Below are positions 1-64,000 of a stretch of DNA of 64,000 bases, piece by piece. The stretch covers positions 1 through 64,000 of IMG/VR virus record IMGVR_UViG_3300028394_002328. One strand, given 5' to 3'. A model generated the notes under the pieces. It ran no database searches and was not told the origin of the DNA. It was given only the letters and a program-made list of their open reading frames with translations. Position 1 is the stretch's first letter, and the number at the start of each line of letters is the position of its first letter. The position numbers and the translations under genes were made by a program.

Positions 1-2
1 CA

Positions 3-1082
3 GGGGATCAAGAAGCAATAGAAAATGAATCAAACAAAAAATTACGCTGGTATAATATATCCAGTGTATTGACCGAAGCAGCATGGGATCCTTTATTAAA
101 AGATTTTGCATATAAAATTACATATATCATTGTTCCTTATGAAATACCCATTATACTTTCTGCATATGCTGATAGAACTACTCCGTATTATGGCCCAGTG
201 AAAAGATATGATTATTGGTATACTGGTAAAAATACTGAAGTAATAAAATATGAACAAACACTTAACAATGCTTATTTTACAGTAAGCTTGGGTTCAGATG
301 GTATTAGTTCAAAGTCTACTGGCGGCGGCGCAGATGTTCCAATTAATACACAAGGTAAACGTCAATCTACTGCTAGACAAGGTAAATTAGATGTAGGATA
401 TGAAGCACAAAATAGCGTTACTACTAGTTTATATGAACCCGGAGCTTGGGCAAGTGCTAAGATTGAAATTTTAGGCGACCCTGATTGGTTAGCAGGTGAG
501 CCTCCAGGTGATCCAGCTTTATACACGCCCTTTCAGGGAACAGATTTTAGAGTAGATTTTAATGCAGGACAGGTATTTATTGAAATAGATTTCAAAGAAG
601 CATTAGACTATGTCCATAGTACTGGAACGCTGCGTATTAACGAAGATTTGTTATTGTGGGATTATCCACCTGAAATTAAAAAGAAAGTTACGGGAATTAG
701 TTTCAGAGTGATTGATATAACACATATGTTTAGAAATGGCAAATTTACTCAAGAATTAAATTGTGCTATTAATACTTTTGGATTTGATCAAGGATATGAA
801 GGCTCTAAACGAGAAACAGATGATAGAGCTAGATCACAAGAAAATCAAAGTGATGCTGAAACAAAGAGGTTAGCTTCAAAAGCTCCAGTTGGATTAGTAT
901 CGGATTCTCCCCCGCCTAATAGGGATACAAATGGCAATCTAAATAATCCTACAAGAAATACTGTAGTTAATAACCAAGAAACTATTAACACTAAAAATGG
1001 ACCAGTAGCTAATGATGATAGTGGTCTAGAACAACTATCATCGGGTACTACTCCAACTACAGGCGCCGGCAGGGAAAATTAA
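3..1082 (+). CDS. Baseplate hub/tail protein, C-terminal part (gp27/GpD-like); 5'-truncated by window edge
   Basis: The frame is open from position 3, upstream of the track start at 69. C-terminal 'AKIEILGDPDWL...FRVIDITHMFRNGKFTQEL' resembles hub proteins, and the gene lies directly upstream of the gp5-like gene. Confidence 0.6.
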   Translation, partial: GDQEAIENESNKKLRWYNISSVLTEAAWDPLLKDFAYKITYIIVPYEIPIILSAYADRTTPYYGPVKRYDYWYTGKNTEVIKYEQTLNNAYFTVSLGSDGISSKSTGGGADVPINTQGKRQSTARQGKLDVGYEAQNSVTTSLYEPGAWASAKIEILGDPDWLAGEPPGDPALYTPFQGTDFRVDFNAGQVFIEIDFKEALDYVHSTGTLRINEDLLLWDYPPEIKKKVTGISFRVIDITHMFRNGKFTQELNCAINTFGFDQGYEGSKRETDDRARSQENQSDAETKRLASKAPVGLVSDSPPPNRDTNGNLNNPTRNTVVNNQETINTKNGPVANDDSGLEQLSSGTTPTTGAGREN

Positions 1083-1083
1083 T

Positions 1084-4000
1084 ATGGAAAATGGATTTAA
1101 ACCACTAGGGCCTACAAAATCAAGTAAACCAAATTCTGGTGGAGGTGTAACCAGAGAAGTTCCTGTACTTGGCGTAGTTAAAAATAATATAGACCCTACT
1201 AGGTCTGGTAGACTACAAGTCTATATAAGTGATTTGGGAGATGACAACCCTGATGAATCTGAAAGTTGGGTAACAGTTTCGTACATGACGCCTTTTTACG
1301 GGTTTGTAACACCCAAAGCCCCTACTGAAGGGTTCGGAGATTATAAAGCGAATCCAAGTTCATATGGTATGTGGTATAGTCCACCTGACTTAGGCACAAC
1401 CGTTATATGTATCTTTATCAACGGTGACCCTAACTATGGATATTGGATTGGATGTGTGCCCAAGCCTGAAGCATTATATATGGTGCCCGCAATTGGAGCC
1501 AGTCAAAATATTATTGCTAACACCGAGGGTGAAGCAGAAGGCTATGGTGGTGCAACTAGATTGCCCGTCACTAACATTAATACCAATAATGAATCAATTT
1601 CAGATACCGCAGATTTCTTAACGCAACCCAAGCCAGTTCATAGCTATAGTGCTATGATTCTTAACCAACAGGGTTTAATTAGAGACCCTGTTAGAGGAGC
1701 TATTAGTAGCAGCGCACAACGTGAAAGTCCAAGTAGAGTTGGTTGGGGAGTAAGTACTCCCGGACGTCCTATTTATGACGGTGGTTATGATGATGCGACT
1801 ATTGTAGATGCAGCCACTAGTGGTGCAGCAGATGAAGGATTGGTAGTAGTAGCAAGGCGTGGCGGTCATTCTATAGTTTTAGATGACGGTGACATTTTAG
1901 GACAGGACCAACTTATAAGAATTCGCAGTGCTGCTGGTCATCAAATTTTAATGAGTGATGATGCACAGACACTTTTCATCATTCATAGCAATGGACAAAG
2001 TTATATTGAATTAGGCAAAGAGGGTACAATAGACATGTACTCTACCAACAGTGTGAATATTAGAACTCAAGGAGATTTAAATTTACACGCAGATAATAAT
2101 ATCAACATTAATGCTAAGAAAAAATTAAACATTAAAGCTGAAGATATTAATATTGAATCTGAGAAAACTACTTCTCAAAAAGTAGGCACAAATAATAGTG
2201 TTTATACTATGGGCACGTTTACACACAAAGTAGATGGTGCAATGAGTATGGCAGCAGGCGGCGAAGGCTCATATGCTAGTGGCGGCGTAATGTATGTCAA
2301 TGGCGATAAGGTAAATTTAAATACAGGAGCTACTTCAACTACCCCACAGGTTGTCCCTGCGATACCTATTTTAGCACAGACTGACACATTATATGATTCA
2401 TCAAAAGGATATGTTGCCGCACCTGGTAAATTACAAACTATTGTGTCCAGAGCACCTGCACACTCTCCGTGGGCAAACGCAGGACAAGGTGTTGATGTTA
2501 AAACTAGTAGTAGTGCAAGTTCTGAATTACCTCCTGCTCCTAGTCCAGCTGTAGAAGCAACTAATACCGCAGCGGCTGCATCCACTACTGCTGCACCCGC
2601 AACACCGGCGACTATTGCTACAGTTCCTCCCGTAACTGCTGCCAGTGGTACGATGGATTCAAATACTACTGGAGCAATGGTTAGCGCATCGGCAACAACT
2701 GTGGCTGAAGGGCCGGCTAGTAGAGCGATTCAAGCAGGCGCAGGCGTTGTATCTTCTTCACAAGGACCGGTTGCGGCAGTGGGTGCATTGGCGCAAACTC
2801 CTGCACAATTAGAATCTGCTGGCATATTAAAACCAGGATCAGCAACTTTAGTTAACAGTTTAGTACAAGGTGGATCCAATGTACAGGCTGCAATGACTAA
2901 CAATTTATTCACAGGTGTTCCTGGCGCAGAAAATTTAAAGGCATTGACTAGTAATATCCCTGCTCAAGTCAACGCTAAAGTAACTACTTTCCAACAAGCT
3001 CAAACTGCCTTAACAGGTGCAGGTGTAATTACAGGAAAAGAAAGTCCGGTCGCTACAGCAGGATTAATAATGGCAGGTGCTTCGGCGGGTGTAGGGGCTA
3101 CACTTAACACAATGAGTTCTTTAGTTAGCTCTAGCACTATAAATTCTTTAGGAAAAACATTAGGAGCTGCTGCTAATTTATCAAATGCATTGGGTGCAGG
3201 TGGTTCAGCAAAAGCACTACTTAGCACTTCTAGTGCTATTACTAGCACATTAAAGGCAGGCAACTTAGCGGCTGGATTGGCTCAAACAGTTTCAGGCGGC
3301 CTTGGGTCAATTGCTGAAGCGTCTAAAGCGTTGAATCAATTACAGGGATTAAACAATGCAATAATAAGTGCATCTAGAGGACCCGCAGCACAGGCGTTTG
3401 GGGCGATATTAGGTACTCTTAAACCATTAAAAGTAGGTATCCCACAAAACTTATTCAGCATTGCAAGAAACGCATTAAAAACTGCTGATGCAGTTTCTAA
3501 AGGTGATTTAATTAAATCTGCTACTGGGGCATTGTCAACTATCGGGGCAATAGGGGGTCCAGGTACTAGTAAAATCACTGGTGCATTGTCTGGTACGGTA
3601 AATGCTATAGGTGTGCTTTCTTCTGCTACTACACCGGCTGCTGCATTCCGTGGGTTAACGGGCATAATAGGTGGTATAGGTAGCGTAGGATCTGCGACTG
3701 GCAATAAAAATGTTTCTCAAATTTCAAAACAAGTTAACTCTGCACTATCAGGTGCTAACAGAATATTACAGGCAGGAACACAATTATCAAAAGCTACTGA
3801 TATTGCTGGCTCACTAAATGCAACTGCAAATGCGGTGCGTGGAGCTAGTCAATTGAACACAGCATTAGGCGGAATATCCGCACTAGCTAGTGGAATCTCC
3901 AATCTACCCGGTGGACAAAAATCTATTTCTAGTGTAGTAAATAAATCAGCTAATTCATTGACCGCTGCATTACCTGCTGCATTAGCCGTAGGAGCATTAG

Positions 4001-4827
4001 TGTCTACTACATTGTCTGCTGCAAAAAATAATATATCACCTCAGTTAAGTTTGCAAGGTGCTACTGCGGGAATACAAGGAATAGCCGGCGGCGTGACAAA
4101 TGCAATAGCATCTAGTCCAATTGGAAAATTAGCATCTGCTATAGGTGGTACAGGATTGTCTAGTTTAACAGGCGGCGCCACTAGTGTTGCTAGTGCAGTA
4201 GGATTAAGTAATCCTGCATCAGCATTATCTACTGTGGCTAGTCTTGCCGGCACAGCAGCAGCATTTAGTAATCCTCTAACAGCATTAACAGCAGGCATAC
4301 CCGGCGGATTAACTGGAGGTATACCTGATATTGCTGGTCAACTCGGTGGTGCATTAGACAAGCTTAAATCAGGTTCTAGTAGTCTTTCATCATTGGCACT
4401 AAGTGGCCTACCCCCGGGTGCTGCGGCTGAGATAAATGCAGCAATGTCATCACTTGCGTCAGTTGGTGCTTCTCCTGTTAAACTCCCAACAGTAGCATCA
4501 AACACTTTTGATAGAAGTGAAATTACCGCACAAATAGGTTCACTATTAGGTGATCCAAAAATACCTAAACCAAACTTTACCGGCGAAATTCCAAGTGCAG
4601 CAAAAGCAGCACTACAAGCAGCGCAGGAAAAAGTTACAAAATCTACTATGGTAAGTTCAGAGGTAGCTACACTTTCTATAGACTTAAAACAAGCTCAATC
4701 ACAATTAGAAGCGGCCGAACAATCATTACCACCAGGCGATCCTCAACTAGAAACTACTAAAGAAAAGGTACTAGATTTAGTTGCTAAACTTGAAGCCAAG
4801 AGCCAAGAGCTATCTTCGTTGACATAA
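1084..4827 (+). CDS. Baseplate central spike, T4 gp5/VgrG-like, with long Ala/Gly/Ser-rich C-terminal extension
   Basis: N-terminal OB-fold motifs 'GVVKNNIDPTRSGRLQVYI' and 'PPDLGTTVICIFINGD'; 'GHSIVLDD...GHQILMSD' and beta-helix-like 'VNIRTQGDLNLHADNNININA'; located immediately before the gp25-like gene. Confidence 0.8.
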   Translation: MENGFKPLGPTKSSKPNSGGGVTREVPVLGVVKNNIDPTRSGRLQVYISDLGDDNPDESESWVTVSYMTPFYGFVTPKAPTEGFGDYKANPSSYGMWYSPPDLGTTVICIFINGDPNYGYWIGCVPKPEALYMVPAIGASQNIIANTEGEAEGYGGATRLPVTNINTNNESISDTADFLTQPKPVHSYSAMILNQQGLIRDPVRGAISSSAQRESPSRVGWGVSTPGRPIYDGGYDDATIVDAATSGAADEGLVVVARRGGHSIVLDDGDILGQDQLIRIRSAAGHQILMSDDAQTLFIIHSNGQSYIELGKEGTIDMYSTNSVNIRTQGDLNLHADNNININAKKKLNIKAEDINIESEKTTSQKVGTNNSVYTMGTFTHKVDGAMSMAAGGEGSYASGGVMYVNGDKVNLNTGATSTTPQVVPAIPILAQTDTLYDSSKGYVAAPGKLQTIVSRAPAHSPWANAGQGVDVKTSSSASSELPPAPSPAVEATNTAAAASTTAAPATPATIATVPPVTAASGTMDSNTTGAMVSASATTVAEGPASRAIQAGAGVVSSSQGPVAAVGALAQTPAQLESAGILKPGSATLVNSLVQGGSNVQAAMTNNLFTGVPGAENLKALTSNIPAQVNAKVTTFQQAQTALTGAGVITGKESPVATAGLIMAGASAGVGATLNTMSSLVSSSTINSLGKTLGAAANLSNALGAGGSAKALLSTSSAITSTLKAGNLAAGLAQTVSGGLGSIAEASKALNQLQGLNNAIISASRGPAAQAFGAILGTLKPLKVGIPQNLFSIARNALKTADAVSKGDLIKSATGALSTIGAIGGPGTSKITGALSGTVNAIGVLSSATTPAAAFRGLTGIIGGIGSVGSATGNKNVSQISKQVNSALSGANRILQAGTQLSKATDIAGSLNATANAVRGASQLNTALGGISALASGISNLPGGQKSISSVVNKSANSLTAALPAALAVGALVSTTLSAAKNNISPQLSLQGATAGIQGIAGGVTNAIASSPIGKLASAIGGTGLSSLTGGATSVASAVGLSNPASALSTVASLAGTAAAFSNPLTALTAGIPGGLTGGIPDIAGQLGGALDKLKSGSSSLSSLALSGLPPGAAAEINAAMSSLASVGASPVKLPTVASNTFDRSEITAQIGSLLGDPKIPKPNFTGEIPSAAKAALQAAQEKVTKSTMVSSEVATLSIDLKQAQSQLEAAEQSLPPGDPQLETTKEKVLDLVAKLEAKSQELSSLT

Positions 4828-4830
4828 ATA
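4823..4830 (+). promoter_or_regulatory. Putative late promoter (CATAAATA)
   Basis: T4-like TATAAATA variant overlapping the upstream stop codon, 4 nt before ATG 4835. Confidence 0.45.
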
Positions 4831-4834
4831 CATT

Positions 4835-5284
4835 ATGCCACAATATATAGGATTCAGCACTTTAGGTGCCAATTTACCTAAAACTACTAATGCCCCTACC
4901 GGCAATGATGGCGGAACAGGTAATATTGTTCGGCAAAATACTGTAGGTAAAAAGTTTAGACTAGTAGACGAACCTTTAGTAATACAAGATTTTGTAAACG
5001 CATTAAATATTAGGCAAGGACAAAAAGTAGGTCAGCCTGGATATGGAACTACTCTTTGGTCATTTATTTTTGAACCCAATACTAATGATACACAATTTAA
5101 ATTACAGACTGAAATCCAACGTGTGGCTAGTTTAGACCCTAGACTAATAGTAAACAGTGTGATAGCTTTCCCGCAAGAGCTTGGTATATTAATTGAAGTT
5201 GAAATAGCAGTGGCCCCGTTCAATGAAGCTCAAGTTCTTAGTTTATTTGCAGATACCAATCTTTCGCAGATTTTAATTCAATAA
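4835..5284 (+). CDS. gp25: Baseplate wedge subunit, gp25-like
   Basis: 'NALNIRQGQKVGQPGYGTTLWSFIFEP...IQRVASLDPRL' fits the GPW/gp25 pattern; synteny gp5-gp25-gp6. Confidence 0.88.
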   Translation: MPQYIGFSTLGANLPKTTNAPTGNDGGTGNIVRQNTVGKKFRLVDEPLVIQDFVNALNIRQGQKVGQPGYGTTLWSFIFEPNTNDTQFKLQTEIQRVASLDPRLIVNSVIAFPQELGILIEVEIAVAPFNEAQVLSLFADTNLSQILIQ

Positions 5285-5311
5285 TTCTTAAAAACCCGAG
5301 GTTTTAGGTAT

Positions 5312-5319
5312 GATAAATA
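5312..5319 (+). promoter_or_regulatory. Putative late promoter (GATAAATA)
   Basis: Intergenic motif upstream of the gp6-like gene. Confidence 0.55.
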
Positions 5320-5336
5320 CTTAAAAGAGAAAACAT

Positions 5337-8300
5337 ATGGCTACCAGCTCACGGCAATCAGCATTATTTGGAGTAAATGATTGGCAAGCAATTTACCAAA
5401 CATTTAGAGAAGCAGACTTTCGTAGTTATGACTATGAAACTTTGCGTAAAAGCTTTATTGACTATTTGCGTCTATACTACCCTGAAACTTTTAACGACTA
5501 TATTGAAAGTTCAGAATTCATTGCTCTATTAGACGTTGTTGCTTTTATGGGGCAAGGTCTTGCGTTCCGCAATGACTTAAATACCCGTGAAAATTTTATT
5601 GATACAGCAGAACGCAGAGATAGCGTTATCAAGTTAGCCAATTTGGTTAGCTATAATCCAAAGCGCAATTTAGCCGGACAGGGTTTTCTAAAAGTTATAA
5701 GCATACAAACTACACAGAACATCAACGACCTTAATGGAATCAATTTAGGAAATCTTCCTATACTATGGAATGACCCTGCTAACCCAAATTGGTTAGAACA
5801 ATTCAACACAATTATAAATGCAGCATTAGTTAATACTCAAAGAGTAGGTCGCCCGGGTAACGTAGCAGACTTGTTGGGTGTACTTACAAGTGAATACGCA
5901 TTAAAAATTCCTCAGGATACCTTGCCAATCGTGCCATTCACTAGCACGATAGATGGTATTACTATGAATTTTGAATTAGTAAGTGTTACCAGTGTAGATG
6001 AAGATTATGTTTACGAAATACCACCTGCACCAACAGGTACATTTAATATGGTATATCGTAATGACAAGTTAGGCTATGGTAGTCCTAACACCGGATATTT
6101 CTTTTATTTTAAGCAAGGGACATTACAAAATTACGATTTTATATTAGAACAACAAATTTCTAATCAAGTTGTTAACATTGGGGATATCCAAGGTGTTAAT
6201 AATACAGACACTTGGTTATATCAATTAAATGAAAACAATGGTACAAGATTAGCTTGGAGAAAAGTAGACAATGTATACGCAGATGCTTACCTTCAAACTG
6301 AAACAAGTCAACGTAAAATCTTTGCGGTAGCTTCTAGATTCAATGACCAAGTAGCATATACGTTCGGCGACGGCGTATTCAGTCAAATACCTGTAGGAAC
6401 TTATAGAGCATATGTTCGTGCAGGGAATGCATTAACATATACTATTGATCCAAATGAAATGCAAGGCATTTCAGTATCATTTAATTATGTTGATAGATTT
6501 GGAAAAACACAAATACTAACGGTAGCATTAGCTCTACAGTTACCTGTATCAAATGCTCAAGTTCGTGAACCATTAGCTCAAATTAAACAAAGAGCTCCTA
6601 CTAGGTATTACACACAGAACCGTATGGTAAATGGTGAAGATTATAATAACTTTCCGTATACCTTATATAGTTCTATTATAAAATCTAAAGCTATCAACAG
6701 AAGTTCAGTAGGTGTAAGTAAAAATTTAGACTTACTTGATCCTACAGGAAAATATTCAAGCATTAATTCATTTGCTACAGATGGCGCAATGTGGCAAGAT
6801 GATGCCAATGGTTATCTATCGTTAACTATAAACAACACCGGTAATATTATTACCTTTTTAACAGACACTCTTGGTTCGGTACTATCAAGCAATAGAACTA
6901 CTCAATACTACACACAAAATTATACTCAATACACTATTAACCAAGCATCTGGAGATGGAGTAGTTTATTGGCAAACTAGTTCAGTGGATGCGAATTCATT
7001 AACTGGATATTTTTACAACTTAGTTTCTAATACTGAAACGTCAATTCCAATTGGTACGTATTCTACTAACAACGTTAAGTATATTACACCTGGTGCATTG
7101 ATTAAATTTGTTGCGCCGAGTGGATATTACTTTGATGCTAATAATCGTCTAGTAGCCGGTATCCCTGGACCAAGCGAACAAACTTTTATTTGGACAACTG
7201 TACTAAGTGTTATCGGTGATGGATATAATAATGGTCAGGGTTCTTTTAGTAATGGATCAGGACCAGTTACATTGAATGGTTATGTTCCAGCTGGAGCACA
7301 AATAACTACTGTACTGCCTGCATTTGACAATTCATTATCTAATGCTATTATCCAAGAATGTATTATTAGAATGGAGTTACAACAAAATTTTAGTCTTGTT
7401 TTTAATAATGCATTGACTATTGCAGAAGATCGCTGGAGTATTAGACAGTATAATGATGCTAATTACTTTATCAATTTTTTAAGTTTAGGTAATACAAGAT
7501 ATACAATAAGTTATAGATCATTAAAGTATTACTTTGGTAGTGTACAAGATACTAGATTTACTTTTGACCGAGACAAGTTAGTTTATGATCCTTTTAGTGG
7601 AAAAATTTTACAAGATTTTGTAAAGGTATTAGCCACTAATACCCAGCCAAGTAATAACTATCCTTTAGCTAAAGATATTCAAGTAAATATTATTGGTCAA
7701 ACAGTTGAGAGTGATGGATATATTAATGATTTTGAAGTTGAAGTTGCTAGTACAGATATTAATAATCGTGGATTAATAATAAATCCTACATTTTTCCAAA
7801 CGGTTACTGGTTATACAACCGGCGGAGCAAATACTGGGATCTATGTATTTTTTGAATTAGTAGAAGATGCAATTAATCTTTCACGCTATCAACTTGTTCC
7901 TAGCTCAGAAGTAGTGCAATATCAAACTAAAACTCAGATTGAAGTTGTAAAATATGATTATCCATTAGGTCAATTATTCTATGCATATGGGGACAACTTA
8001 TTCTATACTTCGGTGCAGGATACTACAGTAACCACTCCATACTACTTACTAGTAGAGCAACCACAATATTCAATCAGACCAGGTAGACAGGGTTTACAGT
8101 TTCAATATAGACATAATAGTAACAATACAACTCGTATTGATCCTGCAACTACCAATATTATTGATTTATATGTAGTTACACAAGCATATTACACTAACTA
8201 TCAAAAATATATTCAAGATACGACGAACACAGTGCCCATGCCACCTAAACCAACTATCAGTGAACTAACGCAGGACTATGGGCAAGTAAATGATTATAAA

Positions 8301-8708
8301 ATGTTAACTGACAGCGTAATATTAAACAGTGTAATATTCAAGCCATTATTTGGACCTAAGGCGGCTGCTAACCTTAGAGGTACTATTAAAGTTATAAAAA
8401 ATAATAACGTAAATGCTAGTAATAGTGAGATTCGTACAGCAGTTCTTACTGCCATGAATGCTTATTTTAATATTAATAATTGGAATTTTGGAGATACTTT
8501 TTACTTCTCTGAATTGAGTGCTTATCTGCATGATCAGGTTGGAGAATTAATTAGTTCTGCTGTATTAGTTCCAAACGATCCTACAATGTCATTTGGCGAT
8601 CTATATGAAATTAAATGTGCGCCATATGAGATTTTCGTCAATGCTGCTACTGCCGATGATGTATTGGTTATTGCAGCGCTCACTCCCGCCGAGTTACAAA
8701 TTAGATAA
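5337..8708 (+). CDS. Baseplate wedge protein, gp6-like
   Basis: 'DYETLRKSFIDYLR...ENFIDTAERRDSVIKLANLVSYNP', 'YTFGDGVFSQIP' and 'QNRMVNGEDY' are typical of gp6/baseplate-J-like proteins. Confidence 0.85.
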   Translation: MATSSRQSALFGVNDWQAIYQTFREADFRSYDYETLRKSFIDYLRLYYPETFNDYIESSEFIALLDVVAFMGQGLAFRNDLNTRENFIDTAERRDSVIKLANLVSYNPKRNLAGQGFLKVISIQTTQNINDLNGINLGNLPILWNDPANPNWLEQFNTIINAALVNTQRVGRPGNVADLLGVLTSEYALKIPQDTLPIVPFTSTIDGITMNFELVSVTSVDEDYVYEIPPAPTGTFNMVYRNDKLGYGSPNTGYFFYFKQGTLQNYDFILEQQISNQVVNIGDIQGVNNTDTWLYQLNENNGTRLAWRKVDNVYADAYLQTETSQRKIFAVASRFNDQVAYTFGDGVFSQIPVGTYRAYVRAGNALTYTIDPNEMQGISVSFNYVDRFGKTQILTVALALQLPVSNAQVREPLAQIKQRAPTRYYTQNRMVNGEDYNNFPYTLYSSIIKSKAINRSSVGVSKNLDLLDPTGKYSSINSFATDGAMWQDDANGYLSLTINNTGNIITFLTDTLGSVLSSNRTTQYYTQNYTQYTINQASGDGVVYWQTSSVDANSLTGYFYNLVSNTETSIPIGTYSTNNVKYITPGALIKFVAPSGYYFDANNRLVAGIPGPSEQTFIWTTVLSVIGDGYNNGQGSFSNGSGPVTLNGYVPAGAQITTVLPAFDNSLSNAIIQECIIRMELQQNFSLVFNNALTIAEDRWSIRQYNDANYFINFLSLGNTRYTISYRSLKYYFGSVQDTRFTFDRDKLVYDPFSGKILQDFVKVLATNTQPSNNYPLAKDIQVNIIGQTVESDGYINDFEVEVASTDINNRGLIINPTFFQTVTGYTTGGANTGIYVFFELVEDAINLSRYQLVPSSEVVQYQTKTQIEVVKYDYPLGQLFYAYGDNLFYTSVQDTTVTTPYYLLVEQPQYSIRPGRQGLQFQYRHNSNNTTRIDPATTNIIDLYVVTQAYYTNYQKYIQDTTNTVPMPPKPTISELTQDYGQVNDYKMLTDSVILNSVIFKPLFGPKAAANLRGTIKVIKNNNVNASNSEIRTAVLTAMNAYFNINNWNFGDTFYFSELSAYLHDQVGELISSAVLVPNDPTMSFGDLYEIKCAPYEIFVNAATADDVLVIAALTPAELQIR

Positions 8709-8716
8709 TTATATAT

Positions 8717-11700
8717 ATGGCAACTAGAATCCGCACCCTAAACTTTCTACCAGAAATATTTCAAACTCCAACTAATGCTCAATTTTTAGCGGCTACTTTG
8801 GACCAACTTGTAGCTCAACCGCTGACTAAAACGATTGAAGGTTATGTAGGTAGTAGGTTTGGATATGGGGTTAATGCCAAAGATTATTATGTAACTGAAC
8901 CAACGAAAGTAAGAACAGATTATCAATTAGATCCAGGTGTAGTATTCACTAAAACTAATCAATCTACAGCACAAGATTTTATTAGTTACCCAGGTATACT
9001 TGATGCTCTTAAACTTGAAGGAGCATTAACTGACAATAATAGTAGACTTTTTAATAGTCAATTTTACTCATGGGATTCGTTTACTAATTTAGATAAGATT
9101 ATTAATTTTAATCAATACTATTGGATTCCTGAAGGCCCTGAACAAGTAGTAGTATCGTCTGATACAGTATTTGCTACTAACGATTACTTAGTAACTGATG
9201 TTATCAATGGGTATAATATTACACCTATTACTTCAACTGAGATAGGAACTACTAACCCAACATTAACATTGTTAAGAGGTGGTACATATACTTTTGCAGT
9301 TAATCAATCAGGTCAATTTTGGATTCAAGGTGCACCTGGTGTAACAGGGTATAGTCCAACTCAACCTAATTTACAAACTAGAGATGTATACGGTGTAGAT
9401 AATAATGGTGCAACTATAGGAACAGTTACATTCACAGTTCCTCCAAAAGACGCTCAAAATAATTATAATTTTCCTGGCAACAACTTAGTTGATGTAGTAA
9501 GCGATATTCCCTTCAATCAAGTCAACGGTGCTAGACTAAGTGATCTAGGTGGTATTGACGGTGTTACTGCGTTAAACGGCTTAACAGTGTTATTTTATAA
9601 TACAGGCATATCTAATGAAATTGGATTTACTTCAAATTTCTTTGACTACACAAATTATGATTACAATAATGATTTAGTAGCTACTGAAACTATTAATGTA
9701 ACCGCAACATCATCGACCGGCAATCTTATTACATGTGATTCAACTAGCAATTTAATAGTTGGAAATTCAATAGTATTCTCAGGAGTCGGTTTTGGTGGAT
9801 TGTCTATCTATTCTGAAACTTTACCTGATACATTATATTTCGTAGAAAGTATTTCAAGTCCTACTGAATTTTCAGTGTCATTATCAGTTGGTGGAGCGCA
9901 AGTACCTTTATCAAATGCTGCAGGTACATTAGTAGGTACAACTAATCAAGGACTGTTAGAAGAAGGTTTTTACACAACTGTTAACCAAAATTTCTATACA
10001 ATAGAATATATAGGAGATTTAACAGATCCTGTAATCAGATTAATACCTAGTTCTCTTATTCCTACTAATCAGAAAATAACAGCAAGTTTTGGTACACAAT
10101 GGATAAGCAGAGTTTTTTATAAAACTGCTTTTGGTATTATAAACATTGTTCCGTTTATAAGTGCCCCATTAGATACTCTATACTATCAAGATGGTACTAG
10201 TGCAAACAAAGTTGGTATAATTCGTATTATTGATAGTAATATAACGAATACGCTAGATGTAGAAACTGATATTTTAGGTCAGCCGCAATTCACTGCAACA
10301 AATGGTGTAGTGTTTACTAATGGATTAAAAGTAGTATTTCAGGGCGATGTAATTCCTGCAAGTTATAAAACTGGCGCATATTATGTTGAGGGCGTTGGTA
10401 GTAGCATAGAATTAATTCCAGTGAGTAATCTTATATCACCGGACCCCTTCACATCAAGTACATATGTACCATGGGATACTACAGCATGGGATATTGGTAA
10501 TTGGGAAGGAACTTCATATATTCCTGTAACTCCTGATTACATTACTATTGCAAGAAATAGTATTGACCGTAATGCTTGGTCAAGAAGTAATAGATGGTTC
10601 CATATTGACGTAATTAATGCTACGGCTGAATATAACAATGATCCTACATTAGTTACATTGTATGCTACATCAGAATATAAGGCTAAACGACCTATAATTG
10701 AATTTTATCCTAACTTGCGGTTATTTAATACCGGCATTGAAGGTAAAGCACCAGTAGACTTCATTGATTTTAGAACAACTGATGCATTTTCCCAAGTTGC
10801 AGGGCAGGAAAATTATTACCCTGATGTAACAGCATATACTGGGTATGACGCAGTTATTGGCACAGTAGCATCAAATACTACTACCACTATAGTTATTCCT
10901 ATTGAAAGTGTTCAGGGTACATTTGAAATAGGGCAATATGTTGCAGACTCTACAAATTTATTGCCTACTAATTCATATATTACCAATATCGTAACCACAA
11001 CTACGACCGTTACTTTAACTATAGAATGGGAATTCTCTACATCATTTACCGGTACTAGCGTAGCATCAGTGATAGGTACTGACACTACTGTAGATAATTA
11101 TGCTCTATTTGATGGATCACGCATAATATTTGCAGCCGATACTGACATAAATGTTAAAAACAAAATTTATGTATCTAGATTTTCTTCTATAAGTGGCTCT
11201 ACTCCAGTTATTACGTTAACTGAAGCAACTGATGGAGAAGTATTAGTTAATCAAGGAACAGTAATATTAAGAGGCTATGTTAATCAAGGTTTTGATTTTT
11301 ATTTTGATGGCTTAGAATGGATTGAGTCGCAAGAGAAAATAACGGTAAATCAACCCCCACTGTTTGATGTATTTGATGATAATGGAATTAGCTTTGGTAA
11401 TACTGATTTATATGTTGGTACTTCTTTCATAGGTAATAAATTATTTGCGTATGGTATTGGTGCAGGCATAAACGACATTGTATTAGGATTTCCAATAAGA
11501 TATAGTTCTGTAGATAATGTGGGTGATATATCATTTGACGTATCATTAAATTTAGATAAATTTAACTATGTGCAAGGTTCAACTCCTATTACGCAAAATG
11601 TTAATACTGGTTATGTGCATCAAGCAGTCAGCCGAACTGAATATATAAGACAAATTGGGTGGCAGACAGCAGTATCACCGAGTATTCAATATCAAATATT

Positions 11701-14700
11701 TGAATTTGAGTATGATGTATTAAATCCCACAACTACATTCACTTGCGATATCGCAATGATGAATACTATAGATACACAATGGCCTACTATTGAAGTTTAT
11801 ATTAATAATATTATACAAGATAATACTACCTATACTGTAACTGTAAATAGTAATTCTACGGTAGTGACTCTAAATGATACGATTATTGATAACACTGTAA
11901 TACAAATATTATTATTAAGTGACCAAGTAAGCAAAACGGCATATTATAGTATACCTATTAATTTAAATAATAATCCTTTTAATCAAGATATAACTGTAGC
12001 TAACGTTGGAGATATTCGCGGGCAATATAGAAGTATGTTCTATAACAACCCAAATACTACAGGACAAGTGTTTGGTTCAAACAACTTTAGAGATTTAGGT
12101 AATTTAGTTCCATGGGGCAACCGCATTATTCAAAATAGTGCATCATTGGTATTGCCTAGCGTATTTTTACGCAAACAAAATCACAATTTGTTTAACTCAT
12201 TATTGTTTAACAGCCGTGAATATATCAAATTTAAAACACTTTTAGTAGACACAGTTAATAATACAGATTATGTTCAACGTTATTCACCATCTGAAATTTT
12301 AGATAATGCACTAGATCAAATTACTTTTAGCAAAACGGATAATCAGCCCTTCTTTTGGAGCGATATGCTACCTAGTAAGGCAGCATATATTACTAACACA
12401 TACACATTTGCTAATAGTTTAGATGTAAGTATATATCCATTAAGTAGAATTTATGATTTTACTTCAGCAAATTATTACGGAGTACTTGTTTACTTAACTA
12501 GGACAGTTAATAATATTACAGTAACTAGACAGTTAATAATTAATCAAGATTACACGGTAAGTACAGATTCGCCGTCGTTGACAATAACTTTAGATTTGTT
12601 GCCCGGTGATATTATTACTATTAAAGAATATAATCAAACATATGGTTCATATGTACCCAATACACCAACTAAGTTGGGATTATACCCTGCATATATTCCT
12701 AGTGTAGCATTAGACATAAATTATTCACAATCTACTTATTTTATATTAGGGCATGATGGTTCGTATAACAAATTATACGGAGATTATTTTCCTGAAACAA
12801 ATATTTTGGTAGATTTTAGAGATCAGGCTCTACTAGAATATGAAACTCGTGTTTATAATAATTTAAAATTAAGTAGTGCTGTACCTGTACAAGAATATGA
12901 AGTATTGCCTGGTTTCTTCAGAGATACTGATTATTCATTTGACGAGTGGTTAGAGATATATAGTCCGGGGTTTTTAAATTGGGTAGGACAAAATCGTTTA
13001 GATTATAAGAGACAGATATATCAAACTAATAACGAATTTACTTACAATTATTGGCAGAGTGGTAACGCAATCAATAGAGAATCTATCTACCAAGGATATT
13101 GGAGAGGTATGTATCAATATTATTACGATACTTCAACTCCGAATACTAGTCCATGGGAGATGTTAGGATTTGTTAATAAGCCAAGTTGGTGGGAAACTAG
13201 ATATGGTCCTGCACCCTATACCAGTGACAACTTAGTATTATGGACAGATTTATCAGAAGGTATAGATTGGAATGATGGTAACCCAGTTGTAATTCCTGCT
13301 GCGGTTAGACCTGAATTGTTGCAAGTGATTCCTGTAGATAGTGAAGGAAATTTATTATCACCGTTAAGAAATATAGTTGGTAACTATAATTCAAACATTT
13401 TCCAACGTGATTGGAAAGTTGGTGATGAGGCTCCAGTTGAATTCAGCTACCGTAGAAGCAGTTCATACCCGTTTGATTTAATGCGTATATTAGCATTAAC
13501 TAAGCCTGCTGAATTCTTCAACCTAGGGGTAGACTTAGACAATTACAAATATAGCGAAGAATTTGGACAATATCTTGTTAATAACAGAAGTCACTTAGTA
13601 ATAAGCAACGTTGAAATTTATGGTTCAGGCACTGCTAAAACTAGTTATATTAACTGGATAATTGATTATGAAAAACAAGTAGGAGTAGATGCTACCGCTA
13701 ATATAACAACACTATTAGATAATTTAGATGTACGGTTAGTGTATCGCCTTGCAGGGTTTAGCGATAAAGCTTTACTAAAATTTTATGTTGAAAAAGGCAC
13801 ACCAAACAGTAGAAACGCATCGTTATTAATTCCTGATGAAAGTTATAGTGTTTTATTATATGATAATCAACCATTTAACCGTGTAATATATAGCGGGGTA
13901 ATAGTACAAATAACACAATACGGGTTTTCAGTATTTGGTAATTCACAAACGCAAACATATTTCAGAACATTAAAACCATATTATAATGGTAAGTATGACC
14001 GTATTACTATAGATAATTTAAATGTTAAAGTGTCACAGGATCACAGTGATGTTGAGGTAATTGTTCCATATAATACCGTGTTTGGTACTGTGCAGGAAGT
14101 AGCAACATTTTTATCTAACTATGGAGCATGGTTAACAAGCTTAGGGGTAACCTTTGAGCAACAAGAAAATGAATTAGAAATTAACTGGAATCAAATGATT
14201 GCCGAGTTCTTATATTGGGCGCAGACTGGTTGGGATGAAGGTAGTATCGTAACATTAAATCCTTCTGCAAGAACAATTTCATTTAATAAAGATAGTAATA
14301 TTGTACAACCATTAACTATTCAGCAAACTAATTTTATTTTAAATCAGAATTTATATCCAATTCAGAATAGAGATTTGGCTATTATTCGTGAAGAAACATT
14401 GTTTACTGCTACCGCATTAAATGATGGTGATACTATTTCTTATGCACAATTTAATATCAGTAATTTTGAACATGGTATTGTTTTTGACAATGTGACATTA
14501 TTCAATGATATAATATATAACCTAATTACTGGATTAAGACAAACTCGTATTACGGTCAGAGGTACTAAGAGTGCAGATTGGAACGGCACAGTTGATGCTC
14601 AAGGATTTATTTATAATCAAGACAATATTAAAGAATGGAACAATACTGTTACCTATACAAAAGGTGAAATAATATTGTACAAAAACAAGTATTGGGTAGC

Positions 14701-17700
14701 ATTAAAAATAGTTCAACCAAAACTTATATTTGATGAATTAGAATGGAAGCGTACAGATTACGATGAAATTCAAAAAGGATTGTTACCTAATAGTAGCACA
14801 AGAAGTTATGAAAGTACATTGTATTACGATGTAAATAAGGCTAATTTAGAAAATGATGCTGACTTATTAAGTTTCTCGTTGATCGGGTATCGTCCAAGAG
14901 ACTATTTAGCACTTGCTGATTTAACTGATATTACACAGGTAAATGTTTATAAAAACTTTATTAAGAATAAAGGAACACGAAATGCAACCGATGCATTTAA
15001 GGGAGCAAATCTTCCTCAAGGTGGCATTGACTATGACATTTACGAAAATTGGGCTATTAAGTCAGGTGAATTCGGTGGAGTTTTAAACAGTAATTTTGTT
15101 CAATTTAAAATTAATCAAAATTACATGACTGGAAATCCAAGTATAGTTGGACTTACAAATGGAGTATATAACGAAGGTGTTCAACAAGAAGTTCCTATAT
15201 ACTCATTGTTTAATTATGGTAGACCTATAAACACAGTAAACATATTACCTACTATATCATCACAAGAGCCATCTACAGTTTATCCTACAGCAGGCTATGT
15301 TAACTTCAATGATGTCAAGATGTCATCTTATTTTTATTCACAGCTTCCTTTAGCAGTGGATAGTAATAATTTGGTAGTGTTGTTATCACAATTTTATGTT
15401 CGTGATTATGTTTGGTTAGCAAATTACTTACAGCGTTGGGAAGTGTTTACTCCTAAGTCAATGGGTATAATATTAAATGTAAGTAACAACTTAAATGATA
15501 CTGCAACCGTTACATTTAAAACTCCTCACAATTTAACAAGATATGAACCTTTTGCAATTGTTAATTTTTCTGATGCAGTGAATGGGTACTATATCAGTAC
15601 AGTAATTGTAGACCAGTACAGAGTATTAATTACATTAAGTATTGACCCTTCTATTACTAATATTACTGGTCAAGGGGTAGGATTTAAATTCCAATCACAG
15701 CGTGTTGCTCAACCTAGTAACATTATAGATTTGCCATTATTAGATTCAGAATTTTTCAAAAATACCGTATGGGTAGATGAAAACACCGATGGCGGTTGGG
15801 CTGTTTATAGAAAAGGTATCAACTATCAATATCAAAATGAATTCACTAAATCTTCTTCAGTGACGTTTGGTAGTGCGGTAGCCACTAGTAGCCAACTAGG
15901 ATATTTAATAGGTGATGCTACTGCCGGTGCTGTGTACCGCTATACATTCAATGACTTAACACAAGCTTATGATTTAGGACAAACGTTAACTTCAGGTACT
16001 TCATTTGGTTCTACTATCTCTCATAATAGTGACATATATGTAATTTCTGAACCTACAACTACCCCGAGAATTTACATATACCAACTTCAAAGTAGTACTT
16101 TATCTGACGATTTAATTTTGTACCAAGCAGCAATTGCCGCACCAGGTGGAGTTACAAATTGGGGTAGTGCAGTAGCAATATCAGGCAATACAAATTGGAT
16201 TTATGTTTCTGATGTTGATAATAATACTGTACATGTATATAGAAAGTCAAACGTTGTTACTCCAGTAACCAATCTTACTGCAGGACAAACTTATATTATT
16301 ACAACAGTGGGCACTACTGATTTTACTACAGTGGGTGCTACATCAGATGATATAGGAACAGCATTCGTAGCCACTGGGGTAGGCACTGGTACAGGTACAG
16401 CAACAAAGAGTACATATCAAAAAGTAACAACTATAGACGGCGATGCATTGTCATTGACTGTAGCAGGAGATAATTTTGGTTATTCTTTAGCGACAGACTA
16501 TTATGGTGATACTTTAATTATTGGTACTCCTAATAAAGATTATAGCGTTACTATAGATAATTGGGGCTATGTATATGTGTTTGATCGTGCTGTACAAAAT
16601 ATCCAAGTACAAACTAATAGTGTCCCATTAACTCCGCAAATATTTAATTTAGCATGGACACCAACTTCATTATCAAAAACATTAACTGATACTAATAGCA
16701 CTGGTAATTTATTAACATTGAATAGTACATCAGGTATTACTGTTAATGATCCTATTATCTTTACAGGATCAGGCTTAGCAGGAACAGAAATTGTTTCAGA
16801 TCAAGTATATTATGTACGTTCAATTAGTGGAAGTGATATTACTATTAAAACTAGTAGATTTGCTACAGCGGCTGTAACTGTTGCTACCGTTTCTGCAATT
16901 ACAGTTACTACTATAGTACAAAATACTCCAATTTATGTTTCAGTAAATGGAAATTTAGTAGACGATAGTAACTATGCTATCATTTCTAATACTTTGGTAT
17001 ATACTAGTACATTAAATGCAGGCGACATTATTAATGTAAGTGGTCAAGAATTTACATTGATGCAAACACTTACTACTGAAAATACTCCAAAAGTTGGTGT
17101 ACATTTTGGTAACAGTGTAGATACAACTATCTATGCAAGTGAAATTATTGTCGGCGCGCCATATGAATTAGTTACACAAATTAAAGAAGGTGCGGTATAT
17201 CGTTACACCAACGGCGGTGGCAAATACGGTATGATAATTGGCACTAGTACTGTCAATGTAACTAGCGCTAGAAATTTATTAATTAATGGCTTCTTAGTCA
17301 CTGTTCCAATTGGCAATGCAACTACTGTAGCTAACGCTATTAATGCAGTGGCGATACCTAACATTGTTGCAACTGCAATTGATGGCAAGTTAATGTTATC
17401 ATTAGTTGATAATAATCTAGCACAGGTAAATGAAAAGATATTATTAAGTTCAACTAATAGTGCAACACTAGGTGAATTAGGTATAAACATATTCACTCAA
17501 ACACAGACAATAGAATGCCCGCATACTAATAGTCGCACACAGTTTGGTACTGTAGTTAAATTTAATGAGTACGGTAGCTTTGTTGCTAGTGCACCAGTTG
17601 GAACAAGATTTAGCAGTACTACTTTTGATTTTATAGATGATGAAAATCAAGATAATGACACTGTGTTTGATAACAATACCACTACATGGTTAGATACCTT

Positions 17701-20700
17701 CCCTAATGCAGGTGCGGTATACATGTTTGATTATTTGTCTAACTACAATGAGACTTTAATAAATTGTGGTAAGTTTGTTTATGCTCAAAACGTAAACAGT
17801 CAAGATTTAGAATATGGTCTACAACCAAACTATGGTACTGCTTTAGACTTTTATAATTATTCCGTAATTATAGGAACACCTGGATTTAGTCCTAGTAACG
17901 GTCAAGCAATAACATATACTAATACATTAAATCAGAAAGATTGGTCTGTTTATAGAAGCTCTTCTCCTGTAGTTGATATTACTAGTATTGGGAACATTCA
18001 ATTGTTTAGTGCTCAAACTAATGAAACTCTAATTAACATGGATTACATTGATCCATTGCAGGGTAAGATATTAGGTGCAGCCAGAGAAAATATTGATTAT
18101 GTAGCTAATACCGATCCTGCTACTTATAATAATGGGGATCTTGTTCCGAGTAATTTGGTATGGGGCGTAACACAAGTTGGTCAAGTTTGGTTTAACACAA
18201 CTAATATTCGTTATGTTAACTATCACCAAAACAGTAATACTTATAACTGTAAATATTGGGGCACATTGTTCCCTAATAGTGATGTTGCAGTTTATACTTG
18301 GATAACATCTGAAGTACTACCTATTAATTATATTGGTTCAGGTACTGTTTACGATCCAACAAAATATTCAATACAATATATTATTAATCCAGCTGGTGCT
18401 CTAACTCCGATATATTTCTATTGGGTAAGAGATACAGGTATTATATCTCCTAATTTAGGCAAAACATTAGCAGATAGTATCATTGCTGCCTATATAGCTA
18501 ATCCAAGAAATTCAGGGATAAGTTACTTTGCCCCGTTGTTACCTAGCGTATATGCTCTATATAATGCTGGAGATTACATAAACGCAAACGACTCAGTATT
18601 AAATATTGGGTTTGGCACTGGAACAAGTACTGATGTTGTTCATAACCAATACGATCTAATTAGAGCAAATTTTGCCGATGACTATTTGCCAGGACTGCCA
18701 AATACATATTTAGGTGAAACAGAACCTTACTCATTATATGCTAGATTATTAGACAGTTTATCGGGAACTGACACTTCAGGGCAAGTTGTACCTGATCCAT
18801 TCTTACCACTAGCGGTGCAGACTGGTGTTCTTGTTAGACCCAGACAAAGTTTCTTCTACAATAGATTAGGTGCTGTTAAAAACTTCTTTGAAACATTAAA
18901 CGAAATAGTAAAACAGTATCCACTTTTTGAAATTTCTGATGCAACATTTACATATGCTTCAGGTGAGTTTTTTGACACTACCAATTATTGGGAAACAATT
19001 AATTGGTGGGCTCCGAGGTATAATGACAATACTAAATCTACAATTCAGGTTGCTATCTATTCTGATTTAGCCACACTAAGTGTTACAGAAGGTACAATTG
19101 TAACCGTCGCAACAAATGGTATAGGTTTAGCTGAAACTTACATATTTACTAATAGTGAATGGATAAGAATAGGACTTACTAACGGGACAATACAATTTAA
19201 GAGTTCACTTTGGGATTATGCTTCAGCAAGAATAGGATTTGGTGATAACTTTTTTGACACTACCCCATACGATTCATATCCTAGCGAAGAAACTCGTTAC
19301 TTAGTAAGAGCATTAACTGAGCAACTACCTTCTGAATTATTAATATATAGAAATAGAATATTGATTCTTCTCTTTGAATATATCGTTAGTGAAACAATTG
19401 AAACTCAAAATTATCTCCCGTGGTTAAATAAAACATCATTTGTTGATGTTGGGCATACTATACGAGAATTGTTACCTATTGAAGTTTTCCAAAGTGATAA
19501 TCAAAACTTCTTAGAGGGTTATTTAAACGAAGTTAAACCTTATCATGTAGTCATTAAAGATTTCTTATTTAAATATACCGGTATTAATGTTTATCAGGGC
19601 AACATAACTGATTTTGATGTGCCCGCACAGTATAATACAAGTATACAGCGTTGGGTATCTCCTCAACTAGTGTATAGTAATCCTAGTGATGTTAATCAAT
19701 ATTTACCAACTGATCCGATATGGCAAGAACCTGAATATATTAATTGGTTTGAGAATTACGGCGTAAGTTTAACTGGTCAAGATGGTGTACAAATAACAAC
19801 ATTGACTTCTTATTTGGCACTTAACTCAGGTGAAATGTCAGTAAACAATGCACAAGGCTTTCCAATTAATGGTATAGTGCAAATTGGTACTGAACAAATT
19901 GGATTCTCCTCAGTAGATAGAAATCTAAATGTTTTAGTTGGCTTAACTAGGGGTGTTAACGGTACACCAATAACTAATCATATTCCTGGTGAACTAATTT
20001 ATATTAATCTCCCTGCGGTATTGGTATTAGATGGTGGTAGAGGTTATACTGAACCTCCTAAAGTTGTAGCATATATTGATCCTACATTATATCCTGCACC
20101 AACTGTACCTGCTGTACTAACCGCAGTAATGAGTTTAGACTCAGTGCTGCGTGTTGATGTAATTAACCCTGGACAAGGATATGCTGTATTACCTAAGATA
20201 ATCATTGATCCTTCTACTGTAATCTTTTTTGAAGGTAGCGCCGTAAGTACAACATATAATACAATTATATTGTATGCGCCGTTATTACAAACTGGAGATT
20301 TAGTGCAGTATAACGTTGCTCCCGGTGGAACTCAAATCGGTGGATTAGAAAGTAATCAATGGTATTATGTTAATTTATTAGAGACAGTGCCTACAGTTGT
20401 TGTAGCATTATATTCTAATTATACTGATGCAATTTATGATGTTAACCGTGTTAAATTATTAAGTACAGGATCAGGGGACCAATCATTAAGCGTAGGAGCA
20501 AAAGCATCGGCTATTTCTTCTGCTGCTCCAGCAAGAGAAAATAATATTACTTTAAGATTTGATAGAACTACTTACAATTCACAGGTTATAGATTGGCAAG
20601 CAGGTGCATACTACGGAGCGTTCTATGCAGGCGATTACTTCAATAGCGAAGCCGTATCAAGTTCATCAATTAAATTACAAAGCACTCAACCACTAATAAG

Positions 20701-23700
20701 TTCTATTTTAGCTAGTGCTCAAGGAGTAGCTTTTGAAATTGAAGATGTCAGAAATGACAGAGTAGTAACTTATTCGTCATTGATTCGTCAAGTAGCAAGT
20801 ACACAAGCATCAGATGATTCAATTACTTTAACTACTTTCAGTAACAATCCATCGGATGTAAACGCATCAGGTTCTACAATTGGTTTTTATATTGGCATGC
20901 CAATTAAATTTAATGGTGCTGTAGTGGGAGGATTAGTAAACGGTACTGTATATTATGTAAACAGCATAATTGATGATACTAATTTTACAATATCAGAAAA
21001 TAGCACTGGCAGTCCTATTAAAGCTCTATCAGACGGAACTGTTAGTGTTGCAGGGCTAGAATGTTTTGTAGGTGAAGTAACTGATACTGCAATATTATCA
21101 GTAATATATCCGGGTATTACAAATGTCACTGCTACTCATGCAGATACAAATACACTTACCATACCATTGAATCCAACTGGTACTGGTGGTACTATTGGAT
21201 TTTATATTAACTTGCCTGTATTTTTTACAGGAACAATGTTAGATGGTGTAGTAGAAAATCAAGTATATTATATAACAACCGTTGTAGACAATCAGACATT
21301 TACAATGTCCGAAGAACAGAACCCAACAACATTAAACATTGTTTCTACAGATGGATCATCTGATTATATTACTACTAGCGATGATACTTCAGTACTGTCA
21401 ATTAACGAACCGGTAATTTTTAATACCATGGTAATTGCTGGAGCAGAGTCTACTTCGTTTGGTGGATTAGTATCAGGAACAACCTACTATATTTCAAACA
21501 TCGTGAATGCTAGTACATTCCAAGTATCTTCTAATATTAACGGGGCTTCACTAAATTTATCCACTGTAGCTGCATCTACAACTACTAGCGCATTGTTAAC
21601 TAGTCAGAAAAATGTGGTTCAGTTATCTGACGATACTGGCAATGATATGATTATTAATATTAATTTACCAGTGAGCCCAGGTCAAGTAAATGGTCAAAGA
21701 TTCACTCTATATCAAACTTCTGAACAATATGTTGGATTAACAGGCACAGACGGGGCATTAATAGATAGAACGATCGGCGCAGTAATAGGTACACCTGATA
21801 TTATTGCGTTGACTACTTTAAGTGGCGGATTGACTGACATATACATTAATATGCCATTAGAGATATCTCAGGATATTGGATCATTAACAACTGGAACAAC
21901 CTATTATGTAATTGATACTGGCACTATAGAAATTGAATGTACTTCAACTTCATCATCAACAAATGAAATAACATGTGATACTACAGAATCATTATATGTT
22001 GATATGCCTATCGTATTCAATGGAGTGGGTTTAGGTGGTATTCAAATTAATGTTGAGTACTATGTACATACTATAGTTGATGGGACACATTTCAAAATTT
22101 CTGAGTCTATAAATGGGACGGTAAAAACTCTACAAAATAGTAATGGCACAATGAATGGTGTGGGGGAACCATATATCCAAGTATCTACAACACTTAGTGG
22201 GTCGGTTGAACCAACAGGTGATTCACAACAGGCTGCATCAATTTCAGTTGCAAGCCCGGCTGTAATTACTGTAGCTGTAGCGCCTGCTGATGGTACAAAA
22301 GTTGAATTCAGAAGTACTGGAGCACTACCTACAGGACTATTAGAAGACACTACATATTATGTAGTAAATTCATCTGGCACTACTTTTGAAGTAGCATATT
22401 TACCTAGCGGATCACCTATTGATACTACCGCTAGCGGTTCAGGTACTAATATTGTCATTGTGACTGATACAATAACCATCAATCAAACTATATTGACTAC
22501 TCCTGTATTTGATGTAAGTTATATTTTGGGAGGATACCGAGTTATAATAACTGATCCAGGGTTAGGATATGCTGTTAATAATACTATTACTATAGTGGGA
22601 ACAGATATGGGCGGTGCTACTACATTGAATGATTTAACATTAACAGTTGAGTCAGTCAATAGCACAGGAGAAATCACAAGTGTGATTTGTTATGGTACCC
22701 CTCCCGGTGCAACAGAAAATTATTACTTAAAAGTTATATCACCAAACGAGTTTGCCGTATATTCAAATCCATTATTGACCGTGCCAGTAAGTGGTATTGG
22801 ATTCTCTTATACAGGAATAGTTACAACAACTGTTACTGCTACTAATTTAAGCACTGATATTATAACAGTAGATGACACCAGTGAGTTCTCAGTTAATGAT
22901 CCGATTGTATTTACAGGAACAGTAGTTGGCGGATTGGTAGTAGGACAAACTTATTATATCTTAGACAATGTAAATTTCACACCTACTACACTTCAAGTAA
23001 GTGAAACTCCAAATGGTTCAGTATTTAACCTAACAGTTACTACTTCACTTCAAGACTTTACTATGGCTAAGGTTGGAGATTTTGCTTTATTACCTGAGCC
23101 CTTTGTCTTTAGTCAAAGTATAGTTAAGTATAATAACCGTGTATATGTTTGTGTTGTGAGTAATAGTGATCAAGAATTTATTTTTGGTAAGTGGGAACTG
23201 TTAACTAGTGGTGATCGCAGATTAAATGCATTAGACAGAATCATTGGATATTATCAGCCTACTATAAACATGCCTGGGATAGACCTTACTCAATTAGTAG
23301 ATGGCATAATATATCCTAATAGTACATATTTAGGCAATGCATTTGCACCTGATCAACAGTTTGAAATTGATACCTATTTACAAGATCAGCTTTTCTATCC
23401 TACTGAAGTGCAATCTAAATCTGTAGTTTGGAATGGCACTAATTATTTTGTAGTAGCAGATACTTCTTCGTATTCTACTATATTATACAGTACAACCGGC
23501 GATGATTGGGCATTTAATAAATTAGCTAATTCTAACCTAACAACCACTGATTTAACCTATGTTAATGAAAAATATTTAATCACTACTAATAATCCGGCTA
23601 CTCCAATATTACTAAGTGAAGATGGCGTTGAATGGACAGCTTCAGAAAATTATATTGGTTTAGGTGAAGTTACTGCAAAACCAATTTCTGATGGACAGTT

Positions 23701-26700
23701 AATATTAAATTCTATCAATTACTTTAATGGGGTCTATGTAGCAGTTGGTCAAAATATTAACACAAGTACCAATGGTGTATTATGGAGAGAAAGATTTAAG
23801 TTTACTAATGGATTAACAAACGAATTATACTCAGTATTCGGATCAACTATTACGCTAAGTGCTCCGTATATTGCAGTTGGTAAAGGTCAATTTATTGATT
23901 ATTCTACTGGTTTACAAACAATTAGAGATATTAACCTAGTATATACCTCATATGATAGTATAAACTGGAATCAGGCTACTCCGGTAACTAATAAAGGTTT
24001 TTATGGTATTACATATGACACTAATATTTTTATTGCTGTGGGTGAAGATGGGGTCATATACACTTCTCAGAACGGTGATTCTTGGTTTGGTATTAATGAA
24101 ACAACTATTACCAGTGTAAACTCCTCTAGTAATATATTGAATGTGGCTGCGACTGCAGGATTTAATGTAAATGATATAGTAAGATTTACTGAATCATTTA
24201 ACGTTATTTCTTCATCTACAACTTATTATATTGTTAGTATACCATCATTAACTCAGGTACAAGTTAGTACAACATTAGGTGGATCACCTATCACTCTAAC
24301 TTCAGTCGATCCAACTACTACTACATATATGTATCTATATCCTAGAACACAGGATCTTAATGATGTACATTATGCTAACGGTAAATTTATAGCAGTAGGT
24401 AATGTAGGAACAATAAAAACTTCTACAACAGGTTATGCATGGACATCAGTTGCGTCAGGTGTAACTGAAAATTTACTCGGTATTAATTATAATGCAGATG
24501 ATGGTGTTTGGATAGCAGTAGGAGACAATAATACTATTATCACCAGTGACAACAACGGTGCATCATGGACTAATAGTTCAGTGTTAATCGTAGATCCTAC
24601 AGTTTACAATGTGCAGGGTGCTGAATTCTCATATGGATATGGTCCTGAAGAATTAGTTCCAGGTGTAGTTACTGATAATATAATGTTAACCGTAGCTACT
24701 CGTCCGGGTACTAATTGGCCAGCAGTAGAATATCAACATGTGGGATACAATGTAGTAACGGTTGAACTTACCCCTGAATCAGAACAACAAAGATATTATA
24801 GTTTCCTTTATGCAGTTACTACTCCCGCACAATTAACAGTTTCAGTCATTGATGGCACTACAGGCGTAAGCACTACAATATATCCTGATGCAAGTTATTA
24901 TGTAGATTGGGTTAACAGTGTTGTAGTATTAAATAATCCATTGACTTTCTCTCCTGTTGCAGACAGATTAAGAATTGATGTGTATGAAGTTGGTAATGGT
25001 AATCAGTTAGTAAAATCTAGCACAAAATCTGATCCAATTATAACTAATACAACTACTGGATGGAATGAGATTAACTTAAATTGTAATTACTCTGCTACCA
25101 TATTCACCGGCAGCGGTGTAATTAGCCCAGGCACAGTACCTAAAGAAACTGTAGCGATTGCTACAACCAGTGGCACAAACACTATTTCTTGTGAAAGTGT
25201 TAGAGACTTTGTGCTAAATAGTCCTATCACTTTCCAAGGAACAACGTTTGGCGGAATATTAGAAGACACAATATATTATGTAAAAACCATTAGTTATATA
25301 ACTAATAGTATTACTGTTTCTACGACATATAATATAGGTACTGGCACAGCAGGCCCTACACTAGTGCTTTCAAGTGATACAGGTTCAATGGTGGTCATTA
25401 TTCAAGTTGGTTCGGGTGCAGAGTGGACTCCTCCAATATGCTATTTAAATGGAAATAAATTAGTCTTTGGAACTACAGAAACAGTAACTAAAACCAATGG
25501 TATTACTAATACAGTTACGTGCCATACAACTGGCACATTGATACCGGGGCAAAATATTACCTTTAGCGATACAATGTTTGGGGGAGTTATAATACCACAA
25601 ACTGTGTATAATATATTAAGTATCAGTGATGCTAATGAATTTATATTAGAAGATCCTGATAATCCGGGTAATCCATTAGCATTAACTACAGCAACCGGAG
25701 GAGCCGAATTAATTACAAATGATTATGCTTTTGGAATCTCAGAAAATGGCATAACAGCAAAAATAATATTTGCAGTTGGTACTTATAACACTCAAAGTGA
25801 TTATTTGTCATATGCAGTATTTGGAGAAACAGTTCCAACTCAATACGGATATACTATACCTGAAACTCAAATTATATTGAGTGACGGCACTAGTACTTAT
25901 GAATTAACTAATTTTGTAGGTAATGATAATGTTACTAATGCAATTGTTGAAGTTAATGGTTTAAGGGTCTTAGATACAGATTATACCATTGATTCTAATT
26001 TAAATGAAATTACTTTTGTGTCTAGTCCAAGTTTAGGTGATACTATTGCGGTTACTTCTTATAATTTAACTGATAGACAATATCTAAGCACAATGTACGA
26101 TGTAAACTCGGCGTCAAGTACAGTAGCAAATATTATATCTGTTAACAATACTATTAGTCCTTATCTTGCTATAACTAATGTAACATCATGTACTTCAGTT
26201 GGTAATTTAATTACATGTGTTAGTACTACTGGATTTGTAATAGGACAAACCATTATATTTAAGGGCACTGGATTTGGTAATATTCTTACTGACGGAACAG
26301 TGTATTATATTGATTCTATACCTGGCTTAACTACATTTACCATCAGTCAGACTAATGGAGGAGGTATTTTTGATCCAGGAACAGGCTCGGGATTAATGAT
26401 ATCATATATAGGAGGCACGCCGACTGTTCGTGTTACCACTGGTGTCCCCCATGATTTAACTACTAATGATATCGTAAGAATTGATGGTACTTTAGGTTCT
26501 ACCCAACTTAATAATGTTACTTTTTATGTACATGTGATAAACGATACTCAAATTGATTTATATTCACAAGCATATGATCCTGCTTTTACTGCAACTAATT
26601 ATCCGATAACTACTGTTTCTACTTATATAAGTGGCGGATATGTATGGATTGATACTATTTTCACACTGGTTACTGTAGATGCAACTGCAACCTCAACTGA

Positions 26701-27751
26701 TCCAATAGATGGAAATAGAATTACGGTATCATCTACTGATAATTTAGTATTAGAAACCCCTGTAATATTTACTGACTTTGGGGTAGATTTAGGCGATCCT
26801 GTACTAGGTGGCTTGATCGCAGGAACTACATATTATATTAAAGATATTTTTAATTCAACTGAATTTTCAGTATCAAGTGAAAGAAACGGTGACGAATTTG
26901 TTTTAACTAATGATTCAGGAACAATGAACGTAACACAGTGGGAACAGGTTAATGTTGATCGTTTATGGGTAACTGTTAATGGTTATCGTGTACCATCAAG
27001 TTCATTACGCATAAATCCTGCTAATAATTTAAGCATACTAGCTACAATTCAAGCTGGTGACGTTGTAATCATTACTAGCATGATGCCTTCTCCGACTCCA
27101 AATGAACAAGTATTCTTACTCAATGTTAATACAATTAATCAGGGTACAGTGTATAGAGCAAATACACAAACTAGAACTTGGTTAGTAGAGCCATTATATA
27201 ATATACATGATACGATATATGTTAATGATGTAACTAGATTGACCGATACTGTAATACAAAATGTTACAGCACCTGCTCCGGTCGATGGAATTTATAGTAT
27301 TGGATTAACCGCTGATAAAAATCTGATTTCTAATATTACTGTATTCAATGTGAGTACTAATAGTATTATTAGCAGTGATTACTACTACATTTTAGTGGAG
27401 AATTTATCTCCCATACTTAAGATTACATCAGGTGTTACTACAGGAAACAGTTTATTAATTACAGTGTTAGAAGGTAATACATTGTTTATTAATGGGGAAC
27501 AGATTAAATTTACTACAGTAGATATTGATCTTAACAGCATAACAGGGCTACAGCGTGGAGCAAATGGCACAGGCGAGCAGGTCTATATTCCGCAATATAC
27601 TGAAGTATTTGGGTTGTTATCGTCTAATAGAATGACTAATATACTATATAATCAGACTTGGAACTCATATGATTATAATGAAACTTTAGGAGATCCGTTG
27701 CAAATAAGTAATACACAAGCAGCAGTTTTCTTAAATGGCGATGTTAATTAA
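8717..27751 (+). CDS. Giant (6,344 aa) modular virion/baseplate protein with FG-GAP-like and BNR-like propellers and many repeated beta domains
   Basis: Uninterrupted 19-kb ORF in the gp7-like position after gp6; 'YLNEVKPYHVVI' motif; Thr/Ser/Asn-rich; repeated 'G..YY(V/I)..I...F.VS' modules. Confidence 0.75.
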   Translation: MATRIRTLNFLPEIFQTPTNAQFLAATLDQLVAQPLTKTIEGYVGSRFGYGVNAKDYYVTEPTKVRTDYQLDPGVVFTKTNQSTAQDFISYPGILDALKLEGALTDNNSRLFNSQFYSWDSFTNLDKIINFNQYYWIPEGPEQVVVSSDTVFATNDYLVTDVINGYNITPITSTEIGTTNPTLTLLRGGTYTFAVNQSGQFWIQGAPGVTGYSPTQPNLQTRDVYGVDNNGATIGTVTFTVPPKDAQNNYNFPGNNLVDVVSDIPFNQVNGARLSDLGGIDGVTALNGLTVLFYNTGISNEIGFTSNFFDYTNYDYNNDLVATETINVTATSSTGNLITCDSTSNLIVGNSIVFSGVGFGGLSIYSETLPDTLYFVESISSPTEFSVSLSVGGAQVPLSNAAGTLVGTTNQGLLEEGFYTTVNQNFYTIEYIGDLTDPVIRLIPSSLIPTNQKITASFGTQWISRVFYKTAFGIINIVPFISAPLDTLYYQDGTSANKVGIIRIIDSNITNTLDVETDILGQPQFTATNGVVFTNGLKVVFQGDVIPASYKTGAYYVEGVGSSIELIPVSNLISPDPFTSSTYVPWDTTAWDIGNWEGTSYIPVTPDYITIARNSIDRNAWSRSNRWFHIDVINATAEYNNDPTLVTLYATSEYKAKRPIIEFYPNLRLFNTGIEGKAPVDFIDFRTTDAFSQVAGQENYYPDVTAYTGYDAVIGTVASNTTTTIVIPIESVQGTFEIGQYVADSTNLLPTNSYITNIVTTTTTVTLTIEWEFSTSFTGTSVASVIGTDTTVDNYALFDGSRIIFAADTDINVKNKIYVSRFSSISGSTPVITLTEATDGEVLVNQGTVILRGYVNQGFDFYFDGLEWIESQEKITVNQPPLFDVFDDNGISFGNTDLYVGTSFIGNKLFAYGIGAGINDIVLGFPIRYSSVDNVGDISFDVSLNLDKFNYVQGSTPITQNVNTGYVHQAVSRTEYIRQIGWQTAVSPSIQYQIFEFEYDVLNPTTTFTCDIAMMNTIDTQWPTIEVYINNIIQDNTTYTVTVNSNSTVVTLNDTIIDNTVIQILLLSDQVSKTAYYSIPINLNNNPFNQDITVANVGDIRGQYRSMFYNNPNTTGQVFGSNNFRDLGNLVPWGNRIIQNSASLVLPSVFLRKQNHNLFNSLLFNSREYIKFKTLLVDTVNNTDYVQRYSPSEILDNALDQITFSKTDNQPFFWSDMLPSKAAYITNTYTFANSLDVSIYPLSRIYDFTSANYYGVLVYLTRTVNNITVTRQLIINQDYTVSTDSPSLTITLDLLPGDIITIKEYNQTYGSYVPNTPTKLGLYPAYIPSVALDINYSQSTYFILGHDGSYNKLYGDYFPETNILVDFRDQALLEYETRVYNNLKLSSAVPVQEYEVLPGFFRDTDYSFDEWLEIYSPGFLNWVGQNRLDYKRQIYQTNNEFTYNYWQSGNAINRESIYQGYWRGMYQYYYDTSTPNTSPWEMLGFVNKPSWWETRYGPAPYTSDNLVLWTDLSEGIDWNDGNPVVIPAAVRPELLQVIPVDSEGNLLSPLRNIVGNYNSNIFQRDWKVGDEAPVEFSYRRSSSYPFDLMRILALTKPAEFFNLGVDLDNYKYSEEFGQYLVNNRSHLVISNVEIYGSGTAKTSYINWIIDYEKQVGVDATANITTLLDNLDVRLVYRLAGFSDKALLKFYVEKGTPNSRNASLLIPDESYSVLLYDNQPFNRVIYSGVIVQITQYGFSVFGNSQTQTYFRTLKPYYNGKYDRITIDNLNVKVSQDHSDVEVIVPYNTVFGTVQEVATFLSNYGAWLTSLGVTFEQQENELEINWNQMIAEFLYWAQTGWDEGSIVTLNPSARTISFNKDSNIVQPLTIQQTNFILNQNLYPIQNRDLAIIREETLFTATALNDGDTISYAQFNISNFEHGIVFDNVTLFNDIIYNLITGLRQTRITVRGTKSADWNGTVDAQGFIYNQDNIKEWNNTVTYTKGEIILYKNKYWVALKIVQPKLIFDELEWKRTDYDEIQKGLLPNSSTRSYESTLYYDVNKANLENDADLLSFSLIGYRPRDYLALADLTDITQVNVYKNFIKNKGTRNATDAFKGANLPQGGIDYDIYENWAIKSGEFGGVLNSNFVQFKINQNYMTGNPSIVGLTNGVYNEGVQQEVPIYSLFNYGRPINTVNILPTISSQEPSTVYPTAGYVNFNDVKMSSYFYSQLPLAVDSNNLVVLLSQFYVRDYVWLANYLQRWEVFTPKSMGIILNVSNNLNDTATVTFKTPHNLTRYEPFAIVNFSDAVNGYYISTVIVDQYRVLITLSIDPSITNITGQGVGFKFQSQRVAQPSNIIDLPLLDSEFFKNTVWVDENTDGGWAVYRKGINYQYQNEFTKSSSVTFGSAVATSSQLGYLIGDATAGAVYRYTFNDLTQAYDLGQTLTSGTSFGSTISHNSDIYVISEPTTTPRIYIYQLQSSTLSDDLILYQAAIAAPGGVTNWGSAVAISGNTNWIYVSDVDNNTVHVYRKSNVVTPVTNLTAGQTYIITTVGTTDFTTVGATSDDIGTAFVATGVGTGTGTATKSTYQKVTTIDGDALSLTVAGDNFGYSLATDYYGDTLIIGTPNKDYSVTIDNWGYVYVFDRAVQNIQVQTNSVPLTPQIFNLAWTPTSLSKTLTDTNSTGNLLTLNSTSGITVNDPIIFTGSGLAGTEIVSDQVYYVRSISGSDITIKTSRFATAAVTVATVSAITVTTIVQNTPIYVSVNGNLVDDSNYAIISNTLVYTSTLNAGDIINVSGQEFTLMQTLTTENTPKVGVHFGNSVDTTIYASEIIVGAPYELVTQIKEGAVYRYTNGGGKYGMIIGTSTVNVTSARNLLINGFLVTVPIGNATTVANAINAVAIPNIVATAIDGKLMLSLVDNNLAQVNEKILLSSTNSATLGELGINIFTQTQTIECPHTNSRTQFGTVVKFNEYGSFVASAPVGTRFSSTTFDFIDDENQDNDTVFDNNTTTWLDTFPNAGAVYMFDYLSNYNETLINCGKFVYAQNVNSQDLEYGLQPNYGTALDFYNYSVIIGTPGFSPSNGQAITYTNTLNQKDWSVYRSSSPVVDITSIGNIQLFSAQTNETLINMDYIDPLQGKILGAARENIDYVANTDPATYNNGDLVPSNLVWGVTQVGQVWFNTTNIRYVNYHQNSNTYNCKYWGTLFPNSDVAVYTWITSEVLPINYIGSGTVYDPTKYSIQYIINPAGALTPIYFYWVRDTGIISPNLGKTLADSIIAAYIANPRNSGISYFAPLLPSVYALYNAGDYINANDSVLNIGFGTGTSTDVVHNQYDLIRANFADDYLPGLPNTYLGETEPYSLYARLLDSLSGTDTSGQVVPDPFLPLAVQTGVLVRPRQSFFYNRLGAVKNFFETLNEIVKQYPLFEISDATFTYASGEFFDTTNYWETINWWAPRYNDNTKSTIQVAIYSDLATLSVTEGTIVTVATNGIGLAETYIFTNSEWIRIGLTNGTIQFKSSLWDYASARIGFGDNFFDTTPYDSYPSEETRYLVRALTEQLPSELLIYRNRILILLFEYIVSETIETQNYLPWLNKTSFVDVGHTIRELLPIEVFQSDNQNFLEGYLNEVKPYHVVIKDFLFKYTGINVYQGNITDFDVPAQYNTSIQRWVSPQLVYSNPSDVNQYLPTDPIWQEPEYINWFENYGVSLTGQDGVQITTLTSYLALNSGEMSVNNAQGFPINGIVQIGTEQIGFSSVDRNLNVLVGLTRGVNGTPITNHIPGELIYINLPAVLVLDGGRGYTEPPKVVAYIDPTLYPAPTVPAVLTAVMSLDSVLRVDVINPGQGYAVLPKIIIDPSTVIFFEGSAVSTTYNTIILYAPLLQTGDLVQYNVAPGGTQIGGLESNQWYYVNLLETVPTVVVALYSNYTDAIYDVNRVKLLSTGSGDQSLSVGAKASAISSAAPARENNITLRFDRTTYNSQVIDWQAGAYYGAFYAGDYFNSEAVSSSSIKLQSTQPLISSILASAQGVAFEIEDVRNDRVVTYSSLIRQVASTQASDDSITLTTFSNNPSDVNASGSTIGFYIGMPIKFNGAVVGGLVNGTVYYVNSIIDDTNFTISENSTGSPIKALSDGTVSVAGLECFVGEVTDTAILSVIYPGITNVTATHADTNTLTIPLNPTGTGGTIGFYINLPVFFTGTMLDGVVENQVYYITTVVDNQTFTMSEEQNPTTLNIVSTDGSSDYITTSDDTSVLSINEPVIFNTMVIAGAESTSFGGLVSGTTYYISNIVNASTFQVSSNINGASLNLSTVAASTTTSALLTSQKNVVQLSDDTGNDMIININLPVSPGQVNGQRFTLYQTSEQYVGLTGTDGALIDRTIGAVIGTPDIIALTTLSGGLTDIYINMPLEISQDIGSLTTGTTYYVIDTGTIEIECTSTSSSTNEITCDTTESLYVDMPIVFNGVGLGGIQINVEYYVHTIVDGTHFKISESINGTVKTLQNSNGTMNGVGEPYIQVSTTLSGSVEPTGDSQQAASISVASPAVITVAVAPADGTKVEFRSTGALPTGLLEDTTYYVVNSSGTTFEVAYLPSGSPIDTTASGSGTNIVIVTDTITINQTILTTPVFDVSYILGGYRVIITDPGLGYAVNNTITIVGTDMGGATTLNDLTLTVESVNSTGEITSVICYGTPPGATENYYLKVISPNEFAVYSNPLLTVPVSGIGFSYTGIVTTTVTATNLSTDIITVDDTSEFSVNDPIVFTGTVVGGLVVGQTYYILDNVNFTPTTLQVSETPNGSVFNLTVTTSLQDFTMAKVGDFALLPEPFVFSQSIVKYNNRVYVCVVSNSDQEFIFGKWELLTSGDRRLNALDRIIGYYQPTINMPGIDLTQLVDGIIYPNSTYLGNAFAPDQQFEIDTYLQDQLFYPTEVQSKSVVWNGTNYFVVADTSSYSTILYSTTGDDWAFNKLANSNLTTTDLTYVNEKYLITTNNPATPILLSEDGVEWTASENYIGLGEVTAKPISDGQLILNSINYFNGVYVAVGQNINTSTNGVLWRERFKFTNGLTNELYSVFGSTITLSAPYIAVGKGQFIDYSTGLQTIRDINLVYTSYDSINWNQATPVTNKGFYGITYDTNIFIAVGEDGVIYTSQNGDSWFGINETTITSVNSSSNILNVAATAGFNVNDIVRFTESFNVISSSTTYYIVSIPSLTQVQVSTTLGGSPITLTSVDPTTTTYMYLYPRTQDLNDVHYANGKFIAVGNVGTIKTSTTGYAWTSVASGVTENLLGINYNADDGVWIAVGDNNTIITSDNNGASWTNSSVLIVDPTVYNVQGAEFSYGYGPEELVPGVVTDNIMLTVATRPGTNWPAVEYQHVGYNVVTVELTPESEQQRYYSFLYAVTTPAQLTVSVIDGTTGVSTTIYPDASYYVDWVNSVVVLNNPLTFSPVADRLRIDVYEVGNGNQLVKSSTKSDPIITNTTTGWNEINLNCNYSATIFTGSGVISPGTVPKETVAIATTSGTNTISCESVRDFVLNSPITFQGTTFGGILEDTIYYVKTISYITNSITVSTTYNIGTGTAGPTLVLSSDTGSMVVIIQVGSGAEWTPPICYLNGNKLVFGTTETVTKTNGITNTVTCHTTGTLIPGQNITFSDTMFGGVIIPQTVYNILSISDANEFILEDPDNPGNPLALTTATGGAELITNDYAFGISENGITAKIIFAVGTYNTQSDYLSYAVFGETVPTQYGYTIPETQIILSDGTSTYELTNFVGNDNVTNAIVEVNGLRVLDTDYTIDSNLNEITFVSSPSLGDTIAVTSYNLTDRQYLSTMYDVNSASSTVANIISVNNTISPYLAITNVTSCTSVGNLITCVSTTGFVIGQTIIFKGTGFGNILTDGTVYYIDSIPGLTTFTISQTNGGGIFDPGTGSGLMISYIGGTPTVRVTTGVPHDLTTNDIVRIDGTLGSTQLNNVTFYVHVINDTQIDLYSQAYDPAFTATNYPITTVSTYISGGYVWIDTIFTLVTVDATATSTDPIDGNRITVSSTDNLVLETPVIFTDFGVDLGDPVLGGLIAGTTYYIKDIFNSTEFSVSSERNGDEFVLTNDSGTMNVTQWEQVNVDRLWVTVNGYRVPSSSLRINPANNLSILATIQAGDVVIITSMMPSPTPNEQVFLLNVNTINQGTVYRANTQTRTWLVEPLYNIHDTIYVNDVTRLTDTVIQNVTAPAPVDGIYSIGLTADKNLISNITVFNVSTNSIISSDYYYILVENLSPILKITSGVTTGNSLLITVLEGNTLFINGEQIKFTTVDIDLNSITGLQRGANGTGEQVYIPQYTEVFGLLSSNRMTNILYNQTWNSYDYNETLGDPLQISNTQAAVFLNGDVN

Positions 27752-27753
27752 AT

Positions 27754-27765
27754 GATAAATAAATA
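27754..27765 (+). promoter_or_regulatory. Putative late promoter (GATAAATAAATA, two overlapping motifs)
   Basis: Intergenic, directly before ATG 27768. Confidence 0.5.
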
Positions 27766-27767
27766 TT

Positions 27768-27920
27768 ATGAAAGAAAAATCTTCAGAAAGTCAAGAAAAT
27801 AAGGTGACAGCACCCGAAAAAAAACCCAATGAAAATGGTGGTTTCTATTTTTCCTCGCACCTCAAAATTTCAGATCCAAATACTAAACAAGTTCTAGTGC
27901 AAAAAAGAGGCGATAACTAA
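27768..27920 (+). CDS. Small unannotated ORF (50 aa), paralogous to the N-terminus of the downstream gene
   Basis: Translated by hand: MKEKSSESQENKVTAPEKKPNENGGFYFSSHLKISDPNTKQVLVQKRGDN*. It fills the gap and is coupled to the next gene by TAATG. Confidence 0.75.
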   Translation: MKEKSSESQENKVTAPEKKPNENGGFYFSSHLKISDPNTKQVLVQKRGDN

Positions 27921-28540
27921 TGTCGGTGATTACATTATCCTATAAAATAGAAGGTTTTTTGAAAATCTACGATCCAAATAATGGTCAAATATTTGTAGAT
28001 AAGAAAAACGCTATTAATTATGAAAACATGTCAGAAGCTATTGCTAACACACTAAGCAGTCGTGGGTATGGTGAAATTTATGAAATGGCATTTGGTAATG
28101 GCGGCGCAAGCGTAGACGAAACCGGGGTGATTACATATCTACCTCCAAATACTACTGGAATAAATGCAGCATTATATAATCAAACTTATGCTAAAATTGT
28201 AGATGATACTAGCGTTTTTAACTTAGATCCTACAAGAAATAAAATGACTGTTACACATGTAACTGGTAAGGTTTATACTGACATTTTAGTTCAATGCTTA
28301 CTAGACTACGGCGAGCCTGCAGGACAAGATGCATTTGATAATAGTACACAAACGGATGGACAATATGTATTTGATGAATTGGGATTATTGGCTAATTATG
28401 GAACGGATAATAATGGGCAAGTAATAACACGATTATTAACTCATGTCATTTTTCATCCAGTTCAAAAAAGTTTAAATAGACAAATCCAAATAGATTACAC
28501 TGTAAGAATACAAAGTCTTACAAACTTGGTAACTATTTAA
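27920..28540 (+). CDS. Virion structural protein (putative baseplate/tail-fibre attachment)
   Basis: 'MAFGNGG...YVFDELGL...LLTHVIFHPVQKSLNRQIQIDYTVRI' resembles baseplate-associated proteins; structural context. Confidence 0.6.
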   Translation: MSVITLSYKIEGFLKIYDPNNGQIFVDKKNAINYENMSEAIANTLSSRGYGEIYEMAFGNGGASVDETGVITYLPPNTTGINAALYNQTYAKIVDDTSVFNLDPTRNKMTVTHVTGKVYTDILVQCLLDYGEPAGQDAFDNSTQTDGQYVFDELGLLANYGTDNNGQVITRLLTHVIFHPVQKSLNRQIQIDYTVRIQSLTNLVTI

Positions 28541-28548
28541 GATAAATA
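28541..28548 (+). promoter_or_regulatory. Putative late promoter (GATAAATA)
   Basis: Intergenic, followed by GGAG RBS and ATG 28573. Confidence 0.55.
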
Positions 28549-28572
28549 AAAAGATATCGGAGTAATTGAAAA

Positions 28573-29799
28573 ATGGCATATACAATTGTTAAAAGTGATG
28601 GTACAGTATTAACGACCATTCCTGATGGTACAATTAATACAACTAGCACTTCTATTGGACTGCCGGGTAGAAACTACGCAGGATACGGTCAAACACTAGA
28701 TACAAATTTTGTACATCAACTAGAAAATTTTGCCGATACTACTCCTCCAGCAAATCCGTTAAGAGGTCAACTTTGGTATAATACTAACAATCAGACTCTA
28801 TATGTCTGTCCAACTGACGGGGAGGCTAATTCATTAGCATGGTTGGCACTAACATCTACTTCTAGCGGTGGAACAACAACCTTCGGCGCAGTAACCGTAA
28901 CTGGAAATTTACAAGCAAATAATATTTCTGCTACTAATAACAGCAATGCAAATGCTGCTACATTTAGCTATCTTACTGTTTCTGCAAATGCTAATATTGC
29001 GGACGCTAACATTACTACTAGTAACATTGGCGGGTTAATAACAACTACTATATCTACTGGTTCAGCAACTACAGCCGGTACATTAACAGGAGTTTGGACA
29101 GTTTCAGGCGGTGCAGGTGGTTCTGGCGCAAACGCTGTAATTTTTAACAGTGGTGGAATTTATATTAGTAATTCTGCCGGCGCTAACTTATACGGTATTA
29201 AAACAGACAAGTACATGTACGCAAACGGAGACCCTATCTCTTTTGCAGGAACTTATAGCAATTCAAATGTTTCTAGCTTTTTACCTACTTATAATGGTAA
29301 TATTCTTGCTGCAAATGTGCAAACTCCTATACTTACTACAGGAGCGAACTCTACTGCGGGTACGATAACAGGTAATTGGACATTAACAACTGGCTCAAGA
29401 TTTAATGCAACATATGCTGATTTGGCTGAAAGATTTGAAGCTGATGCGCCATATGATGCAGGTACTGTGGTTGAATTGGGCGGGGAAAGAGAAATAACCG
29501 CAGTTAAGTATGAACTAAGTGAAGATGTATTTGGAGTAATATCAAATAGTGTTGCGTACTTAATGAATTCAGGCGCAGGTTCAGATTCTACACACCCTGC
29601 TGTAGCAGTAGGTGGGCGTGTGCATGTTAAAGTCATTGGTAAAATACATAAAGGTCAACGATTAGTAAGTGCTGGTCAAGGTATTGCTAGAGGTGCCCTA
29701 GAGGGAGAAGCGACTGCATTTAACACAATTGGTCGTGCATTAGCTGACAAAGAATCGTCTGGTGTAGGTACTGTAGAAGCTATTGTTATCATACGATAA
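28573..29799 (+). CDS. Tail fibre protein with C-terminal intramolecular chaperone/auto-cleavage (peptidase G2 IMC-like) domain
   Basis: N-terminal 'GRNYAGYG...LENFA...P.NPLRGQLWY'; C-terminal 'YADLAERFEAD...GTVVELGG...AVGGRVHVKV.GKI.KGQRLV'. Confidence 0.75.
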   Translation: MAYTIVKSDGTVLTTIPDGTINTTSTSIGLPGRNYAGYGQTLDTNFVHQLENFADTTPPANPLRGQLWYNTNNQTLYVCPTDGEANSLAWLALTSTSSGGTTTFGAVTVTGNLQANNISATNNSNANAATFSYLTVSANANIADANITTSNIGGLITTTISTGSATTAGTLTGVWTVSGGAGGSGANAVIFNSGGIYISNSAGANLYGIKTDKYMYANGDPISFAGTYSNSNVSSFLPTYNGNILAANVQTPILTTGANSTAGTITGNWTLTTGSRFNATYADLAERFEADAPYDAGTVVELGGEREITAVKYELSEDVFGVISNSVAYLMNSGAGSDSTHPAVAVGGRVHVKVIGKIHKGQRLVSAGQGIARGALEGEATAFNTIGRALADKESSGVGTVEAIVIIR

Positions 29800-29808
29800 G
29801 GATAAAAA

Positions 29809-30762
29809 ATGACTTACGCACAATATGGAACGGTACAAGCATCTGATTTTAACACGCTAGTTGGTGGTAATCCCACTACAACTTCAGGAACTTTAAATGC
29901 AGTTTGGGCAACAGGTGGCACAAATGCAGGGTATGGTCAAACAGCGGTAGCCAATGTGGCAGCCGGCGGGTCCATAGCCGCATCTAGTCAATGGGCTAGT
30001 TTAGTAAGCAATACTGCGAACGCTGCCTCGCATCAAGGCACCTCTATTACTTCAGTTGCTACTCCTGTATCAGGTGGCACAATTACATATCTTTCCGCTA
30101 TCCCTACAAATTTAACAACAATTTATACTAGTAGACTAAATGCTGCAACACAAGGTTCTACTACATCAAACACTGCTACATATGGTAGTACATGGTCAAC
30201 GGCTATAACATTTACTCATACTGTTACTTTTAGTTCAGGTGACGCGGCCCGTTACTTTTTTAACGCTGGTGGTCAGTTAAAAGTTACATGTGCTCATGCG
30301 AACAATACTGCAGGTATTAACTTATTGTTAAATGATTTAGCAAGTAATGTGGGAACCGTTGCACTAAGTTCTCCAATAACAGGTTCTGTTACTATTGCAG
30401 GTACTTCATATAACGGGGTGACTAAGGTAGGTGGAGGTGGCAATGCGCCAACTATTTCTACAAATTCAGGCTATTATGCATTGGGTGTAGCTAATACTAC
30501 ATTGTTTACACAAACAGCCAGCACAGGCCCAGCTGGTTATCTAGCTACATTTATTAGAGTAATTGCTAAAACAAATGGTACTCAGGGCTCAAATGGTGAT
30601 GTAGGCAACGTCATTACTCTTTATACAATTTGGGACGAAGTTCCAGATGGTTTAACTGCTGGTACAGGTTCTGCAACTACTGTTACTATAGTACCACCCG
30701 AAAATGTTTATTTACCAACTGCTAGCTGGGGAACACCCACAGTTACTGGCACCGTAGTATAA
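29809..30762 (+). CDS. Virion structural/tail-fibre-associated protein
   Basis: T/G/A/S-rich; 'VTFSSGDAARYFFNAGG' motif; follows the tail fibre gene. Confidence 0.6.
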   Translation: MTYAQYGTVQASDFNTLVGGNPTTTSGTLNAVWATGGTNAGYGQTAVANVAAGGSIAASSQWASLVSNTANAASHQGTSITSVATPVSGGTITYLSAIPTNLTTIYTSRLNAATQGSTTSNTATYGSTWSTAITFTHTVTFSSGDAARYFFNAGGQLKVTCAHANNTAGINLLLNDLASNVGTVALSSPITGSVTIAGTSYNGVTKVGGGGNAPTISTNSGYYALGVANTTLFTQTASTGPAGYLATFIRVIAKTNGTQGSNGDVGNVITLYTIWDEVPDGLTAGTGSATTVTIVPPENVYLPTASWGTPTVTGTVV

Positions 30763-30787
30763 TTTTATACCACTGACTCGTATCCAT

Positions 30788-30794
30788 CTAAATA
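30788..30794 (+). promoter_or_regulatory. Putative late promoter (CTAAATA) heading the enzyme operon
   Basis: Intergenic, followed by AGGAG RBS and ATG 30811. Confidence 0.45.
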
Positions 30795-30810
30795 CTCGTA
30801 GGAGAGTATT

Positions 30811-31116
30811 ATGGATACTAAAACACTAATTGCAGATGCTAAAGCTAGATTTAGTCATAATGCAGCCAAATCTTATTTGAAAGACAAGTATGACAGCAAA
30901 TTTATTGTTGCTGATCAAGGTGGACTTTGGCGCGCCAATTTAGAAACGATTAATTTTTTAAATTCTGTAACCGATGAAACGGTTATTTTAATTGATACAT
31001 TTAATAATCCTGTACAAGTAAATAGACAGGAATTGAAAGATAAATTGTATGCTACATACAATGATGGTATGTCTAGTTGGTATCAAGAATGGGTTGAATT
31101 AGAGAATAAACGATGA
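30811..31116 (+). CDS. Hypothetical protein (possible tail-assembly chaperone-like)
   Basis: 101-aa ORF with AGGAG RBS; ATGA overlap with the next gene. Confidence 0.55.
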   Translation: MDTKTLIADAKARFSHNAAKSYLKDKYDSKFIVADQGGLWRANLETINFLNSVTDETVILIDTFNNPVQVNRQELKDKLYATYNDGMSSWYQEWVELENKR

Positions 31117-31913
31117 GAGGTGTTCTCTTATTTGCGTTTAACAGCCCAAAATTTAATTACTATGATATGGCTGTGGCTACGGCTAAACGTGCTAATCACT
31201 TTTTAAATTTACCAGTAACATTAGTTACGGATAATGAATCATTGCCTGAGAATCCTACTTACACTTTTGATAAGGTTATAATCACCGAGCCTGACAGAAA
31301 TAATAAGCGTGATTGGGGAGTATGGATAAACAAGGGAAGATATCGTGCATATGAGTTCAGTCCTTATGATGAGACTATACTCTTAGATGCAGATTATGTT
31401 ATTAATTCTAATAAATTATTAGATACTTTTAATTTACCTACAGATTTCTGTTGCCACGATACTACAAGTTTTTTAATGAATCCTGACGCTACCCAAGAGG
31501 TATTGAGTGGATATAGTTTTAAAACTCTATGGGCTACTGTTATTACTTTTAAAAAAGATATTAGGGCCCGTCAAGTTTTTGATTGCCTTAAAATGGTTCA
31601 GGATAATTTTGACCATTACTCAAATATACATGGGTTTATCGCAAATACTTTTAGAAACGATTACGCATTGACACTAGCACTAAGAATAGTTAATGGACAT
31701 TTAGATAAAAAGGAAGATATTATACCATGGAATTTAGTACACATTGGAAAGAATACGACTATCTATCCTGATACCGATGATGAATTTAATGTAGAATACA
31801 CTGTCATGTTTGATAATTGGAAAAGAGGAAAAATTCGTAAAGAATTTATTACAATTAAAGATACTGACTTCCATGTCATGAATAAAGAAAACATGTTGGG
31901 GTTAATTAAATGA
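31113..31913 (+). CDS. GT-A fold glycosyltransferase-like protein (GT8/nucleotide-diphospho-sugar transferase-like)
   Basis: 'SPYDETILLDADY' DxD motif; 'RNDYALTLA'; 'DFHVMNK'. Confidence 0.7.
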   Translation: MRGVLLFAFNSPKFNYYDMAVATAKRANHFLNLPVTLVTDNESLPENPTYTFDKVIITEPDRNNKRDWGVWINKGRYRAYEFSPYDETILLDADYVINSNKLLDTFNLPTDFCCHDTTSFLMNPDATQEVLSGYSFKTLWATVITFKKDIRARQVFDCLKMVQDNFDHYSNIHGFIANTFRNDYALTLALRIVNGHLDKKEDIIPWNLVHIGKNTTIYPDTDDEFNVEYTVMFDNWKRGKIRKEFITIKDTDFHVMNKENMLGLIK

Positions 31914-32707
31914 GTCAAGGGTTTGTTATAATGGCACAGAATACCAGTGAAGTAGATTATGTGAAGTGTGCCGAAACATTAGCAATAAGTATTCATAAAG
32001 TAATGCCATATGCGAATGTTTCTATTGTAACCAATGATTCTGTGAATTATTCTAAATTTGATCAGGTTATCCCATTACCACATGGTGACTTAGATATAAA
32101 TGGTAAATGGAAACTAATCAATGATTGGCAAGTGTATGAAGCTAGTCCATATGATGAGACCATTAAATTAGAATCAGATATGATTATTCCCCGTAATATC
32201 ATGCATTGGTTTGATGTGTGTGGACAACAGGATATGGTTCTGTGTACTACTATTAGAAATTTAAAACAAGAAATTTCAAAAGTGCGAGGGTATCGTAGGT
32301 TCATTGATGAAAATAAATTACCTGACGTTTATAATGCTATTACCTATTTCAAAAAATCTACTACTGCTAAAACTTTTTTTGAAATTGTAAGAGATATTTT
32401 TGAAAATTGGGAAGATTATAAAAGTACGTTGAAGTGTAACCCGCAAGAGCCAGTTAGCACTGATTGGGTGTACAGCATAGCGGCACACATAATCGGTAAA
32501 GAAAAAACTACTATACCTTCATTTACTGAAATGAGTATGATACATATGAAACAATTTATAAATGGTAACCCAACTGAAAATTGGACAGATACTTTTGTAT
32601 ATGAATGCTTACCTAATCAAATAAGAATACAAACAGTGCCACAAGTTTATCCACTTCATTATCATGTTAAGAACTTTTGTGATAAAATTATGCGAGGATA
32701 TGAATGA
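31910..32707 (+). CDS. GT-A fold glycosyltransferase-like protein, paralog of the preceding gene
   Basis: 'SPYDETIKLESDM' (ExD variant); 'STDWVYSIA'; 'PLHYHVK'. Confidence 0.65.
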   Translation: MSQGFVIMAQNTSEVDYVKCAETLAISIHKVMPYANVSIVTNDSVNYSKFDQVIPLPHGDLDINGKWKLINDWQVYEASPYDETIKLESDMIIPRNIMHWFDVCGQQDMVLCTTIRNLKQEISKVRGYRRFIDENKLPDVYNAITYFKKSTTAKTFFEIVRDIFENWEDYKSTLKCNPQEPVSTDWVYSIAAHIIGKEKTTIPSFTEMSMIHMKQFINGNPTENWTDTFVYECLPNQIRIQTVPQVYPLHYHVKNFCDKIMRGYE

Positions 32708-33033
32708 GCGACGATGTAGTTATTATTTGGGAAGCACCCAAAATCATACCTCCTGAATTTCGGTTATATTACGACGAAAAGGGTAATGTTATTTGCTATA
32801 GTTGTCAACAGTTAGAAGGCAATTATATTGTAATTGATGCATTAACTTATGCTATAGCAAGACCTGATGTAAGAATCATTGATGGAAAAATTTCAACAGT
32901 AGCACCTGATGCAGTAGTATATAAATTAATGCCATCAGATGATGGTACTGCTTGTGCTTCAGAAGATATTAGCATTATTTCAGACGGGTCAATAGAAACA
33001 ACTAAGTGGAAATTAAGAATTTATGAGTTATGA
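32704..33033 (+). CDS. Hypothetical protein
   Basis: 109-aa ORF overlapping both neighbours. Confidence 0.6.
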   Translation: MSDDVVIIWEAPKIIPPEFRLYYDEKGNVICYSCQQLEGNYIVIDALTYAIARPDVRIIDGKISTVAPDAVVYKLMPSDDGTACASEDISIISDGSIETTKWKLRIYEL

Positions 33034-33973
33034 TATAGTTGATGTAGCTGATTTAGATTGCGTATATCTTAGCTATGATGAGCCACAGAAAGAAGAATTT
33101 TGGCTCAAAATTAAAAATATGATTCCATGGGCTAAAAGAGTTGACGGAGTAAAAGGTAGTGATGCAGCACATAAAGCAGCAGGCGAGGCTAGTGATACTG
33201 AAAGATTCATTCTAATCGACGGGGATAATATGCCTGATGAATCATTTTTTAATCTTCAATTAGACTTTACTGACAAAGATCCTAAATATCATCAAGCACA
33301 GTTTCGTTGGAAAGCAATTAACGCTGTCAATGGATTACGGTATGGCAATGGTGGTATGAGCAGTTGGACAAAAACTTATGTCAGGGACATGCAAACACAT
33401 GAACACCAAAAAAACGGTGATCTATCTCGTGTTGCTGATTTTTGTTTAGATAGTGCTGACAATTTGTATTGGGCTATGTATGATTGCTATAGTACTACAT
33501 ACCCTAACTATACTCCTTTCCAAGCATGGCGTGCTGGTTTCCGCGAAGGTGTTAAGATGTGCTTGAATCGGGGTGCAGTCCCAACTATAGATGAGTTTAA
33601 AGAAACAGTAGCAAGTAGAAATTTAAACAATCTTACTATATGGCACAATGTTGGTGCAGACGTTGATAATGGTATGTGGGCAATATATGGCGCAAGACTT
33701 GGTACATATATGACTATGCTAACTGCTTGGGAACATATTAATGTGCAGTGGTTTGACAACTACCCAGTACTATGGGAAGAACATAAAGATAAAGACCCAG
33801 AGCGTGAATCAACGTTACTAGGAGTTGCTCTACACGATAAACTTGGATTGCCTATGTGTACTCTAGGAAAAGAGCAAAGCAAATTTTTCAAACGTCATTA
33901 TAACGCAGATAAACATAATTTAGGTCCTTTGATTACTGAAATGGATGTGATTCGTAGAATCGAAGGATGGTGA
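33023..33973 (+). CDS. GT-A-like (glycosyltransferase-related) protein
   Basis: 'VYLSYDEP...KRVDGVKGSDAAHKAA...FILIDGDN': Rossmann-like start with a DxD motif; 'QAWRAGFREGVKM'. Confidence 0.6.
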   Translation: MSYDIVDVADLDCVYLSYDEPQKEEFWLKIKNMIPWAKRVDGVKGSDAAHKAAGEASDTERFILIDGDNMPDESFFNLQLDFTDKDPKYHQAQFRWKAINAVNGLRYGNGGMSSWTKTYVRDMQTHEHQKNGDLSRVADFCLDSADNLYWAMYDCYSTTYPNYTPFQAWRAGFREGVKMCLNRGAVPTIDEFKETVASRNLNNLTIWHNVGADVDNGMWAIYGARLGTYMTMLTAWEHINVQWFDNYPVLWEEHKDKDPERESTLLGVALHDKLGLPMCTLGKEQSKFFKRHYNADKHNLGPLITEMDVIRRIEGW

Positions 33974-35373
33974 TGAGTAACGAACAAAAACGAATAAAAG
34001 ACATTAAAATTAAAATAGAAAATGAAGTAGGTCCTACTTTTTGTCTAGCCAAATGGCATCATGTCACAATGTATCTACAATCAGGTGAAACACACAGTTG
34101 TTATCACCCTCAACCACACAAAATTCCATTAAGCGAAATAATTGATAACCCTTCAGCACTTCATAATACTAGTGAAAAAAAAGAAGAACGCAAGTTAATG
34201 TTAGATGGTGGTAAACCCAGTGGTTGCCAATATTGTTGGAACATTGAAGCAATGGGTCCTGACTATATTAGCGACAGGCATATTCGTAATGCCAGTATTT
34301 TTACTGAAGAAAGATATGAGCAGACTACCAAAGGTCTTTGGAATCAAAACATAAACCCAGAATACATTGAAATTAACTTTGGAAACGAATGTAATTTTAA
34401 ATGTGGTTACTGTCATCCAAAATATAGTACTAGTTTTTATAAAGAGATTGAAAAGTATGGTCCTGTGACCACAGTGCAAAATCATCGTTGTGATGTAGAT
34501 TGGATGAAACTTTATCAACGTGAAGATGACAATCCATATGTTGACGCATTTTGGAAATGGTGGCCCGAACTTCGCAAAACACTAACCATTATGCGTATTA
34601 CAGGTGGTGAGCCAACTCTACACAAGTCTACATGGCAATTGTTAGATTCAATTGAACAGGACCCTATGCCATGGTTAGAATTAAACATTAATAGTAACTT
34701 AGGAACCAAACCACTACTTATAGAAAGACTATCTGAAAAAGTTAAAAATCTTACTGACAGTGGTAAAATTAAAAGTTTTAAGTTGTTCACCAGCATGGAT
34801 ACTTGGGGCAAGCGAGCCGAGTATATTCGTACTGGGTTAGACTTAGAGTTATGGGAACAAAACTTTCATACCTACCTTAAAAACACTGATAGTCCTATTA
34901 CTTTTATGATTACATTTAATATCTTTAGTGTAACTACTTTTAAAAGTTTCCTTGAAAAATTTATTGAATGGCGTAAAATTTATGGTTGGTATGATGATCC
35001 GGCTAACCCACAACACCGTGTAAGATTTGATACCCCTTATCTCAGAGATCCTATTCAGTATGATATGAATATTTTACCTAAAGAAGAGTTTATGCCATAT
35101 ATGCATGAAGCATTATCTTATATGAAAGATAATACCGATGACACTAGAGCAGATGCGTTTAGTACGATTGAATATGAAAAATTCAAACGTGTAGTAGATT
35201 ATATGGCTGAAACAGCCTATTCAGAGGAAAAATTGTTACAAGGACGTAGAGACTTTTATAATTGGTTCAATGAGTTAGATGAGCGTAGAGAAACGGATAT
35301 GCTATCTATCTTCCCTGAATACTTGGGTTTCTATCGCATGTGTCAAGAAATAAATTCACTTAATCCACTATGA
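33973..35373 (+). CDS. Radical SAM enzyme with N-terminal twitch-like domain (variant, copy 1)
   Basis: CNFKCGYC motif, 'ITGGEP', N-terminal 'FCLAKW...SCYH...CQYC'. Start 33973 (TGATG overlap, GAAGGA RBS) preferred over 33967. Confidence 0.9.
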   Translation: MSNEQKRIKDIKIKIENEVGPTFCLAKWHHVTMYLQSGETHSCYHPQPHKIPLSEIIDNPSALHNTSEKKEERKLMLDGGKPSGCQYCWNIEAMGPDYISDRHIRNASIFTEERYEQTTKGLWNQNINPEYIEINFGNECNFKCGYCHPKYSTSFYKEIEKYGPVTTVQNHRCDVDWMKLYQREDDNPYVDAFWKWWPELRKTLTIMRITGGEPTLHKSTWQLLDSIEQDPMPWLELNINSNLGTKPLLIERLSEKVKNLTDSGKIKSFKLFTSMDTWGKRAEYIRTGLDLELWEQNFHTYLKNTDSPITFMITFNIFSVTTFKSFLEKFIEWRKIYGWYDDPANPQHRVRFDTPYLRDPIQYDMNILPKEEFMPYMHEALSYMKDNTDDTRADAFSTIEYEKFKRVVDYMAETAYSEEKLLQGRRDFYNWFNELDERRETDMLSIFPEYLGFYRMCQEINSLNPL

Positions 35374-36626
35374 ATAAAGAACATTTACTAAAAGAAAGCA
35401 AATCATTTTGCATGTTACCTTGGGTTCATTTCACTACTAGTCCTAGTGGTGATGCACTACCGTGTTGTATAGCAAAAACACCTATTGATGAGTTTGGATT
35501 TCATCGTCCGTTGGGTAATACTACTAGAGAAAGTATGATAGAAATTGTCAATTCTAAAGGAATGAACCAACTTAGACTTGACATGCTATCAGATGTTAAG
35601 AATCCTATGTGTTCGACCTGTCACGCACATGATGATTTATTATTGGGAAGTTTTCGTTCTAGTTCAAATAAACAATACAGTAAACATTTTGATAATGTAA
35701 TTGCTTCTACAAACGAAGATGGTTCTTTATCTGAATTTAAGATGAGATATTTTGATATTAGGTTTAGTAACATATGTAACTTTAAATGTAGAACATGTGG
35801 ACCTGACTGGAGTAGTCAATGGGAACAAGAAAACATTAAAAATAATATTTACCAACATAATATTATTAAAAATAATAAAAAAGAATTTTTAGAAGAAGTA
35901 ATCAATCAAATCCCTAATATTGAAGAAGCATACTTTGCAGGAGGTGAACCTCTTATTACAGAAGAGCACTATATTCTGTTAGAAGAAATGATTAGGCAAG
36001 GTAGAACGGACACCGTGTTAAGGTATAATACAAATCTAAGTAATTTAAAATTTAAAAACAAAGACTTAATGAGTCTTTGGAAACAGTTTACAAATAATAT
36101 ACAAATTTACGCCAGTGTAGATCATTATGGGGAACGTGCTGAATATATACGACATGGGACAGATTGGACTGTAATAGAAGAAAACTTTTTATTAGCTAAA
36201 AAATCACCATATATTCAGTTACAAATGAATACAGTGTTAAGTTTGTATAATTATAAAACTTTTTTAGAATTTTATCAGTATTTGTTTGATAAAGGGCTAT
36301 ATTCATCAACAGACAATACATATTCAATATATACTATGAGTTCACCTGAATTTCTTACTTCGAATATTTTACCACAGCACCATAAAGAAGAGGGTAAAAT
36401 TAAAATATTAAAGTTGATAGATATTATGAAGTCTATGGGATTTACAAAAAAACCCAACACTCTACATTTAGTGCAGGGCATCATTGATTGGACTATAGCA
36501 CCTAGCCAAAATACATGGGAAAAATATAAAGAAGAGTTTCAAGTTAATACTGAACAACGAGATTCTCTTAGAGGGGAAAGTTTTGTTAAAACTTTCCCAG
36601 AACTTGCTGATTTAATGGGGGATTAA
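35370..36626 (+). CDS. Radical SAM enzyme with N-terminal twitch/SPASM-like domain (copy 2)
   Basis: 'FCMLPW...PCC...CSTC', CNFKCRTC, 'FAGGEP'. Confidence 0.9.
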   Translation: MNKEHLLKESKSFCMLPWVHFTTSPSGDALPCCIAKTPIDEFGFHRPLGNTTRESMIEIVNSKGMNQLRLDMLSDVKNPMCSTCHAHDDLLLGSFRSSSNKQYSKHFDNVIASTNEDGSLSEFKMRYFDIRFSNICNFKCRTCGPDWSSQWEQENIKNNIYQHNIIKNNKKEFLEEVINQIPNIEEAYFAGGEPLITEEHYILLEEMIRQGRTDTVLRYNTNLSNLKFKNKDLMSLWKQFTNNIQIYASVDHYGERAEYIRHGTDWTVIEENFLLAKKSPYIQLQMNTVLSLYNYKTFLEFYQYLFDKGLYSSTDNTYSIYTMSSPEFLTSNILPQHHKEEGKIKILKLIDIMKSMGFTKKPNTLHLVQGIIDWTIAPSQNTWEKYKEEFQVNTEQRDSLRGESFVKTFPELADLMGD

Positions 36627-37856
36627 ATGGCACACGATACTGAATACTTATTAAAGAAAAGTGAAACATTTTGCATGTTTCCGTGGGTTCATTTTATGAC
36701 TACACCAAAAGGCGATGTATTTCCTTGTTGTGTTGGTGTAACCGAAACTCCTATGACTACCCTTACACCTAGCTCTACATTTGAAACTATTATTAATAGC
36801 GATAATTTTAAAAAATTACGCAGAGATATGTTATCAGAAACAAAAAATTCAACCTGCACTCATTGCTATAACACAGAAAAATACACTGAAGGCAGTTGGC
36901 GATCTTTTGGAAATTCTAATTTTGGTTCAAATATTGATGAGGTATTATTGAATACCAAAGAGGATGGAACTGTTAACAACTTTAAAATGAAATATTACGA
37001 TATTAGATTTAATAATATTTGTAATTTTAAGTGTAGAATGTGCGGCCCAGACTACAGCACATTGTGGGCTCAAGAAGAAAATAATAGGCTAAAACCATAT
37101 CATCAAATACCTGTTTATAATTTATCCAAAACTACAAAATTATTATCAGAATTTTTGTCACATGTTGATGATGTAGAATTTGTTTATTTTGCAGGTGGTG
37201 AACCATTAATTACTGAAGAACATTATATTATTTTAGAAGAGTTAATTAGGAAAAATAAAACTCATGTTAAAATAAGATATAATACCAACTGTAGTGTATT
37301 ATCATATAAAGATAAAAATATATTTGATTTGTGGAAGCATTTTGATCATATTGATATATCGGCAAGCATAGACCATATAGGTGAACGTGCGGAATATATT
37401 AGAACTGGTACTGATTGGGGAACAGTTGAGACCAATTTAAAAAAGTTTAATAGCACGGAAAATGTGTCATTGTCTATTAACACTGTACTCAGTATCTATA
37501 ACTATACTACATTACCTTTATTATATGAGTATTTTATTGATTTTGGAATAATTAACAATAAATCAAGTAACAGTTTAATATGTACAACAACACCTGAATA
37601 TTTTGCTTCTACGGTATTGCCTAAAATACTAAAAGAACGGGCTTTGCCAAATATTCTGAAGTTGGTTGAGAAAATGACAACCTTAAATTCGGGATACTTA
37701 ATTGAACCGGCTATTAATTTTACACATTCAAGCAATGATTGGGAAGCACAAAAAGAAAACTTTTTGAAAGAAACATTAATGCGAGATGAACTTAGAAACG
37801 ACTCTTTTGAAAAAACTTTTCCTGAATTGATTACTATGATAGACGGTTCTATATGA
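36627..37856 (+). CDS. Radical SAM enzyme with N-terminal twitch/SPASM-like domain (copy 3)
   Basis: 'FCMFPW...PCC...CTHC', CNFKCRMC, 'FAGGEP'. Confidence 0.9.
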   Translation: MAHDTEYLLKKSETFCMFPWVHFMTTPKGDVFPCCVGVTETPMTTLTPSSTFETIINSDNFKKLRRDMLSETKNSTCTHCYNTEKYTEGSWRSFGNSNFGSNIDEVLLNTKEDGTVNNFKMKYYDIRFNNICNFKCRMCGPDYSTLWAQEENNRLKPYHQIPVYNLSKTTKLLSEFLSHVDDVEFVYFAGGEPLITEEHYIILEELIRKNKTHVKIRYNTNCSVLSYKDKNIFDLWKHFDHIDISASIDHIGERAEYIRTGTDWGTVETNLKKFNSTENVSLSINTVLSIYNYTTLPLLYEYFIDFGIINNKSSNSLICTTTPEYFASTVLPKILKERALPNILKLVEKMTTLNSGYLIEPAINFTHSSNDWEAQKENFLKETLMRDELRNDSFEKTFPELITMIDGSI

Positions 37857-39085
37857 TTATGGACAAAAATTATTTACTAAATGAAAGTAAAGTGTTTTGT
37901 ATGTTTCCGTGGATGCATTTAAATGTTACTCCTAAGGGAGATATATATCCTTGTTGTAGTAATGACTACACAGTCCCGTTTGGTAATACAAAGCAATCTA
38001 CTCTAAAAGATGCATTCAATAGCAGTCAAATGAAGCAATTACGACTAGACATGTTGGCTGACAAACCAAACAAGATATGTAACTTTTGCTATAAACATGA
38101 AGAAGCAGGGCCGCATAGTTTCAGAAACTATAGTAAAGAACAGTTTGGTAAGCATTTTGATGAGATTATACCCACTACCCTTGAAGATGGTACTGTTCCT
38201 GAATTCAAAATGCATTACTTTGATATTAGGTTTAGTAATATATGTAATTTCAAATGCAGAACATGTGGAAGTGAATTTAGTAGCCAATGGGGAGCAGAAA
38301 TGCGAGCCAATCATGATCCTAAACATCCCATAGTTATTCATGCTGATGAGAAAGGCAATTTACTGCGTGAAGTATTGGATCAGGTAGAACATATTGACTT
38401 GGCATATTTTGCAGGTGGCGAGCCTACTCTGACTGAAGAACACTATATTATGCTGGAGGAAATGATTCGCAAAAAGCGTACGGATATTACACTTAGGTAT
38501 AATACTAATGCTAGTAATATTAAGTTCAAAGACTATGATTTGTTAGACATGTGGAAACACTTTAAAAAGATTGAACTAAGTTGTAGCATAGATCATTATG
38601 GAGAACGAGCAGAATGGTTACGCCATGGCACTGATTGGGGTCTAGTTGAAAGTAACTTATTAAAATTTAGAGAATTAGATTATATTTCATTCCAATTGAA
38701 CACTGTTTTTTCATTGTTTAACTACTTGACTATTGGAGAATTCTACTCATACCTAAAAAGTAAAGGATTGGTTCGTACTCATGATTGGTATCATAGTTTA
38801 TACTTAGCAGTGCATCCTAGTCACTATAGTGGTAAGAGTTTGCCCAAAGAATTAAAAATTGAGGCTGCAAATAAAGCATTGGCTTGGGCAAATCAACACC
38901 ATGATGATGGGACATCGTTATCACGTTTAGTAACGGATTCAGTTAACTTTGCAAAAGATTCTGATACTTGGGCTGCTAATAAAGAAACGTTTATGATGCA
39001 CACTGGATCAGGGGATAAGATACGAGGCGAAAATTTTTGGAAAACATTCCCTGAATTAAATAAACTACAAGATTTGACGGAGTAA
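37853..39085 (+). CDS. Radical SAM enzyme with N-terminal twitch/SPASM-like domain (copy 4)
   Basis: 'FCMFPW...PCC...CNFC', CNFKCRTC, 'FAGGEP'. Confidence 0.9.
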   Translation: MIMDKNYLLNESKVFCMFPWMHLNVTPKGDIYPCCSNDYTVPFGNTKQSTLKDAFNSSQMKQLRLDMLADKPNKICNFCYKHEEAGPHSFRNYSKEQFGKHFDEIIPTTLEDGTVPEFKMHYFDIRFSNICNFKCRTCGSEFSSQWGAEMRANHDPKHPIVIHADEKGNLLREVLDQVEHIDLAYFAGGEPTLTEEHYIMLEEMIRKKRTDITLRYNTNASNIKFKDYDLLDMWKHFKKIELSCSIDHYGERAEWLRHGTDWGLVESNLLKFRELDYISFQLNTVFSLFNYLTIGEFYSYLKSKGLVRTHDWYHSLYLAVHPSHYSGKSLPKELKIEAANKALAWANQHHDDGTSLSRLVTDSVNFAKDSDTWAANKETFMMHTGSGDKIRGENFWKTFPELNKLQDLTE

Positions 39086-39087
39086 AA

Positions 39088-40365
39088 ATGCAAAACCCAC
39101 TAGTAATAGAAAATTTAGTTAAGTTTGGCAAACACTTTTGTGTATTACCTTGGGTGCATTTTCATTCATGGCCAGACGGTAAAGTAATGCCTTGCTGTGT
39201 TGCTGACAGTGATATGCCAGTTGCAAACATTAATAATGGCGAATCTATTATTCAGATGATGAATAGTGATGACTATAAAAAAATGCGTGAAGCAATGTTA
39301 GTTGATGAACCTGTTGAAGCATGTAGAAGATGCTATGATTTAGAATTATTAGGCACGTGGACTATGCGTAAAAGTCATAATAAGCGCAGAGGTCTTGAAT
39401 ATGTTGACATGATTGCAAAGACTACCGATAATGATGGAACTATTTCTGAATTTCAAATGAAGTATATGGATTTGCGTTTCAGTAATATGTGCAACATGAA
39501 ATGTCGCAGTTGCGGTCCAGGGTGTAGTAGTCTTTGGGCACAAGAATATATTGAAGAAAAAGGCTCGGTTGAATATGAAAAGCATTTTAAAACTAAAAAG
39601 ATAGTAGTCAATACCGCAGAAGAAATGAGTTTTATGAATAAATTAAAACCATATCTCGCGGATGTATTAGAAGTTTATTTCGCAGGTGGAGAAATTATTA
39701 TTACTCCTGAACACTATGAGTGTTTAGATTATTGGGTTGAGAATGGGTTGACTGATCAGGTTGAATTAACTTACACAACCAATTTTAGTGCTATGAAATA
39801 TAAAGATAAAGACTTACTTGGTTATTGGAAGAAGTTCCCGCAATTAAAAATTTGGGCTAGCCTAGATGCTCACGGAGACGTAGCGGAAGTTATACGCAAG
39901 GGCACAGATTGGGAAAGAATTGTAAAAAACATTAGAACATTAAAAGAACAAGTACCTCATGCACAATTTCAAATCACACCAACCCTTAGTATTTGGAATA
40001 TATTTGATTTTCCTGATTTTTTTGATTATCTGATTAAAGAAAATCTAATAGATGATAAGACAACTAGCCCTAGATTTAATCTAGCAACTAACCCATGGTA
40101 CGCAAACATTATGATATTGCCTGTGTCTGTTAAACACAGATTGATAGAACTGTACCGTGTGTATGCAGATAGATATGAAAATGTGAACATTGAACTACAC
40201 AATGGCTTTAAAATGATAATTTATAATCTAAGTGTAGGTGAAGAAAACAAGGGTGGCATTTTAGAGTTTAAAAAGTTCAATGATGAATTAGATCAATTTA
40301 GAAATGAAAAGATAGAAGATATTATTCCTGAACTCAAAGAGATTTATCAGTGGGCCGAAAGTTAA
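39088..40365 (+). CDS. Radical SAM enzyme with N-terminal twitch/SPASM-like domain (copy 5)
   Basis: 'FCVLPW...PCC...CRRC', CNMKCRSC, 'FAGGEI'. Confidence 0.9.
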   Translation: MQNPLVIENLVKFGKHFCVLPWVHFHSWPDGKVMPCCVADSDMPVANINNGESIIQMMNSDDYKKMREAMLVDEPVEACRRCYDLELLGTWTMRKSHNKRRGLEYVDMIAKTTDNDGTISEFQMKYMDLRFSNMCNMKCRSCGPGCSSLWAQEYIEEKGSVEYEKHFKTKKIVVNTAEEMSFMNKLKPYLADVLEVYFAGGEIIITPEHYECLDYWVENGLTDQVELTYTTNFSAMKYKDKDLLGYWKKFPQLKIWASLDAHGDVAEVIRKGTDWERIVKNIRTLKEQVPHAQFQITPTLSIWNIFDFPDFFDYLIKENLIDDKTTSPRFNLATNPWYANIMILPVSVKHRLIELYRVYADRYENVNIELHNGFKMIIYNLSVGEENKGGILEFKKFNDELDQFRNEKIEDIIPELKEIYQWAES

Positions 40366-41327
40366 TCGCTATAGAGGCTCCCCAGCCTTACTTGGCCGTT
40401 ACTTGGCAAGTTAATAACTATTGTAACTTTAGGTGTAGTTATTGTAACCCGGGCAATTGGGGAGGCACTGACATCAATGATGGCAATCTAGACTTATACA
40501 TCAACAATCTAGATATTATCATTAATCGTTATAGAGAGATAGGTTATAAGAATTTTAAATTTTTCTTTAGTGGTGGTGAGCCCACTGCTTGGCGTAACTT
40601 TATTCCAATATGTGAATGGTTGTACAAAGAACTACCCCATGCTACATTAGCAGTCAATACTAATTTAAGTCGCCCGTTAAAATGGTGGGAGAAAAATCAT
40701 TATTTATTTGATGATGTAGTTGCTAGTTTTCATGTAGAGTTTGCTGATAAAAAACGGTATGAAGAAAATAGTATATTCTTATGCGATAAGGTAAACTATT
40801 TGGCTACTAAGATGTTACTACATGAGGAAAGATTTTGGGAAGTAGTAGAGTTTGGTAAGCATTTGAAAACTGTAATGCCAAACTACTTCTTAGAATGGAC
40901 TCCGCTATTTGATGAAATGACAGTCAATGCTGGCCCTTGGGAATACAAAGATCCTGCAAAAACTCAGTTCATTAATGATTGTACATCAGAGCATCAACAA
41001 ATCAAGCCAAAGCCTGATAAAAGATCAAACTACAATGTTAGTTATAATAGATATGATGATAATCATACAGAAGTGTGTAACAGTAATGAGGTAATTGTTG
41101 CAGGTAATAATTACTTCAGTAGTTGGCGCTGCAATGTAGGTGATGCTATCTTTATCAATCCAGTGGGCGAGATTAGTTTAGCAAGTTGTGGTATGGGTGG
41201 CAATGCGGGTCATATATTAAAGGATATTTCTCGTGTTGGACCTAAACAAATCATTTGCAAAAAAGAACATTGCCACTGTGGCACAGATATTATAATCCCT
41301 AAATTTATAAACAATGGCAATCCTTAA
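40350..41327 (+). CDS. Radical SAM enzyme with C-terminal Cys-rich (SPASM/twitch-like) domain
   Basis: N-terminal CNFRCSYC, 'FSGGEP', C-terminal 'WRCNVG...SCG...ICKKEHCHC'. Confidence 0.88.
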   Translation: MGRKLIAIEAPQPYLAVTWQVNNYCNFRCSYCNPGNWGGTDINDGNLDLYINNLDIIINRYREIGYKNFKFFFSGGEPTAWRNFIPICEWLYKELPHATLAVNTNLSRPLKWWEKNHYLFDDVVASFHVEFADKKRYEENSIFLCDKVNYLATKMLLHEERFWEVVEFGKHLKTVMPNYFLEWTPLFDEMTVNAGPWEYKDPAKTQFINDCTSEHQQIKPKPDKRSNYNVSYNRYDDNHTEVCNSNEVIVAGNNYFSSWRCNVGDAIFINPVGEISLASCGMGGNAGHILKDISRVGPKQIICKKEHCHCGTDIIIPKFINNGNP

Positions 41328-42543
41328 TAGAGACTCTTATCCTAAGATTAATACTAGTTTTGAAAAAGTAGGTACACCGCATTGGACAGCACCTGTTAAC
41401 AAGACTGTTACAGAAGGAAATGTAACTTTTCAAGTATATTACTTTGATGAAAATAAAGATTATTGGTTCATTGACATATATAACGGAAATGCATTTGAAT
41501 GTTACCCTATAGAAACTATTCTTCCTGAAGAAATATTAAGAAAAGTTTACAATAAGGAAGTAATATTATTAATTTCAAATACTCATGAAACTTATCACAG
41601 TTGTATTACTGGAATATATAGAGATTTGGTAGTTAGGGCTAATATCCCTATAGAGCAGATAATATTTCTAACCGAGTCTGCTGATATAATAGAAGAAGTA
41701 GACATTGTAAGACAAAAATATAATTTAGAACGAATCAATGTTGAATGGATAAGAACATTTGAGTTCAACGCAAAAAGTCAATTTTTACATATGTTTACTA
41801 ATCCACCGTTGACGCTAGAAAATAAACAGTATGATAAAAAGTTTTTAAGTTTTAATCGGCATATGATGACTCATGGTAGATTGCACCGCGGAGGACTTAT
41901 AGCATTGCTATGCTCAATGAATTTATTAGACAAGGGGTTTGTCAGCGCAGGGATGTTTTATGAATACCCAACTTGGAATGACATTTTAACCGAGTTAAAA
42001 AGTTACCATCGTGACAATGAAGAGTTCATTCAATTATTAACGACTAATGAACAACGAATTTTAAATATCGGTGATCTCTCTGTAGATGTAGATAGCACAA
42101 TGTTAAAAGAACGAGACAATGCTTATCTCTTACCTTCTATTTCTAAATTTTATGCGGATTCTTACTTTAGTGTAGTAACCGAAACAAACTGTTTTGCTAA
42201 AGGAATAATGCAGGGTGATATAACTCCACCTGGCAGACTCCTAAGTGAAAAAACTTTTAAAACTATTGCGGTTAAGCATCCATTTATTATAGTAGCCAAA
42301 GCCAAAACACTTGAATTGCTTAGAGAGATAGGATATAGAACATTTAGTCCATGGATAGACGAAAGTTATGACAATGAATTAAATGAATCAACTAGAATGT
42401 TGATGATAGTTAAAGAAATAAAAAGATTATGTGAACTATCTCCTAATCAATTAACTGATTTTTTAAACAATGTTAGAGAGATTTGCGAGCACAACCATCA
42501 AATATTATTGAGTAAAAATAAATGGACAACACAGCTAAATTAA
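41314..42543 (+). CDS. Putative glycosyltransferase (GT10-like C-terminal domain), copy A
   Basis: 'KKFLSFNR...HR', 'SYFSVVTET...SEKTFK...HPFI...GYRTF...DESYD' recalls the GT10 'EN...Y.TEK...P' motif. Confidence 0.55.
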   Translation: MAILNRDSYPKINTSFEKVGTPHWTAPVNKTVTEGNVTFQVYYFDENKDYWFIDIYNGNAFECYPIETILPEEILRKVYNKEVILLISNTHETYHSCITGIYRDLVVRANIPIEQIIFLTESADIIEEVDIVRQKYNLERINVEWIRTFEFNAKSQFLHMFTNPPLTLENKQYDKKFLSFNRHMMTHGRLHRGGLIALLCSMNLLDKGFVSAGMFYEYPTWNDILTELKSYHRDNEEFIQLLTTNEQRILNIGDLSVDVDSTMLKERDNAYLLPSISKFYADSYFSVVTETNCFAKGIMQGDITPPGRLLSEKTFKTIAVKHPFIIVAKAKTLELLREIGYRTFSPWIDESYDNELNESTRMLMIVKEIKRLCELSPNQLTDFLNNVREICEHNHQILLSKNKWTTQLN

Positions 42544-43172
42544 AATATGATATAATATATTTTGTAGGTGACAGTGTAACATTTGCGGTGAATCAAGGGG
42601 ATGACCTATATAGAACAGTCAATGAACAAAATAGATTTAGTACATTAATTGGTAATTATTATAATTTACCTGTTATTAATAATGCTCTTCCCGGCTGTTC
42701 AAATGAGTATATATTAAGAACCGTATATACTGATATAAGGGAGTTTCGACGTAATGGGATTAACCCATTAGTATTTTGCAGTTATACCGACATAAATAGG
42801 AAAGAATTTTTCTGTGAAGGAGTCAAAAAGCAGGTTTCAACTATTGATGATGGTAACCGAGTTTTTGATTCAGAATTTGTTAAAGAATATTTTACAAAGC
42901 ATTTCAATTGGGCGTTTGCACATCATGTGTCATGTATTCAAGTAGACGCTTGCAAAACATTATTTAAATACCTAAAAATTGATTTTATTGATGTATTTTC
43001 TAATGTAATTCTTGATTATGATTTTGTTACTTCTCGTGAGTGCTTAGGTAGTATTAATAAATTTGTTGGTCCAACTAACATGTTTAATGGTTGTGGTCAT
43101 TTAACTGTTAATGGTAACAAAGTAGTTGCTGATTGGGCTATTGCTAAATTCAATGAACTATATTTTAAATGA
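42522..43172 (+). CDS. SGNH/GDSL hydrolase-like protein
   Basis: 'FVGDSVT', 'PGCSNEYI' and C-terminal 'GHLTVNGN' blocks. Confidence 0.65.
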   Translation: MDNTAKLKYDIIYFVGDSVTFAVNQGDDLYRTVNEQNRFSTLIGNYYNLPVINNALPGCSNEYILRTVYTDIREFRRNGINPLVFCSYTDINRKEFFCEGVKKQVSTIDDGNRVFDSEFVKEYFTKHFNWAFAHHVSCIQVDACKTLFKYLKIDFIDVFSNVILDYDFVTSRECLGSINKFVGPTNMFNGCGHLTVNGNKVVADWAIAKFNELYFK

Positions 43173-43891
43173 AAACACTTTATGTATGTGGTGATAGTTT
43201 TTTAACACCCAGTGCATTATATCCCAACACGCATTTTACAGAAATTATTTCAAAAAAATTAGGGTATGATTTAAAAGTATTGGCTCATGGGGGAATGAGT
43301 AATAACGGAATATGTCTTCAAATTGAAGCAGCAATTGCTAATAATGCATCATTTGTAATAGCATCTCCTACCTATTACGATAGAACTGAAATTCCAATAA
43401 TAGACAAATTAACAAATTATAATGCTACCGATTTATTTTATTATGGTAATACTTACAGTAATTATGATAATAAAGTTGATCATTCTCTATTTTCTGACTC
43501 AATTAATTCACTATTATCTGCCGATAATAAGGAAAGGTTTAAAAAAATACCAAATATGATAGAAAAAGTTAACACATTGAAAGATTATCTAGTTAATTTA
43601 TATAATATAAATTGGAAGCAGCAACAAGATATATGGGCTTTATATGCAACATTTCATAAATTGCATATGTCTAATATACCCTATATCATGGTATTAGACA
43701 GAATGAATATCGCATCAGAATTTAATTGGTTAACTGAAAAAAATAATACTTTACCATATGGTGATATTGCACACTTAGTTAACGATGGTACTATTAAAGT
43801 AGATCCTGGGTATCATACATTTCCCGAGGATCAACTTTATATAGCAGATAAAATTTTAGAACATATTGAAAAATTTAATATATTAAATTAA
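43169..43891 (+). CDS. SGNH/GDSL hydrolase-like protein
   Basis: 'VCGDSF', 'GGMSNNGI' and C-terminal 'DPGYHT'. Confidence 0.65.
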   Translation: MKTLYVCGDSFLTPSALYPNTHFTEIISKKLGYDLKVLAHGGMSNNGICLQIEAAIANNASFVIASPTYYDRTEIPIIDKLTNYNATDLFYYGNTYSNYDNKVDHSLFSDSINSLLSADNKERFKKIPNMIEKVNTLKDYLVNLYNINWKQQQDIWALYATFHKLHMSNIPYIMVLDRMNIASEFNWLTEKNNTLPYGDIAHLVNDGTIKVDPGYHTFPEDQLYIADKILEHIEKFNILN

Positions 43892-44238
43892 CCATACTTC
43901 TTCATTTCTCTTACTGGGTCATTTAGTTTTTCTGCCATACTATTTTTTAAATCGTACCGTTTATGCATTACATCTCTGACATGCAATGCTCTACGACCCA
44001 CTTCTGCTAAATCGTATAAATGTTCAATACGGAATTTTTTAAAATCATCTTCTAAATCCCACACTTCCGCGTGTACTTCATATAATTGATCAAGTTCGTC
44101 CTTTATTAGTTCAAAATCAATGTCATGTAATTGTTCAGTGTAGAAGTCTAGTTCTTCTTTATTATTGCCTAATTTTGCAAATTTTAATTTGGCAATGCAA
44201 TAACGGTCTACTAATTCAATAACGGGAAATTTATACAT
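43888..44238 (-). CDS. Hypothetical helical protein (DUF6165/DUF4254-like)
   Basis: 'ELVDR.CI..LK...LYEVH..VWDLED...R...KN...E.K.Y' pattern; last gene of the inverted cassette. Confidence 0.55.
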   Translation of the reverse strand: MYKFPVIELVDRYCIAKLKFAKLGNNKEELDFYTEQLHDIDFELIKDELDQLYEVHAEVWDLEDDFKKFRIEHLYDLAEVGRRALHVRDVMHKRYDLKNSMAEKLNDPVREMKKYG

Positions 44239-45439
44239 TTATTATTTCTACCTTTGGAAAATATTTTAAGAAAATGTCTTGCTCAATATTACGCACTGTT
44301 TTAATTCTTTTACTAATCTCTGTAAAAAAGTTCCAAGCCAATGGCATAAACACAAGCCGATCATTTGAACTAAACTCTTTGATAGCATCAGGTCCTTTTA
44401 TAAGAATATTTGTTCCTGGCGTATACAAATTATGCTTTAATGGGTTGTCATCTATAATCAAATCTAACTTCATATCTAAGAAATTCAATAGTGTATTACC
44501 TTTTGCGGCTGCACCGTAGCCAATTATTTTATAGCCGTTAAACTTATAGGACTCTATAGTACGCTTTAACTCGTCCATATTACTTTTGACATTTTTTTCC
44601 CATATAGTATACGTTTTTATGTTTAGTAAGGCTTTCTCTGTTTTGATTTTGTCATCGATGGTCGATGAATCATCCTTAGTACTTAATATGAATAAGTAAC
44701 TGTTACCGTGTACAGGAGTTTTGATAGCGTCAATCAAGTATAGCCCTGCTCTTTTGGCTAACTCATACAGACTGTTGATATTAAAGAAATTAATATGCTC
44801 ATGGTATATAGTATCAAACTCATTATTCAGAACCATATCTGCTTGACTAGTCTGAATGAATAATAGTGTATGGTTACTCATCAACTTTTTACAAGTTTGT
44901 AAGAATTCTAGTGGGTTAGGATTATGTGCAAAAACATTTTGGGCAGTTATAGCATCAAATTCATATTTAATTTTATCTACCACATCAGGACCAAAAAAGT
45001 CACATATGACATTATGTTTTGCTGAACTAGTAGGATAGATATTTTCTGCTGGATCTACGCCAAACGTGTTAAACCCTCTAGACTTGAAAGAATCTAATTG
45101 AGTTCCGTCATTGCATCCAATATCTAATACATTGGATGTTTGTTTGTTTAGTTTTTCAATGACATAATTAGCAAACCATTCGCTATAATCTTTTAGGGTT
45201 TTGCTAGTACCGCTTACATACAAGTAGTTTTTATAGATTGTTTTTGGATCAACCGTATGAGTTAATTGAAGATGATAGCAGATTCTGCATAAATTTACTG
45301 CTAGAGGATACCGATCTTCAATCCCATCTTTAAGATTGAGATAACTGTTAGCCAATGGTTGAATACCTAGGTCAAGCGCCAATGACAAATTTTTATTACC
45401 ACACGCTAAACACGCATGATTGTATTCTATTTTACTCAT
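44231..45439 (-). CDS. SAM-dependent NDP-hexose C-methyltransferase-like protein (Zn-binding N-terminus)
   Basis: 'CLACG...LGIQPLAN...C..C..LQL', 'LDIGCNDG', 'NVFAH', 'FDTIYHEH', 'GYGAAAKGNT'. Confidence 0.88.
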   Translation of the reverse strand: MSKIEYNHACLACGNKNLSLALDLGIQPLANSYLNLKDGIEDRYPLAVNLCRICYHLQLTHTVDPKTIYKNYLYVSGTSKTLKDYSEWFANYVIEKLNKQTSNVLDIGCNDGTQLDSFKSRGFNTFGVDPAENIYPTSSAKHNVICDFFGPDVVDKIKYEFDAITAQNVFAHNPNPLEFLQTCKKLMSNHTLLFIQTSQADMVLNNEFDTIYHEHINFFNINSLYELAKRAGLYLIDAIKTPVHGNSYLFILSTKDDSSTIDDKIKTEKALLNIKTYTIWEKNVKSNMDELKRTIESYKFNGYKIIGYGAAAKGNTLLNFLDMKLDLIIDDNPLKHNLYTPGTNILIKGPDAIKEFSSNDRLVFMPLAWNFFTEISKRIKTVRNIEQDIFLKYFPKVEIINV

Positions 45440-46337
45440 ATGGTATGAACTGGTTTCTATTGCTAAAGGTTGTCTGATCTATCTTAGATACAATATCATT
45501 GACAATTGAGTCAATAGTCTCTTTAAACTGAAAGTTATAAGTATGCTTAAATTTTTGAGTGTTCATAATAAAATCATAAACGCCTGTTACGCTAGGTTGT
45601 ATTTTTATATTTGAAGTAGTTAAACTACTAACCATTAGGCTAATGTTATCAACAGTGTCATAGAAGCTAGCCAAGTTGTATATTCCAACTTTTGGATTCT
45701 GTAGTACACTATTAACTGCAAGACCAATATCAGCGATACCCAATATTGGTCTTGTTATTTCTTTATTATTAATAAAAATGGTACCCAACTCAATTGATTT
45801 TTTAGTCATTGAATTAATCATTAGGTCTTCCCGCATGTTTGGACTCCATCCATTCACTGTTCCAAATCTAAATCCAATTATATTATACCCATCTTGAATA
45901 AACTTTAGTGCATGTGTATCAAGCGTGTATTTGGTTAGATCATAGTTGTTTATGGGTTTAAATAGCAAATTACTATCTTCGCTCGTTTCTTTGGCAGAGT
46001 TACCGTACACACTTCCGCTGCTTGCATAAATCAATGTTTGTTTTTTGTCAATCATTGATACCAAATTGACAAAGTTATTAACATTGTTGTTAAAACTTGA
46101 AGTAATATCGCCGTTACACATATTCACTGAACTATGACCGGCAAGTAGAATTATGGCATCAAACTTACCTAGGAATTCTTTGGAAAGAGTATTGTAATCC
46201 TGTGTAATACTAGTACCTAGATTTCTTTCAAACCAACAAAGGTCAACACTCTGCATTTGGTATTGATATTGAAGGTCATGTATTAGTCTAGATCCTATAT
46301 ATCCATTGCCTCCCAAAATTAAGACTGTTTTAGCCAT
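45432..46337 (-). CDS. NAD-dependent epimerase/dehydratase (extended SDR)
   Basis: 'LGGNGYIG', 'YASSGSVYG', YxxxK 'YDLTK', 'RFGTVNG'. Confidence 0.88.
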   Translation of the reverse strand: MAKTVLILGGNGYIGSRLIHDLQYQYQMQSVDLCWFERNLGTSITQDYNTLSKEFLGKFDAIILLAGHSSVNMCNGDITSSFNNNVNNFVNLVSMIDKKQTLIYASSGSVYGNSAKETSEDSNLLFKPINNYDLTKYTLDTHALKFIQDGYNIIGFRFGTVNGWSPNMREDLMINSMTKKSIELGTIFINNKEITRPILGIADIGLAVNSVLQNPKVGIYNLASFYDTVDNISLMVSSLTTSNIKIQPSVTGVYDFIMNTQKFKHTYNFQFKETIDSIVNDIVSKIDQTTFSNRNQFIPYE

Positions 46338-46344
46338 TGTGATT

Positions 46345-46352
46345 TATTTATA
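46345..46352 (-). promoter_or_regulatory. Putative late promoter, perfect TATAAATA on the minus strand
   Basis: The plus strand reads TATTTATA; the motif ends 7 nt before the minus-strand ATG at 46337. Confidence 0.6.
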
Positions 46353-46368
46353 TGGTAATATAGTCTAC

Positions 46369-46376
46369 AATAAATA
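46369..46376 (+). promoter_or_regulatory. Putative late promoter (AATAAATA), divergent partner
   Basis: Ends 5 nt before ATG 46382. Confidence 0.5.
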
Positions 46377-46381
46377 ATGCA

Positions 46382-47524
46382 ATGATTGTGAATAATCTTA
46401 AATTCTATTATATAGATACTGTATCTGCCTCAGATAATGAAGTCCCTTCAATTAGGTACGCCAGTGCTTATCAATCGTTGCCGATATATTCTAACCATAA
46501 TTATTATTACATAGAATTTAAACGGTCTCTTTCTAGTTTATCTGAATGTTTGATTAAGGACAATGTATTACATCAGCTAGTACACGGTGACTTATACCTT
46601 GCGCTATGTAATAGTCATGAAGCCTTTCATTCTGTAGTTGATGAAGTATATGAACACGCTGTAATAGAATTAGCCATTCCTGAACATAAGATTATATTAA
46701 TAAGCGAATCAGCGGATATAGTCACTGAAGTTAACGATGTGGCATTACAATTGGGTAAACATCCTATTAAAACTCTTTGGGCTAGAATTTTTGAATGGGC
46801 AGGTAATAGATATATTAATTCCGTTTTAAACGGTAAAACTAATCCCAAATTAATAGACAAATCTTTTGGTAAAGCTTTTTTAAATTTTAATAGGAGATGG
46901 AGAACACACAGACCTGCTTTAGTAGCATTATTATTTGCTAATAATTTATTAGATAGGGGTTATGTAAGTTTGGCTCCGGTAGAGGGAACGAATTGGGAAC
47001 TGATTTGGTGGTCATTAGTATCGTATCATAATGAAGAGATATCTACATTGTTAACAATGTACAAAGACGATATATGCAACATACCTCCTTTATTTTTAGA
47101 CGCCGAAAATATGGAAGTCAACCGAGTTGAACATAGTGAGTCAGTAGCATATTTGTATAATGACAGTTATTTTAGCATAGTGACTGAAACAAATTATTAT
47201 GCCAATCAACCGGGACGATTCTTCAGTGAAAAAGTTTTTAAACCAGTTGTTATGGAACATCCATTTATAATAGTATCTAGGCCACATTCACTAGCAAAAT
47301 TTAAAGAATTGGGCTATAAATCATTTAGTCCATATATTGATGAATCATACGATGAAGTAGAAGATGACTCGGAAAGATTACTAGCGATAGTAAACGAAAT
47401 AAAAAGATTGTCTCTTTTATCCCCTACAGAATTGTCAGAATTTTTAATCAATGTAAAGCCTATATGCGATTATAATTTTAAAATTTTGTTAACTAAAAAA
47501 AATTTTATTACCCATTTAAATTAA
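46382..47524 (+). CDS. Putative glycosyltransferase (GT10-like C-terminal domain), copy B
   Basis: 'KAFLNFNRRWRTHR', 'SYFSIVTET...FFSEKVFKP...HPFI...DESYD'; full-length paralog of 41314..42543. Confidence 0.55.
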   Translation: MIVNNLKFYYIDTVSASDNEVPSIRYASAYQSLPIYSNHNYYYIEFKRSLSSLSECLIKDNVLHQLVHGDLYLALCNSHEAFHSVVDEVYEHAVIELAIPEHKIILISESADIVTEVNDVALQLGKHPIKTLWARIFEWAGNRYINSVLNGKTNPKLIDKSFGKAFLNFNRRWRTHRPALVALLFANNLLDRGYVSLAPVEGTNWELIWWSLVSYHNEEISTLLTMYKDDICNIPPLFLDAENMEVNRVEHSESVAYLYNDSYFSIVTETNYYANQPGRFFSEKVFKPVVMEHPFIIVSRPHSLAKFKELGYKSFSPYIDESYDEVEDDSERLLAIVNEIKRLSLLSPTELSEFLINVKPICDYNFKILLTKKNFITHLN

Positions 47525-47526
47525 CT

Positions 47527-48336
47527 ATGACAGATTTATCTAACATTGATTTTGGTAAATATAAACGCTTCTTTGCGTTTGGATGCAGTTTTACTTCATA
47601 TCATTGGCCTACTTGGGCTGATGTATTAGCATCTGAAATGCCTAATGCTGAATTTTACAATTTTGGACATTGCGGTGGTGGTAATTCAATGATATCTAAT
47701 CGCATTGCTGAAGCAAATTGTAGATATAAATTTACCGATACTGATTTAGTTGTGCCGATGTGGACTACATTTTGTAGAGAAGATAGGTATAGAACTGGTC
47801 AATGGATGAGTACTGGTAATATGTTTAGCCAAAATGAATTTGATGAAGAATTTGTGAGAAAATATTGCGACCCAATTGGATATTTGTTAAGAGATTTAGC
47901 AATAATTACTGTTACAAGTACCTATCTTAAATCCTTGCCTTCTGATTCATTCATGTTAAATGGAGTACCTTATACTTATCAAATGGATATTGAAACCGCA
48001 CCATATCCAAAATTAAAAGAAATTTTGGAATTATATAAAGACACTATTAGCTTAACTCCACCTGCATTAGTTGATTTAGAATTAGGAGGTGAATTTAAAC
48101 ACGGTCATGAATACTCAAGGACGCATAATGGTGATTGGTACTTAGACTATCATCCAAACACATTGCATTATAATGGATACCTTAAAAAAATAGGTCTACC
48201 GTTAACATCTAAATCTTCAATGTATACAGAACATTCAATGACATTGTTAAAATCAACTAAAACAGAAGCACAATTGATCATCGCCTTTAATAAAATGGTT
48301 GACGATAGAAATACAAAATTAAAAAATCTTTTTTGA
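47527..48336 (+). CDS. SGNH/GDSL hydrolase-like protein
   Basis: 'FGCSFT', 'GGGNSMI' and 'DYHP' blocks. Confidence 0.6.
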   Translation: MTDLSNIDFGKYKRFFAFGCSFTSYHWPTWADVLASEMPNAEFYNFGHCGGGNSMISNRIAEANCRYKFTDTDLVVPMWTTFCREDRYRTGQWMSTGNMFSQNEFDEEFVRKYCDPIGYLLRDLAIITVTSTYLKSLPSDSFMLNGVPYTYQMDIETAPYPKLKEILELYKDTISLTPPALVDLELGGEFKHGHEYSRTHNGDWYLDYHPNTLHYNGYLKKIGLPLTSKSSMYTEHSMTLLKSTKTEAQLIIAFNKMVDDRNTKLKNLF

Positions 48337-48350
48337 ACTTAGGAATATTA

Positions 48351-50705
48351 ATGAAAAAAGTAACAATGATTGGAGTAGGCAAATTAGGACAAGACTGTGC
48401 TGAGGTAATGGCAGACGCGGGCTATGATGTAATCGGTTATGATATAGAACCTAGGTCACCTAAGTTTCCTATGATGAATACTATTAAAGAAGCAGTCATT
48501 GACCGTGATATTATTTTTATTGCTGCACCAACACCACATGATCCTATATACGGCGGTGAAACTCCTACTAGTCATTTACCTAATAAAGACTTTAATTATA
48601 ATATAGTAATCAATATACTCAATGAGGTAAACATATTCGTTAATAAAAAGCAACTAGTTGTACTTATAAGCACCGTGTTACCCGGGACAGTTCGTAATCA
48701 TTTAGAACCTTGTATTACTAACGCTAGATTCATTTACAACCCATACTTGATTGCAATGGGCACGGTCAAATGGGACATGGTAAACCCTGAAATGATTATC
48801 ATTGGAACAGAAGATGGTAGTATTACAGGTGATGCACAAGAGTTGATTGATTTTTATAATGTGTTTATGAATAATAATCCTAGGTACGAAGTAGGTACTT
48901 GGGATGAAGCAGAATCAATAAAGATTTTTTATAATACTTTTATTAGTACTAAGTTAGCACTAGTGAATATGGTTCAAGACGTAGCCGAAACAAACGGCAA
49001 CATTAATGTAGACATTGTTACCAAAGCATTAGCAAATAGTACACAGCGTATTATGGGCCCTGCATATATGCAAGCTGGCTTAGGAGATGCAGGAGCGTGT
49101 CATCCTAGAGATAATATTGCATTAAGGTATTTAGCCGATAGATTAGACTTGGGCTATGATCTGTTTGATTGCATAATGACCGCTAGAGAAGTACAAGCAG
49201 AGCGTATGGCACTCAGATGTTTAAAGAATGGTAAGAACGTCACTATTATCGGTAAAGCATATAAACCTAAAGTACCTTACACAAATGGTAGCGCTAGCAT
49301 GTTGGTCGGTTATTATATTGAAAAACATGGAGGCTATATTAATTATTACGATGAAAATACAGGTGATTTAGATTTAAAAACAGAATGGACTGAAGTATAT
49401 TTAATTGGATATTGGGAAGATTGGGTGCATCATGCATTAAATAATATTCCATGTGATTATAGGTCAGTAGTTATAATTGATCCATGGAGGAAGATTTCTG
49501 ACCATAATGCATCTTATAAGTTTGAAACTATCGAATACGGTAATACTAGACCAAAAAATATATATGGTGTAGAAAACTCTCAATATCTAATTTATCAAAC
49601 CGGTCATTTAAAGAATTTGTTTGGGTTATGGCCTGAAATGGAAAAACATAAAGATATTATTCATCTCATTGATGCTGAATCAGGTCCAACAAAATTTCAT
49701 TTGAGACCCACGGAATTGATTGTAGAAGAAATATTAGAGGCTTCTAAGAATGGAAAAATTAAATTTTTATTTAATAATTTAGCTGAAGGATATCAAATTC
49801 CAGCAGTAGACAAAATTCACCGCATTGCAAATATATTAGAAAATCAAATTGATTCCAAGAATCTTATATATTTGACATCTTCGCCCGGAGTAGAACAAAT
49901 ATATGAAGATTTGTTTTCCAGTAAAAAGAATAAAAATTGGAAAAATAAAATTTCAATATTGTCTGCCCATGCTTTTCATTTATATACTCAGTGGAGTATG
50001 TTAGAGCTTAAAGAGTTAACTAATTATATAATTAAAGAAAAATCTAAAGATTTTTTATGTTTCAACAAAGTTCCTCGTGAGCATCGAATCAGACTACTTA
50101 ATAGAGTGCTAGAGCATAATATGCTAGATAAAGGTTATTATTCGTTTGAAGGGTTACCAAATTGGTTAGAATTCTTACCATACGAATTTACTAGTATTAA
50201 ATTAAATAAACATAAATTTCCAATAAAATTAAATATAACCCCTGAAAGACCAAATCCGTTAATGGTAGAAGTTCAGGATCTTAAATATTTTGATGATAGT
50301 TATTTTAGTATAGTTACCGAAACAACTTTTTATAATAATGACCATCCGCGTATTGTTAGATATGGGACCTTAGATAATATTTTTATTACTGAAAAGACTT
50401 TTAAATGTTTTCCTGCAATGCACCCGTTCATTGTATTTGCTTATCCTAATTTATTATCTGAATTAAGAAAACTTGGGTATAAAACGTTTGCACCCTTTAT
50501 AGATGAATCATATGATACTATTATCAATGATGATGATAGATTTGAAGCAATATGGAAAGAAATAACTAGATTATTACATAAAACACCTGAAGAATGGATT
50601 CAATGGCAATCTGGCATCAAAGAAATCGTTGAATTTAATAAAAATCATTTTTATTCAAATACAAATTATTCTTCTACCCCTATTGACGATATTTTTGGAG
50701 ACTAA
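48351..50705 (+). CDS. UDP-glucose/GDP-mannose dehydrogenase family protein fused to a GT10-like domain
   Basis: 'IGVGKLG', 'STVLPGT', 'AESIKIFYNTF', 'GACHPRD', 'GKAYKP'; C-terminal 'SYFSIVTET...TEKTFK...HPFI...DESYD'. ATG 48351 preferred over TTG 48333. Confidence 0.85.
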   Translation: MKKVTMIGVGKLGQDCAEVMADAGYDVIGYDIEPRSPKFPMMNTIKEAVIDRDIIFIAAPTPHDPIYGGETPTSHLPNKDFNYNIVINILNEVNIFVNKKQLVVLISTVLPGTVRNHLEPCITNARFIYNPYLIAMGTVKWDMVNPEMIIIGTEDGSITGDAQELIDFYNVFMNNNPRYEVGTWDEAESIKIFYNTFISTKLALVNMVQDVAETNGNINVDIVTKALANSTQRIMGPAYMQAGLGDAGACHPRDNIALRYLADRLDLGYDLFDCIMTAREVQAERMALRCLKNGKNVTIIGKAYKPKVPYTNGSASMLVGYYIEKHGGYINYYDENTGDLDLKTEWTEVYLIGYWEDWVHHALNNIPCDYRSVVIIDPWRKISDHNASYKFETIEYGNTRPKNIYGVENSQYLIYQTGHLKNLFGLWPEMEKHKDIIHLIDAESGPTKFHLRPTELIVEEILEASKNGKIKFLFNNLAEGYQIPAVDKIHRIANILENQIDSKNLIYLTSSPGVEQIYEDLFSSKKNKNWKNKISILSAHAFHLYTQWSMLELKELTNYIIKEKSKDFLCFNKVPREHRIRLLNRVLEHNMLDKGYYSFEGLPNWLEFLPYEFTSIKLNKHKFPIKLNITPERPNPLMVEVQDLKYFDDSYFSIVTETTFYNNDHPRIVRYGTLDNIFITEKTFKCFPAMHPFIVFAYPNLLSELRKLGYKTFAPFIDESYDTIINDDDRFEAIWKEITRLLHKTPEEWIQWQSGIKEIVEFNKNHFYSNTNYSSTPIDDIFGD

Positions 50706-50708
50706 TAA

Positions 50709-52958
50709 TTGGATTTTAACCTAACGTCATTAGCAGTAGATAAGTTAGTTCCTAAAGAACGGCCTACAGAAGATATTGCCGATGCCCGACATCGTAATAT
50801 GATGGAGGCTATAGCGCCCTATGCAAAGAAAACAGAACAAAAAAATCTAACACCTGTATATGTTAATTATAAAACCCGCAATACTAAATTAGTATTGGTA
50901 TTATGTCCTGAATGGAGTCCGTATATGCCGCCCTTTAGTCTAGCTAGACTAAGTGGTATAGCAAAAAGTGCAGGATATGAAACTACTATTATGGATTTGA
51001 ATGTTAGAGCCTATAACGAATATCGTAACGATTGGCAACCTAATAAAAAACTCCCATTCAGACTATGGGATCCTAGTAGCAGTTGGCACTGGCTAGGCGA
51101 GACTTATATGAATGATATTCATCCCGTATTAGAGCCTGTACTTAGTAAAGCAATAGATGATATAGTTGAACTAAATCCTGAAGTAGTTGGCTTTAGTATA
51201 TATTATATTAGTGAAGAGCCAACTAAGTGGATGTGTAAAGAACTCAAACGTAGACTGCCCAATGTAAAAATTGCAGTAGGTGGACCCAACGTACACAAGA
51301 GTTGGTTTAAAGTAGAACCATATTATGATTATGCAGTTGTGGGTGAAGGTGAGGCAAACTTATTAGTATTACTTGAAGAAGTAGAAAACGGTATCAACCA
51401 CAGTGAACCTAAGATTCTAGATCAACCCGAAGAGCAGCGTATCAACATAAATGGCTTGCCTATGCCAGACTATGAGTCTATAGATTTTAGTCAATATGAA
51501 TTGCCTAACGGAGTAAACACAGAAATTAGTAGGGGCTGTACAGCAAAATGTACTTTTTGCGAAGAGACACATTTTTGGCGATATCGTCAGCGTCAATCTG
51601 TTGATTTGATTACGGAAATCGAATGGCTATACTATAATAAGGGTACAGATGTTGTTTGGTTCATTGATAGTTTAGTCAATGGCAACTTAAAAGAGTTGAG
51701 GGCTTTTGTCAAAGGAGTCGCCGCTAAAGGTCTTAAGATTAAGTGGACAGGATATGCCCGCTGTGACGGCCGAATGGATCTAGAATACATGAAAGATTTA
51801 GCTGCCGGTGGTTGTATCATGTTTAACTATGGGATAGAATCCGGTAGTCAAAAAGTATTGGACGATATGGCTAAAGGCGTCACGATTGCAGAGATGGAAC
51901 AAAACTTCATCGATGGTAAAAAGGTGGGTATATGGGCTGCTACAAACTGGATTGTAGGATTCCCCACTGAAAATTTTCAAGACTATGCCGATAGCATGAC
52001 ACTACTATGGCGTATGCGTAATAATAATATTAATAACGCCGGCTTGGGAGTAGGTTATGGCTTGGGCCCTGAAACTATAGTAGGTCAAAATCCGCATAAA
52101 TTTAATATTAGTTGGCACAAGTATCAAGGACATTGGATTACAAAAGACTTGACAATGGGCGGTACTCATGTCATGACTAGAGTAAAAACGTTTCATATGT
52201 TTGCCGATTTTATACAGGGGTGTAGTGAAGTTCCAATTGGTTATCCAGTGAGACACAGTTTAGCAAGAGAACATTATAAAATAGAATTGAATGATCCTAA
52301 GTGTATCAAAGAAATTGAATATGAAAAATTTGATTATAATATTATTAAAGTAGATATTAATCCATTTGCTAATACATTAGTAAATGAAATGTGGCCATTC
52401 TTTCGAATGCTTTGGAAAACTAGAGGTGGATATAAAGCTGTAGTGAAATTTCATCCTGACATTGATTTAAAAGAGTTTGGCAGTCAGTTTGGACCCGGCA
52501 TGTATTATGCTACTTATAAGTTTGATATCACGGATGACGGCAAGTGGGATGCCGATTTTGATATTATTTTTAATCAAGTAGATAATATATTTGACGATAG
52601 AGAACGTCCGCCTCTAGGTAGAAAAGGTCCTTTTTACGCACAAGACTATAGTAGAATTCAAGCTAATACAGCCAAACGTGCCCGTAAATTAGCAAAGCCA
52701 ACATGGAGCGATGAAGAAGGTAGAGATGGACAAGATTTTACAGACTTGTTAAATGAAGAACAAATGTTAAATGAAACTATTGATTTCTCATTTAAGCTAC
52801 ATTGGGTTGAGTCAGGTGATTGGGGCAACTATGCCGACTATGAAGTTAAAGTTTCTGATACTACTACCGTTGTGATTCCTGAAAAGAAAGCAATGTCGGC
52901 TACAGAATTTGCTACAATTGACGTAACATCTATTAAAAAACGTGAACCCAATACTTGA
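50709..52958 (+). CDS. B12-binding-domain radical SAM enzyme (class B methyltransferase-like)
   Basis: 'PPFSLARL...VVGFS...IAVGGP...VVGEGE' cobalamin-binding domain; 'RGCTAKCTFC'; 'GIESGSQKVL..M.KG'; 'IVGFPTE'. Confidence 0.9.
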   Translation: MDFNLTSLAVDKLVPKERPTEDIADARHRNMMEAIAPYAKKTEQKNLTPVYVNYKTRNTKLVLVLCPEWSPYMPPFSLARLSGIAKSAGYETTIMDLNVRAYNEYRNDWQPNKKLPFRLWDPSSSWHWLGETYMNDIHPVLEPVLSKAIDDIVELNPEVVGFSIYYISEEPTKWMCKELKRRLPNVKIAVGGPNVHKSWFKVEPYYDYAVVGEGEANLLVLLEEVENGINHSEPKILDQPEEQRININGLPMPDYESIDFSQYELPNGVNTEISRGCTAKCTFCEETHFWRYRQRQSVDLITEIEWLYYNKGTDVVWFIDSLVNGNLKELRAFVKGVAAKGLKIKWTGYARCDGRMDLEYMKDLAAGGCIMFNYGIESGSQKVLDDMAKGVTIAEMEQNFIDGKKVGIWAATNWIVGFPTENFQDYADSMTLLWRMRNNNINNAGLGVGYGLGPETIVGQNPHKFNISWHKYQGHWITKDLTMGGTHVMTRVKTFHMFADFIQGCSEVPIGYPVRHSLAREHYKIELNDPKCIKEIEYEKFDYNIIKVDINPFANTLVNEMWPFFRMLWKTRGGYKAVVKFHPDIDLKEFGSQFGPGMYYATYKFDITDDGKWDADFDIIFNQVDNIFDDRERPPLGRKGPFYAQDYSRIQANTAKRARKLAKPTWSDEEGRDGQDFTDLLNEEQMLNETIDFSFKLHWVESGDWGNYADYEVKVSDTTTVVIPEKKAMSATEFATIDVTSIKKREPNT

Positions 52959-53526
52959 GTTTGAAACGGTTATAAAAGAATATTATAACAGCCCATATGC
53001 GGTTACAACTGATTGTTGTACCCACGCTATTGAACTATGTATTAGGTTATTAAAGCCAACTGAGGTATCATGTCCAAAACACACCTACCTAAGTGTTCCA
53101 ATGACATTTGAAAAATTAAATCTAGATTGGAGATTTAAAAATTTTAAATGGAATGATTATTATTATATAACTAATAATATTATTGATGCGGCAGTATATT
53201 GGAAGCCCGATGGATATATCCCTAATACATATATGTGCTTGTCATTTCAATTTAAAAAGCATTTAAATGTGGGTAGAGGTGGCATGATATTAACCGACGA
53301 TTATGAATCTTATAAAAAATTAAAAAAGATGAGTTATGATGGTAGGCTTCCCGATATTGCATGGGCTGAACAAGACGTAGACACATTGGGTTATCATTAT
53401 TATATGACACCTGAAACTGCTGAGTTGGGTTTAGATAGATTTCACGAAGTAAAGGACATTGAACCTAGACAATGGTCTTGGAAAGACTATCCCGACTTAA
53501 CAACAATGAGTGTATTCAAATGCTAA
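52942..53526 (+). CDS. DegT/DnrJ/EryC1/StrS-like PLP aminotransferase (short form)
   Basis: 'DCCTHAI', 'IIDAA', 'SFQFKKHL..GRGGMILTDD', 'GYHYYM'. Confidence 0.8.
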   Translation: MNPILEFETVIKEYYNSPYAVTTDCCTHAIELCIRLLKPTEVSCPKHTYLSVPMTFEKLNLDWRFKNFKWNDYYYITNNIIDAAVYWKPDGYIPNTYMCLSFQFKKHLNVGRGGMILTDDYESYKKLKKMSYDGRLPDIAWAEQDVDTLGYHYYMTPETAELGLDRFHEVKDIEPRQWSWKDYPDLTTMSVFKC

Positions 53527-54482
53527 GTAAAAACGAGTGGGATCCACTTAAAACCGTGATTGTTGGTATAGCAGATAATGCTACTAGACCAATTATATCT
53601 ACAAGCGTTAGGACTGTTAACTATGCTGATGTAAAAGATGTGAGTACGATTGAATGTGGTCCATATCCTGTACAAGTCATAGAAGAAGCGAATCAGGATT
53701 TAGAAACACTATGTGATTTTCTTAAGAAAGAAAACATTAAGGTATTACGCCCTGAAGCAAATCATCCTAGGTATTATAACTATTGCCCAAGAGATACGGT
53801 ATTAATACATGATGAATTAGTATTGGCTACACCAACTGCACTAAGTGAACGACGCCATGAATGGACTAGTTCTGCGAAGCATTTAAATATAGTTACAGTA
53901 GCACCTATACCAAATGATGATATAATTTATAATACTGAATGTATAGGTAATCCTGATATTTTAGCATTAAATGAAATAGATCCTTGTTTTGATGCTGCTA
54001 ATATTATTAGAGCAAATGAAGACCTTTATTATCTAGTTAGTAATACTGGTAATAAAAAAGGTGCAGAATACTTAAGGTCATTGGGCAAAACTGTACATAC
54101 TATTGAAAACGTATATAGTTATATTCATATTGATAGTACTATTGCATTTTTGCGTGAGGGTTTAATGTTGTTAAACCCAAAAAGAATTACGAATGTCAAA
54201 GAACAATTACCCAAATCATTGCATAATTGGGATATAATATGGGCTACTGAGCCAATAGATATTGGACATTACCCCGGTATATGCAATGCTAGTGTTTGGA
54301 TAAATGTAAATTTGTTATCTATCAATCCTAACTTAGTAGTTCTAGAAGAACACCAACACAATTTACGAATAGAATTAGAAAAATACGGTATTGAATCAGC
54401 AATGTTACCAATGCGTCATGCTAGAACATTAGGTGGTTGTTTTCACTGTGTGACATTAGATTTAGTTAGAGATGATAAATGA
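53520..54482 (+). CDS. Amidinotransferase (glycine/inosamine-phosphate amidinotransferase family)
   Basis: 'NEWDPLKTVIVG', 'CPRD', 'FDAAN', 'HIDST', 'GGCFHCVTLD' with Asp/His/Cys catalytic residues. Start 53520 preferred over 53472. Confidence 0.9.
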   Translation: MLSKNEWDPLKTVIVGIADNATRPIISTSVRTVNYADVKDVSTIECGPYPVQVIEEANQDLETLCDFLKKENIKVLRPEANHPRYYNYCPRDTVLIHDELVLATPTALSERRHEWTSSAKHLNIVTVAPIPNDDIIYNTECIGNPDILALNEIDPCFDAANIIRANEDLYYLVSNTGNKKGAEYLRSLGKTVHTIENVYSYIHIDSTIAFLREGLMLLNPKRITNVKEQLPKSLHNWDIIWATEPIDIGHYPGICNASVWINVNLLSINPNLVVLEEHQHNLRIELEKYGIESAMLPMRHARTLGGCFHCVTLDLVRDDK

Positions 54483-56200
54483 GTAAATGGCGTCGAGGAC
54501 ATGTTGGTAGATTTTGGTATACTGAAGAGGTTAAAAATCTTACATATATTAAACAACCGATAACTCAAGATGAAGTTGACCAATGGGTATCTAAAGGTTA
54601 TGATTACGTAAAGAGCTTTACGGGCAGCATGTATGATAATAAAAACCCAATGCCTGAATTTATTAATAGACTTAAAGATATCTTTTACAACTATAAAAAT
54701 CTTACGTTTACTTTTTATAAAATGAGTACATTGGAAATTATGCCTGAGCATTCTGATCACTATAATACATATATGAAATTATATGGGGCAGATTACAAAA
54801 ATGTACACCGCATCTTATTAATGTTAGAAGATTGGAAACCCGGACATTATTTAGAAATAGATGGCACTGGTATTATTAATTGGGTAGCAGGTGATTACTT
54901 TATTTGGGAAAATGATTGCAAACATGCTGCTGCTAATATAGGTGTAGAAGATAGATATACTTTACAGATTACGGCTGAAATACTTAGCGACAACTCAACT
55001 GACTATAAACTACATTGGTATAATATTCCTGATAGAGAATCAAAAACCGAATCATCTCAATACTATATGAATAGGGTACTAAACGGAGTAACTGATAATA
55101 TAAGAAATGAACCATTGTATATTTACATGCTTAATCAACAAATTGTTGAACTAGAAACAATAATACATGATCAAAGTACAGTACAGTATTTAAATGAAAA
55201 GGGTATTACATTTTATCTAACAGAACCATTATGCGGCTATACAAGATTACCTAGGAAACATACACTATCAATTTATTCAGAATTTAAAGGTGATGAAGAT
55301 TCTTCTGCTTTACGGGCAGACGAGTTAGATAGCATTAAAGAATATGTTATCAGAAATAAATTAACTAATGTTAATGTTTATACATGTGATTATGACGCTA
55401 AAACATATTATCCTTACTATAAATCTTTTATGAATATAGAAACAGATGATTTGTTTATTAGAACCATACCACAAAAAACAGTATTCCATACCAATGTCAA
55501 AGCTGCTTTTAATAAAAAATTTATTTGTTTAAATTGGAGATTTACTCCTCATAGGCAATTATTAGCCGCATACTTGTCTCAAAAATCTAGCACTATTAGT
55601 TGGTATTTTAGGGGAGATTTGCCTGTTGTAGGGCACTATAATTGGATTAGTATTTTTTCACTTAGAGACCCTAAATATTTTAATACTTTAATAGATGGCA
55701 TCACATATCTAAATGCTAACGCACCTCTGAGTGTTGACTTACCTGATGTAGAATCTATCTCTTTATATGATACTGCTCATGGCGAATTTATTCCTAATAG
55801 TCAAATACTGAATAATAGTTCCAATGAGATAATAGAAAATGCTTATTTGAATGTGTTTTGTGATATAGTTACTGAGTCTAGATTCGCTCAGCCAACTGGT
55901 AACTTTAGCGAAAAGGTATTTCACCCTATATGGTATAAAAAGCCTTTCGTATTGGCAGCGCCTCCTCATACACTAAAATATTTAAAAGAAGAAGGGTATA
56001 AAACCTTCAATGAATTTTGGGATGAAAGTTATGATGACTGTGAAAATCATGAAGAAAGATTAATGAAAATATTTGATGTAATAGATTTCATTGATAGTAA
56101 ATCTATAGACGAATTGCGTGAAATGTATGAGCAAATGAAGCCAATACTAAAACATAATTATGATTTAATAAAGCAAAAACTGCCCACAGTAGAAAAGTAA
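54479..56200 (+). CDS. 2OG-Fe(II)/cupin-type oxygenase-like domain fused to a GT10-like domain
   Basis: HxD...H motif ('MPEHSD...KHAAANIG..DRYTLQIT'); C-terminal 'DIVTES...FSEKVFHP...KPFV...DESYD'. Confidence 0.7.
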   Translation: MSKWRRGHVGRFWYTEEVKNLTYIKQPITQDEVDQWVSKGYDYVKSFTGSMYDNKNPMPEFINRLKDIFYNYKNLTFTFYKMSTLEIMPEHSDHYNTYMKLYGADYKNVHRILLMLEDWKPGHYLEIDGTGIINWVAGDYFIWENDCKHAAANIGVEDRYTLQITAEILSDNSTDYKLHWYNIPDRESKTESSQYYMNRVLNGVTDNIRNEPLYIYMLNQQIVELETIIHDQSTVQYLNEKGITFYLTEPLCGYTRLPRKHTLSIYSEFKGDEDSSALRADELDSIKEYVIRNKLTNVNVYTCDYDAKTYYPYYKSFMNIETDDLFIRTIPQKTVFHTNVKAAFNKKFICLNWRFTPHRQLLAAYLSQKSSTISWYFRGDLPVVGHYNWISIFSLRDPKYFNTLIDGITYLNANAPLSVDLPDVESISLYDTAHGEFIPNSQILNNSSNEIIENAYLNVFCDIVTESRFAQPTGNFSEKVFHPIWYKKPFVLAAPPHTLKYLKEEGYKTFNEFWDESYDDCENHEERLMKIFDVIDFIDSKSIDELREMYEQMKPILKHNYDLIKQKLPTVEK

Positions 56201-56203
56201 ATA
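56197..56203 (+). promoter_or_regulatory. Putative late promoter (GTAAATA)
   Basis: Overlaps the upstream stop; followed by AAGGAG RBS and ATG 56222. Confidence 0.45.
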
Positions 56204-56221
56204 CTTATAAGGAGCACATTT

Positions 56222-56320
56222 ATGTTTATATTTAAATGGATTAAGAATATTATCCGAGAATACAAATACCGTAAAAGAATTAAAGAATTACGCAAACGGG
56301 ATCCTTTCATATACAAATGA
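56222..56320 (+). CDS. Small basic peptide (32 aa) coupled to the carbamoyltransferase
   Basis: Translated by hand: MFIFKWIKNIIREYKYRKRIKELRKRDPFIYK*. AAGGAG RBS at 56209-56214; ATGA overlap with 56317. Confidence 0.75.
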   Translation: MFIFKWIKNIIREYKYRKRIKELRKRDPFIYK

Positions 56321-57798
56321 ACTATATAGGAATATCAGCAGGATTCCATGACGCTGCTATTAGTGTGGTAGACAATTCAGGCGACATACTATTTGCTGGG
56401 CATAGTGAACGGTATAGTAAGAAAAAACATGATAAAGACTTATGCCAAAAGTTACTTACGGACGCATTAAGTTACTGTAATTCAGAATCAATAGAGTATC
56501 ATTACTACGAAAGACCATGGTTAAAAGCACTTAGACAGTTACGTAGTGGTGAGGGTTTTGTTTGGCCAAGTTGGAAAAACTTATTAGGTCCCATCTATAA
56601 TCAAATGGGTAAACCAAAGATACATGTACATGGTCATCATCTATGCCATGCAGCAGCAGGATTTCAAACCAGTCCTTATAGTGACGCCACAGTTGTAATA
56701 ATTGACGCTATAGGTGAGTTTGACACTATGACGATTTGGGATGCTAGATATGACCTTATAACTGGCAAGGCTGCCTATGAGAAACTATGGAGTATGCAAT
56801 ATCCAAACAGTGTTGGCTTGTTCTATTCGGCCATGACTGAGCGAGTCGGATTGCGTCCACTAGATGAAGAATATATTCTTATGGGCATGGCTGCATATGG
56901 TCATCCTCATCATGTTGATAATATGTTTGATGCGTTAATAGATGACGATGACATATTGACCTTTAAACAGAACCTACATGTTGGGGTGAGCAAAGAATTT
57001 TTGAAAGATGCTAAAGAAACAGACATTGCTAGTAGTAGTCAACAGATAGCAGAGTATATGATAACTCTAGTTGTAAGCAAGGCTAAACGTTTAGGTAGAA
57101 GTAGAAATCTAGTATACGGTGGCGGTGTAGCATTGAACTGTTTAGCCAACAGATTATTAGGAAATATATATGAAAATATTTGGATTATGCCGAACCCTGG
57201 TGATGCAGGTAATAGCCTTGGTGCAGCATGTCTTGGCTATGGCACTAAACTTAATTGGAGTAATGCTTTTCTTGGCTATGATATCACTGGGGATTATCCT
57301 GTTCACAGGTTACTTGATAGTTTACTTACTGATAGGATGGTTGGTGTTGCGTCCGGTAGGGCAGAATTTGGACCGAGGGCCTTAGGTAATCGTAGTTTGT
57401 TGGCAGATCCTCGAGGTGATGATATCAAAGATAGAGTAAATGAAATTAAGCGTAGACAAAAGTTTAGACCATTCGCCCCTATCATTCTTGAGGAATATGT
57501 ACATGATTACTTTGACATGCCAAAGTCTTGGGGGAATAGTAGGTATATGCAAGTGATTGCTAACTGTAAATACCCTGATCAATTTCCTGCTATCGCACAT
57601 GCCGACAATACTAGTAGGGTACAAACAGTGCCCAAAGATGGATCGGGTATTAGAGAGTTATTAGAGAAATGGTACGTTATAACTGAATGTCCAATGTTGT
57701 TGAATACTAGTCTGAACATTCGTGGTGAGCCAATGGTCAATGACAGGACCGATGCTGACAGATTTGAAAAACTGTATGGGGTCAAAGTTCTGTCATAA
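56317..57798 (+). CDS. Carbamoyltransferase (NodU/CmcH/TobZ family)
   Basis: 'GFHDAA', 'HHLCHAA', 'DAIGE', 'MGMAAYG', 'GGVALNCLAN', 'EFGPRALGNRS', 'RQKFRPFAP', 'LLNTSLN'. Confidence 0.93.
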   Translation: MNYIGISAGFHDAAISVVDNSGDILFAGHSERYSKKKHDKDLCQKLLTDALSYCNSESIEYHYYERPWLKALRQLRSGEGFVWPSWKNLLGPIYNQMGKPKIHVHGHHLCHAAAGFQTSPYSDATVVIIDAIGEFDTMTIWDARYDLITGKAAYEKLWSMQYPNSVGLFYSAMTERVGLRPLDEEYILMGMAAYGHPHHVDNMFDALIDDDDILTFKQNLHVGVSKEFLKDAKETDIASSSQQIAEYMITLVVSKAKRLGRSRNLVYGGGVALNCLANRLLGNIYENIWIMPNPGDAGNSLGAACLGYGTKLNWSNAFLGYDITGDYPVHRLLDSLLTDRMVGVASGRAEFGPRALGNRSLLADPRGDDIKDRVNEIKRRQKFRPFAPIILEEYVHDYFDMPKSWGNSRYMQVIANCKYPDQFPAIAHADNTSRVQTVPKDGSGIRELLEKWYVITECPMLLNTSLNIRGEPMVNDRTDADRFEKLYGVKVLS

Positions 57799-57809
57799 GT
57801 AATTACATC

Positions 57810-60800
57810 ATGAGAGATGTATTTTATTACGGCGAAAAACCCAACGTTCATCCAAAAGAAAAATTTGCAACTTCAATAGAAGATGCTAGGCGTCAATCAA
57901 CGACAGAACATTTTTGGATAATCAATGAATTCTGTGACTATCGCAATTTTGATTGGGATTTTGATTTTGAATTCCTGCCCGATGAAGATGTATGGGCAGA
58001 AGACCATAACAATGTATGGCCTAGTCAACATCAAAAAGACAGTGGCACTTGGCTATGTTCAAAGAAAAACAGTGATATAATTATCTATCGTGCTGATGTT
58101 GACCCTGTTATTCGTAAGAATATAAAGAACGATCACTGGGTATTATTAGATTTAATTGATGAAAATAAATTTGATTTTAGTTGGCACCCTGATCCAACTG
58201 ATCCTCCTTATAATTATAAATGGGGATGTAAGTTTTTTCCAGTAGAATTACAGGCATGTTTAGAATATCGTATTGATGGTGCGTTCAAAACAAAATACAT
58301 GAAAGAAATTGTAGAATTGTTACCACAGTATGATAGATGGGTAGAAGTACAAGAGATAGATAAATTAGCATTTGATATGTCATGGAGACCCAATCCATTG
58401 GATCCCCCTATGAATTATATATGGGGTAACAAATATATTGATGGTAATCTACGTTCAACTCTAGAATACCGTATACCAGGTGCAATTGATACAAAATACA
58501 TGCCTGATTTAATTTCGGTAGTACCTGAATGGGATAAGTGGGTAGAAGTACAAAAAGTAAATAAGTCTACATTTGATTTTACATGGAGACCTGATCCACG
58601 TGAACCTGCGTATATCTATACTTGGGGTAACAAATATATCGATTCTGAGCTAAGGCCAACACTTGAATACCATTGTGAAGGGGCTACTGAACGCAAGTAT
58701 ATGTCTAATGATGTAGAGGTATTACCTGAATGGGATAAGTGGGAAATACTTCATCCTATAGATAAATCTACATTTAATTTTACATGGAGACCTGACCCTA
58801 GAGAACCAAATTTAAATTATGTATTTGGTAATAATCAGTATGACAGTACAAAAATGCCTACCATTATTTACAAAATGGAAGGTGCTACCGATGAAAAGCA
58901 TATGCCGAGTAATGCTAAATTGTTACCACAGCCTAACAGGTTTCAACATTTAGAAGATAGTTATGGCATAGATTATTCTTGGGTTCCTGATCCTACTAGT
59001 CCTCCTTATATATATGTTTGGGGTAATCAATGGAATAACCCTCAAGATAAAATATCTATTCAATATGTAGTTGAAGGAGCAACAGAATACAATTATATGG
59101 CAGAACGTGCTATTCGTAAGCCATGTAAAGATAATTGGGAAATACCTAACAATGTGGATATTACTGGGTTTGATTTTAGTTGGGAACCTAGTCCAGCAGA
59201 TCAACCTTATATCTATCAATTTGGCACTCAATGGCAAAAGACAGGTGGACCAAGATATCTAACACCTGGCGTACATAAAAATAGTGATGTTAAGTATGTT
59301 GATTTACAAAAAGTAAAAATGTTACCTAGTAAAGATAACTTCATTATCTTAGACAATGTTGTTGTAGATGATTTTGATTATAGTTGGCATTCCGATGAAA
59401 CAGAAGAGCCATACATATATGTATTTGGTAATAATTTATACTCTGCTGAAATTATGCCAACTATTCAGTATGTACCTAAAAATGCAGTCAGAGCAGCATC
59501 AGGCAAATCAATTGGACAAATAAAATATGTCAATGATATTATCGCTACGTTAGGAGAGAATAGAAATAATTGGGTAATTAATCAACCAATAGATGAAACT
59601 AAATTTGATTTTAGTTGGGTACCCAACCCCAAAGACCCAGCTTACATATACCGTTGGGGTAACAAATATATTTCTAATGTATATAAACCAACTATTGAAT
59701 ATATAGTTGAAGGTGCAACTGAAATAAAATACATGGACGACAGTGTTGCTGTATTACCCGAGTTTGATCGTTGGTATATCCCATCTAATATTGATGATAC
59801 TGGTTTTGATTATACATGGAGACCTGATCCACTAGAACCTGTATTAATTTGGCAATTTGGTACACAATGGCAAAAGACGGGCGGACCTAGATATACCATG
59901 CCTGGTGCCATTGAAGTCAAATATGTTAGTATACACAAGGTAAAAGCATTGCCTAATAAAGACAATTGGACTATACCTAAAAATATAGATATATCTAATT
60001 TTGATTTCAGTTGGCATCCTGATGATACTTCACCTCCTTACATATATAGGTTTCCCACTCAGTGGGCAATGAGTGGTGGTCCTATTTACACTGTAGTTGG
60101 AGCAACAGAAGTAAAGTATATAGATACCTTTAGGGCTAAAGCACTACCTAGTATAGATAATTGGGAATTCGATTCTAATAATATTGATTTGTCTAACTTT
60201 GACTTTAGTTGGCATCCATACGCAGAAGACGAGCCGTTCATATACCAATTTGGTACTCAATGGCAAAAGACAGGTGGTCCTAGATATTTAACTCCAGGAG
60301 TTCATAAAAATAGTCCTGTAAAATATATTGATACACGCATTATAAAAGCAAAAAGATTACCTAATAAAAATAATTTTATAATCATTGATAATAATGTAAT
60401 TGACAATTTTGACTACTCATGGCATCCTGATGAAACAGAGGAGCCATTTGTTTATATATTTGGTAACACTCAATATCCAGCCGAGATAATGCCTACAATA
60501 AAATATGTTGTAGAAGGTGCTACTCAAATAAAATATATTAATGATGTAGTTGCTGTACTAGGTGAAAATAAGAAAGTTTGGCATATCCCTGATAATATTG
60601 ATGATAGTTCATTTGATTATACTTGGGTGCCTAATCCCAAGGACCCGCCGTATATATACGAATTTGGTACGCACTGGCAAAAAACTGGTGGTCCAATCTA
60701 TGCTGTTAAAGATGCCACTGAAGTCAAATATATTGATTATCAAAAAGTAACCGCATTGCCTAATAAAGATAATTGGACTATACCTGGTAACGTGGATATA

Positions 60801-63800
60801 TCTGAATTTGATTTTAGTTGGCATCCAGATTCTACAAGTCCACCATATATCTATAGATTTCCCACTCAGTGGGCAATCAGTGGTGGTCCAACATATACTA
60901 TAATTGGTGCAACAGAGATAAAATATTTGGATACGATTAAGGTCAAAGCGCTACCTTGCAAAGATAATTGGGAATTTGATTCCAATATTATTGACAATGA
61001 AAACTTTGACTTTAGTTGGCATCCATATGCGGAAGACGAACCTTTTATATACCAATTTGGAACCCAGTGGCAAAAAACAGGTGGACCAAGGTATTTAACA
61101 CCTGGTATACATAAAAATAGCCCTGTAAAATATATTGACACTAGAATTATAAAAGCAAATAGATTACCTAATAAAGATAATTTTATCATCATTGATAATA
61201 ATGTAATTGATAGCTTTGATTACTCATGGCACCCTGATGAAACCGAAGAGCCATTTGTGTATATATTTGGTAACAATCAGTATCCAGCTGAGATAATGCC
61301 TACACTAAAATATGTTGTAGAAGGTGCTACAAAAATAAAGTATGTTAATGATATAGTTGCTATACTAGGTGAAAACAAAACTTATTGGGAAATACCTGAA
61401 GGTGTAGATGTAATTGAGTTTGATTTTAGTTGGGTACCTAATCCTAAAGATCCTGCATACATTTATGAATTTGGTACACAATGGAATGATAGGGGAGGTC
61501 CAAAATATGTTCCACCTAATAAAGGGCTTAGATTGGGTTCGGGTAAGATCATTGGTCAATATAAGTATGTCAGTGATCAAATTGCTACCTTGGGGGAAAA
61601 TAAAACAAATTGGATTATACCTGATAATATTGATATTACGGATTTTGATTTTAGTTGGGTTCCGCATCCCGATGACCCACCGTATATATATGAGTTTGGT
61701 ACACAGTGGCAAAAAACAGGTGGTCCAAAGTATGTAGTTTCAGGTTATACTGAAGTTAAATATGTTGCTACCCTTAAAGCTAGAATATTACCTAACAAAG
61801 ATAATTGGGAAGTACCTGAAAATATTGACAGTGCGAGTTTTGATTTTAGTTGGCATCCAGATGCAACTGAAGAACCCTATGTATATAAATTTGGAACCCA
61901 GTGGCAAAAAACAGGTGGACCAAGGTATTTAACACCTGGTATACATAAAAATAGCCCTGTAAAATATATTGATCCTAAAGTTCTTAGTAGTAAGAGATTG
62001 CCTAATAAAGAAAATTTTACTATAATAGATAATATTATTGTTGCTCATTTTGACTATAGTTGGCATCCTGACGAAACCGAAGAACTATATGTATATGTAT
62101 TTGGTAATAATTATTATCCAGCAGAGATAATGCCAACTGTTCAATACATACCTAAAGGTGCGATAATATCGGCATCAGGTAACCCCATTGAACAAATAAA
62201 ATATGTTAGTGGTGTGGTCGCTATACTAGGTGAAAATAAAACCAATTGGATAATACCTAAAGATATTGATCAACCCTCTTTTGATTTTAGTTGGGTTCCG
62301 CACCCAAACGATGAACCTTACATATATCAATTTGGTACACAACATCAAAAAACAGGTGGGCCGCAGTATGTACCAACTGCTATACCTAGGTTAGCATCAG
62401 GTTCTGCAATTGGTCAGGTTAAATATGTTGATGGTATAAAGGCTAAAAAGCTACCTAATAAAACTAATTGGACTAATCCTAGCAAAGTGGACGTTAGTAC
62501 ATTTGATTTCAGTTGGCACCCGGATGATACGTCACCTCCTTACATATATCAATTTGGTACATTATTAGATAGAGAAGATGGACCTAGGTATATGACTCCA
62601 AAGACTAATGGAGTGATTGTTTATTTGGAAAAAGTTGAAAAGGAAATTGAGGAAGTAGTAGAAGAAATTGTAAAAGACACTTTTCCCAAATATTATATTA
62701 CTACTACACTTGATGATTTAGTAAAACAACATCCAAATGAAATGTTTTGGGCATTAAACCCTGATTTGGATTATAGTGAATTTGATTTTGATTGGAGACC
62801 CAATATTGACAGATCACAATATGAGTCTGAATACGTTCATGCATTTGGTTCGAGTGAAAGTGAAAAAACACAAACTTATCTAGTTAATAGTACAATGTGG
62901 GAGAAAGGTCTTAGAGAATTAAATTGGGTTGTTGATAAAAAACTTGATGATGAAACCTTGTTTAAAATGTTCAAAAAGCCTGACATATTCTTCGTAGATA
63001 AAAGCAACCTAGAATCTCAAGCAAGGTACGAACAACTTAAAACTAAGTTTCCCAACATACAAAAAACACGTTACCTAAACAGTTGGGTCGATACTATCAA
63101 TCGTTGCATCAACAGGGCAAGTAATAACTTGTGTTGGATATTAAACAGCGAGCTAGACTATACTAATTTTGATTTTGATTATTATCCTAATCCATGGCAA
63201 ATGAAAATGGTCCATGTATTTGGAACACAATGGAGTCATTGGGGAACTACATTCATGATCAACCGTGAGACATTTGCTGAAGATACCAAGTGGATTAAAA
63301 TAATAGAGCATTTGAATAATCTTAATTTCGTAAAAGATAGAACTGCAATTGCTACTGATAATATATATGACATATATGTAGTAGACCATGGTAATAAAGA
63401 AACTGCAAAAGTTGTTCAACAATTAACCAATAAAGCATCAGGTAAATTAGTTAATACTATACCATACTCTGAAAATTATCTACTGACCTTTAAGAAATTA
63501 TTAAAACAACTTCTAGAAAAGAAAGAACACTATATTTGGATATGCAGTAGCATATGTGATTATAGCGATTTTGATTTTAGTTATGTTTGTGATCCTTTTG
63601 CCCGTGAGCAATTACATGTATTTCCTAGCGATAAACAAAAGTTAGGTGATACCTTTTTAGTTAATATTAATAAGTTTCGTGAATTAATTGATAATATGAC
63701 TTTATTAAATGAGTATAATAAAATCAATTATAACCAACATCAAACCGTTAAAAGATTAGATTCACCTACTATAATTACTAATTACGATTCGCATGTATTA

Positions 63801-64000
63801 AGTGTAATGGAAGACTTTGACTTCCCGTATGCTGTATTCTTATCAGAAGATAATAAAGATTTAAAAGTTACCGATGAAGAACCAATTAGTTTATGGAGTA
63901 GTGATACTAAGAACATTGTTATTACTAGTACTGGTGGAACAAGAATAGTAGTTCCTAAAGAAGCTAAAAATTATGTAGACACACAATTGTATGATTATCC
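57810..64000 (+). CDS. Giant tandem-repeat protein (>2,060 aa, 3'-truncated) with degenerate GT-A-like C-terminal domains; absent from the ORF track
   Basis: Translated by hand from ATG 57810 (MRDVFYYGEKPNVHPKEK...); I found no in-frame stop before the window end (...KNYVDTQLYDY). Confidence 0.88.
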   Translation, partial: MRDVFYYGEKPNVHPKEKFATSIEDARRQSTTEHFWIINEFCDYRNFDWDFDFEFLPDEDVWAEDHNNVWPSQHQKDSGTWLCSKKNSDIIIYRADVDPVIRKNIKNDHWVLLDLIDENKFDFSWHPDPTDPPYNYKWGCKFFPVELQACLEYRIDGAFKTKYMKEIVELLPQYDRWVEVQEIDKLAFDMSWRPNPLDPPMNYIWGNKYIDGNLRSTLEYRIPGAIDTKYMPDLISVVPEWDKWVEVQKVNKSTFDFTWRPDPREPAYIYTWGNKYIDSELRPTLEYHCEGATERKYMSNDVEVLPEWDKWEILHPIDKSTFNFTWRPDPREPNLNYVFGNNQYDSTKMPTIIYKMEGATDEKHMPSNAKLLPQPNRFQHLEDSYGIDYSWVPDPTSPPYIYVWGNQWNNPQDKISIQYVVEGATEYNYMAERAIRKPCKDNWEIPNNVDITGFDFSWEPSPADQPYIYQFGTQWQKTGGPRYLTPGVHKNSDVKYVDLQKVKMLPSKDNFIILDNVVVDDFDYSWHSDETEEPYIYVFGNNLYSAEIMPTIQYVPKNAVRAASGKSIGQIKYVNDIIATLGENRNNWVINQPIDETKFDFSWVPNPKDPAYIYRWGNKYISNVYKPTIEYIVEGATEIKYMDDSVAVLPEFDRWYIPSNIDDTGFDYTWRPDPLEPVLIWQFGTQWQKTGGPRYTMPGAIEVKYVSIHKVKALPNKDNWTIPKNIDISNFDFSWHPDDTSPPYIYRFPTQWAMSGGPIYTVVGATEVKYIDTFRAKALPSIDNWEFDSNNIDLSNFDFSWHPYAEDEPFIYQFGTQWQKTGGPRYLTPGVHKNSPVKYIDTRIIKAKRLPNKNNFIIIDNNVIDNFDYSWHPDETEEPFVYIFGNTQYPAEIMPTIKYVVEGATQIKYINDVVAVLGENKKVWHIPDNIDDSSFDYTWVPNPKDPPYIYEFGTHWQKTGGPIYAVKDATEVKYIDYQKVTALPNKDNWTIPGNVDISEFDFSWHPDSTSPPYIYRFPTQWAISGGPTYTIIGATEIKYLDTIKVKALPCKDNWEFDSNIIDNENFDFSWHPYAEDEPFIYQFGTQWQKTGGPRYLTPGIHKNSPVKYIDTRIIKANRLPNKDNFIIIDNNVIDSFDYSWHPDETEEPFVYIFGNNQYPAEIMPTLKYVVEGATKIKYVNDIVAILGENKTYWEIPEGVDVIEFDFSWVPNPKDPAYIYEFGTQWNDRGGPKYVPPNKGLRLGSGKIIGQYKYVSDQIATLGENKTNWIIPDNIDITDFDFSWVPHPDDPPYIYEFGTQWQKTGGPKYVVSGYTEVKYVATLKARILPNKDNWEVPENIDSASFDFSWHPDATEEPYVYKFGTQWQKTGGPRYLTPGIHKNSPVKYIDPKVLSSKRLPNKENFTIIDNIIVAHFDYSWHPDETEELYVYVFGNNYYPAEIMPTVQYIPKGAIISASGNPIEQIKYVSGVVAILGENKTNWIIPKDIDQPSFDFSWVPHPNDEPYIYQFGTQHQKTGGPQYVPTAIPRLASGSAIGQVKYVDGIKAKKLPNKTNWTNPSKVDVSTFDFSWHPDDTSPPYIYQFGTLLDREDGPRYMTPKTNGVIVYLEKVEKEIEEVVEEIVKDTFPKYYITTTLDDLVKQHPNEMFWALNPDLDYSEFDFDWRPNIDRSQYESEYVHAFGSSESEKTQTYLVNSTMWEKGLRELNWVVDKKLDDETLFKMFKKPDIFFVDKSNLESQARYEQLKTKFPNIQKTRYLNSWVDTINRCINRASNNLCWILNSELDYTNFDFDYYPNPWQMKMVHVFGTQWSHWGTTFMINRETFAEDTKWIKIIEHLNNLNFVKDRTAIATDNIYDIYVVDHGNKETAKVVQQLTNKASGKLVNTIPYSENYLLTFKKLLKQLLEKKEHYIWICSSICDYSDFDFSYVCDPFAREQLHVFPSDKQKLGDTFLVNINKFRELIDNMTLLNEYNKINYNQHQTVKRLDSPTIITNYDSHVLSVMEDFDFPYAVFLSEDNKDLKVTDEEPISLWSSDTKNIVITSTGGTRIVVPKEAKNYVDTQLYDY
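58140..62620 (+). repeat. ~22 tandem coding repeats of ~195-231 bp (consensus W.IP..ID...FDFSWHP....PYIY.FG.QWQKTGGP.Y......KY......LP.K)
   Basis: FD(F/Y)(S/T)W motif starts at about 58170, 58371, 58572, 58773, 58968, 59169, 59373, 59604, 59805, 60000, 60198, 60408, 60612, 60807, 61005, 61215, 61419, 61644, 61839, 62049, 62280 and 62502. Confidence 0.88.
61054..61972 (+). repeat. 85-bp perfect direct repeat (61054-61138 and 61888-61972)
   Basis: Identical sequence 'aatttggaacccagtggcaaaaaacagg...ccctgtaaaatatattga' at both sites. Confidence 0.85.

What the first reader, a model, noticed from the sequence alone, without database searches (positions are those of the whole stretch)
33973..41327. 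Six consecutive radical SAM genes, five with an inverted (N-terminal twitch) architecture
Seen: five paralogs share an N-terminal C-x2-(P/K)W...C...CxxC domain before CxxxCxxC, plus '(R/V)AE.(I/L)R.G.D' and a C-terminal 'D..R.......(F/I)PE' motif; the sixth has the conventional order. Known: twitch/SPASM domains are normally C-terminal (BtrN, anSME, RiPP maturases). From memory, an N-terminal-twitch family of unknown function is described mainly from uncultured genomes. Inference: the context gives that family a functional hypothesis (BtrN-like sugar oxidation/epimerisation, or protein modification), with paralogs acting on different positions or as a hetero-oligomer.
Basis: partly seen in the sequence, partly recalled or inferred. 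Interest (0 to 1): 0.8.

Follow-up and report, generated by a model that had tools for sequence, protein, structure and literature searches.

The report
Phage radical-SAM array in sugar island
An uncultured freshwater jumbo phage carries six back-to-back radical SAM enzyme genes, five from a catalogued but uncharacterised family, and their conserved neighbours and gene fusions suggest they chemically edit sugars made by a phage glycosylation island next to its tail-fibre genes.

Summary
There are six contiguous, overlapping + strand genes (33967-41327). R1-R5 are full-length members of NCBIfam NF033640, "twitch domain-containing radical SAM protein" (314-365 bits, cutoff 170). R6 is a different rSAM with a C-terminal twitch-like Cys motif.

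The five are not equivalent. R1 belongs to an old subfamily B. R5 is an A-type whose closest cellular relatives sit in a Bdellovibrionota cassette that also holds R1-like, R6-like and B12-rSAM genes. R2-R4 are virus-only duplicates.

Such arrays are the rule for this family. Of 80 viral loci, 76 have at least 2 copies, in ordered patterns (BA, BAAA, BBADC). About 21 of 150 family representatives are tandem fusions.

The function is unproven, but association points to sugar chemistry:
- A GT2-like 316-aa protein is in 71/80 viral loci and is fused to an N_Twi unit in one protein.
- A Pfam-significant GT2 is fused in another.
- GT-A proteins are in 58-62/80 viral loci.
- The window adds a C-methyltransferase, epimerase, UDP-Glc dehydrogenase, B12-rSAM and carbamoyltransferase.
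- The island encodes no predicted membrane protein.

No characterised enzyme is close by sequence or fold. Verdict: a clear member of a known, uncharacterised family, with a testable glycan-tailoring hypothesis.

The parts
33967..35373 (+). R1: N_Twi radical SAM, subfamily B (468 aa)
   Evidence: NF033640 at 314 bits, residues 23-453. Cys 26, 45, 87, 90, then CNFKCGYC at residue 142. It falls in a deep clade shared with Bdellovibrionota array members (100*).
35370..36626 (+). R2: N_Twi radical SAM, subfamily A, virus-only duplicate
   Evidence: NF033640 at 357 bits. Pfam SPASM at 14-85 plus Radical_SAM. It lies in an 18-row virus-only clade (100*).
36627..37856 (+). R3: N_Twi radical SAM, subfamily A, fast-evolving duplicate
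   Evidence: NF033640 at 362 bits. Only 84% identical to its counterpart in the near-identical genome L092, where R2, R4 and R5 are 96-99%.
37853..39085 (+). R4: N_Twi radical SAM, subfamily A
   Evidence: NF033640 at 365 bits. AF2 model pLDDT 92.6. Kept in all close relatives, including the 3-copy arrays.
39088..40365 (+). R5: N_Twi radical SAM, subfamily A, second old lineage
   Evidence: NF033640 at 362 bits. It lies in a 15-row clade (99*) that includes Halobacteriovorax and Bacteriovoracaceae cassette genes.
40350..41327 (+). R6: radical SAM with a C-terminal twitch-like Cys motif (conventional order)
   Evidence: Only Radical_SAM is detected, below cutoff. Conserved C-terminal Cys in alignment A4. 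The model aligns full-length with BlsE, SkfB and BtrN. Orthologues sit beside N_Twi genes in 8 bacterial loci and in 27 of 80 viral loci.
33023..33973 (+). 316-aa GT2-like (GT-A, DxD) protein, the closest partner of the array
   Evidence: Present in 71/80 viral loci. Fused to an N_Twi unit in P0135, E 1e-25. Invariant D66 and D68. Weak GT2-family Pfam hits in 6 member matches. The Atlas structural neighbour is labelled 'Glycosyltransferase 2-like'.
31113..32707 (+). Two paralogous ~265-aa GT-A nucleotide-diphospho-sugar transferases (31113-31913, 31910-32707)
   Evidence: Atlas score 0.96 and TM 0.62-0.77 to clusters carrying Nucleotid_trans/GT8. Present in 58-62/80 viral loci.
28573..30762 (+). 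Two virion or fibre-like proteins (408 aa and 317 aa, 22-28% Ser+Thr) that head the conserved module
   Evidence: PHROG virion structural protein hits. A relative has a weak Peptidase_G2 hit. Present in 39-41/80 viral loci within 10 kb of the array. Ser+Thr content.
41314..42543 (+). 409-aa protein with a virus-specific domain also found in 46382-47524, 54479-56200 and the C-terminal part of 48333-50705
   Evidence: The four cluster together. Present in ~60/80 viral loci. In other phages the domain is fused to epimerase/dehydratase or MTS methyltransferase modules, and a GT10-like resemblance is only a weak lead. No Pfam or PDB sequence match.
42522..43891 (+). Two small proteins with N-terminal GDS motifs (possible SGNH/GDSL acyl-esterases or transferases)
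   Evidence: Motif seen in the translations only. No significant family hit. Pfam-supported GDSL genes recur in bacterial N_Twi loci.
44231..46337 (-). Sugar C-methyltransferase (44231-45439) and NDP-sugar epimerase/reductase (45432-46337)
   Evidence: Pfam Methyltransf_13/14/23. Heptose-epimerase/GalE-type hits. The same C-methyltransferase architecture sits next to an N_Twi-TPR fusion in a bacterial genome.
48333..50705 (+). UDP-glucose/GDP-mannose dehydrogenase fused to the 409-type domain
   Evidence: Pfam UDPG_MGDP_dh_N and central domain. PHROG 9148.
50709..52958 (+). B12-binding radical SAM (class B type), a seventh rSAM of the island
   Evidence: Pfam B12-binding plus Radical_SAM. Homologues lie in the Halobacteriovorax cassette and other N_Twi loci.
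56317..57798 (+). Carbamoyltransferase (NodU/CmcH type)
   Evidence: Pfam Carbam_trans_N and Carbam_trans_C. Also present in 20 distant viral loci and in the Fluviicola-type bacterial locus.

Best explanation
R1-R5 are radical SAM enzymes that tailor a sugar or glycan, working with GT-A-type glycosyltransferases in a fully soluble, phage-encoded glycosylation island that follows the tail-fibre genes.

What is shown: each protein has an intact SAM-cleaving [4Fe-4S] motif and GGE motif, plus an N-terminal twitch domain with four Cys that would hold a second [4Fe-4S] cluster.

Inferred mechanism: reductive cleavage of SAM gives the 5'-deoxyadenosyl radical, which abstracts a hydrogen from a sugar carbon. 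The twitch cluster then takes or returns an electron, as in BtrN or anSME. The outcome would be oxidation to a keto-sugar, epimerisation, or dehydration/decarboxylation.

The functional core is a B-type plus A-type pair (R1 with R4 or R5), probably a physical complex. R2 and R3 are recent A-type duplicates that widen the range of positions or sugars. R6 (C-terminal twitch) and the B12-rSAM add further steps.

Because the island encodes no membrane protein and sits in the fibre-gene block, the product most likely decorates virion fibre proteins in the cytoplasm. This last step is the least certain.
For: - Family membership and intact motifs.
- High-confidence model with a separate N-terminal domain and a C-terminal helical domain.
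- Fusions: GT2 + N_Twi in P0265. Two independent assemblies hold the full-length fusion. 316-aa GT2-like + N_Twi in P0135.
- Co-occurrence in 80 viral loci: 316-aa protein in 71, GT-A 265-aa proteins in 58-62, 409-type domain in ~60, virion proteins in 39-41.
- The window island also has a C-methyltransferase, epimerase, UDP-Glc dehydrogenase, B12-rSAM, DegT piece and carbamoyltransferase.
- Bacterial contexts hold GT2, GT4, NTP_transferase, an epimerase/C-methyltransferase fusion, RmlD, GDSL, carbamoyltransferase and a UbiA-GT fusion.
- GT2 occurs in 16 of 59 bacterial loci, and this is an undercount, since L042 was scored negative yet has GT4/GT1 genes and a carbamoyltransferase within 10 kb.
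- Complex formation: ~21/150 representatives are tandem fusions, and the arrays have an ordered grammar BA, BAAA, BBADC.
- Cytoplasmic target: no TM segment in any island protein, and the neighbouring virion proteins are 22-28% Ser+Thr.
- A published description of a comparable 'host recognition cluster' with fibres, GT8 genes and rSAM cassettes in pelagimyophages (PMC7029224).
Against: - No member of the family has a known substrate. The argument is guilt by association.
- The best bacterial analogue of the R5/R6/R1/B12 set (Halobacteriovorax, L089) and the 8-copy Bacteriovoracaceae array (L091) have no recognisable glycosyltransferase within 10 kb.
- TPR and Sel1 fusions suit protein substrates as well.
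- ABC exporters in 17/59 loci fit either glycan or peptide export.
- Fold matches do not favour sugar-acting rSAMs over peptide-acting ones.
- The GT assignment of the 316-aa protein rests on weak hits (best E 0.03), and the 409-type domain is unassigned.
- No RNA run was listed, so expression is unshown.
- Virion glycosylation has not been shown for any relative.
Confidence: 0.5

Rival explanations
1. Same sugar chemistry, different destination. The island makes unusual nucleotide sugars that the host's own membrane machinery builds into O-antigen or capsule. This would change the infected cell's surface, for superinfection exclusion or to stop released virions being trapped.
For: This is the reading given for glycosyltransferase-rich host recognition clusters of pelagimyophages (PMC7029224). 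The GT-A proteins resemble GT8/Nucleotid_trans families that often act in LPS synthesis. In Vibrio phage K566 an LPS galactosyltransferase-like gene sits beside four N_Twi genes. Bacterial homologues lie in surface-polysaccharide-type clusters.
Against: The island encodes no flippase, polymerase, ligase or any membrane protein. The genes lie in one strand block with the fibre and virion genes rather than with early genes. The phage looks like a lytic jumbo myovirus, for which late surface conversion gives little obvious gain.
Confidence: 0.22
2. The N_Twi enzymes act directly on proteins or peptides. Candidates are the Ser/Thr-rich fibre proteins or a secreted repeat protein, with reactions like those of anSME (Ser/Cys oxidation), peptide epimerases or cross-linking RiPP maturases. 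On this reading the glycosyltransferases are a parallel activity.
For: The top fold matches include anSME (Z 12.5), CteB, SkfB, SuiB and EpeE. N_Twi units are fused to TPR and Sel1 repeats, which usually bind proteins. TPR proteins and a secreted Cys-rich Sel1-like ORF occur in bacterial arrays. ABC exporters are present in 17/59 loci. Arrays without any GT exist.
Against: Pfam found no RRE/PqqD-like domain, and the C-terminal domain is all-helical. No conserved short precursor ORF was seen next to the arrays. The giant ORF and the fibre proteins have almost no Cys. The two enzyme fusions found are to glycosyltransferases.
Confidence: 0.15
3. The enzymes act on something else altogether, such as a lipid or polyprenyl carrier, a cofactor or DNA. 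Alternatively, several copies are redundant or decaying duplicates.
For: There are weak hits to tetraether lipid synthase and GDGT-MAS. A UbiA-GT-GDSL fusion and Lnb/Lgt lipoprotein genes lie near some arrays. R3 evolves faster than its neighbours. R2 and R3 are dispensable in relatives.
Against: All six keep every cluster and SAM-binding motif. Scores against MoaA, PqqE, NirJ, QueE and viperin models are far below cutoff. The array sits away from nucleotide-metabolism genes. The ordered multi-subfamily arrays are conserved across distant phages.
Confidence: 0.06

Closest known systems
NCBIfam NF033640, N_Twi_rSAM (twitch domain-containing radical SAM protein)
   Same: R1-R5 match the whole model at 314-365 bits against a cutoff of 170. 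They share the domain order of an N-terminal twitch followed by the rSAM core and a helical tail. AlphaFold DB relatives at TM 0.9 carry the same automatic names.
   Different: The family has no assigned function. R1 is a divergent B-type member, and R6 is not a member (26 bits).
BtrN, SpeY and BlsE: twitch-domain rSAM enzymes acting on (amino)sugars
   Same: They have a rSAM core plus one auxiliary four-Cys cluster and a sugar-pathway context. R6 aligns with BlsE (Z 14.4) and BtrN (Z 12.1) over full length. R4's core matches BlsE at Z 12.2.
   Different: In R1-R5 the twitch is N-terminal and is not covered by any PDB alignment. Sequence identity is 10-20%. No NCBIfam equivalog score approaches its cutoff, and the BlsE model gives 16 bits against a cutoff of 400. 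The match is no better than to peptide-acting enzymes.
anSME, CteB, SkfB and SuiB: SPASM/twitch rSAM enzymes acting on peptides
   Same: These are the best core fold matches (anSME Z 12.5, CteB 11.7). They share the auxiliary-cluster logic.
   Different: Their auxiliary domain is C-terminal and often holds two clusters. RiPP maturases carry an RRE domain, and none was found here. No precursor gene was seen.
Host recognition cluster of pelagimyophages and cyanomyophages (PMC7029224), and the T4-like marine viral genome with 12 rSAM genes (PMC5332604)
   Same: A giant protein, tail-fibre genes, GT8-type glycosyltransferases, sugar-nucleotide enzymes and radical SAM cassettes lie together in one variable block.
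   Different: This window is from a freshwater jumbo myovirus. Its baseplate wedge protein is closest (31-33% identity) to Rak2, Atu_ph07 and Phosso-type phages, not to T4-like cyanophages or pelagiphages. Those papers did not identify the rSAM family, its subfamily grammar or its fusions.

Membership tests
NF033640 N_Twi_rSAM | Whole-protein HMM score at or above the curated cutoff (170 bits), with end-to-end coverage | tested here: met
   R1 314, R2 357, R3 362, R4 365 and R5 362 bits, covering model positions 1-398. R6 scores 26 bits and is not a member.
NF033640 N_Twi_rSAM | Twitch/SPASM-type Cys domain located N-terminal to the CX3CX2C motif | tested here: met
   Pfam SPASM at residues ~14-85 of R2-R5 (E 1e-7 to 1e-12), before Radical_SAM. 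R1 has the four aligned Cys, although Pfam's SPASM model does not reach it.
Radical SAM superfamily | CX3CX2C cluster motif and GGE SAM-binding motif | tested here: met
   Present in all six proteins. Actual Fe-S binding and SAM cleavage cannot be tested with these tools.
Twitch subclass (BtrN type) | One auxiliary [4Fe-4S] cluster ligated by four Cys of a domain C-terminal to the core | tested here: not met
   R1-R5 have four conserved Cys, but in an N-terminal domain. R6 alone fits the C-terminal arrangement.
BtrN, BlsE or DesII type sugar rSAM equivalogs | Equivalog-level sequence match | tested here: not met
   The only hit is BlsE TIGR04466 at 16 bits against a cutoff of 400 (R3). No BtrN or DesII model hit at E<=0.01.
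RiPP rSAM/SPASM maturases | RRE (PqqD-like) peptide-binding domain | tested here: not met
   No PqqD/RRE Pfam hit in R1-R6. The model's extra domains are the N-terminal twitch and an all-helical C-terminal tail.
RiPP rSAM/SPASM maturases | Adjacent short precursor-peptide gene | tested here: inconclusive
   No conserved short ORF was seen beside the arrays in the window or in the annotated loci. No systematic small-ORF search was run.
MoaA, PqqE, NirJ, QueE (cofactor biosynthesis) | Equivalog HMM score above cutoff | tested here: not met
   MoaA scores at most 31 bits against 284, PqqE 15 against 381, QueE at most 26 against 260, and NirJ does not appear for the window proteins.
Viperin family | Equivalog HMM score above cutoff | tested here: not met
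   The prokaryotic viperin model scores 22-36 bits against a cutoff of 180. The similarity is at the fold level of the core only.

The most novel reading that the evidence does not exclude
N_Twi radical SAM arrays are a new class of multi-enzyme 'glycan editors'. Hetero-oligomers of B-type and A-type subunits, docked to a GT2-like transferase, would perform several different radical reactions (such as epimerisation, oxidation or deoxygenation) on sugars attached to phage tail-fibre proteins. Rapid duplication and divergence of A-type copies (R2-R4) would diversify the virion's sugar coat, and so its host range or its resistance to host or predator recognition.
Probability: 0.2. Interest if true: 0.85.

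Novelty: new member of a known kind. Interest (0 to 1): 0.6.

Why it matters
The family is very large: 17,111 representatives at 50% identity with E<=1e-3, and 5,088 at E<=1e-30. It is abundant in aquatic phages and predatory bacteria, yet it has no known substrate.

This analysis turns an annotation label into a concrete, testable proposal. The enzymes come as ordered sets of distinct subfamilies, are often fused to each other, and are tied to GT-A glycosyltransferases by gene order and by gene fusion.

If they do edit sugars on virion proteins, that would add radical chemistry to phage glycobiology. It would also explain why many large aquatic phages carry up to a dozen Fe-S enzymes.

If they instead act on proteins, the same gene sets define a new maturase system. 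Either result would assign a function to thousands of genes.

Tried and rejected
- Near-identical DNA search in deposited phages found nothing. Protein search found only ~22% relatives in Vibrio phages K566/K567, Ralstonia phage RsoM2USA and one marine virus record.
- Literature searches for 'N-terminal twitch' and 'N-terminal SPASM', and for rSAM with jumbo phage and glycosyltransferase, returned nothing. The phrase 'twitch domain-containing radical SAM' occurs only in general SPASM/twitch papers.
- Profile searches of R1-R5, the 316-aa family and the 409-type family against PDB sequences gave only weak or chance hits.
- Pfam, NCBIfam and PHROGs gave nothing for most neighbours.
- Fold searches could not separate sugar-acting from peptide-acting relatives. 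AlphaFold DB relatives are all unnamed.
- The exact-sequence look-up for the Paenibacillus homologue failed, because my start codon guess was wrong.
- No RNA run was listed.
- Laying contigs showed presence at 99-100% identity in several freshwater samples. The joints between paralogs have short flanks and may come from cross-matching of paralogs or from related phages, so I draw nothing from them.
- I considered the giant 6344-aa protein as a repeat or peptide substrate. It has only weak internal repeats and 0.3% Cys, and nothing ties it specifically to the rSAMs.
- I rejected 'in-situ duplication of one gene' as the origin of the whole array.


Full report
**What is there.** The window comes from an uncultured freshwater jumbo myovirus.
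- PHROG hits identify a baseplate hub and wedge proteins at 1-8.7 kb.
- The wedge protein is 31-33% identical to those of Rak2, Atu_ph07 and Phosso-type jumbo phages.
- No deposited phage is close at the DNA level.
- The same stretch occurs at 99-100% identity in contigs of several independent freshwater metagenomes.
- A 200,570-bp IMG/VR contig (L092) is nearly identical.

After a 6344-aa ORF and two virion-type proteins comes a block of about 27 kb of sugar-related genes, nearly all on the + strand. The six radical SAM genes of the finding lie inside it.

**The observation.** It is confirmed. Six ORFs run from 33967 to 41327, with junctions of -16 to +2 nt.
- R1-R5 match NCBIfam NF033640 (N_Twi_rSAM) over the full model at 314-365 bits, against a cutoff of 170.
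- Pfam finds a SPASM-type domain at residues ~14-85 of R2-R5, ahead of the Radical_SAM domain.
- All six have CX3CX2C and GGE motifs, and R1-R5 have four aligned N-terminal Cys.
- R6 is a different rSAM. It has only the core by HMM, but a conserved C-terminal four-Cys pattern.
- The R6 model (pLDDT 86) aligns almost end to end with the twitch enzymes BlsE, SkfB and BtrN. The 'conventional order' is therefore supported.

**The five are not one kind.**
- Pairwise identities: R2-R4 are 44-47% identical to each other, R5 is 30-38% identical to them, and R1 is 23-25%.
- In a FastTree of 102 family members and an IQ-TREE of 68, R1 falls in a deep subfamily (here called B) shared with genes in Bdellovibrionota arrays.
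- R5 falls in an A-type clade (99*) that includes genes of Halobacteriovorax and Bacteriovoracaceae cassettes.
- R2, R3 and R4 lie in an 18-row virus-only clade (100*).
- The Halobacteriovorax cassette holds, in order, an R5-like gene, an R6-like gene, a short N-SPASM rSAM, an SGNH-like ORF, an R1-like gene and a B12-rSAM like window 50709-52958.

The array is therefore a collected set of old, distinct enzymes (R1, R5, R6) plus a lineage-specific expansion (R2-R4). Close relatives carry 3, 4 or 5 N_Twi copies and always keep R1, R4 and R5. In L003 and L004 the R2/R3 position is filled with small ORFs, and HNH genes sit nearby.

**Arrays are the norm for this family.**
- A profile of R1-R5 finds 17,111 representatives (5,088 at E<=1e-30) in a 50%-clustered library.
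- Among 80 IMG/VR loci, 76 have at least 2 copies within 10 kb. The mode is 4-6 and the maximum is 7.
- Clustering 467 sequences gives subfamilies A, B, C and D.
- Viral arrays follow ordered patterns: BA (15 loci), BAAA (12), BAA (7) and BBADC with variants (about 17). The window is BAAAA.
- In bacterial genomes, arrays reach 8 copies (L016/L091).
- About 21 of the 150 best representatives are single polypeptides with two or three N_Twi units.

A fixed order of different subfamilies, together with frequent fusion, argues that the paralogs have non-redundant roles and probably work as a complex.

**What they work with.** In viral loci the most constant neighbours are:
- the 316-aa protein just upstream of R1 (71/80 loci);
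- the 265-aa pair (58-62/80);
- a virus-specific domain shared by four window proteins (~60/80);
- the two virion proteins (39-41/80).

The 265-aa proteins are GT-A nucleotide-diphospho-sugar transferases by language-model and structure neighbours (score 0.96, TM 0.62-0.77 to clusters carrying Nucleotid_trans/GT8).

The 316-aa family has an invariant DxD. It also gives weak but repeated GT2-family hits, and its structural neighbour is labelled GT2-like.

Two fusions link the enzyme classes directly. P0265 is a Pfam-significant GT2 joined to an N_Twi unit. Two independent assemblies hold the full-length fusion. P0135 is a 316-type domain joined to an N_Twi unit.

The window island further encodes the following:
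- a sugar C-methyltransferase;
- an NDP-sugar epimerase;
- a UDP-glucose dehydrogenase fusion;
- a B12-rSAM;
- a DegT-type piece;
- a carbamoyltransferase.

Annotated bacterial contexts show these:
- GT2 and GT4 glycosyltransferases;
- a sugar nucleotidyltransferase followed by ten rSAM genes;
- an epimerase/C-methyltransferase fusion;
- RmlD and GDSL genes;
- a carbamoyltransferase;
- a UbiA-GT-GDSL fusion;
- PhyH dioxygenases and TPR proteins.

My own seed-based census found a glyco-family gene in 21 of 59 bacterial loci, with GT2 in 16. That is an undercount, since L042 was scored negative yet has GT4/GT1 genes and a carbamoyltransferase within 10 kb.

**What speaks against a simple sugar story.**
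- The Halobacteriovorax cassette and the 8-gene Bacteriovoracaceae array have no recognisable glycosyltransferase within 10 kb.
- N_Twi units are also fused to TPR and Sel1 repeats.
- ABC exporters occur in 17 of 59 loci.
- The R4 model (pLDDT 92.6) matches solved structures only through its core, residues ~118-373. anSME, BlsE, CteB, MoaA, DesII and viperin all score Z 10.8-12.5.
- Full-length structural relatives in AlphaFold DB are all uncharacterised.

The chemistry cannot be read from similarity.

**Most likely working.**
- *Shown:* six intact rSAM genes, five with an N-terminal auxiliary-cluster domain, embedded in a soluble sugar-tailoring island. They are tied to GT-A-type transferases by order, co-occurrence and fusion.
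- *Inferred:* each enzyme abstracts a hydrogen from a sugar carbon with the 5'-deoxyadenosyl radical and uses the twitch cluster for electron transfer. This would give oxidation, epimerisation or a related rearrangement. A B-type/A-type pair is the working unit, and the extra A copies extend specificity.
- *Least certain:* the destination. No island protein has a predicted membrane segment, the block is contiguous with the fibre genes, and the adjacent virion proteins are 22-28% Ser+Thr. I therefore favour glycans on virion proteins over remodelling of the host surface, which is the reading offered for similar clusters in pelagimyophages.

I put about 0.7 on a sugar or glycan substrate of some kind. 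I put about 0.5 on the full statement.

**Comparison with the known.**
- R1-R5 are members of NF033640. They are not members of any characterised equivalog.
- They may work like BtrN, SpeY or BlsE-type twitch enzymes, but they fail the defining C-terminal placement and all equivalog scores.
- They lack the RRE domain of RiPP maturases.
- Two papers noticed many rSAM genes in large marine phages without identifying the family or proposing a role (PMC5332604; PMC7029224).

**Novelty and interest.** The genes are new members of a known, uncharacterised family. I found the following described nowhere:
- the subfamily grammar of the arrays;
- the mixed origin of this array;
- the conserved viral module (fibre proteins, GT-A pair, GT2-like protein, N_Twi array, R6);
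- the glycosyltransferase fusions.

Together these make a long-standing 'unknown function' directly testable. Interest is 0.6.

Noticed in passing
window 57810-64000 (runs off the end): A further giant ORF of at least 2,063 aa with five W-x-P-x-P-x2-PP motifs (residues 125, 192, 391, 939, 1283). It shows no similarity to the island proteins or to the 316-aa family.
   Followed up: partly
window 8717-27751: A 6344-aa ORF between the baseplate wedge gene and the virion/fibre genes. It is rich in Thr, Asn and Ser, has 0.3% Cys and only weak internal repeats. It is comparable in position to the giant VrlC gene of pelagimyophage host recognition clusters.
   Followed up: partly
window 36627-37856 (R3) vs L092:8775: R3 is only 84% identical to its counterpart in an otherwise near-identical genome, while R2, R4 and R5 are 96-99%. 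The R3 region is among the lowest in GC in the window (0.30). It may be a local hot spot of divergence or of recombination among paralogs.
   Followed up: partly
L003 3600-9941, and L004: In a 363-kb relative, the R2/R3 position is occupied by about nine small ORFs, and two HNH endonuclease genes flank the 316-aa gene. Homing elements may drive the turnover of the array.
   Followed up: no
L021, L044, L022, L032, L006: Contigs syntenic with this phage module are filed in MAG bins: Haliscomenobacter EUL_031 (183-kb and 148-kb contigs), Verrucomicrobia TMED56, Betaproteobacteria TMED41, and a Flavobacteriaceae bin at 74% identity. This is either misbinning or a host hint.
   Followed up: partly
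window 52942-53526: The DegT/DnrJ-type aminotransferase ORF is only 194 aa and matches Pfam positions 165-240 of 360. It overlaps the end of the B12-rSAM gene and the start of the next ORF, so it may be a truncated or split gene.
   Followed up: no
L091 6055-18051: A Bacteriovoracaceae genome has eight N_Twi genes directly beside the ribosomal protein L21/L27 and Obg genes. A 110-aa secreted, Cys-rich, Sel1-like ORF lies inside the array, and no glycosyltransferase is nearby.
   Followed up: partly
window 41314-42543, 46382-47524, 48333-50705 (C-terminal part), 54479-56200: Four window proteins share a virus-specific domain with no Pfam or PDB sequence match. In other phages it is fused to epimerase/dehydratase or methyltransferase modules. 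Its consensus contains a 'TEKTFK' stretch, and a GT10-like resemblance is only a weak lead.
   Followed up: partly
P0169, P0237, P0239, P0242, P0245, P0268, P0269: Seven family representatives share an unassigned N-terminal extension of about 110-160 aa in front of the twitch domain.
   Followed up: no
L001 (Vibrio phage K566) 12001-18737: A cultured 255-kb Vibrio phage carries four divergent N_Twi genes next to an LPS galactosyltransferase-like gene and a PagP-like gene. It is a possible experimental model for the family.
   Followed up: partly

Follow-up and report, generated by a model that had tools for sequence, protein, structure and literature searches.

Probable GT-B glycosyltransferases of an unannotated and nearly exclusively viral family in the sugar-tailoring module of a freshwater jumbo phage

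The 335-kb genome of a freshwater jumbo phage belonging to the Rak2-like group contains several copies of a domain that probably represents the catalytic part of a GT-B glycosyltransferase family not annotated before and found almost only in viruses, working within a tailoring assembly line. Four copies are found in the window (the whole stretch of 64,000 nucleotides analyzed here), two of them as stand-alone proteins (paralogues A and B) and two fused behind another enzyme, a nucleotide-sugar dehydrogenase (paralogue C) or an Fe(II)/2-oxoglutarate (2OG) dioxygenase (paralogue D). The features of the region are collected in Table 1.

The four ORFs are free of stops on translation (409, 380, 790 or 784, depending on a start at 48333 or 48351, and 573 amino acids) and carry the motifs K.F[LI]..N..HR, [IV]VTE[TS], [ST]EK.F, and GY.[TS]F...DESYD in identical order, motifs absent from the other 477 of the 481 six-frame ORFs of at least 80 amino acids in the genome. 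A translated search with paralogue B recovered the copies at 41314 (E 2.6e-69), 48333 (E 3.5e-26), and 54479 (E 6.8e-21), paralogues A and B being 42% identical. The family profile aligns to the whole of paralogue A (E 1.8e-141), and with a broader profile the GT-B domains of C and D are detected at E 8e-83 and 1.6e-58, respectively. The four motif-bearing ORFs are paralogues, with a homology far beyond chance. The sequence-only reading had counted four copies sharing this motif set, which is right for the window, but the genome holds five; the remaining one is more divergent and lies outside the window, at genome positions 65510-66661 (E 1e-6 with paralogue B as query, 4e-32 with the broader profile).

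Table 1. Positions in the window of the GT-B paralogues, their domains, and the genes of the surrounding module.
Feature	Position	Strand	Description
Six tandem radical SAM genes	33967..41327	+	Five N-terminal twitch/SPASM paralogues, sixth a 325-aa radical SAM protein
Paralogue A	41314..42543	+	409 aa, stand-alone GT-B-fold domain protein
C-methyltransferase	44231..45439	-	Zinc-binding, methyltransferase, and C-terminal domains; Pfam Methyltransf_13, _23, _14, all above cut-off
NAD-dependent sugar epimerase/dehydratase	45432..46337	-	Pfam Epimerase E 8.6e-20; with the GT-B family in 29 loci
Paralogue B	46382..47524	+	380 aa, stand-alone GT-B-fold domain protein; copy used for modelling
Uncharacterised protein	47527..48336	+	269 aa; in 39 of 81 loci, top non-radical-SAM companion of the GT-B genes
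Paralogue C	48351..50705	+	Nucleotide-sugar dehydrogenase + GT-B domain fusion
Paralogue C, domains	Dehydrogenase ~aa 7-370 (TTG-48333 frame); GT-B aa 414-780, ~nt 49572-50672	+	Pfam, PHROG, profile
B12-binding radical SAM enzyme	50709..52958	+	749 aa; Pfam B12-binding, Radical_SAM
Short DegT/PseC-like aminotransferase-related protein	52942..53526	+	194 aa; Pfam DegT_DnrJ_EryC1 E 2e-15
Amidinotransferase-like protein	53472..54482	+	336 aa; phrog_25854 E 1.9e-33
Paralogue D	54479..56200	+	Fe(II)/2-oxoglutarate dioxygenase + GT-B domain fusion
Paralogue D, domains	Oxygenase aa 1-170, nt 54479-54988; GT-B aa 179-566, ~nt 55013-56176	+	Model, profile
Carbamoyltransferase, NodU/CmcH type	56317..57798	+	Pfam Carbam_trans_N E 7e-35, Carbam_trans_C E 1e-46; in 18 loci
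Giant repeat protein	57810..64000 (ends at genome position 64703)	+	2298 aa; candidate acceptor or module partner

The AlphaFold2 model of paralogue B (pLDDT 92.8, pTM 0.90) predicts the GT-B fold of a sugar transferase for this domain, as had been proposed earlier. Every top Foldseek match has a GT-B fold and nearly all are glycosyltransferases, and the same is true for the whole-model matches listed by VIA-align (Z 7.4-11.0), headed by the T4 beta-glucosyltransferase (BGT, Z 11.0) and the T4 alpha-glucosyltransferase (AGT, Z 10.1), with the PBCV glycosyltransferase 3oy2 also among them (Z 9.5). The GT10 fucosyltransferases, FUT9 (Z 9.6, 4.2 Å), Helicobacter pylori FucT (Z 9.2), and the plant FUT11 (Z 9.0) and FUT13 (Z 8.6), show the lowest rmsd among the matches and are in a statistical tie with T4 BGT. 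At least 90% of 233 family sequences keep E80, R177, E269, E283, K284, P294, G311, Y323, D324, R332, and N365 (paralogue B numbering), and the core set E80, R177, E269, and E283-K284 is common to all five paralogues, its equivalents in paralogue A being E92, R192, E290, E312, and K313. E80 is an acidic residue of the acceptor (N-terminal) half and probably serves as general base in what would be an inverting enzyme, with R177, E269, and E283-K284 in the C-terminal half as a putative donor-site set; the roles of E80, R177, and E283-K284 are assigned from their position in the domains and by analogy.

Both fusion partners turned out to be what their sequences had suggested. The first part of paralogue C has the Pfam UDPG_MGDP_dh_N and central domains of a sugar dehydrogenase above cut-off and matches phrog_9148 at E 3.5e-94, although its 130.6 bits fall below the NCBIfam nucleotide-sugar dehydrogenase cut-off of 189.8, so that its substrate is uncertain. 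Full-length orthologues exist at 62 and 57% identity, together with one unfused orthologue, and since their alignment begins at residue 7 of the frame opened by TTG, the ATG at 48351 originally chosen is probably the right start. In paralogue D, Pfam alone remains below threshold, but the model of the N-terminal domain (pLDDT 86) has 2OG oxygenases as its best structural matches, PiuC (Z 12.9) and the Dictyostelium prolyl hydroxylase PhyA (Z 12.1), and the HxD...H triad (H91, D93, H149) is invariant in 32 sequences. Protein prolyl hydroxylases come closest, in a tie with further 2OG oxygenases. The fold is also similar to that of small-molecule and oligosaccharide-antibiotic oxygenases, among them SnoK, EvdO2, AviO1, and HygX (Z 9.5-11), and also KanJ.

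The fusions are genuine and not misassemblies. An independent 200-kb assembly contains both at 99.2 and 99.7% identity, both junctions are bridged by further contigs from four runs in four studies, and more than 120 protein clusters share the oxygenase fusion architecture (573-605 amino acids). Fused and unfused orthologues are both present in other phages, and the Rosetta-stone argument made from the fusions therefore holds. The domain has other partners as well, all of them sugar-tailoring enzymes: a B12-binding radical SAM architecture (in a protein of 974 amino acids from another phage), a dehydrogenase plus a methyltransferase, an NAD epimerase/dehydratase, and, in tandem, a second GT domain.

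The family is almost exclusively viral, present on at least 468 viral contigs versus 39 stretches in approximately 185,000 prokaryote species; GenBank phages lack it altogether. None of the 308 homologues of paralogue B is named or has a Pfam domain; Pfam gave no match to the domain, even at E≤1 for 57 diverse members, nor did NCBIfam, PHROGs, or PDB profile searches, and no significant sequence link to any characterized glycosyltransferase was found (Pfam, PDB profile, hhalign P 0.006). As no existing family model covers this GT-B-fold domain, the suggestion that it may be a new GT-B family is reasonable. The few bacterial relatives sit in surface-polysaccharide or glycan clusters, with GT2, GT4, GT61, epimerases, and a pyruvyl transferase nearby, an adjoining type I secretion/RTX locus and, near one of them, a C-methyltransferase with the architecture of the phage one, a context which favors a glycan or lipid acceptor.

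The GT-B genes are part of a conserved (81 loci), fully soluble sugar-tailoring gene set, flanked by baseplate/fibre genes on one side and by the giant repeat protein on the other. No real gene between 27.9 and 66.7 kb has a predicted transmembrane segment, and no flippase, polymerase, ABC exporter, or priming phosphoglycosyltransferase is encoded in this 39-kb stretch. The radical SAM genes (Pfam Radical_SAM and SPASM; NCBIfam NF033640 N_Twi_rSAM, E 3e-108 and 1e-93) accompany the GT-B family in 50 of the 81 loci. The 269-aa protein has no match in Pfam or PHROG, its nearest ESM Atlas clusters being viral, some with DUF6071. The 749-aa enzyme is most likely a methyltransferase, judging from its nearest NCBIfam models, which are radical SAM C- and P-methyltransferases, and the amidinotransferase-like protein is 56% identical to the "inosamine amidinotransferase" of Synechococcus phage S-SCSM2R. 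The DegT-type gene is not broken, because its short form is conserved in nine loci. The giant repeat protein contains at least 14 repeats of about 66-70 amino acids around FDFSW.P..PYIY, without a match in Pfam or PDB, and in nine other viral loci a similar repeat protein closes the module, downstream of the GT genes and encoded by the same strand.

The domains had been described as GT10-like, and this could not be established. It is unlikely that they are true but highly diverged CAZy GT10 members, that is, alpha-1,3/4-fucosyltransferases using GDP-fucose or a related GDP-sugar. The GT10 model PF00852 has no hit at E≤10 anywhere in the genome and none at E≤1 among the 57 diverse family members, PDB sequences searched with broad profiles yielded no GT10 chain, both T4 enzymes score higher in structure, with the GT10 scores equalling or trailing those of unrelated GT-B families, and the module has no recognizable GDP-fucose pathway gene. 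The ESM Atlas does place two GT10 clusters as the nearest with a Pfam domain, at a score (0.78) within the tool's stated chance range. In three separate runs hhalign lined up the E-T-N...(S/T)-E-K of the family with the GT10 signature E-N-S...Y-x-T-E-K, with a best P of 0.0062 over 48 columns and a probability of only 6%, GT4 (P 0.42) and GT9 (P 0.09) being worse; as this short alignment hits the signature and beats the controls, a distant GT10 relationship stays as a lead. In both families a strand with E-(N/T)-(S/N) at its end precedes, by about 5-10 residues, a helix starting (S/T)-E-K; both also have a single conserved arginine where the C-terminal domain begins, and neither shows a DxD metal motif. 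The phage family differs from GT10 by an invariant DESYD...R...N tail and, in the N-terminal domain, an N-S-H-E motif, and we know of no GT10 fusions to dehydrogenase, oxygenase, radical SAM, or methyltransferase domains. A GT-B fold alone is no proof of activity and its fold class includes enzymes other than glycosyltransferases, so TagF-like phosphotransfer, pyruvyl/ketal transfer, or a non-catalytic binding module might be considered. We find these the least probable, given that nearly all listed structural matches are glycosyltransferases and that the fusion partners are enzymes of nucleotide-sugar synthesis or modification; a non-catalytic role is further disfavored by the full set of charged, active-site-type residues, conserved throughout the five paralogues and in over 90% of 233 relatives.

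If the enzymes do transfer sugars, other targets than a phage protein have to be weighed. Phage GT-B enzymes building di- and trisaccharides on 5hmC are documented (bioRxiv 10.1101/2023.12.21.572611), and hypermodification of hydroxymethyl-pyrimidines in phage DNA, as by the T4 enzymes (GT63, GT72) or the metavirome GT-B enzymes of Pyle et al., would fit phage-encoded, compact GT-B proteins of similar size whose two best structural matches are T4 BGT and AGT. It is nevertheless very improbable. Identity to the T4 enzymes is only 8-9%, many GT-B enzymes that do not act on DNA reach equivalent Z scores, and no hydroxymethyl-pyrimidine pathway was detected: the sole thymidylate-synthase-family gene scores above the equivalog cut-offs of the ordinary thymidylate synthase, a search run without a positive control found no Tet/JBP oxygenase, and the conserved neighbors in the 81 loci include no cytosine methyltransferase, 5mYOX, or hydroxymethylase. 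Five transferases and some fifteen tailoring enzymes also far exceed the needs of known DNA sugar modifications, and the bacterial relatives sit in polysaccharide clusters. Somewhat less improbable, but still hardly likely, is a free, heavily tailored oligosaccharide or aminoglycoside-like small molecule, with the paralogues as natural-product glycosyltransferases. The amidinotransferase, carbamoyltransferase, B12 radical SAM methylase, C-methyltransferase, and aminotransferase-like protein form a typical aminoglycoside/noviose/orthosomycin tailoring set, the oxygenase fold matches EvdO2, AviO1, HygX, and KanJ, and three homologous cyanophage genes were labeled "antibiotic synthesis genes" (PMC12801897). 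However, no enzyme forming an aglycone or cyclitol, exporter, or self-resistance gene was recognized, and such tailoring chemistry is common in bacterial surface glycans. More serious, if doubtful, is an action on host envelope glycans (LPS O-antigen, capsule, S-layer glycan) during infection, which is how similar cyanophage clusters are usually interpreted. It agrees with the surface-polysaccharide and type I secretion/RTX surroundings of the bacterial relatives, and the authors describing S-SCSM2R read a comparable cluster as cell-wall synthesis/modification genes (PMC12801897). Against it stand the missing membrane, flippase, polymerase, export, and priming functions, and the location of the module, with baseplate/fibre genes on one side and its accompanying repeat protein on the other. 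Seroconversion would also bring no obvious benefit, since Rak2-like jumbo phages are usually regarded as lytic.

Like the virus-encoded systems behind the chlorovirus PBCV-1 capsid glycans, the Mimivirus fibril glycans, and mycobacteriophage capsid/tail glycosylation, the module would combine its own cytoplasmic glycosyltransferases with nucleotide-sugar tailoring enzymes; unlike them, it has a different transferase family, and to our knowledge its radical SAM battery has no counterpart there. Paralogue D unites a 2OG dioxygenase and a glycosyltransferase in one chain, as do human LH3 (PLOD3) and Mimivirus L230, with the domain order reversed (oxygenase N-terminal) and with a GT-B transferase, versus GT-A in LH3 and L230. 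In the cytoplasmic Skp1 pathway the prolyl hydroxylase PhyA precedes the glycosyltransferases. Further matches of the paralogue D oxygenase are a prolyl hydroxylase of PBCV-1 (Z 11.0), the hydroxylase of L230 (Z 9.7), and LH3 (Z 9.3), although small-molecule oxygenases score equally well.

The module is best read as a cytoplasmic glycan assembly line in which every paralogue adds one tailored sugar. The dehydrogenase fusion would most likely make its own uronic-acid donor, for example UDP-glucuronic acid, and then transfer it, and the oxygenase fusion would most likely hydroxylate the acceptor and then glycosylate the new hydroxyl, in the manner of the collagen enzyme LH3 and of L230. As a tentative leading guess, the acceptor may be one of the phage's own proteins, for instance the giant repeat protein encoded just downstream or the upstream fibres.

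The domain repeated in this phage belongs to a sequence family that is new and dominated by viruses; its fold class is GT-B, and it may have a distant alliance with GT10. The sequence-only reading had described a motif set shared by four ORFs, and this description stands: all four frames are open throughout and, with no need for an alternative genetic code, translate as described, the alignment of the four copies has 31 invariant columns covering every motif named, a translated whole-genome search with the 380-aa copy retrieves the other three (E 2.6e-69, 3.5e-26, and 6.8e-21), and each of the four long motifs, written as a regular expression, occurs in exactly these 4 of 481 ORFs (≥80 aa), the order of the motifs never varying. 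Four is the right count for the window but not for the genome, as the same search revealed a fifth copy just beyond the window end (E 4e-32 with a broader family profile); with this broader profile no sixth copy was found in the genome. The fifth paralogue (G000:C1:65510-66661 on this genome, equal to positions 682-1833 of the fetched viral locus L005) has 383 aa and is divergent, keeping E83, R173, E263, E278, and K279 but no longer several family motifs, among them K.F...N and the counterpart of arginine R332 in the 380-aa copy.

The source genome (an IMG/VR virus record of 335,035 bp, judged 95% complete, whose first 64 kb make up the window) is that of a distant Rak2-like jumbo phage, because its wedge protein resembles those of Rak2, K64-1, Atu_ph07, and related jumbo myoviruses (31–33% identity). 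The window has a G+C content of ~33% and carries nearly all its genes on the + strand, and the studied stretch occurs in 16 or more metagenome runs of freshwater origin, which belong to up to 17 studies. In one freshwater run (X9) the population variant differs within the GT-B part of the dehydrogenase fusion: one base is inserted behind 50342 and one is deleted at 50348, a compensated frameshift altering two codons. The giant ORF next to the baseplate genes has only two sub-threshold Pfam matches (FG-GAP_2 and E1_FCCH).

Features of the window and of the adjoining genome (positions in the window unless marked as genome)
Feature	Position	Description
Baseplate hub and wedge proteins	1084-8708	PHROG matches
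Presumably giant fibre or baseplate-attached structural protein	8717-27751	single ORF, 6344 aa, directly 3' of the baseplate wedge gene
Fibre-like proteins	28573-30762	upstream flank of the module
Sugar-tailoring module	~31.1-57.8 kb	stretch covered by the module in this window
Two adjacent paralogous proteins	31113-32707	265 aa; conserved in 18 loci
316-aa protein	33023-33973	conserved in 31 loci
Radical SAM genes, six in a row	33967-41327	five paralogues with N-terminal twitch/SPASM domain, NCBIfam NF033640 (reaction-unassigned family)
GT-B paralogue A	41314-42543	stand-alone domain, 409 aa
216-aa protein	42522-43172	weak resemblance to DUF6071
GT-B paralogue B	46382-47524	380-aa copy, modelled
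269-aa protein	47527-48336	weak resemblance to DUF6071
GT-B paralogue C	48351-50705	dehydrogenase + GT-B fusion
Aminotransferase-like ORF	52942-53526	194 aa; overlaps the amidinotransferase
Amidinotransferase	53472-54482	56% identical to the Synechococcus phage S-SCSM2R homologue; also in Campylobacter phages
GT-B paralogue D	54479-56200	oxygenase + GT-B fusion
Repeat protein	57810-64000 (gene end at genome 64703)	2298 aa; at least 14 tandem repeats of ~66-70 aa
GT-B fifth paralogue	genome 65510-66661	outside the window
Thymidylate-synthase-family gene	genome 72486-73376	sole member in the genome

We built an AlphaFold2 model of the 380-aa copy on 40 of the 308 relatives returned by a word-index protein search, all of them unnamed and devoid of Pfam domains. 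The model (pLDDT 92.8, pTM 0.90) alternates strands and helices in two halves, in keeping with the layout of the GT-B superfamily (two facing Rossmann-like alpha/beta domains, with a C-terminal helix crossing back). Its top Foldseek matches in the PDB are exclusively GT-B glycosyltransferases (glycogen synthase, trehalose-6-phosphate synthase, SdgB; probability 0.90–1.00), with low TM scores of 0.3–0.43, an effect expected from a different hinge angle between the two domains. An exhaustive VIA-align search gave T4 beta-glucosyltransferase (Z 11.0), T4 alpha-glucosyltransferase (10.1), and a Rickettsia GT (9.9), followed by human FUT9 (9.6), GtfB and a chlorovirus GT (9.5 each), the phage HY126 GT, EXTL3, and POGLUT2 (9.4 each), and H. 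pylori FucT (9.2); among the whole-model matches listed (Z 7.4–11.0, residues 1–378), all have the GT-B fold and nearly all are glycosyltransferases. The GT-B-like fold expected in the sequence-only reading is thus borne out.

Across 233 family sequences, at least 90% conservation is seen for one residue of the N-terminal half, E80, and for ten of the C-terminal half (R177, E269, E283, K284, P294, G311, Y323, D324, R332, N365; all numbered as in the 380-aa copy), and the equivalents of E80, R177, E269, E283, and K284 are kept in all five paralogues of the phage. In the model, the strand that opens the second Rossmann domain is followed by R177, and E283-K284 open the helix right after the strand ending in E269. 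GT-B enzymes usually contact the diphosphate and the sugar at positions like these, and the general base of inverting GT-B enzymes is usually a single acidic residue of the acceptor domain. By analogy, R177, E269, and E283-K284 are putative donor contacts and E80 a putative general base.

By sequence criteria the domain forms a separate family. No Pfam, NCBIfam, or PHROGs model covers it, and PDB sequence searches gave no match above noise with the four-copy profile and noise only with a profile of 57 diverse members; membership of a known family was not found in these searches. PF00852 (gathering score 23.9 bits) finds nothing in the four proteins at E ≤ 1 or in the entire genome at E ≤ 10, and neither PF00852 nor any other glycosyltransferase Pfam model matches the 57 mutually diverse family members at E ≤ 1. 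We also used hhalign against a GT10 reference set, for which bacterial genomes supplied ten bona fide members of PF00852. The sole alignment of a narrow 40-sequence profile covers 34–42 columns around the donor motif (E ~0.1), and a 233-sequence profile (Neff 6.6) recovers the same stretch over 48 columns (P 0.0062, probability only 6%), placing S-I-V-T-E-T...f-i-T-E-K-x-x-K-P...P-F-I of the family opposite F-x-x-x-F-E-N...Y-i-T-E-K-i-f-D...V-P-i-Y of GT10. The GT10 signature F-x-[LV]-x-F-E-N-S-x(3-5)-Y-x-T-E-K and the family pattern [IV]-V-[TS]-E-T-N-x(8-16)-[ST]-E-K resemble each other, without the match reaching significance. Control comparisons gave P 0.42 for the family against GT4, 0.09 for the family against GT9, 0.6–0.7 for GT10 against GT4 or GT9, and 2e-11 for GT4 against GT9, the global mode being uninformative. 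The nearest two Pfam-bearing ESM Atlas clusters are both GT10, at a score (0.78) which the tool calls often chance. Structurally the domain is no closer to GT10 than to other GT-B families, GT10 chains reaching Z 8.6–9.6 against 11.0 and 10.1 for the T4 enzymes and 9.9 for the Rickettsia GT, with most differences between GT10 and other GT-B proteins falling within the ~1 Z unit or less that VIA-align treats as a tie.

The label "GT10-like" given in the sequence-only reading is therefore a lead and not a demonstrated membership, given the lack of any PF00852 match and a structure no closer to GT10 than to other GT-B enzymes; we read GT10 as the best candidate distant relative, with a donor motif that looks analogous. 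The suggestion of a possibly new GT-B family fared better, as the fold is GT-B and no known family model matches the domain. We found no published description of the family in the literature, and the papers on the "moraphage" jumbo phages (PMC12619734) and on phage DNA glycosyltransferases (bioRxiv 10.1101/2023.12.21.572611) concern, as far as can be told, other glycosyltransferases.

An IMG/VR scan gave at least 468 relatives. In 79 fetched loci, 195 ORFs match the family profile, with 2–7 copies per 20 kb, and these still form 101 groups at <38% identity. Only 39 stretches were found in prokaryotes among the genomes of ~185,000 species, mostly on MAG contigs and with two isolates among them (a Caulobacter and a Methylobacterium), and a tblastn search with the 380-aa copy and a C-terminal domain against 50,697 GenBank phage records gave no match among cultured phages. 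The bacterial relatives reside in gene clusters for glycans. In one of these, GT2, GT4, and GT61 occur with three epimerases, a PhyH oxygenase, and a C-methyltransferase of the three-domain type that the phage module also encodes; another has a pyruvyl transferase, GT2, and GT41 beside a type I secretion/RTX locus, and a third an aminotransferase, an acetyltransferase, and FkbM-type methyltransferases. For the longer Caulobacter-type relatives we discarded a role as FlmG-like flagellin glycosyltransferases, since they contain no TPR or other Pfam domain.

The two fusion genes are genuine. Misassembly was rejected by an independent 200,570-bp IMG/VR assembly from another sample, which contains both (99.2 and 99.7% identity), and by Logan contigs from four runs of four studies, none flagged as a likely source, that cross the junctions at ~nt 49440–49700 and 54990. 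For the dehydrogenase fusion, full-length orthologues share 62% (1039 aa, including an extra C-terminal methyltransferase domain) and 57% identity (761 aa), and an unfused orthologue has 503 aa. Full-length orthologues of the oxygenase fusion occur in three loci (39–49% identity), along with unfused ones of 411–447 aa, and more than 120 protein clusters of 573–605 aa match it at 98–100% coverage. Other phages carry a B12-binding + radical SAM + GT-B fusion (L050:6939-9860, 974 aa) and a dehydrogenase + GT-B + class I methyltransferase fusion (L055:8405-11521, 1039 aa), a 705-aa cluster of 90 members joins an NAD epimerase/dehydratase to the GT-B domain, and in other loci the domain is fused to itself. 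The Rosetta-stone argument put forward from the fusions is sound, because the partners are without exception enzymes that produce or alter nucleotide sugars or the corresponding acceptors; conserved charged residues and fusion partners fit, only indirectly, a putative sugar transfer from an activated donor.

The N-terminal half of paralogue C belongs to the UDP-glucose/GDP-mannose dehydrogenase family, with its NAD-binding domain (PF03721, 55.0 bits, cut-off 27) and its central domain (PF00984, 55.7 bits, cut-off 25.4), the latter containing, as read from the translated sequence, a cysteine within an active-site stretch of the type G-x-C-x-P-[KR]-D, and it also matches phrog_9148 (E 3.5e-94). 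Its score against NCBIfam TIGR03026 (130.6 bits) is under the cut-off of 189.8, so that any substrate-level name is tentative. The N-terminal half of paralogue D (first 170 residues, folded on 32 sequences, pLDDT 86) is an Fe(II)/2OG dioxygenase, with a double-stranded beta-helix and an H-x-D/E...H iron triad (H91-x-D93...H149, invariant in the 32 sequences, with R159 at ≥90%). Foldseek returned only enzymes of this class (probability 1.0 to AsqJ, AndA, and P4H), and VIA-align gave PiuC at the top (Z 12.9), then Dictyostelium Skp1 prolyl hydroxylase (12.1), P. putida P4H (11.4), a chlorovirus collagen prolyl hydroxylase (11.0), AspH (10.4), Mimivirus L230 lysyl hydroxylase (9.7), and LH3 (9.3), with AlkB, SnoK, PolD, EvdO2, AviO1, and HygX in the same Z range. 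The score against Pfam Asp_Arg_Hydrox (17.5 bits) is under the cut-off of 22.6.

Clustering of all neighbours revealed a conserved module, in which twitch-domain radical SAM genes are the most frequent companion (50 of 81 loci), followed by the 269-aa protein (39), a 317-aa protein without assigned function (31), an epimerase (29), a second radical SAM gene (21), a carbamoyltransferase and a 266-aa protein without assigned function (18 each), and the amidinotransferase (15). The aminotransferase-like ORF is not a fragment, because the same short length is conserved in 9 loci. The two 265-aa proteins and the 316-aa protein have D-x-D-like stretches (L-L-D-A-D, L-E-S-D, I-D-G-D-N), gave no family match in Pfam and PDB sequence searches, and may be GT-A-type transferases. 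The 269-aa protein, lying between GT-B genes in its 39 loci, may be another unrecognised pathway enzyme. A comparable cluster, built with GT-A enzymes instead, occurs in the cultured cyanophage S-SCSM2R, which has three genes in common with this module: a radical SAM gene, the amidinotransferase, and the short gene of aminotransferase type; its authors suggested, without experiments, cell-wall modification, DNA protection, or antibiotic synthesis (PMC12801897).

As to the acceptor of the sugars, our leading guess, a tentative one, is a phage protein, because the module is flanked by fibre-like and repeat proteins and a prolyl-hydroxylase-like oxygenase is fused to a transferase. The Pro-rich core of the repeats reads F-D-F-S-W-x-P-x-P..P-Y-I-Y..F-G-x-Q-W; Pfam and PDB sequence searches with the repeat protein were empty. 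In nine further viral loci (e.g., L007, L042, and L061), GT-B genes are directly followed on their own strand by genes for similar repeat proteins. A lipid-linked envelope glycan is a possible acceptor, but the 27.9–66.7 kb stretch holds no membrane machinery, with no transmembrane segment predicted in any of its real genes. DNA is an unlikely one, because the sole thymidylate-synthase-family gene passes the equivalog cut-offs for the ordinary enzyme and no Tet_JBP/TET-like oxygenase was found in the genome, in a search that had no positive control; with no hydroxymethyl-pyrimidine enzyme among these, hypermodification of DNA is a weak candidate.

Taking a phage protein as the acceptor, the whole module could be read, though we consider this full scheme improbable, as a fully cytoplasmic system of phage protein glycosylation. 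The oxygenase–GT-B fusion would hydroxylate prolines (or another residue) in the ~70-aa Pro-rich repeats encoded immediately downstream, and the five GT-B paralogues would then build on the hydroxylated residue a heavily tailored glycan with uronic-acid, amino/amidino, carbamoyl, and C-methyl groups, some of them installed by radical SAM enzymes. If true, this would be a bacteriophage counterpart of hydroxyproline/hydroxylysine O-glycosylation, with a glycosyltransferase family of its own.

To our knowledge, phage-encoded glycosylation is barely explored beyond simple DNA glucosylation and prophage seroconversion. The family described here is large, unnamed by annotation resources, and nearly missing from cellular genomes and cultured phages, and it combines a confident GT-B fold with clear candidate catalytic residues. 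Its recurrent fusions (to a nucleotide-sugar dehydrogenase, a 2OG oxygenase, B12 radical SAM enzymes, methyltransferases, and epimerases) point to particular substrates that can be put to the test. One characterised member would found a new CAZy family and assign a role to hundreds of aquatic virome products now called "hypothetical proteins", and it could reveal a complex glycan made by large freshwater phages, and its acceptor.

What the first reader, a model, noticed from the sequence alone, without database searches (positions are those of the whole stretch)
50709..57798. Aminoglycoside-like tailoring set in a phage: B12-radical SAM, DegT aminotransferase, amidinotransferase, oxygenase and carbamoyltransferase
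Seen: these genes are adjacent and mostly overlapping. Known: aminotransferase plus amidinotransferase builds the guanidino groups of streptidine (StsC/StrB1), TobZ carbamoylates tobramycin, and GenK/GenD1 are B12-radical SAM methylases in gentamicin synthesis. Inference: the phage may make a guanidinylated, carbamoylated, C-methylated amino sugar. An amidinotransferase is an unusual phage gene, and a cationic decoration could alter adsorption or shield the particle.
Basis: partly seen in the sequence, partly recalled or inferred. Interest (0 to 1): 0.78.

Follow-up and report, generated by a model that had tools for sequence, protein, structure and literature searches.

The report
Phage sugar-tailoring cluster with amidinotransferase
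A freshwater jumbo phage carries, inside its tail-gene region, a conserved set of sugar-modifying enzymes, including a streptomycin-type amidinotransferase, that probably builds an unusual positively charged sugar; no virus has been shown to make one, and the product is still unproven.

Summary
The five genes are real and sit at the stated coordinates, tightly packed. Four family calls hold. The fifth, the "oxygenase", is the first 170 residues of a fusion to a GT-B-like domain. The "DegT" is a conserved half-size form of 194 aa. The amidinotransferase gets no Pfam hit, but its profile matches StrB1 over its full length (E 1.6e-81) with all active-site residues conserved.

The set is co-conserved in about 12 phage lineages. 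The invariant core is mini-DegT, a 2OG oxygenase and the amidinotransferase.

The real unit is larger, about 33.9-57.8 kb. It adds five tandem N-twitch radical SAM enzymes, a TylC3-type sugar 3-C-methyltransferase, an SDR epimerase, a UDP-glucose dehydrogenase, four GT-B-like paralogues and a conserved 32-aa micro-protein coupled to the carbamoyltransferase.

None of these proteins has a predicted membrane segment. Both operons carry the late-promoter-like motif found before the baseplate genes.

Best reading: a cytoplasmic nucleotide-sugar pathway makes a branched, aminated then guanidinylated, carbamoylated sugar for phage-made proteins. The chemistry is moderately supported. The target is inferred.

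The amidinotransferase is not rare in phages. Related modules were noted in Campylobacter phages (2010) and a cyanophage (2025), and none has been characterised.

The parts
33967..40365 (+). Five tandem paralogous radical SAM genes with an N-terminal twitch (half-SPASM) domain: 33967-35373, 35370-36626, 36627-37856, 37853-39085, 39088-40365
   Evidence: NCBIfam NF033640 N_Twi_rSAM, 314-365 bits against a cut-off of 170. Pfam places SPASM at residues ~15-85 and Radical_SAM at ~130-300. Paralogy at 23-47% identity.
40350..41327 (+). Sixth radical SAM protein (325 aa, generic)
   Evidence: Pfam Radical_SAM E 4.7e-6; weak MoaA and viperin-type hits.
41314..42543 (+). GT-B-like putative glycosyltransferase, paralogue 1 (409 aa)
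   Evidence: BLASTP against the 380-aa protein gives 40% identity at E 1e-76, and it also matches the C-terminal halves of the 790-aa and 573-aa proteins.
42522..43891 (+). Two unknown proteins (216 aa with a weak DUF6071 hit; 240 aa)
   Evidence: Pfam DUF6071 E 0.0099, below threshold.
43888..44238 (-). Unknown 116-aa protein, last gene of the minus-strand operon
   Evidence: ORF only; no family hit.
44231..45439 (-). NDP-4-keto-hexose 3-C-methyltransferase (TylC3/TcaB9 type)
   Evidence: Pfam Methyltransf_13, _23 and _14. Full-length match to D-mycarose 3-C-methyltransferase 4rv9 at E 5.6e-58 and to TcaB9 at 2e-38.
45432..46337 (-). SDR-type nucleotide-sugar epimerase/dehydratase
   Evidence: Pfam Epimerase E 8.6e-20. 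PDB 6vo6, a sugar-nucleotide epimerase/dehydratase, at 2e-12.
46345..46376 (.). Divergent intergenic region with one ATAAATA motif on each strand (a T4-late-promoter-like motif)
   Evidence: ATAAATA occurs 12 times against 57 +/- 7 expected. The other + strand copies lie just upstream of the gp25, gp6 and 408-aa genes and just after the giant ORF.
46382..47524 (+). GT-B-like putative glycosyltransferase, paralogue 2 (380 aa)
   Evidence: conserved in related loci.
47527..48336 (+). DUF6071/SGNH-like protein (269 aa); function unknown
   Evidence: The atlas nearest clusters carry DUF6071 and GDSL-lipase labels. Conserved in related loci.
48333..50705 (+). Fusion of an NDP-sugar 6-dehydrogenase (residues ~1-400) and GT-B-like paralogue 3 (~445-790)
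   Evidence: Pfam UDPG_MGDP_dh_N and central domain. TIGR03026 E 6e-38. PDB UDP-glucose 6-dehydrogenases at 4.5e-18. The two halves are separate genes in L005, L023, L025 and L013.
50709..52958 (+). Class B (B12-binding) radical SAM enzyme, 749 aa, with unassigned ~130-aa N-terminal and ~300-aa C-terminal extensions
   Evidence: Pfam B12-binding plus Radical_SAM. All NCBIfam hits are far below cut-off. PDB matches are weak only.
52942..53526 (+). Mini-DegT: a half-size PLP aminotransferase-like protein (194 aa)
   Evidence: Pfam DegT at 57 bits. AF2 pLDDT 91. Foldseek matches the large domain of sugar aminotransferases at TMq ~0.7. K106 and D82 are invariant. At least 8000 clusters of 194-202 aa exist.
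53520..54482 (+). StrB1-like L-arginine amidinotransferase (320 aa from ATG 53520; the ORF opens at 53472)
   Evidence: Profile against PDB: StrB1 1.6e-81, AGAT 3e-49, HsvA, SxtG. Seven active-site residues are invariant. Homologues are 320-325 aa.
54479..56200 (+). Fusion of a 2OG-Fe(II) oxygenase (residues 1-170) and GT-B-like paralogue 4 (~196-573)
   Evidence: AF2 model. VIA Z 13.2 for the oxygenase part and T4 BGT Z 9.5 for residues 196-573. AFDB GT1 and Agl5 matches. The HxD...H...R motif is invariant. Separate genes in L013, L021 and L022.
56222..56320 (+). Conserved 32-aa basic micro-protein ending ...RKRDPFIYK; its stop overlaps the next gene's ATG
   Evidence: Present in all 13 loci that carry this carbamoyltransferase. 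The last 17 residues are invariant apart from one R/K switch, despite many synonymous changes. 191 clusters of ~34-aa proteins exist. It lies next to carbamoyltransferase genes in distant contigs.
56317..57798 (+). NodU/CmcH/TobZ-family O-carbamoyltransferase (493 aa)
   Evidence: Pfam Carbam_trans_N and _C. NovN 1e-46, GdmN 7e-41, TobZ 1e-31.
57810..64000 (+). Giant ORF that runs off the window (at least 2063 aa): 21 or more tandem ~67-aa Trp/Pro-rich repeats (FDxSWxP...Y.FG), then non-repeat domains
   Evidence: It follows the carbamoyltransferase in 13 loci. No Pfam or PHROG hit.

Best explanation
The finding is the downstream third of a roughly 24-kb, phage-specific, fully cytoplasmic nucleotide-sugar tailoring and glycosyl-transfer cluster (about 33.9-57.8 kb). 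It lies inside the baseplate/fibre gene region of a 335-kb freshwater jumbo myovirus. Proposed mechanism; all steps are inferred from enzyme families and none is demonstrated. Host UDP-hexose is oxidised by the dehydrogenase domain and reshaped by the SDR. A 4-keto intermediate is C-methylated by the TylC3-type enzyme. The conserved trio then acts in series. The 2OG oxygenase oxidises or hydroxylates. The mini-DegT uses PLP to install an amine on a keto carbon. The StrB1-like amidinotransferase moves the amidino group of L-arginine onto that amine through its Cys326 thio-uronium intermediate, which yields a guanidino group and ornithine. The carbamoyltransferase, with its 32-aa partner, O-carbamoylates a hydroxyl through carbamoyl-AMP. 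The B12 radical SAM enzyme and the five N-twitch radical SAM enzymes modify unactivated carbons by methylation, epimerisation or oxidation. The four GT-B-like domains, two of them fused directly to tailoring enzymes, transfer the sugars onto a soluble acceptor. The most likely acceptors are phage-made proteins such as the giant proteins that flank the cluster, which would give the particle a cationic glycan decoration.
For: Sugar chemistry: the 3-C-methyltransferase matches TylC3 over its full length at 5.6e-58. An NDP-sugar 6-dehydrogenase and an SDR epimerase/dehydratase are present. The mini-DegT folds like the large domain of sugar aminotransferases. Four paralogous domains are GT-B-like. 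Amidination: the StrB1 match is 277 bits, against 171 for AGAT and 152 for SxtG. All seven AGAT active-site positions (D170, D254, H303, D305, R322, S355, C407) align to invariant residues, and the AGAT-specific insertions are absent, as in StrB1. Functional linkage: the order UGDH, B12-rSAM, mini-DegT, amidinotransferase, 2OG::GT-B, carbamoyltransferase, giant ORF is kept in 13 loci. The trio is kept in about 12 lineages, including cyanophage S-SCSM2R. Mini-DegT relatives also sit in glycosyltransferase clusters in Flavobacterium phages. The phage amidinotransferases form one clade with SH-aLRT 100. Cellular relatives are 40% identical or less, and none of 80 has these neighbours. Cytoplasmic, late, phage-directed target: no protein encoded between 27920 and the window end has a membrane-like segment. 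The strongly depleted ATAAATA motif marks the baseplate genes and both operon starts at 46.35 kb. The cluster lies next to the same putative structural genes in L013, L021 and L022. In S-SCSM2R a paralogous amidinotransferase and a 2OG oxygenase were detected in purified virions (PMC12801897).
Against: No product, substrate or acceptor has been observed. The mini-DegT lacks the C-terminal domain that helps bind the nucleotide in full-size enzymes, so it may not be a classical NDP-sugar transaminase. The GT-B assignment rests on fold only (Z 9.5, 6% identity), with no sequence-level family match. The promoter reading is an analogy with T4, and three motifs lie only 4-7 nt from the annotated start codons. 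The window shows no 4,6-dehydratase signature of its own and no nucleotidyltransferase. S-SCSM2R's second amidinotransferase lies beside KdsA/KdsB, and CP220's module holds a membrane PAP2 phosphatase; both hint at host envelope glycans. The giant downstream protein has no known fold or proven virion location. The S-SCSM2R authors treated the virion signal as possible carry-over.
Confidence: 0.4

Rival explanations
1. Host-envelope remodelling. The pathway makes a modified sugar that enters host LPS, capsule or S-layer glycans during infection, for example to block superinfection or alter the cell surface. This is the usual reading of cyanophage 'cell-wall' auxiliary genes.
For: S-SCSM2R has a second amidinotransferase directly beside KdsA/KdsB and many glycosyltransferases. 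The CP220 module includes two GT-A genes and a membrane PAP2 phosphatase. The S-SCSM2R authors interpret its sugar genes this way.
Against: No predicted membrane protein, polyprenyl-phosphate transferase, flippase or polymerase is encoded between 27920 and the window end. The cluster lies inside the structural-gene block and shares its promoter-like motif. It is tightly linked to a giant soluble repeat protein.
Confidence: 0.2
2. Free small molecule. The genes make a soluble aminoglycoside-like antibiotic or guanidino metabolite (guanidinoacetate/creatine-type 'AMG') that is released or used in host metabolism.
For: The enzyme families are those of aminoglycoside pathways: StrB1, DegT, TobZ-type, B12 and twitch radical SAM. 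S-SCSM2R's authors call three of them antibiotic synthesis genes. An ocean AMG catalogue discusses viral genes of creatine synthesis.
Against: The window has no inositol-phosphate or 2-deoxy-scyllo-inosose synthase, kinase, exporter or self-resistance gene. Four glycosyltransferase-like domains and a giant linked protein are unexpected for a small metabolite. The enzyme is nearer to StrB1 than to AGAT. It is never found alone, always with mini-DegT and the 2OG oxygenase, which glycine amidination would not need.
Confidence: 0.1
3. Sugar-free protein or peptide maturation (RiPP-like). The radical SAM array, B12-rSAM, 2OG oxygenase, amidinotransferase and carbamoyltransferase act directly on amino-acid side chains of the giant proteins or of the 32-aa micro-protein (for example Lys to homoarginine or homocitrulline, C-methylation, hydroxylation).
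For: The best NCBIfam hit of the B12-rSAM is a RiPP C-methyltransferase model, and SPASM/twitch enzymes often mature peptides. A strongly conserved 32-34-aa peptide is translationally coupled to the carbamoyltransferase. Two giant proteins flank the cluster.
Against: All those model hits are far below cut-off. Four enzyme families here are specific to nucleotide sugars: TylC3-type methyltransferase, UGDH, SDR and DegT. Four GT-B-like domains would be left unexplained. The micro-protein is absent from the loci that keep only the core trio.
Confidence: 0.1
4. DNA hypermodification. The sugar is attached to phage DNA bases to evade restriction, as in T-even glucosylation.
For: The best solved-structure match of the GT-B-like domain is T4 beta-glucosyltransferase. 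Campylobacter phages with a related module carry modified guanine (own knowledge). The S-SCSM2R authors raise DNA glycosylation as a possibility.
Against: The T4 BGT match is fold-level only (6% identity). The window has no base hydroxymethylase, DpdA-type or nucleotide-kinase gene. The genes sit in the late structural block, whereas in T4 the DNA-modification genes are early genes (own knowledge).
Confidence: 0.07

Closest known systems
Streptidine branch of streptomycin biosynthesis (StsC aminotransferase followed by StrB1 amidinotransferase)
   Same: A DegT-family PLP enzyme sits next to an amidinotransferase whose closest solved relative is StrB1. Homology is full-length, with all catalytic and arginine-binding residues conserved and a StrB1-like lack of the AGAT insertions.
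   Different: The window has no inositol-phosphate synthase, dehydrogenase StrI, kinase or phosphatase. The aminotransferase is half-size. A 2OG oxygenase is the third constant partner. The context is nucleotide-sugar and glycosyltransferase genes in a virus. Identity to cellular homologues is 40% or less.
Campylobacter phage CP220/CPt10 'five radical SAM plus glycine amidinotransferase' module (Timms et al. 2010, PMC2853527)
   Same: A T4-like phage with tandem radical SAM genes, an amidinotransferase and glycosyltransferases directly downstream of baseplate hub genes. Function unknown.
   Different: Only 25% identity. No mini-DegT, UGDH, B12-rSAM or carbamoyltransferase was detected there by BLAST. 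It contains a PAP2 membrane phosphatase. It sits on a very long branch in the tree.
Synechococcus phage S-SCSM2R ORF305-309 ('AHBA synthase', radical SAM, glycosyltransferase, 2OG oxygenase, 'inosamine amidinotransferase'; PMC12801897)
   Same: The same trio at 53% (mini-DegT), 30% (oxygenase) and 56% (amidinotransferase) identity, in the same clade, embedded in glycosyltransferase genes. This is a cultured carrier.
   Different: A cyanomyovirus of 244 kb. The genes lie in an auxiliary-gene region near psbA/psbD, not next to giant proteins. There is no B12-rSAM, carbamoyltransferase or micro-protein in that cassette. It has been interpreted only by annotation, as antibiotic genes.
Virus-encoded glycosylation of virion proteins (giant-virus fibril glycans; mycobacteriophage capsid and tail glycosylation, Freeman et al. 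2023)
   Same: The virus encodes its own sugar-modifying enzymes and glycosyltransferases beside structural genes, and these act in the cytoplasm (own knowledge; the Freeman paper is cited within PMC12801897).
   Different: No amidino or carbamoyl sugar, radical SAM array or B12 enzyme is known in those systems. Virion glycosylation is not shown here.
O-carbamoyltransferases TobZ, NovN, GdmN, NodU
   Same: Both the Kae1-like and the YrdC-like domains are present, and the HHxxH metal motif is visible.
   Different: Compact at 493 aa, against 570-700. It scores below the NodU equivalog cut-off. It is always preceded by a 32-34-aa basic micro-protein that is not known for the characterised enzymes.
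B12-dependent radical SAM methylases GenK/GenD1
   Same: Class B architecture: a B12-binding domain plus a radical SAM core with CxxxCxxC.
   Different: No specific similarity was found. The nearest models (RiPP C-methyltransferase, BchE, PhpK) are all far below cut-off. About 430 extra residues are unassigned.

Membership tests
Amidinotransferase family (AGAT/StrB1, pentein fold) | Full-length sequence homology to characterised members | tested here: met
   Profile of 14 phage sequences against PDB: StrB1 E 1.6e-81 over residues 3-319; AGAT 3e-49; HsvA 4e-47; SxtG 2e-43.
Amidinotransferase family (AGAT/StrB1, pentein fold) | Catalytic Cys-His-Asp triad and arginine-binding Asp/Asp/Arg/Ser | tested here: met
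   AGAT D170, D254, H303, D305, R322, S355 and C407 align to D108, D174, H219, D221, R238, S274 and C326, all invariant in alignment A1. AGAT numbering is from own knowledge, checked against the chain offset shown.
Amidinotransferase family (AGAT/StrB1, pentein fold) | Pfam PF02274 hit at the gathering threshold | tested here: not met
   The single sequence gives no Pfam or NCBIfam hit. The family is too divergent for those models, and membership rests on the profile-to-PDB match.
Amidinotransferase family (AGAT/StrB1, pentein fold) | Transfers the amidino group of L-arginine to an amine acceptor | not testable with these tools
   Needs an enzyme assay.
DegT/DnrJ/EryC1/StrS sugar aminotransferases | Pfam PF01041 above the gathering score; PLP-binding Lys and pyridine-binding Asp | tested here: met
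   57.4 bits against 19.8. K106 in SFQFKK and D82 in DAAV are invariant in 12 sequences.
DegT/DnrJ/EryC1/StrS sugar aminotransferases | Two-domain fold-type I architecture of about 360-400 residues | tested here: not met
   194 aa. The AF2 model covers only the large domain (TM about 0.7 by the query, about 0.38 by the target). The short length is conserved in at least 8000 clusters, so this is a truncated variant and not a pseudogene.
NodU/CmcH/TobZ O-carbamoyltransferases | Carbam_trans_N (Kae1-like) plus Carbam_trans_C (YrdC-like) domains | tested here: met
   121.5 and 158.6 bits, against cut-offs of 24 and 27. NovN 1e-46, TobZ 1e-31.
NodU/CmcH/TobZ O-carbamoyltransferases | Equivalog-level identity with a characterised enzyme (NodU) | tested here: not met
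   125.7 bits against a cut-off of 1000. Family member; substrate unknown.
Class B (cobalamin-dependent) radical SAM enzymes | B12-binding domain followed by a radical SAM core with CxxxCxxC | tested here: met
   PF02310 at 42 bits and PF04055 at 56 bits, both above cut-off. The CTAKCTFC motif is visible in the translation.
GenK/GenD1-type aminoglycoside C-methylases | Specific sequence relationship to GenK or GenD1 | tested here: inconclusive
   No such model is among the hits. Every NCBIfam hit is far below its cut-off. PDB gives only TokK at 2e-4 and an unnamed radical SAM protein.
2OG-Fe(II) oxygenases | Double-stranded beta-helix fold with the HxD...H iron triad and a 2OG-binding Arg | tested here: met
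   Z 13.2-10 to many 2OG oxygenases over residues 1-170. H91, D93, H149 and R159 are invariant in 11 sequences. The Pfam hit is below threshold.
GT-B glycosyltransferases | Two-Rossmann-domain GT-B fold | tested here: inconclusive
   T4 BGT Z 9.5 over 261 residues. AFDB 'GT family 1' E 1.4e-7. Agl5 E 7e-5. Atlas gives a weak GT10 lead at 0.79. No sequence-level family hit. Model pLDDT is 79.
Aminoglycoside (streptomycin-type) biosynthetic gene cluster | Cyclitol-forming enzyme (inositol-phosphate or 2-deoxy-scyllo-inosose synthase) plus kinase/phosphatase, export and resistance genes | tested here: not met
   No such family was found in any ORF of 100 aa or more in the window. The rest of the 335-kb genome was not available.
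NDP-hexose 3-C-methyltransferases (TylC3/TcaB9/KijD1) | Zn-binding N-domain plus SAM methyltransferase plus C-terminal domain, with full-length homology | tested here: met
   Pfam Methyltransf_13, _23 and _14, all above cut-off. 4rv9 at 5.6e-58 over residues 9-376.

The most novel reading that the evidence does not exclude
Aquatic phages carry a widespread phage-specific pathway whose core is a half-size PLP enzyme, a 2OG oxygenase and a StrB1-like amidinotransferase. It would make a guanidino sugar that is further carbamoylated and C-methylated. GT-B-like enzymes would attach it at many sites to a giant repeat protein, for instance at the conserved Ser/Thr of each FDxSW repeat. The result would be a cationic glycan coat on the virion, and a new class of viral glycoconjugate. 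The 34-aa DPFIYK micro-protein would be a new obligatory partner of carbamoyltransferases.
Probability: 0.2. Interest if true: 0.88.

Novelty: new variant of a known kind. Interest (0 to 1): 0.68.

Why it matters
Two of the families are very abundant in aquatic metagenomes. Mini-DegT has at least 8000 clusters at 90% identity, and the amidinotransferase search found 4256 homologues. Both are annotated misleadingly as creatine, antibiotic or dTDP-sugar enzymes, and neither has a known role.

If the pathway makes a guanidino, carbamoyl, branched sugar, it would add a new chemistry to viral glycobiology. It would explain the radical-SAM-rich modules seen since 2010 in Campylobacter phages and in marine T4-like phages. 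It would also provide compact new enzymes (a 194-aa PLP enzyme and tailoring-enzyme::transferase fusions) for glyco-engineering.

A cultured carrier exists (Synechococcus phage S-SCSM2R), so the question can be tested directly.

Tried and rejected
- Near-identical DNA search in isolated phages found no match.
- Pfam and NCBIfam gave nothing for the amidinotransferase. This was resolved by a profile search against PDB sequences.
- PHROGs gave no hit for most cluster proteins.
- tblastn of the giant repeat protein and of the GT-B-like domain against isolated phages found no match.
- Pfam at E up to 1 on the giant protein, on its complete relative in L006, on the B12-rSAM extensions and on the small unknown proteins gave only noise.
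- The atlas search of the giant protein's non-repeat end returned only unnamed phage clusters.
- The profile of the 573-aa family against PDB sequences found nothing, so fold search was needed.
- A tree with StrB1, AGAT and SxtG as named anchors could not be built, because no tool supplied their sequences. I used profile bit scores and a tree against 80 cellular relatives instead. CP220 and S-SCSM2R ORF266 are too divergent to place there.
- Ralstonia phage RsoM2USA, which has the nearest isolate carbamoyltransferase, has only 'hypothetical' neighbours.
- The exact T4 late promoter TATAAATA occurs only twice. The shorter ATAAATA is the informative motif.
- A literature search for DPFIY returned nothing.
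- No RNA run holds the stretch, so expression could not be checked and read laying was not used.
- I rejected the idea that the 194-aa DegT is a frameshifted pseudogene continuing into the next ORF. The length is conserved in thousands of homologues, and the next ORF is a complete amidinotransferase.

Full report
**Source and setting.** The window is the first 64 kb of a 335-kb IMG/VR contig, IMGVR_UViG_3300028394_002328. Window and contig coordinates coincide. The stretch recurs in at least 20 freshwater metagenome runs from 2017 to 2022. A second, 200-kb contig carries it at 95-100% protein identity.

The window opens with a T4-type baseplate block:
- a gp5-like hub at 1084-4827;
- gp25 at 4835-5284;
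- a gp6-like wedge at 5337-8708, 31-33% identical to Rak2, Atu_ph07 and Phosso jumbo phages.

A 6344-aa ORF follows at 8717-27751. A second giant ORF starts at 57810 and runs off the window end. The finding lies between these two giant genes.

**Observation.** The five ORFs are exactly where stated and are packed. The overlaps are 17, 7 and 4 nt, taking ATG 53520 as the amidinotransferase start.

That start is preferred for three reasons. Homologues are 320-325 aa and cover 94-95% of the longer ORF. In L004 the translation of the tblastn match range, which spans the whole longer ORF, holds a stop codon, and the ORF there is 320 aa. ATG 53520 overlaps the upstream stop codon.

Family calls:
- B12-binding plus Radical_SAM are above Pfam cut-offs.
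- DegT is above cut-off, but the protein has only 194 aa.
- The 336-aa protein has no Pfam or NCBIfam hit.
- The 573-aa protein has only a sub-threshold Asp/Asn-hydroxylase hit.
- Both carbamoyltransferase domains are well above cut-off.

**The amidinotransferase is genuine and StrB1-like.** A profile of 14 phage homologues (A1) matches inosamine-phosphate amidinotransferase StrB1 (1bwd) at E 1.6e-81 over its whole length. Next come AGAT (3e-49), HsvA and SxtG.

I read the printed alignment against AGAT numbering (own knowledge, checked through the 37-residue chain offset). D170, D254, H303, D305, R322, S355 and C407 align to D108, D174, H219, D221, R238, S274 and C326. All seven are invariant in A1. 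The AGAT-specific insertions are absent, as they are in StrB1.

The family is large: 4256 proteins at E below 1e-5, and the top 120 are all at least 64% identical. Cellular relatives in 185,579 species genomes reach only 35-40% identity. None of the 80 best cellular loci has any other gene of this cluster nearby, apart from 3 with a carbamoyltransferase. In a tree the 14 aquatic-phage sequences, including cyanophage S-SCSM2R ORF309, form one clade with SH-aLRT 100.

**The 'DegT' is a conserved half-size enzyme.** Twelve homologues are 194-213 aa and keep the PLP lysine (K106) and the pyridine-binding aspartate (D82). The AF2 model is confident (pLDDT 91). It superposes on the large domain of perosamine synthase, ArnB, PseC, BtrR and others, at TM about 0.7 by the query and about 0.38 by the target. 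The C-terminal small domain is therefore missing. At least 8000 clusters of 194-202 aa exist, so this is not a pseudogene.

**The 'oxygenase' is a fusion.** The AF2 model (pLDDT 79) splits into two parts:
- Residues 1-170 form a 2OG-Fe(II) oxygenase fold (Z up to 13.2) with invariant H91, D93, H149 and R159.
- Residues 196-573 resemble GT-B glycosyltransferases: T4 beta-glucosyltransferase at Z 9.5, an AFDB 'GT family 1' cluster, Haloferax Agl5, and a weak GT10 lead.

The same domain occurs four times in the window: the 409-aa and 380-aa proteins and the C-terminal halves of the 790-aa and 573-aa proteins. The atlas shows it fused elsewhere to methyltransferase and SDR epimerase domains, always in phages.

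**The other enzymes.**
- The carbamoyltransferase matches NovN, GdmN and TobZ. Relatives are common in cyanophages and pelagiphages.
- The B12 enzyme is class B but resembles no characterised member closely.
- Upstream on the minus strand lie a TylC3/TcaB9-type NDP-hexose 3-C-methyltransferase (E 5.6e-58) and an SDR epimerase/dehydratase.
- The 790-aa protein starts with an NDP-sugar 6-dehydrogenase.
- Further upstream are five tandem paralogues of NCBIfam N_Twi_rSAM, in which the twitch domain is N-terminal, and a sixth radical SAM gene.

**Co-conservation.** Of 24 IMG/VR loci found through the amidinotransferase, 13 keep the order UGDH, B12-rSAM, mini-DegT, amidinotransferase, 2OG::GT-B, carbamoyltransferase, giant repeat ORF, at 54-91% identity. 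A 352-kb ENA contig has the same order.

In the more distant lineages (59-62% identity) and in the isolate S-SCSM2R, the fusions are split into separate genes. The constant set is mini-DegT, the ~165-aa oxygenase and the amidinotransferase. UGDH, a GT-B-like gene and radical SAM genes usually accompany it. The few loci that lack a partner are cut by a contig end on the relevant side. Counting near-identical loci once leaves about 12 lineages.

**Related modules already seen.**
- Campylobacter phages CP220 and CPt10 have tandem radical SAM genes, an amidinotransferase (25% identity) and two GT-A genes just after the baseplate hub. Timms et al. 2010 described this as an interchangeable module of unknown role.
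- The S-SCSM2R paper calls ORF305, 306 and 309 'antibiotic synthesis genes'. It also reports a second amidinotransferase (ORF266) and a 2OG oxygenase (ORF269) in the virion proteome. ORF266 lies beside KdsA/KdsB.
- Mini-DegT relatives in Flavobacterium phages sit in glycosyltransferase clusters.
- A marine T4-like genome with 12 radical SAM genes has been noted.
- None of these has been characterised.

**Clues to where the pathway acts.** No protein encoded between 27920 and the window end has a hydrophobic 19-residue segment above 1.6 on the Kyte-Doolittle scale. The window therefore has no flippase, polymerase or polyprenyl-phosphate transferase.

The heptamer ATAAATA resembles the T4 late promoter TATAAATA (own knowledge). 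It is depleted, with 12 copies against 57 +/- 7 expected. Six of its seven + strand copies lie in intergenic spacers just upstream of gp25, gp6, the 408-aa gene and the 380-aa gene, and just after the giant ORF. A minus-strand copy faces the epimerase gene. Both sugar operons thus appear to share the signal of the structural genes. Several motifs are only 4-7 nt from annotated starts, however, so this reading is tentative.

The cluster is also next to the same set of putative structural genes in L013, L021 and L022.

**Interpretation.** Four families here are specific to nucleotide sugars, and there are four GT-B-like domains. This makes a sugar pathway the best-supported reading. The constant trio fits an oxidise, transaminate, amidinate sequence like the streptidine branch. 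The soluble proteome, the position in the genome and the promoter-like motif favour a cytoplasmic, late, phage-directed acceptor.

My estimates are about 0.8 that this is nucleotide-sugar tailoring and about 0.6 that a guanidino group is made on a sugar-like amine. I give about 0.4 to the whole model, including phage proteins as the acceptor. The rivals (host envelope, free metabolite, sugar-free peptide maturation, DNA modification) are listed with their evidence.

**Novelty.** The enzyme families are known, and the co-occurrence of radical SAM genes with an amidinotransferase in phages has been reported. The rest appears not to have been described:
- the defined trio and its size in metagenomes;
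- the half-size DegT;
- the tailoring-enzyme::GT-B fusions;
- the micro-protein coupled to the carbamoyltransferase;
- the link to a giant repeat protein.

Noticed in passing
window 56222-56320 (+): A 32-aa basic micro-protein ending ...YRKRIKELRKRDPFIYK fills the 'spacer' before the carbamoyltransferase, and its stop overlaps that gene's ATG. It is present in all 13 related loci. Its last 17 residues are invariant apart from one R/K switch, despite many synonymous changes. 191 clusters of ~34-aa proteins share the motif. In distant contigs it again sits beside carbamoyltransferase-type genes, or inside a CMP-sugar/GT92 cluster.
   Followed up: partly
window 33967-40365 (+): Five tandem paralogous radical SAM genes have their twitch (half-SPASM) domain at the N-terminus instead of the usual C-terminus (NCBIfam N_Twi_rSAM, 314-365 bits). 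A sixth radical SAM gene follows. The substrate is unknown.
   Followed up: partly
window 57810-64000 (+), running off the window; complete relative at L006:12044-16411: This giant protein is built of 21 or more tandem ~67-aa Trp/Pro/Asp/Lys-rich repeats (FDxSWxP...Y.FG), followed by non-repeat domains. Its composition is unlike the Thr/Ser/Gly-rich 6344-aa protein. It has no Pfam, PHROG or isolated-phage match. Repeat number varies between relatives, from 1308 to more than 2200 aa.
   Followed up: partly
window 8717-27751 (+): A single 6344-aa ORF lies directly after the gp6-like baseplate wedge gene. It is Thr-rich (12%) with almost no Cys or His, and is probably a giant fibre or baseplate protein. 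Only faint FG-GAP-type hits were found.
   Followed up: no
whole window; motif copies at 4824, 5313, 27755, 27759, 28542, 42792, 46370 (+) and 46345 (-), among others: ATAAATA is about five-fold depleted (12 copies against 57 expected). On the + strand it is almost confined to intergenic spacers just upstream of genes, like a late-promoter signal. The exact T4 octamer TATAAATA occurs only twice, against 19 expected.
   Followed up: partly
window 41314-42543, 46382-47524, 49600-50705, 55060-56200 (+): There are four paralogous copies of a phage-only GT-B-like domain, two of them fused to tailoring enzymes (a UDP-sugar dehydrogenase and a 2OG oxygenase). In other phages the same domain is fused to methyltransferase and SDR epimerase domains.
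   Followed up: partly
L014, L015, L024 (for example L015:10001-10987 and 13887-14873): One phage lineage carries two amidinotransferase copies about 3 kb apart, at 60% and 58% identity to the window's. S-SCSM2R also has two very different copies (ORF266 and ORF309).
   Followed up: no
L019:12212-14271: A distant version of the cluster adds a sulfotransferase, two cyanophage-type 2OG-FeII_Oxy_5 oxygenases and a further radical SAM gene. The tailoring set varies between lineages.
   Followed up: no
window 47527-48336 and 42522-43172 (+): Two unknown proteins resemble the phage family DUF6071, which the atlas links to GDSL/SGNH hydrolases. They may be sugar O-acyl esterases or transferases. The 269-aa one is conserved, and sometimes duplicated, in related loci.
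   Followed up: no
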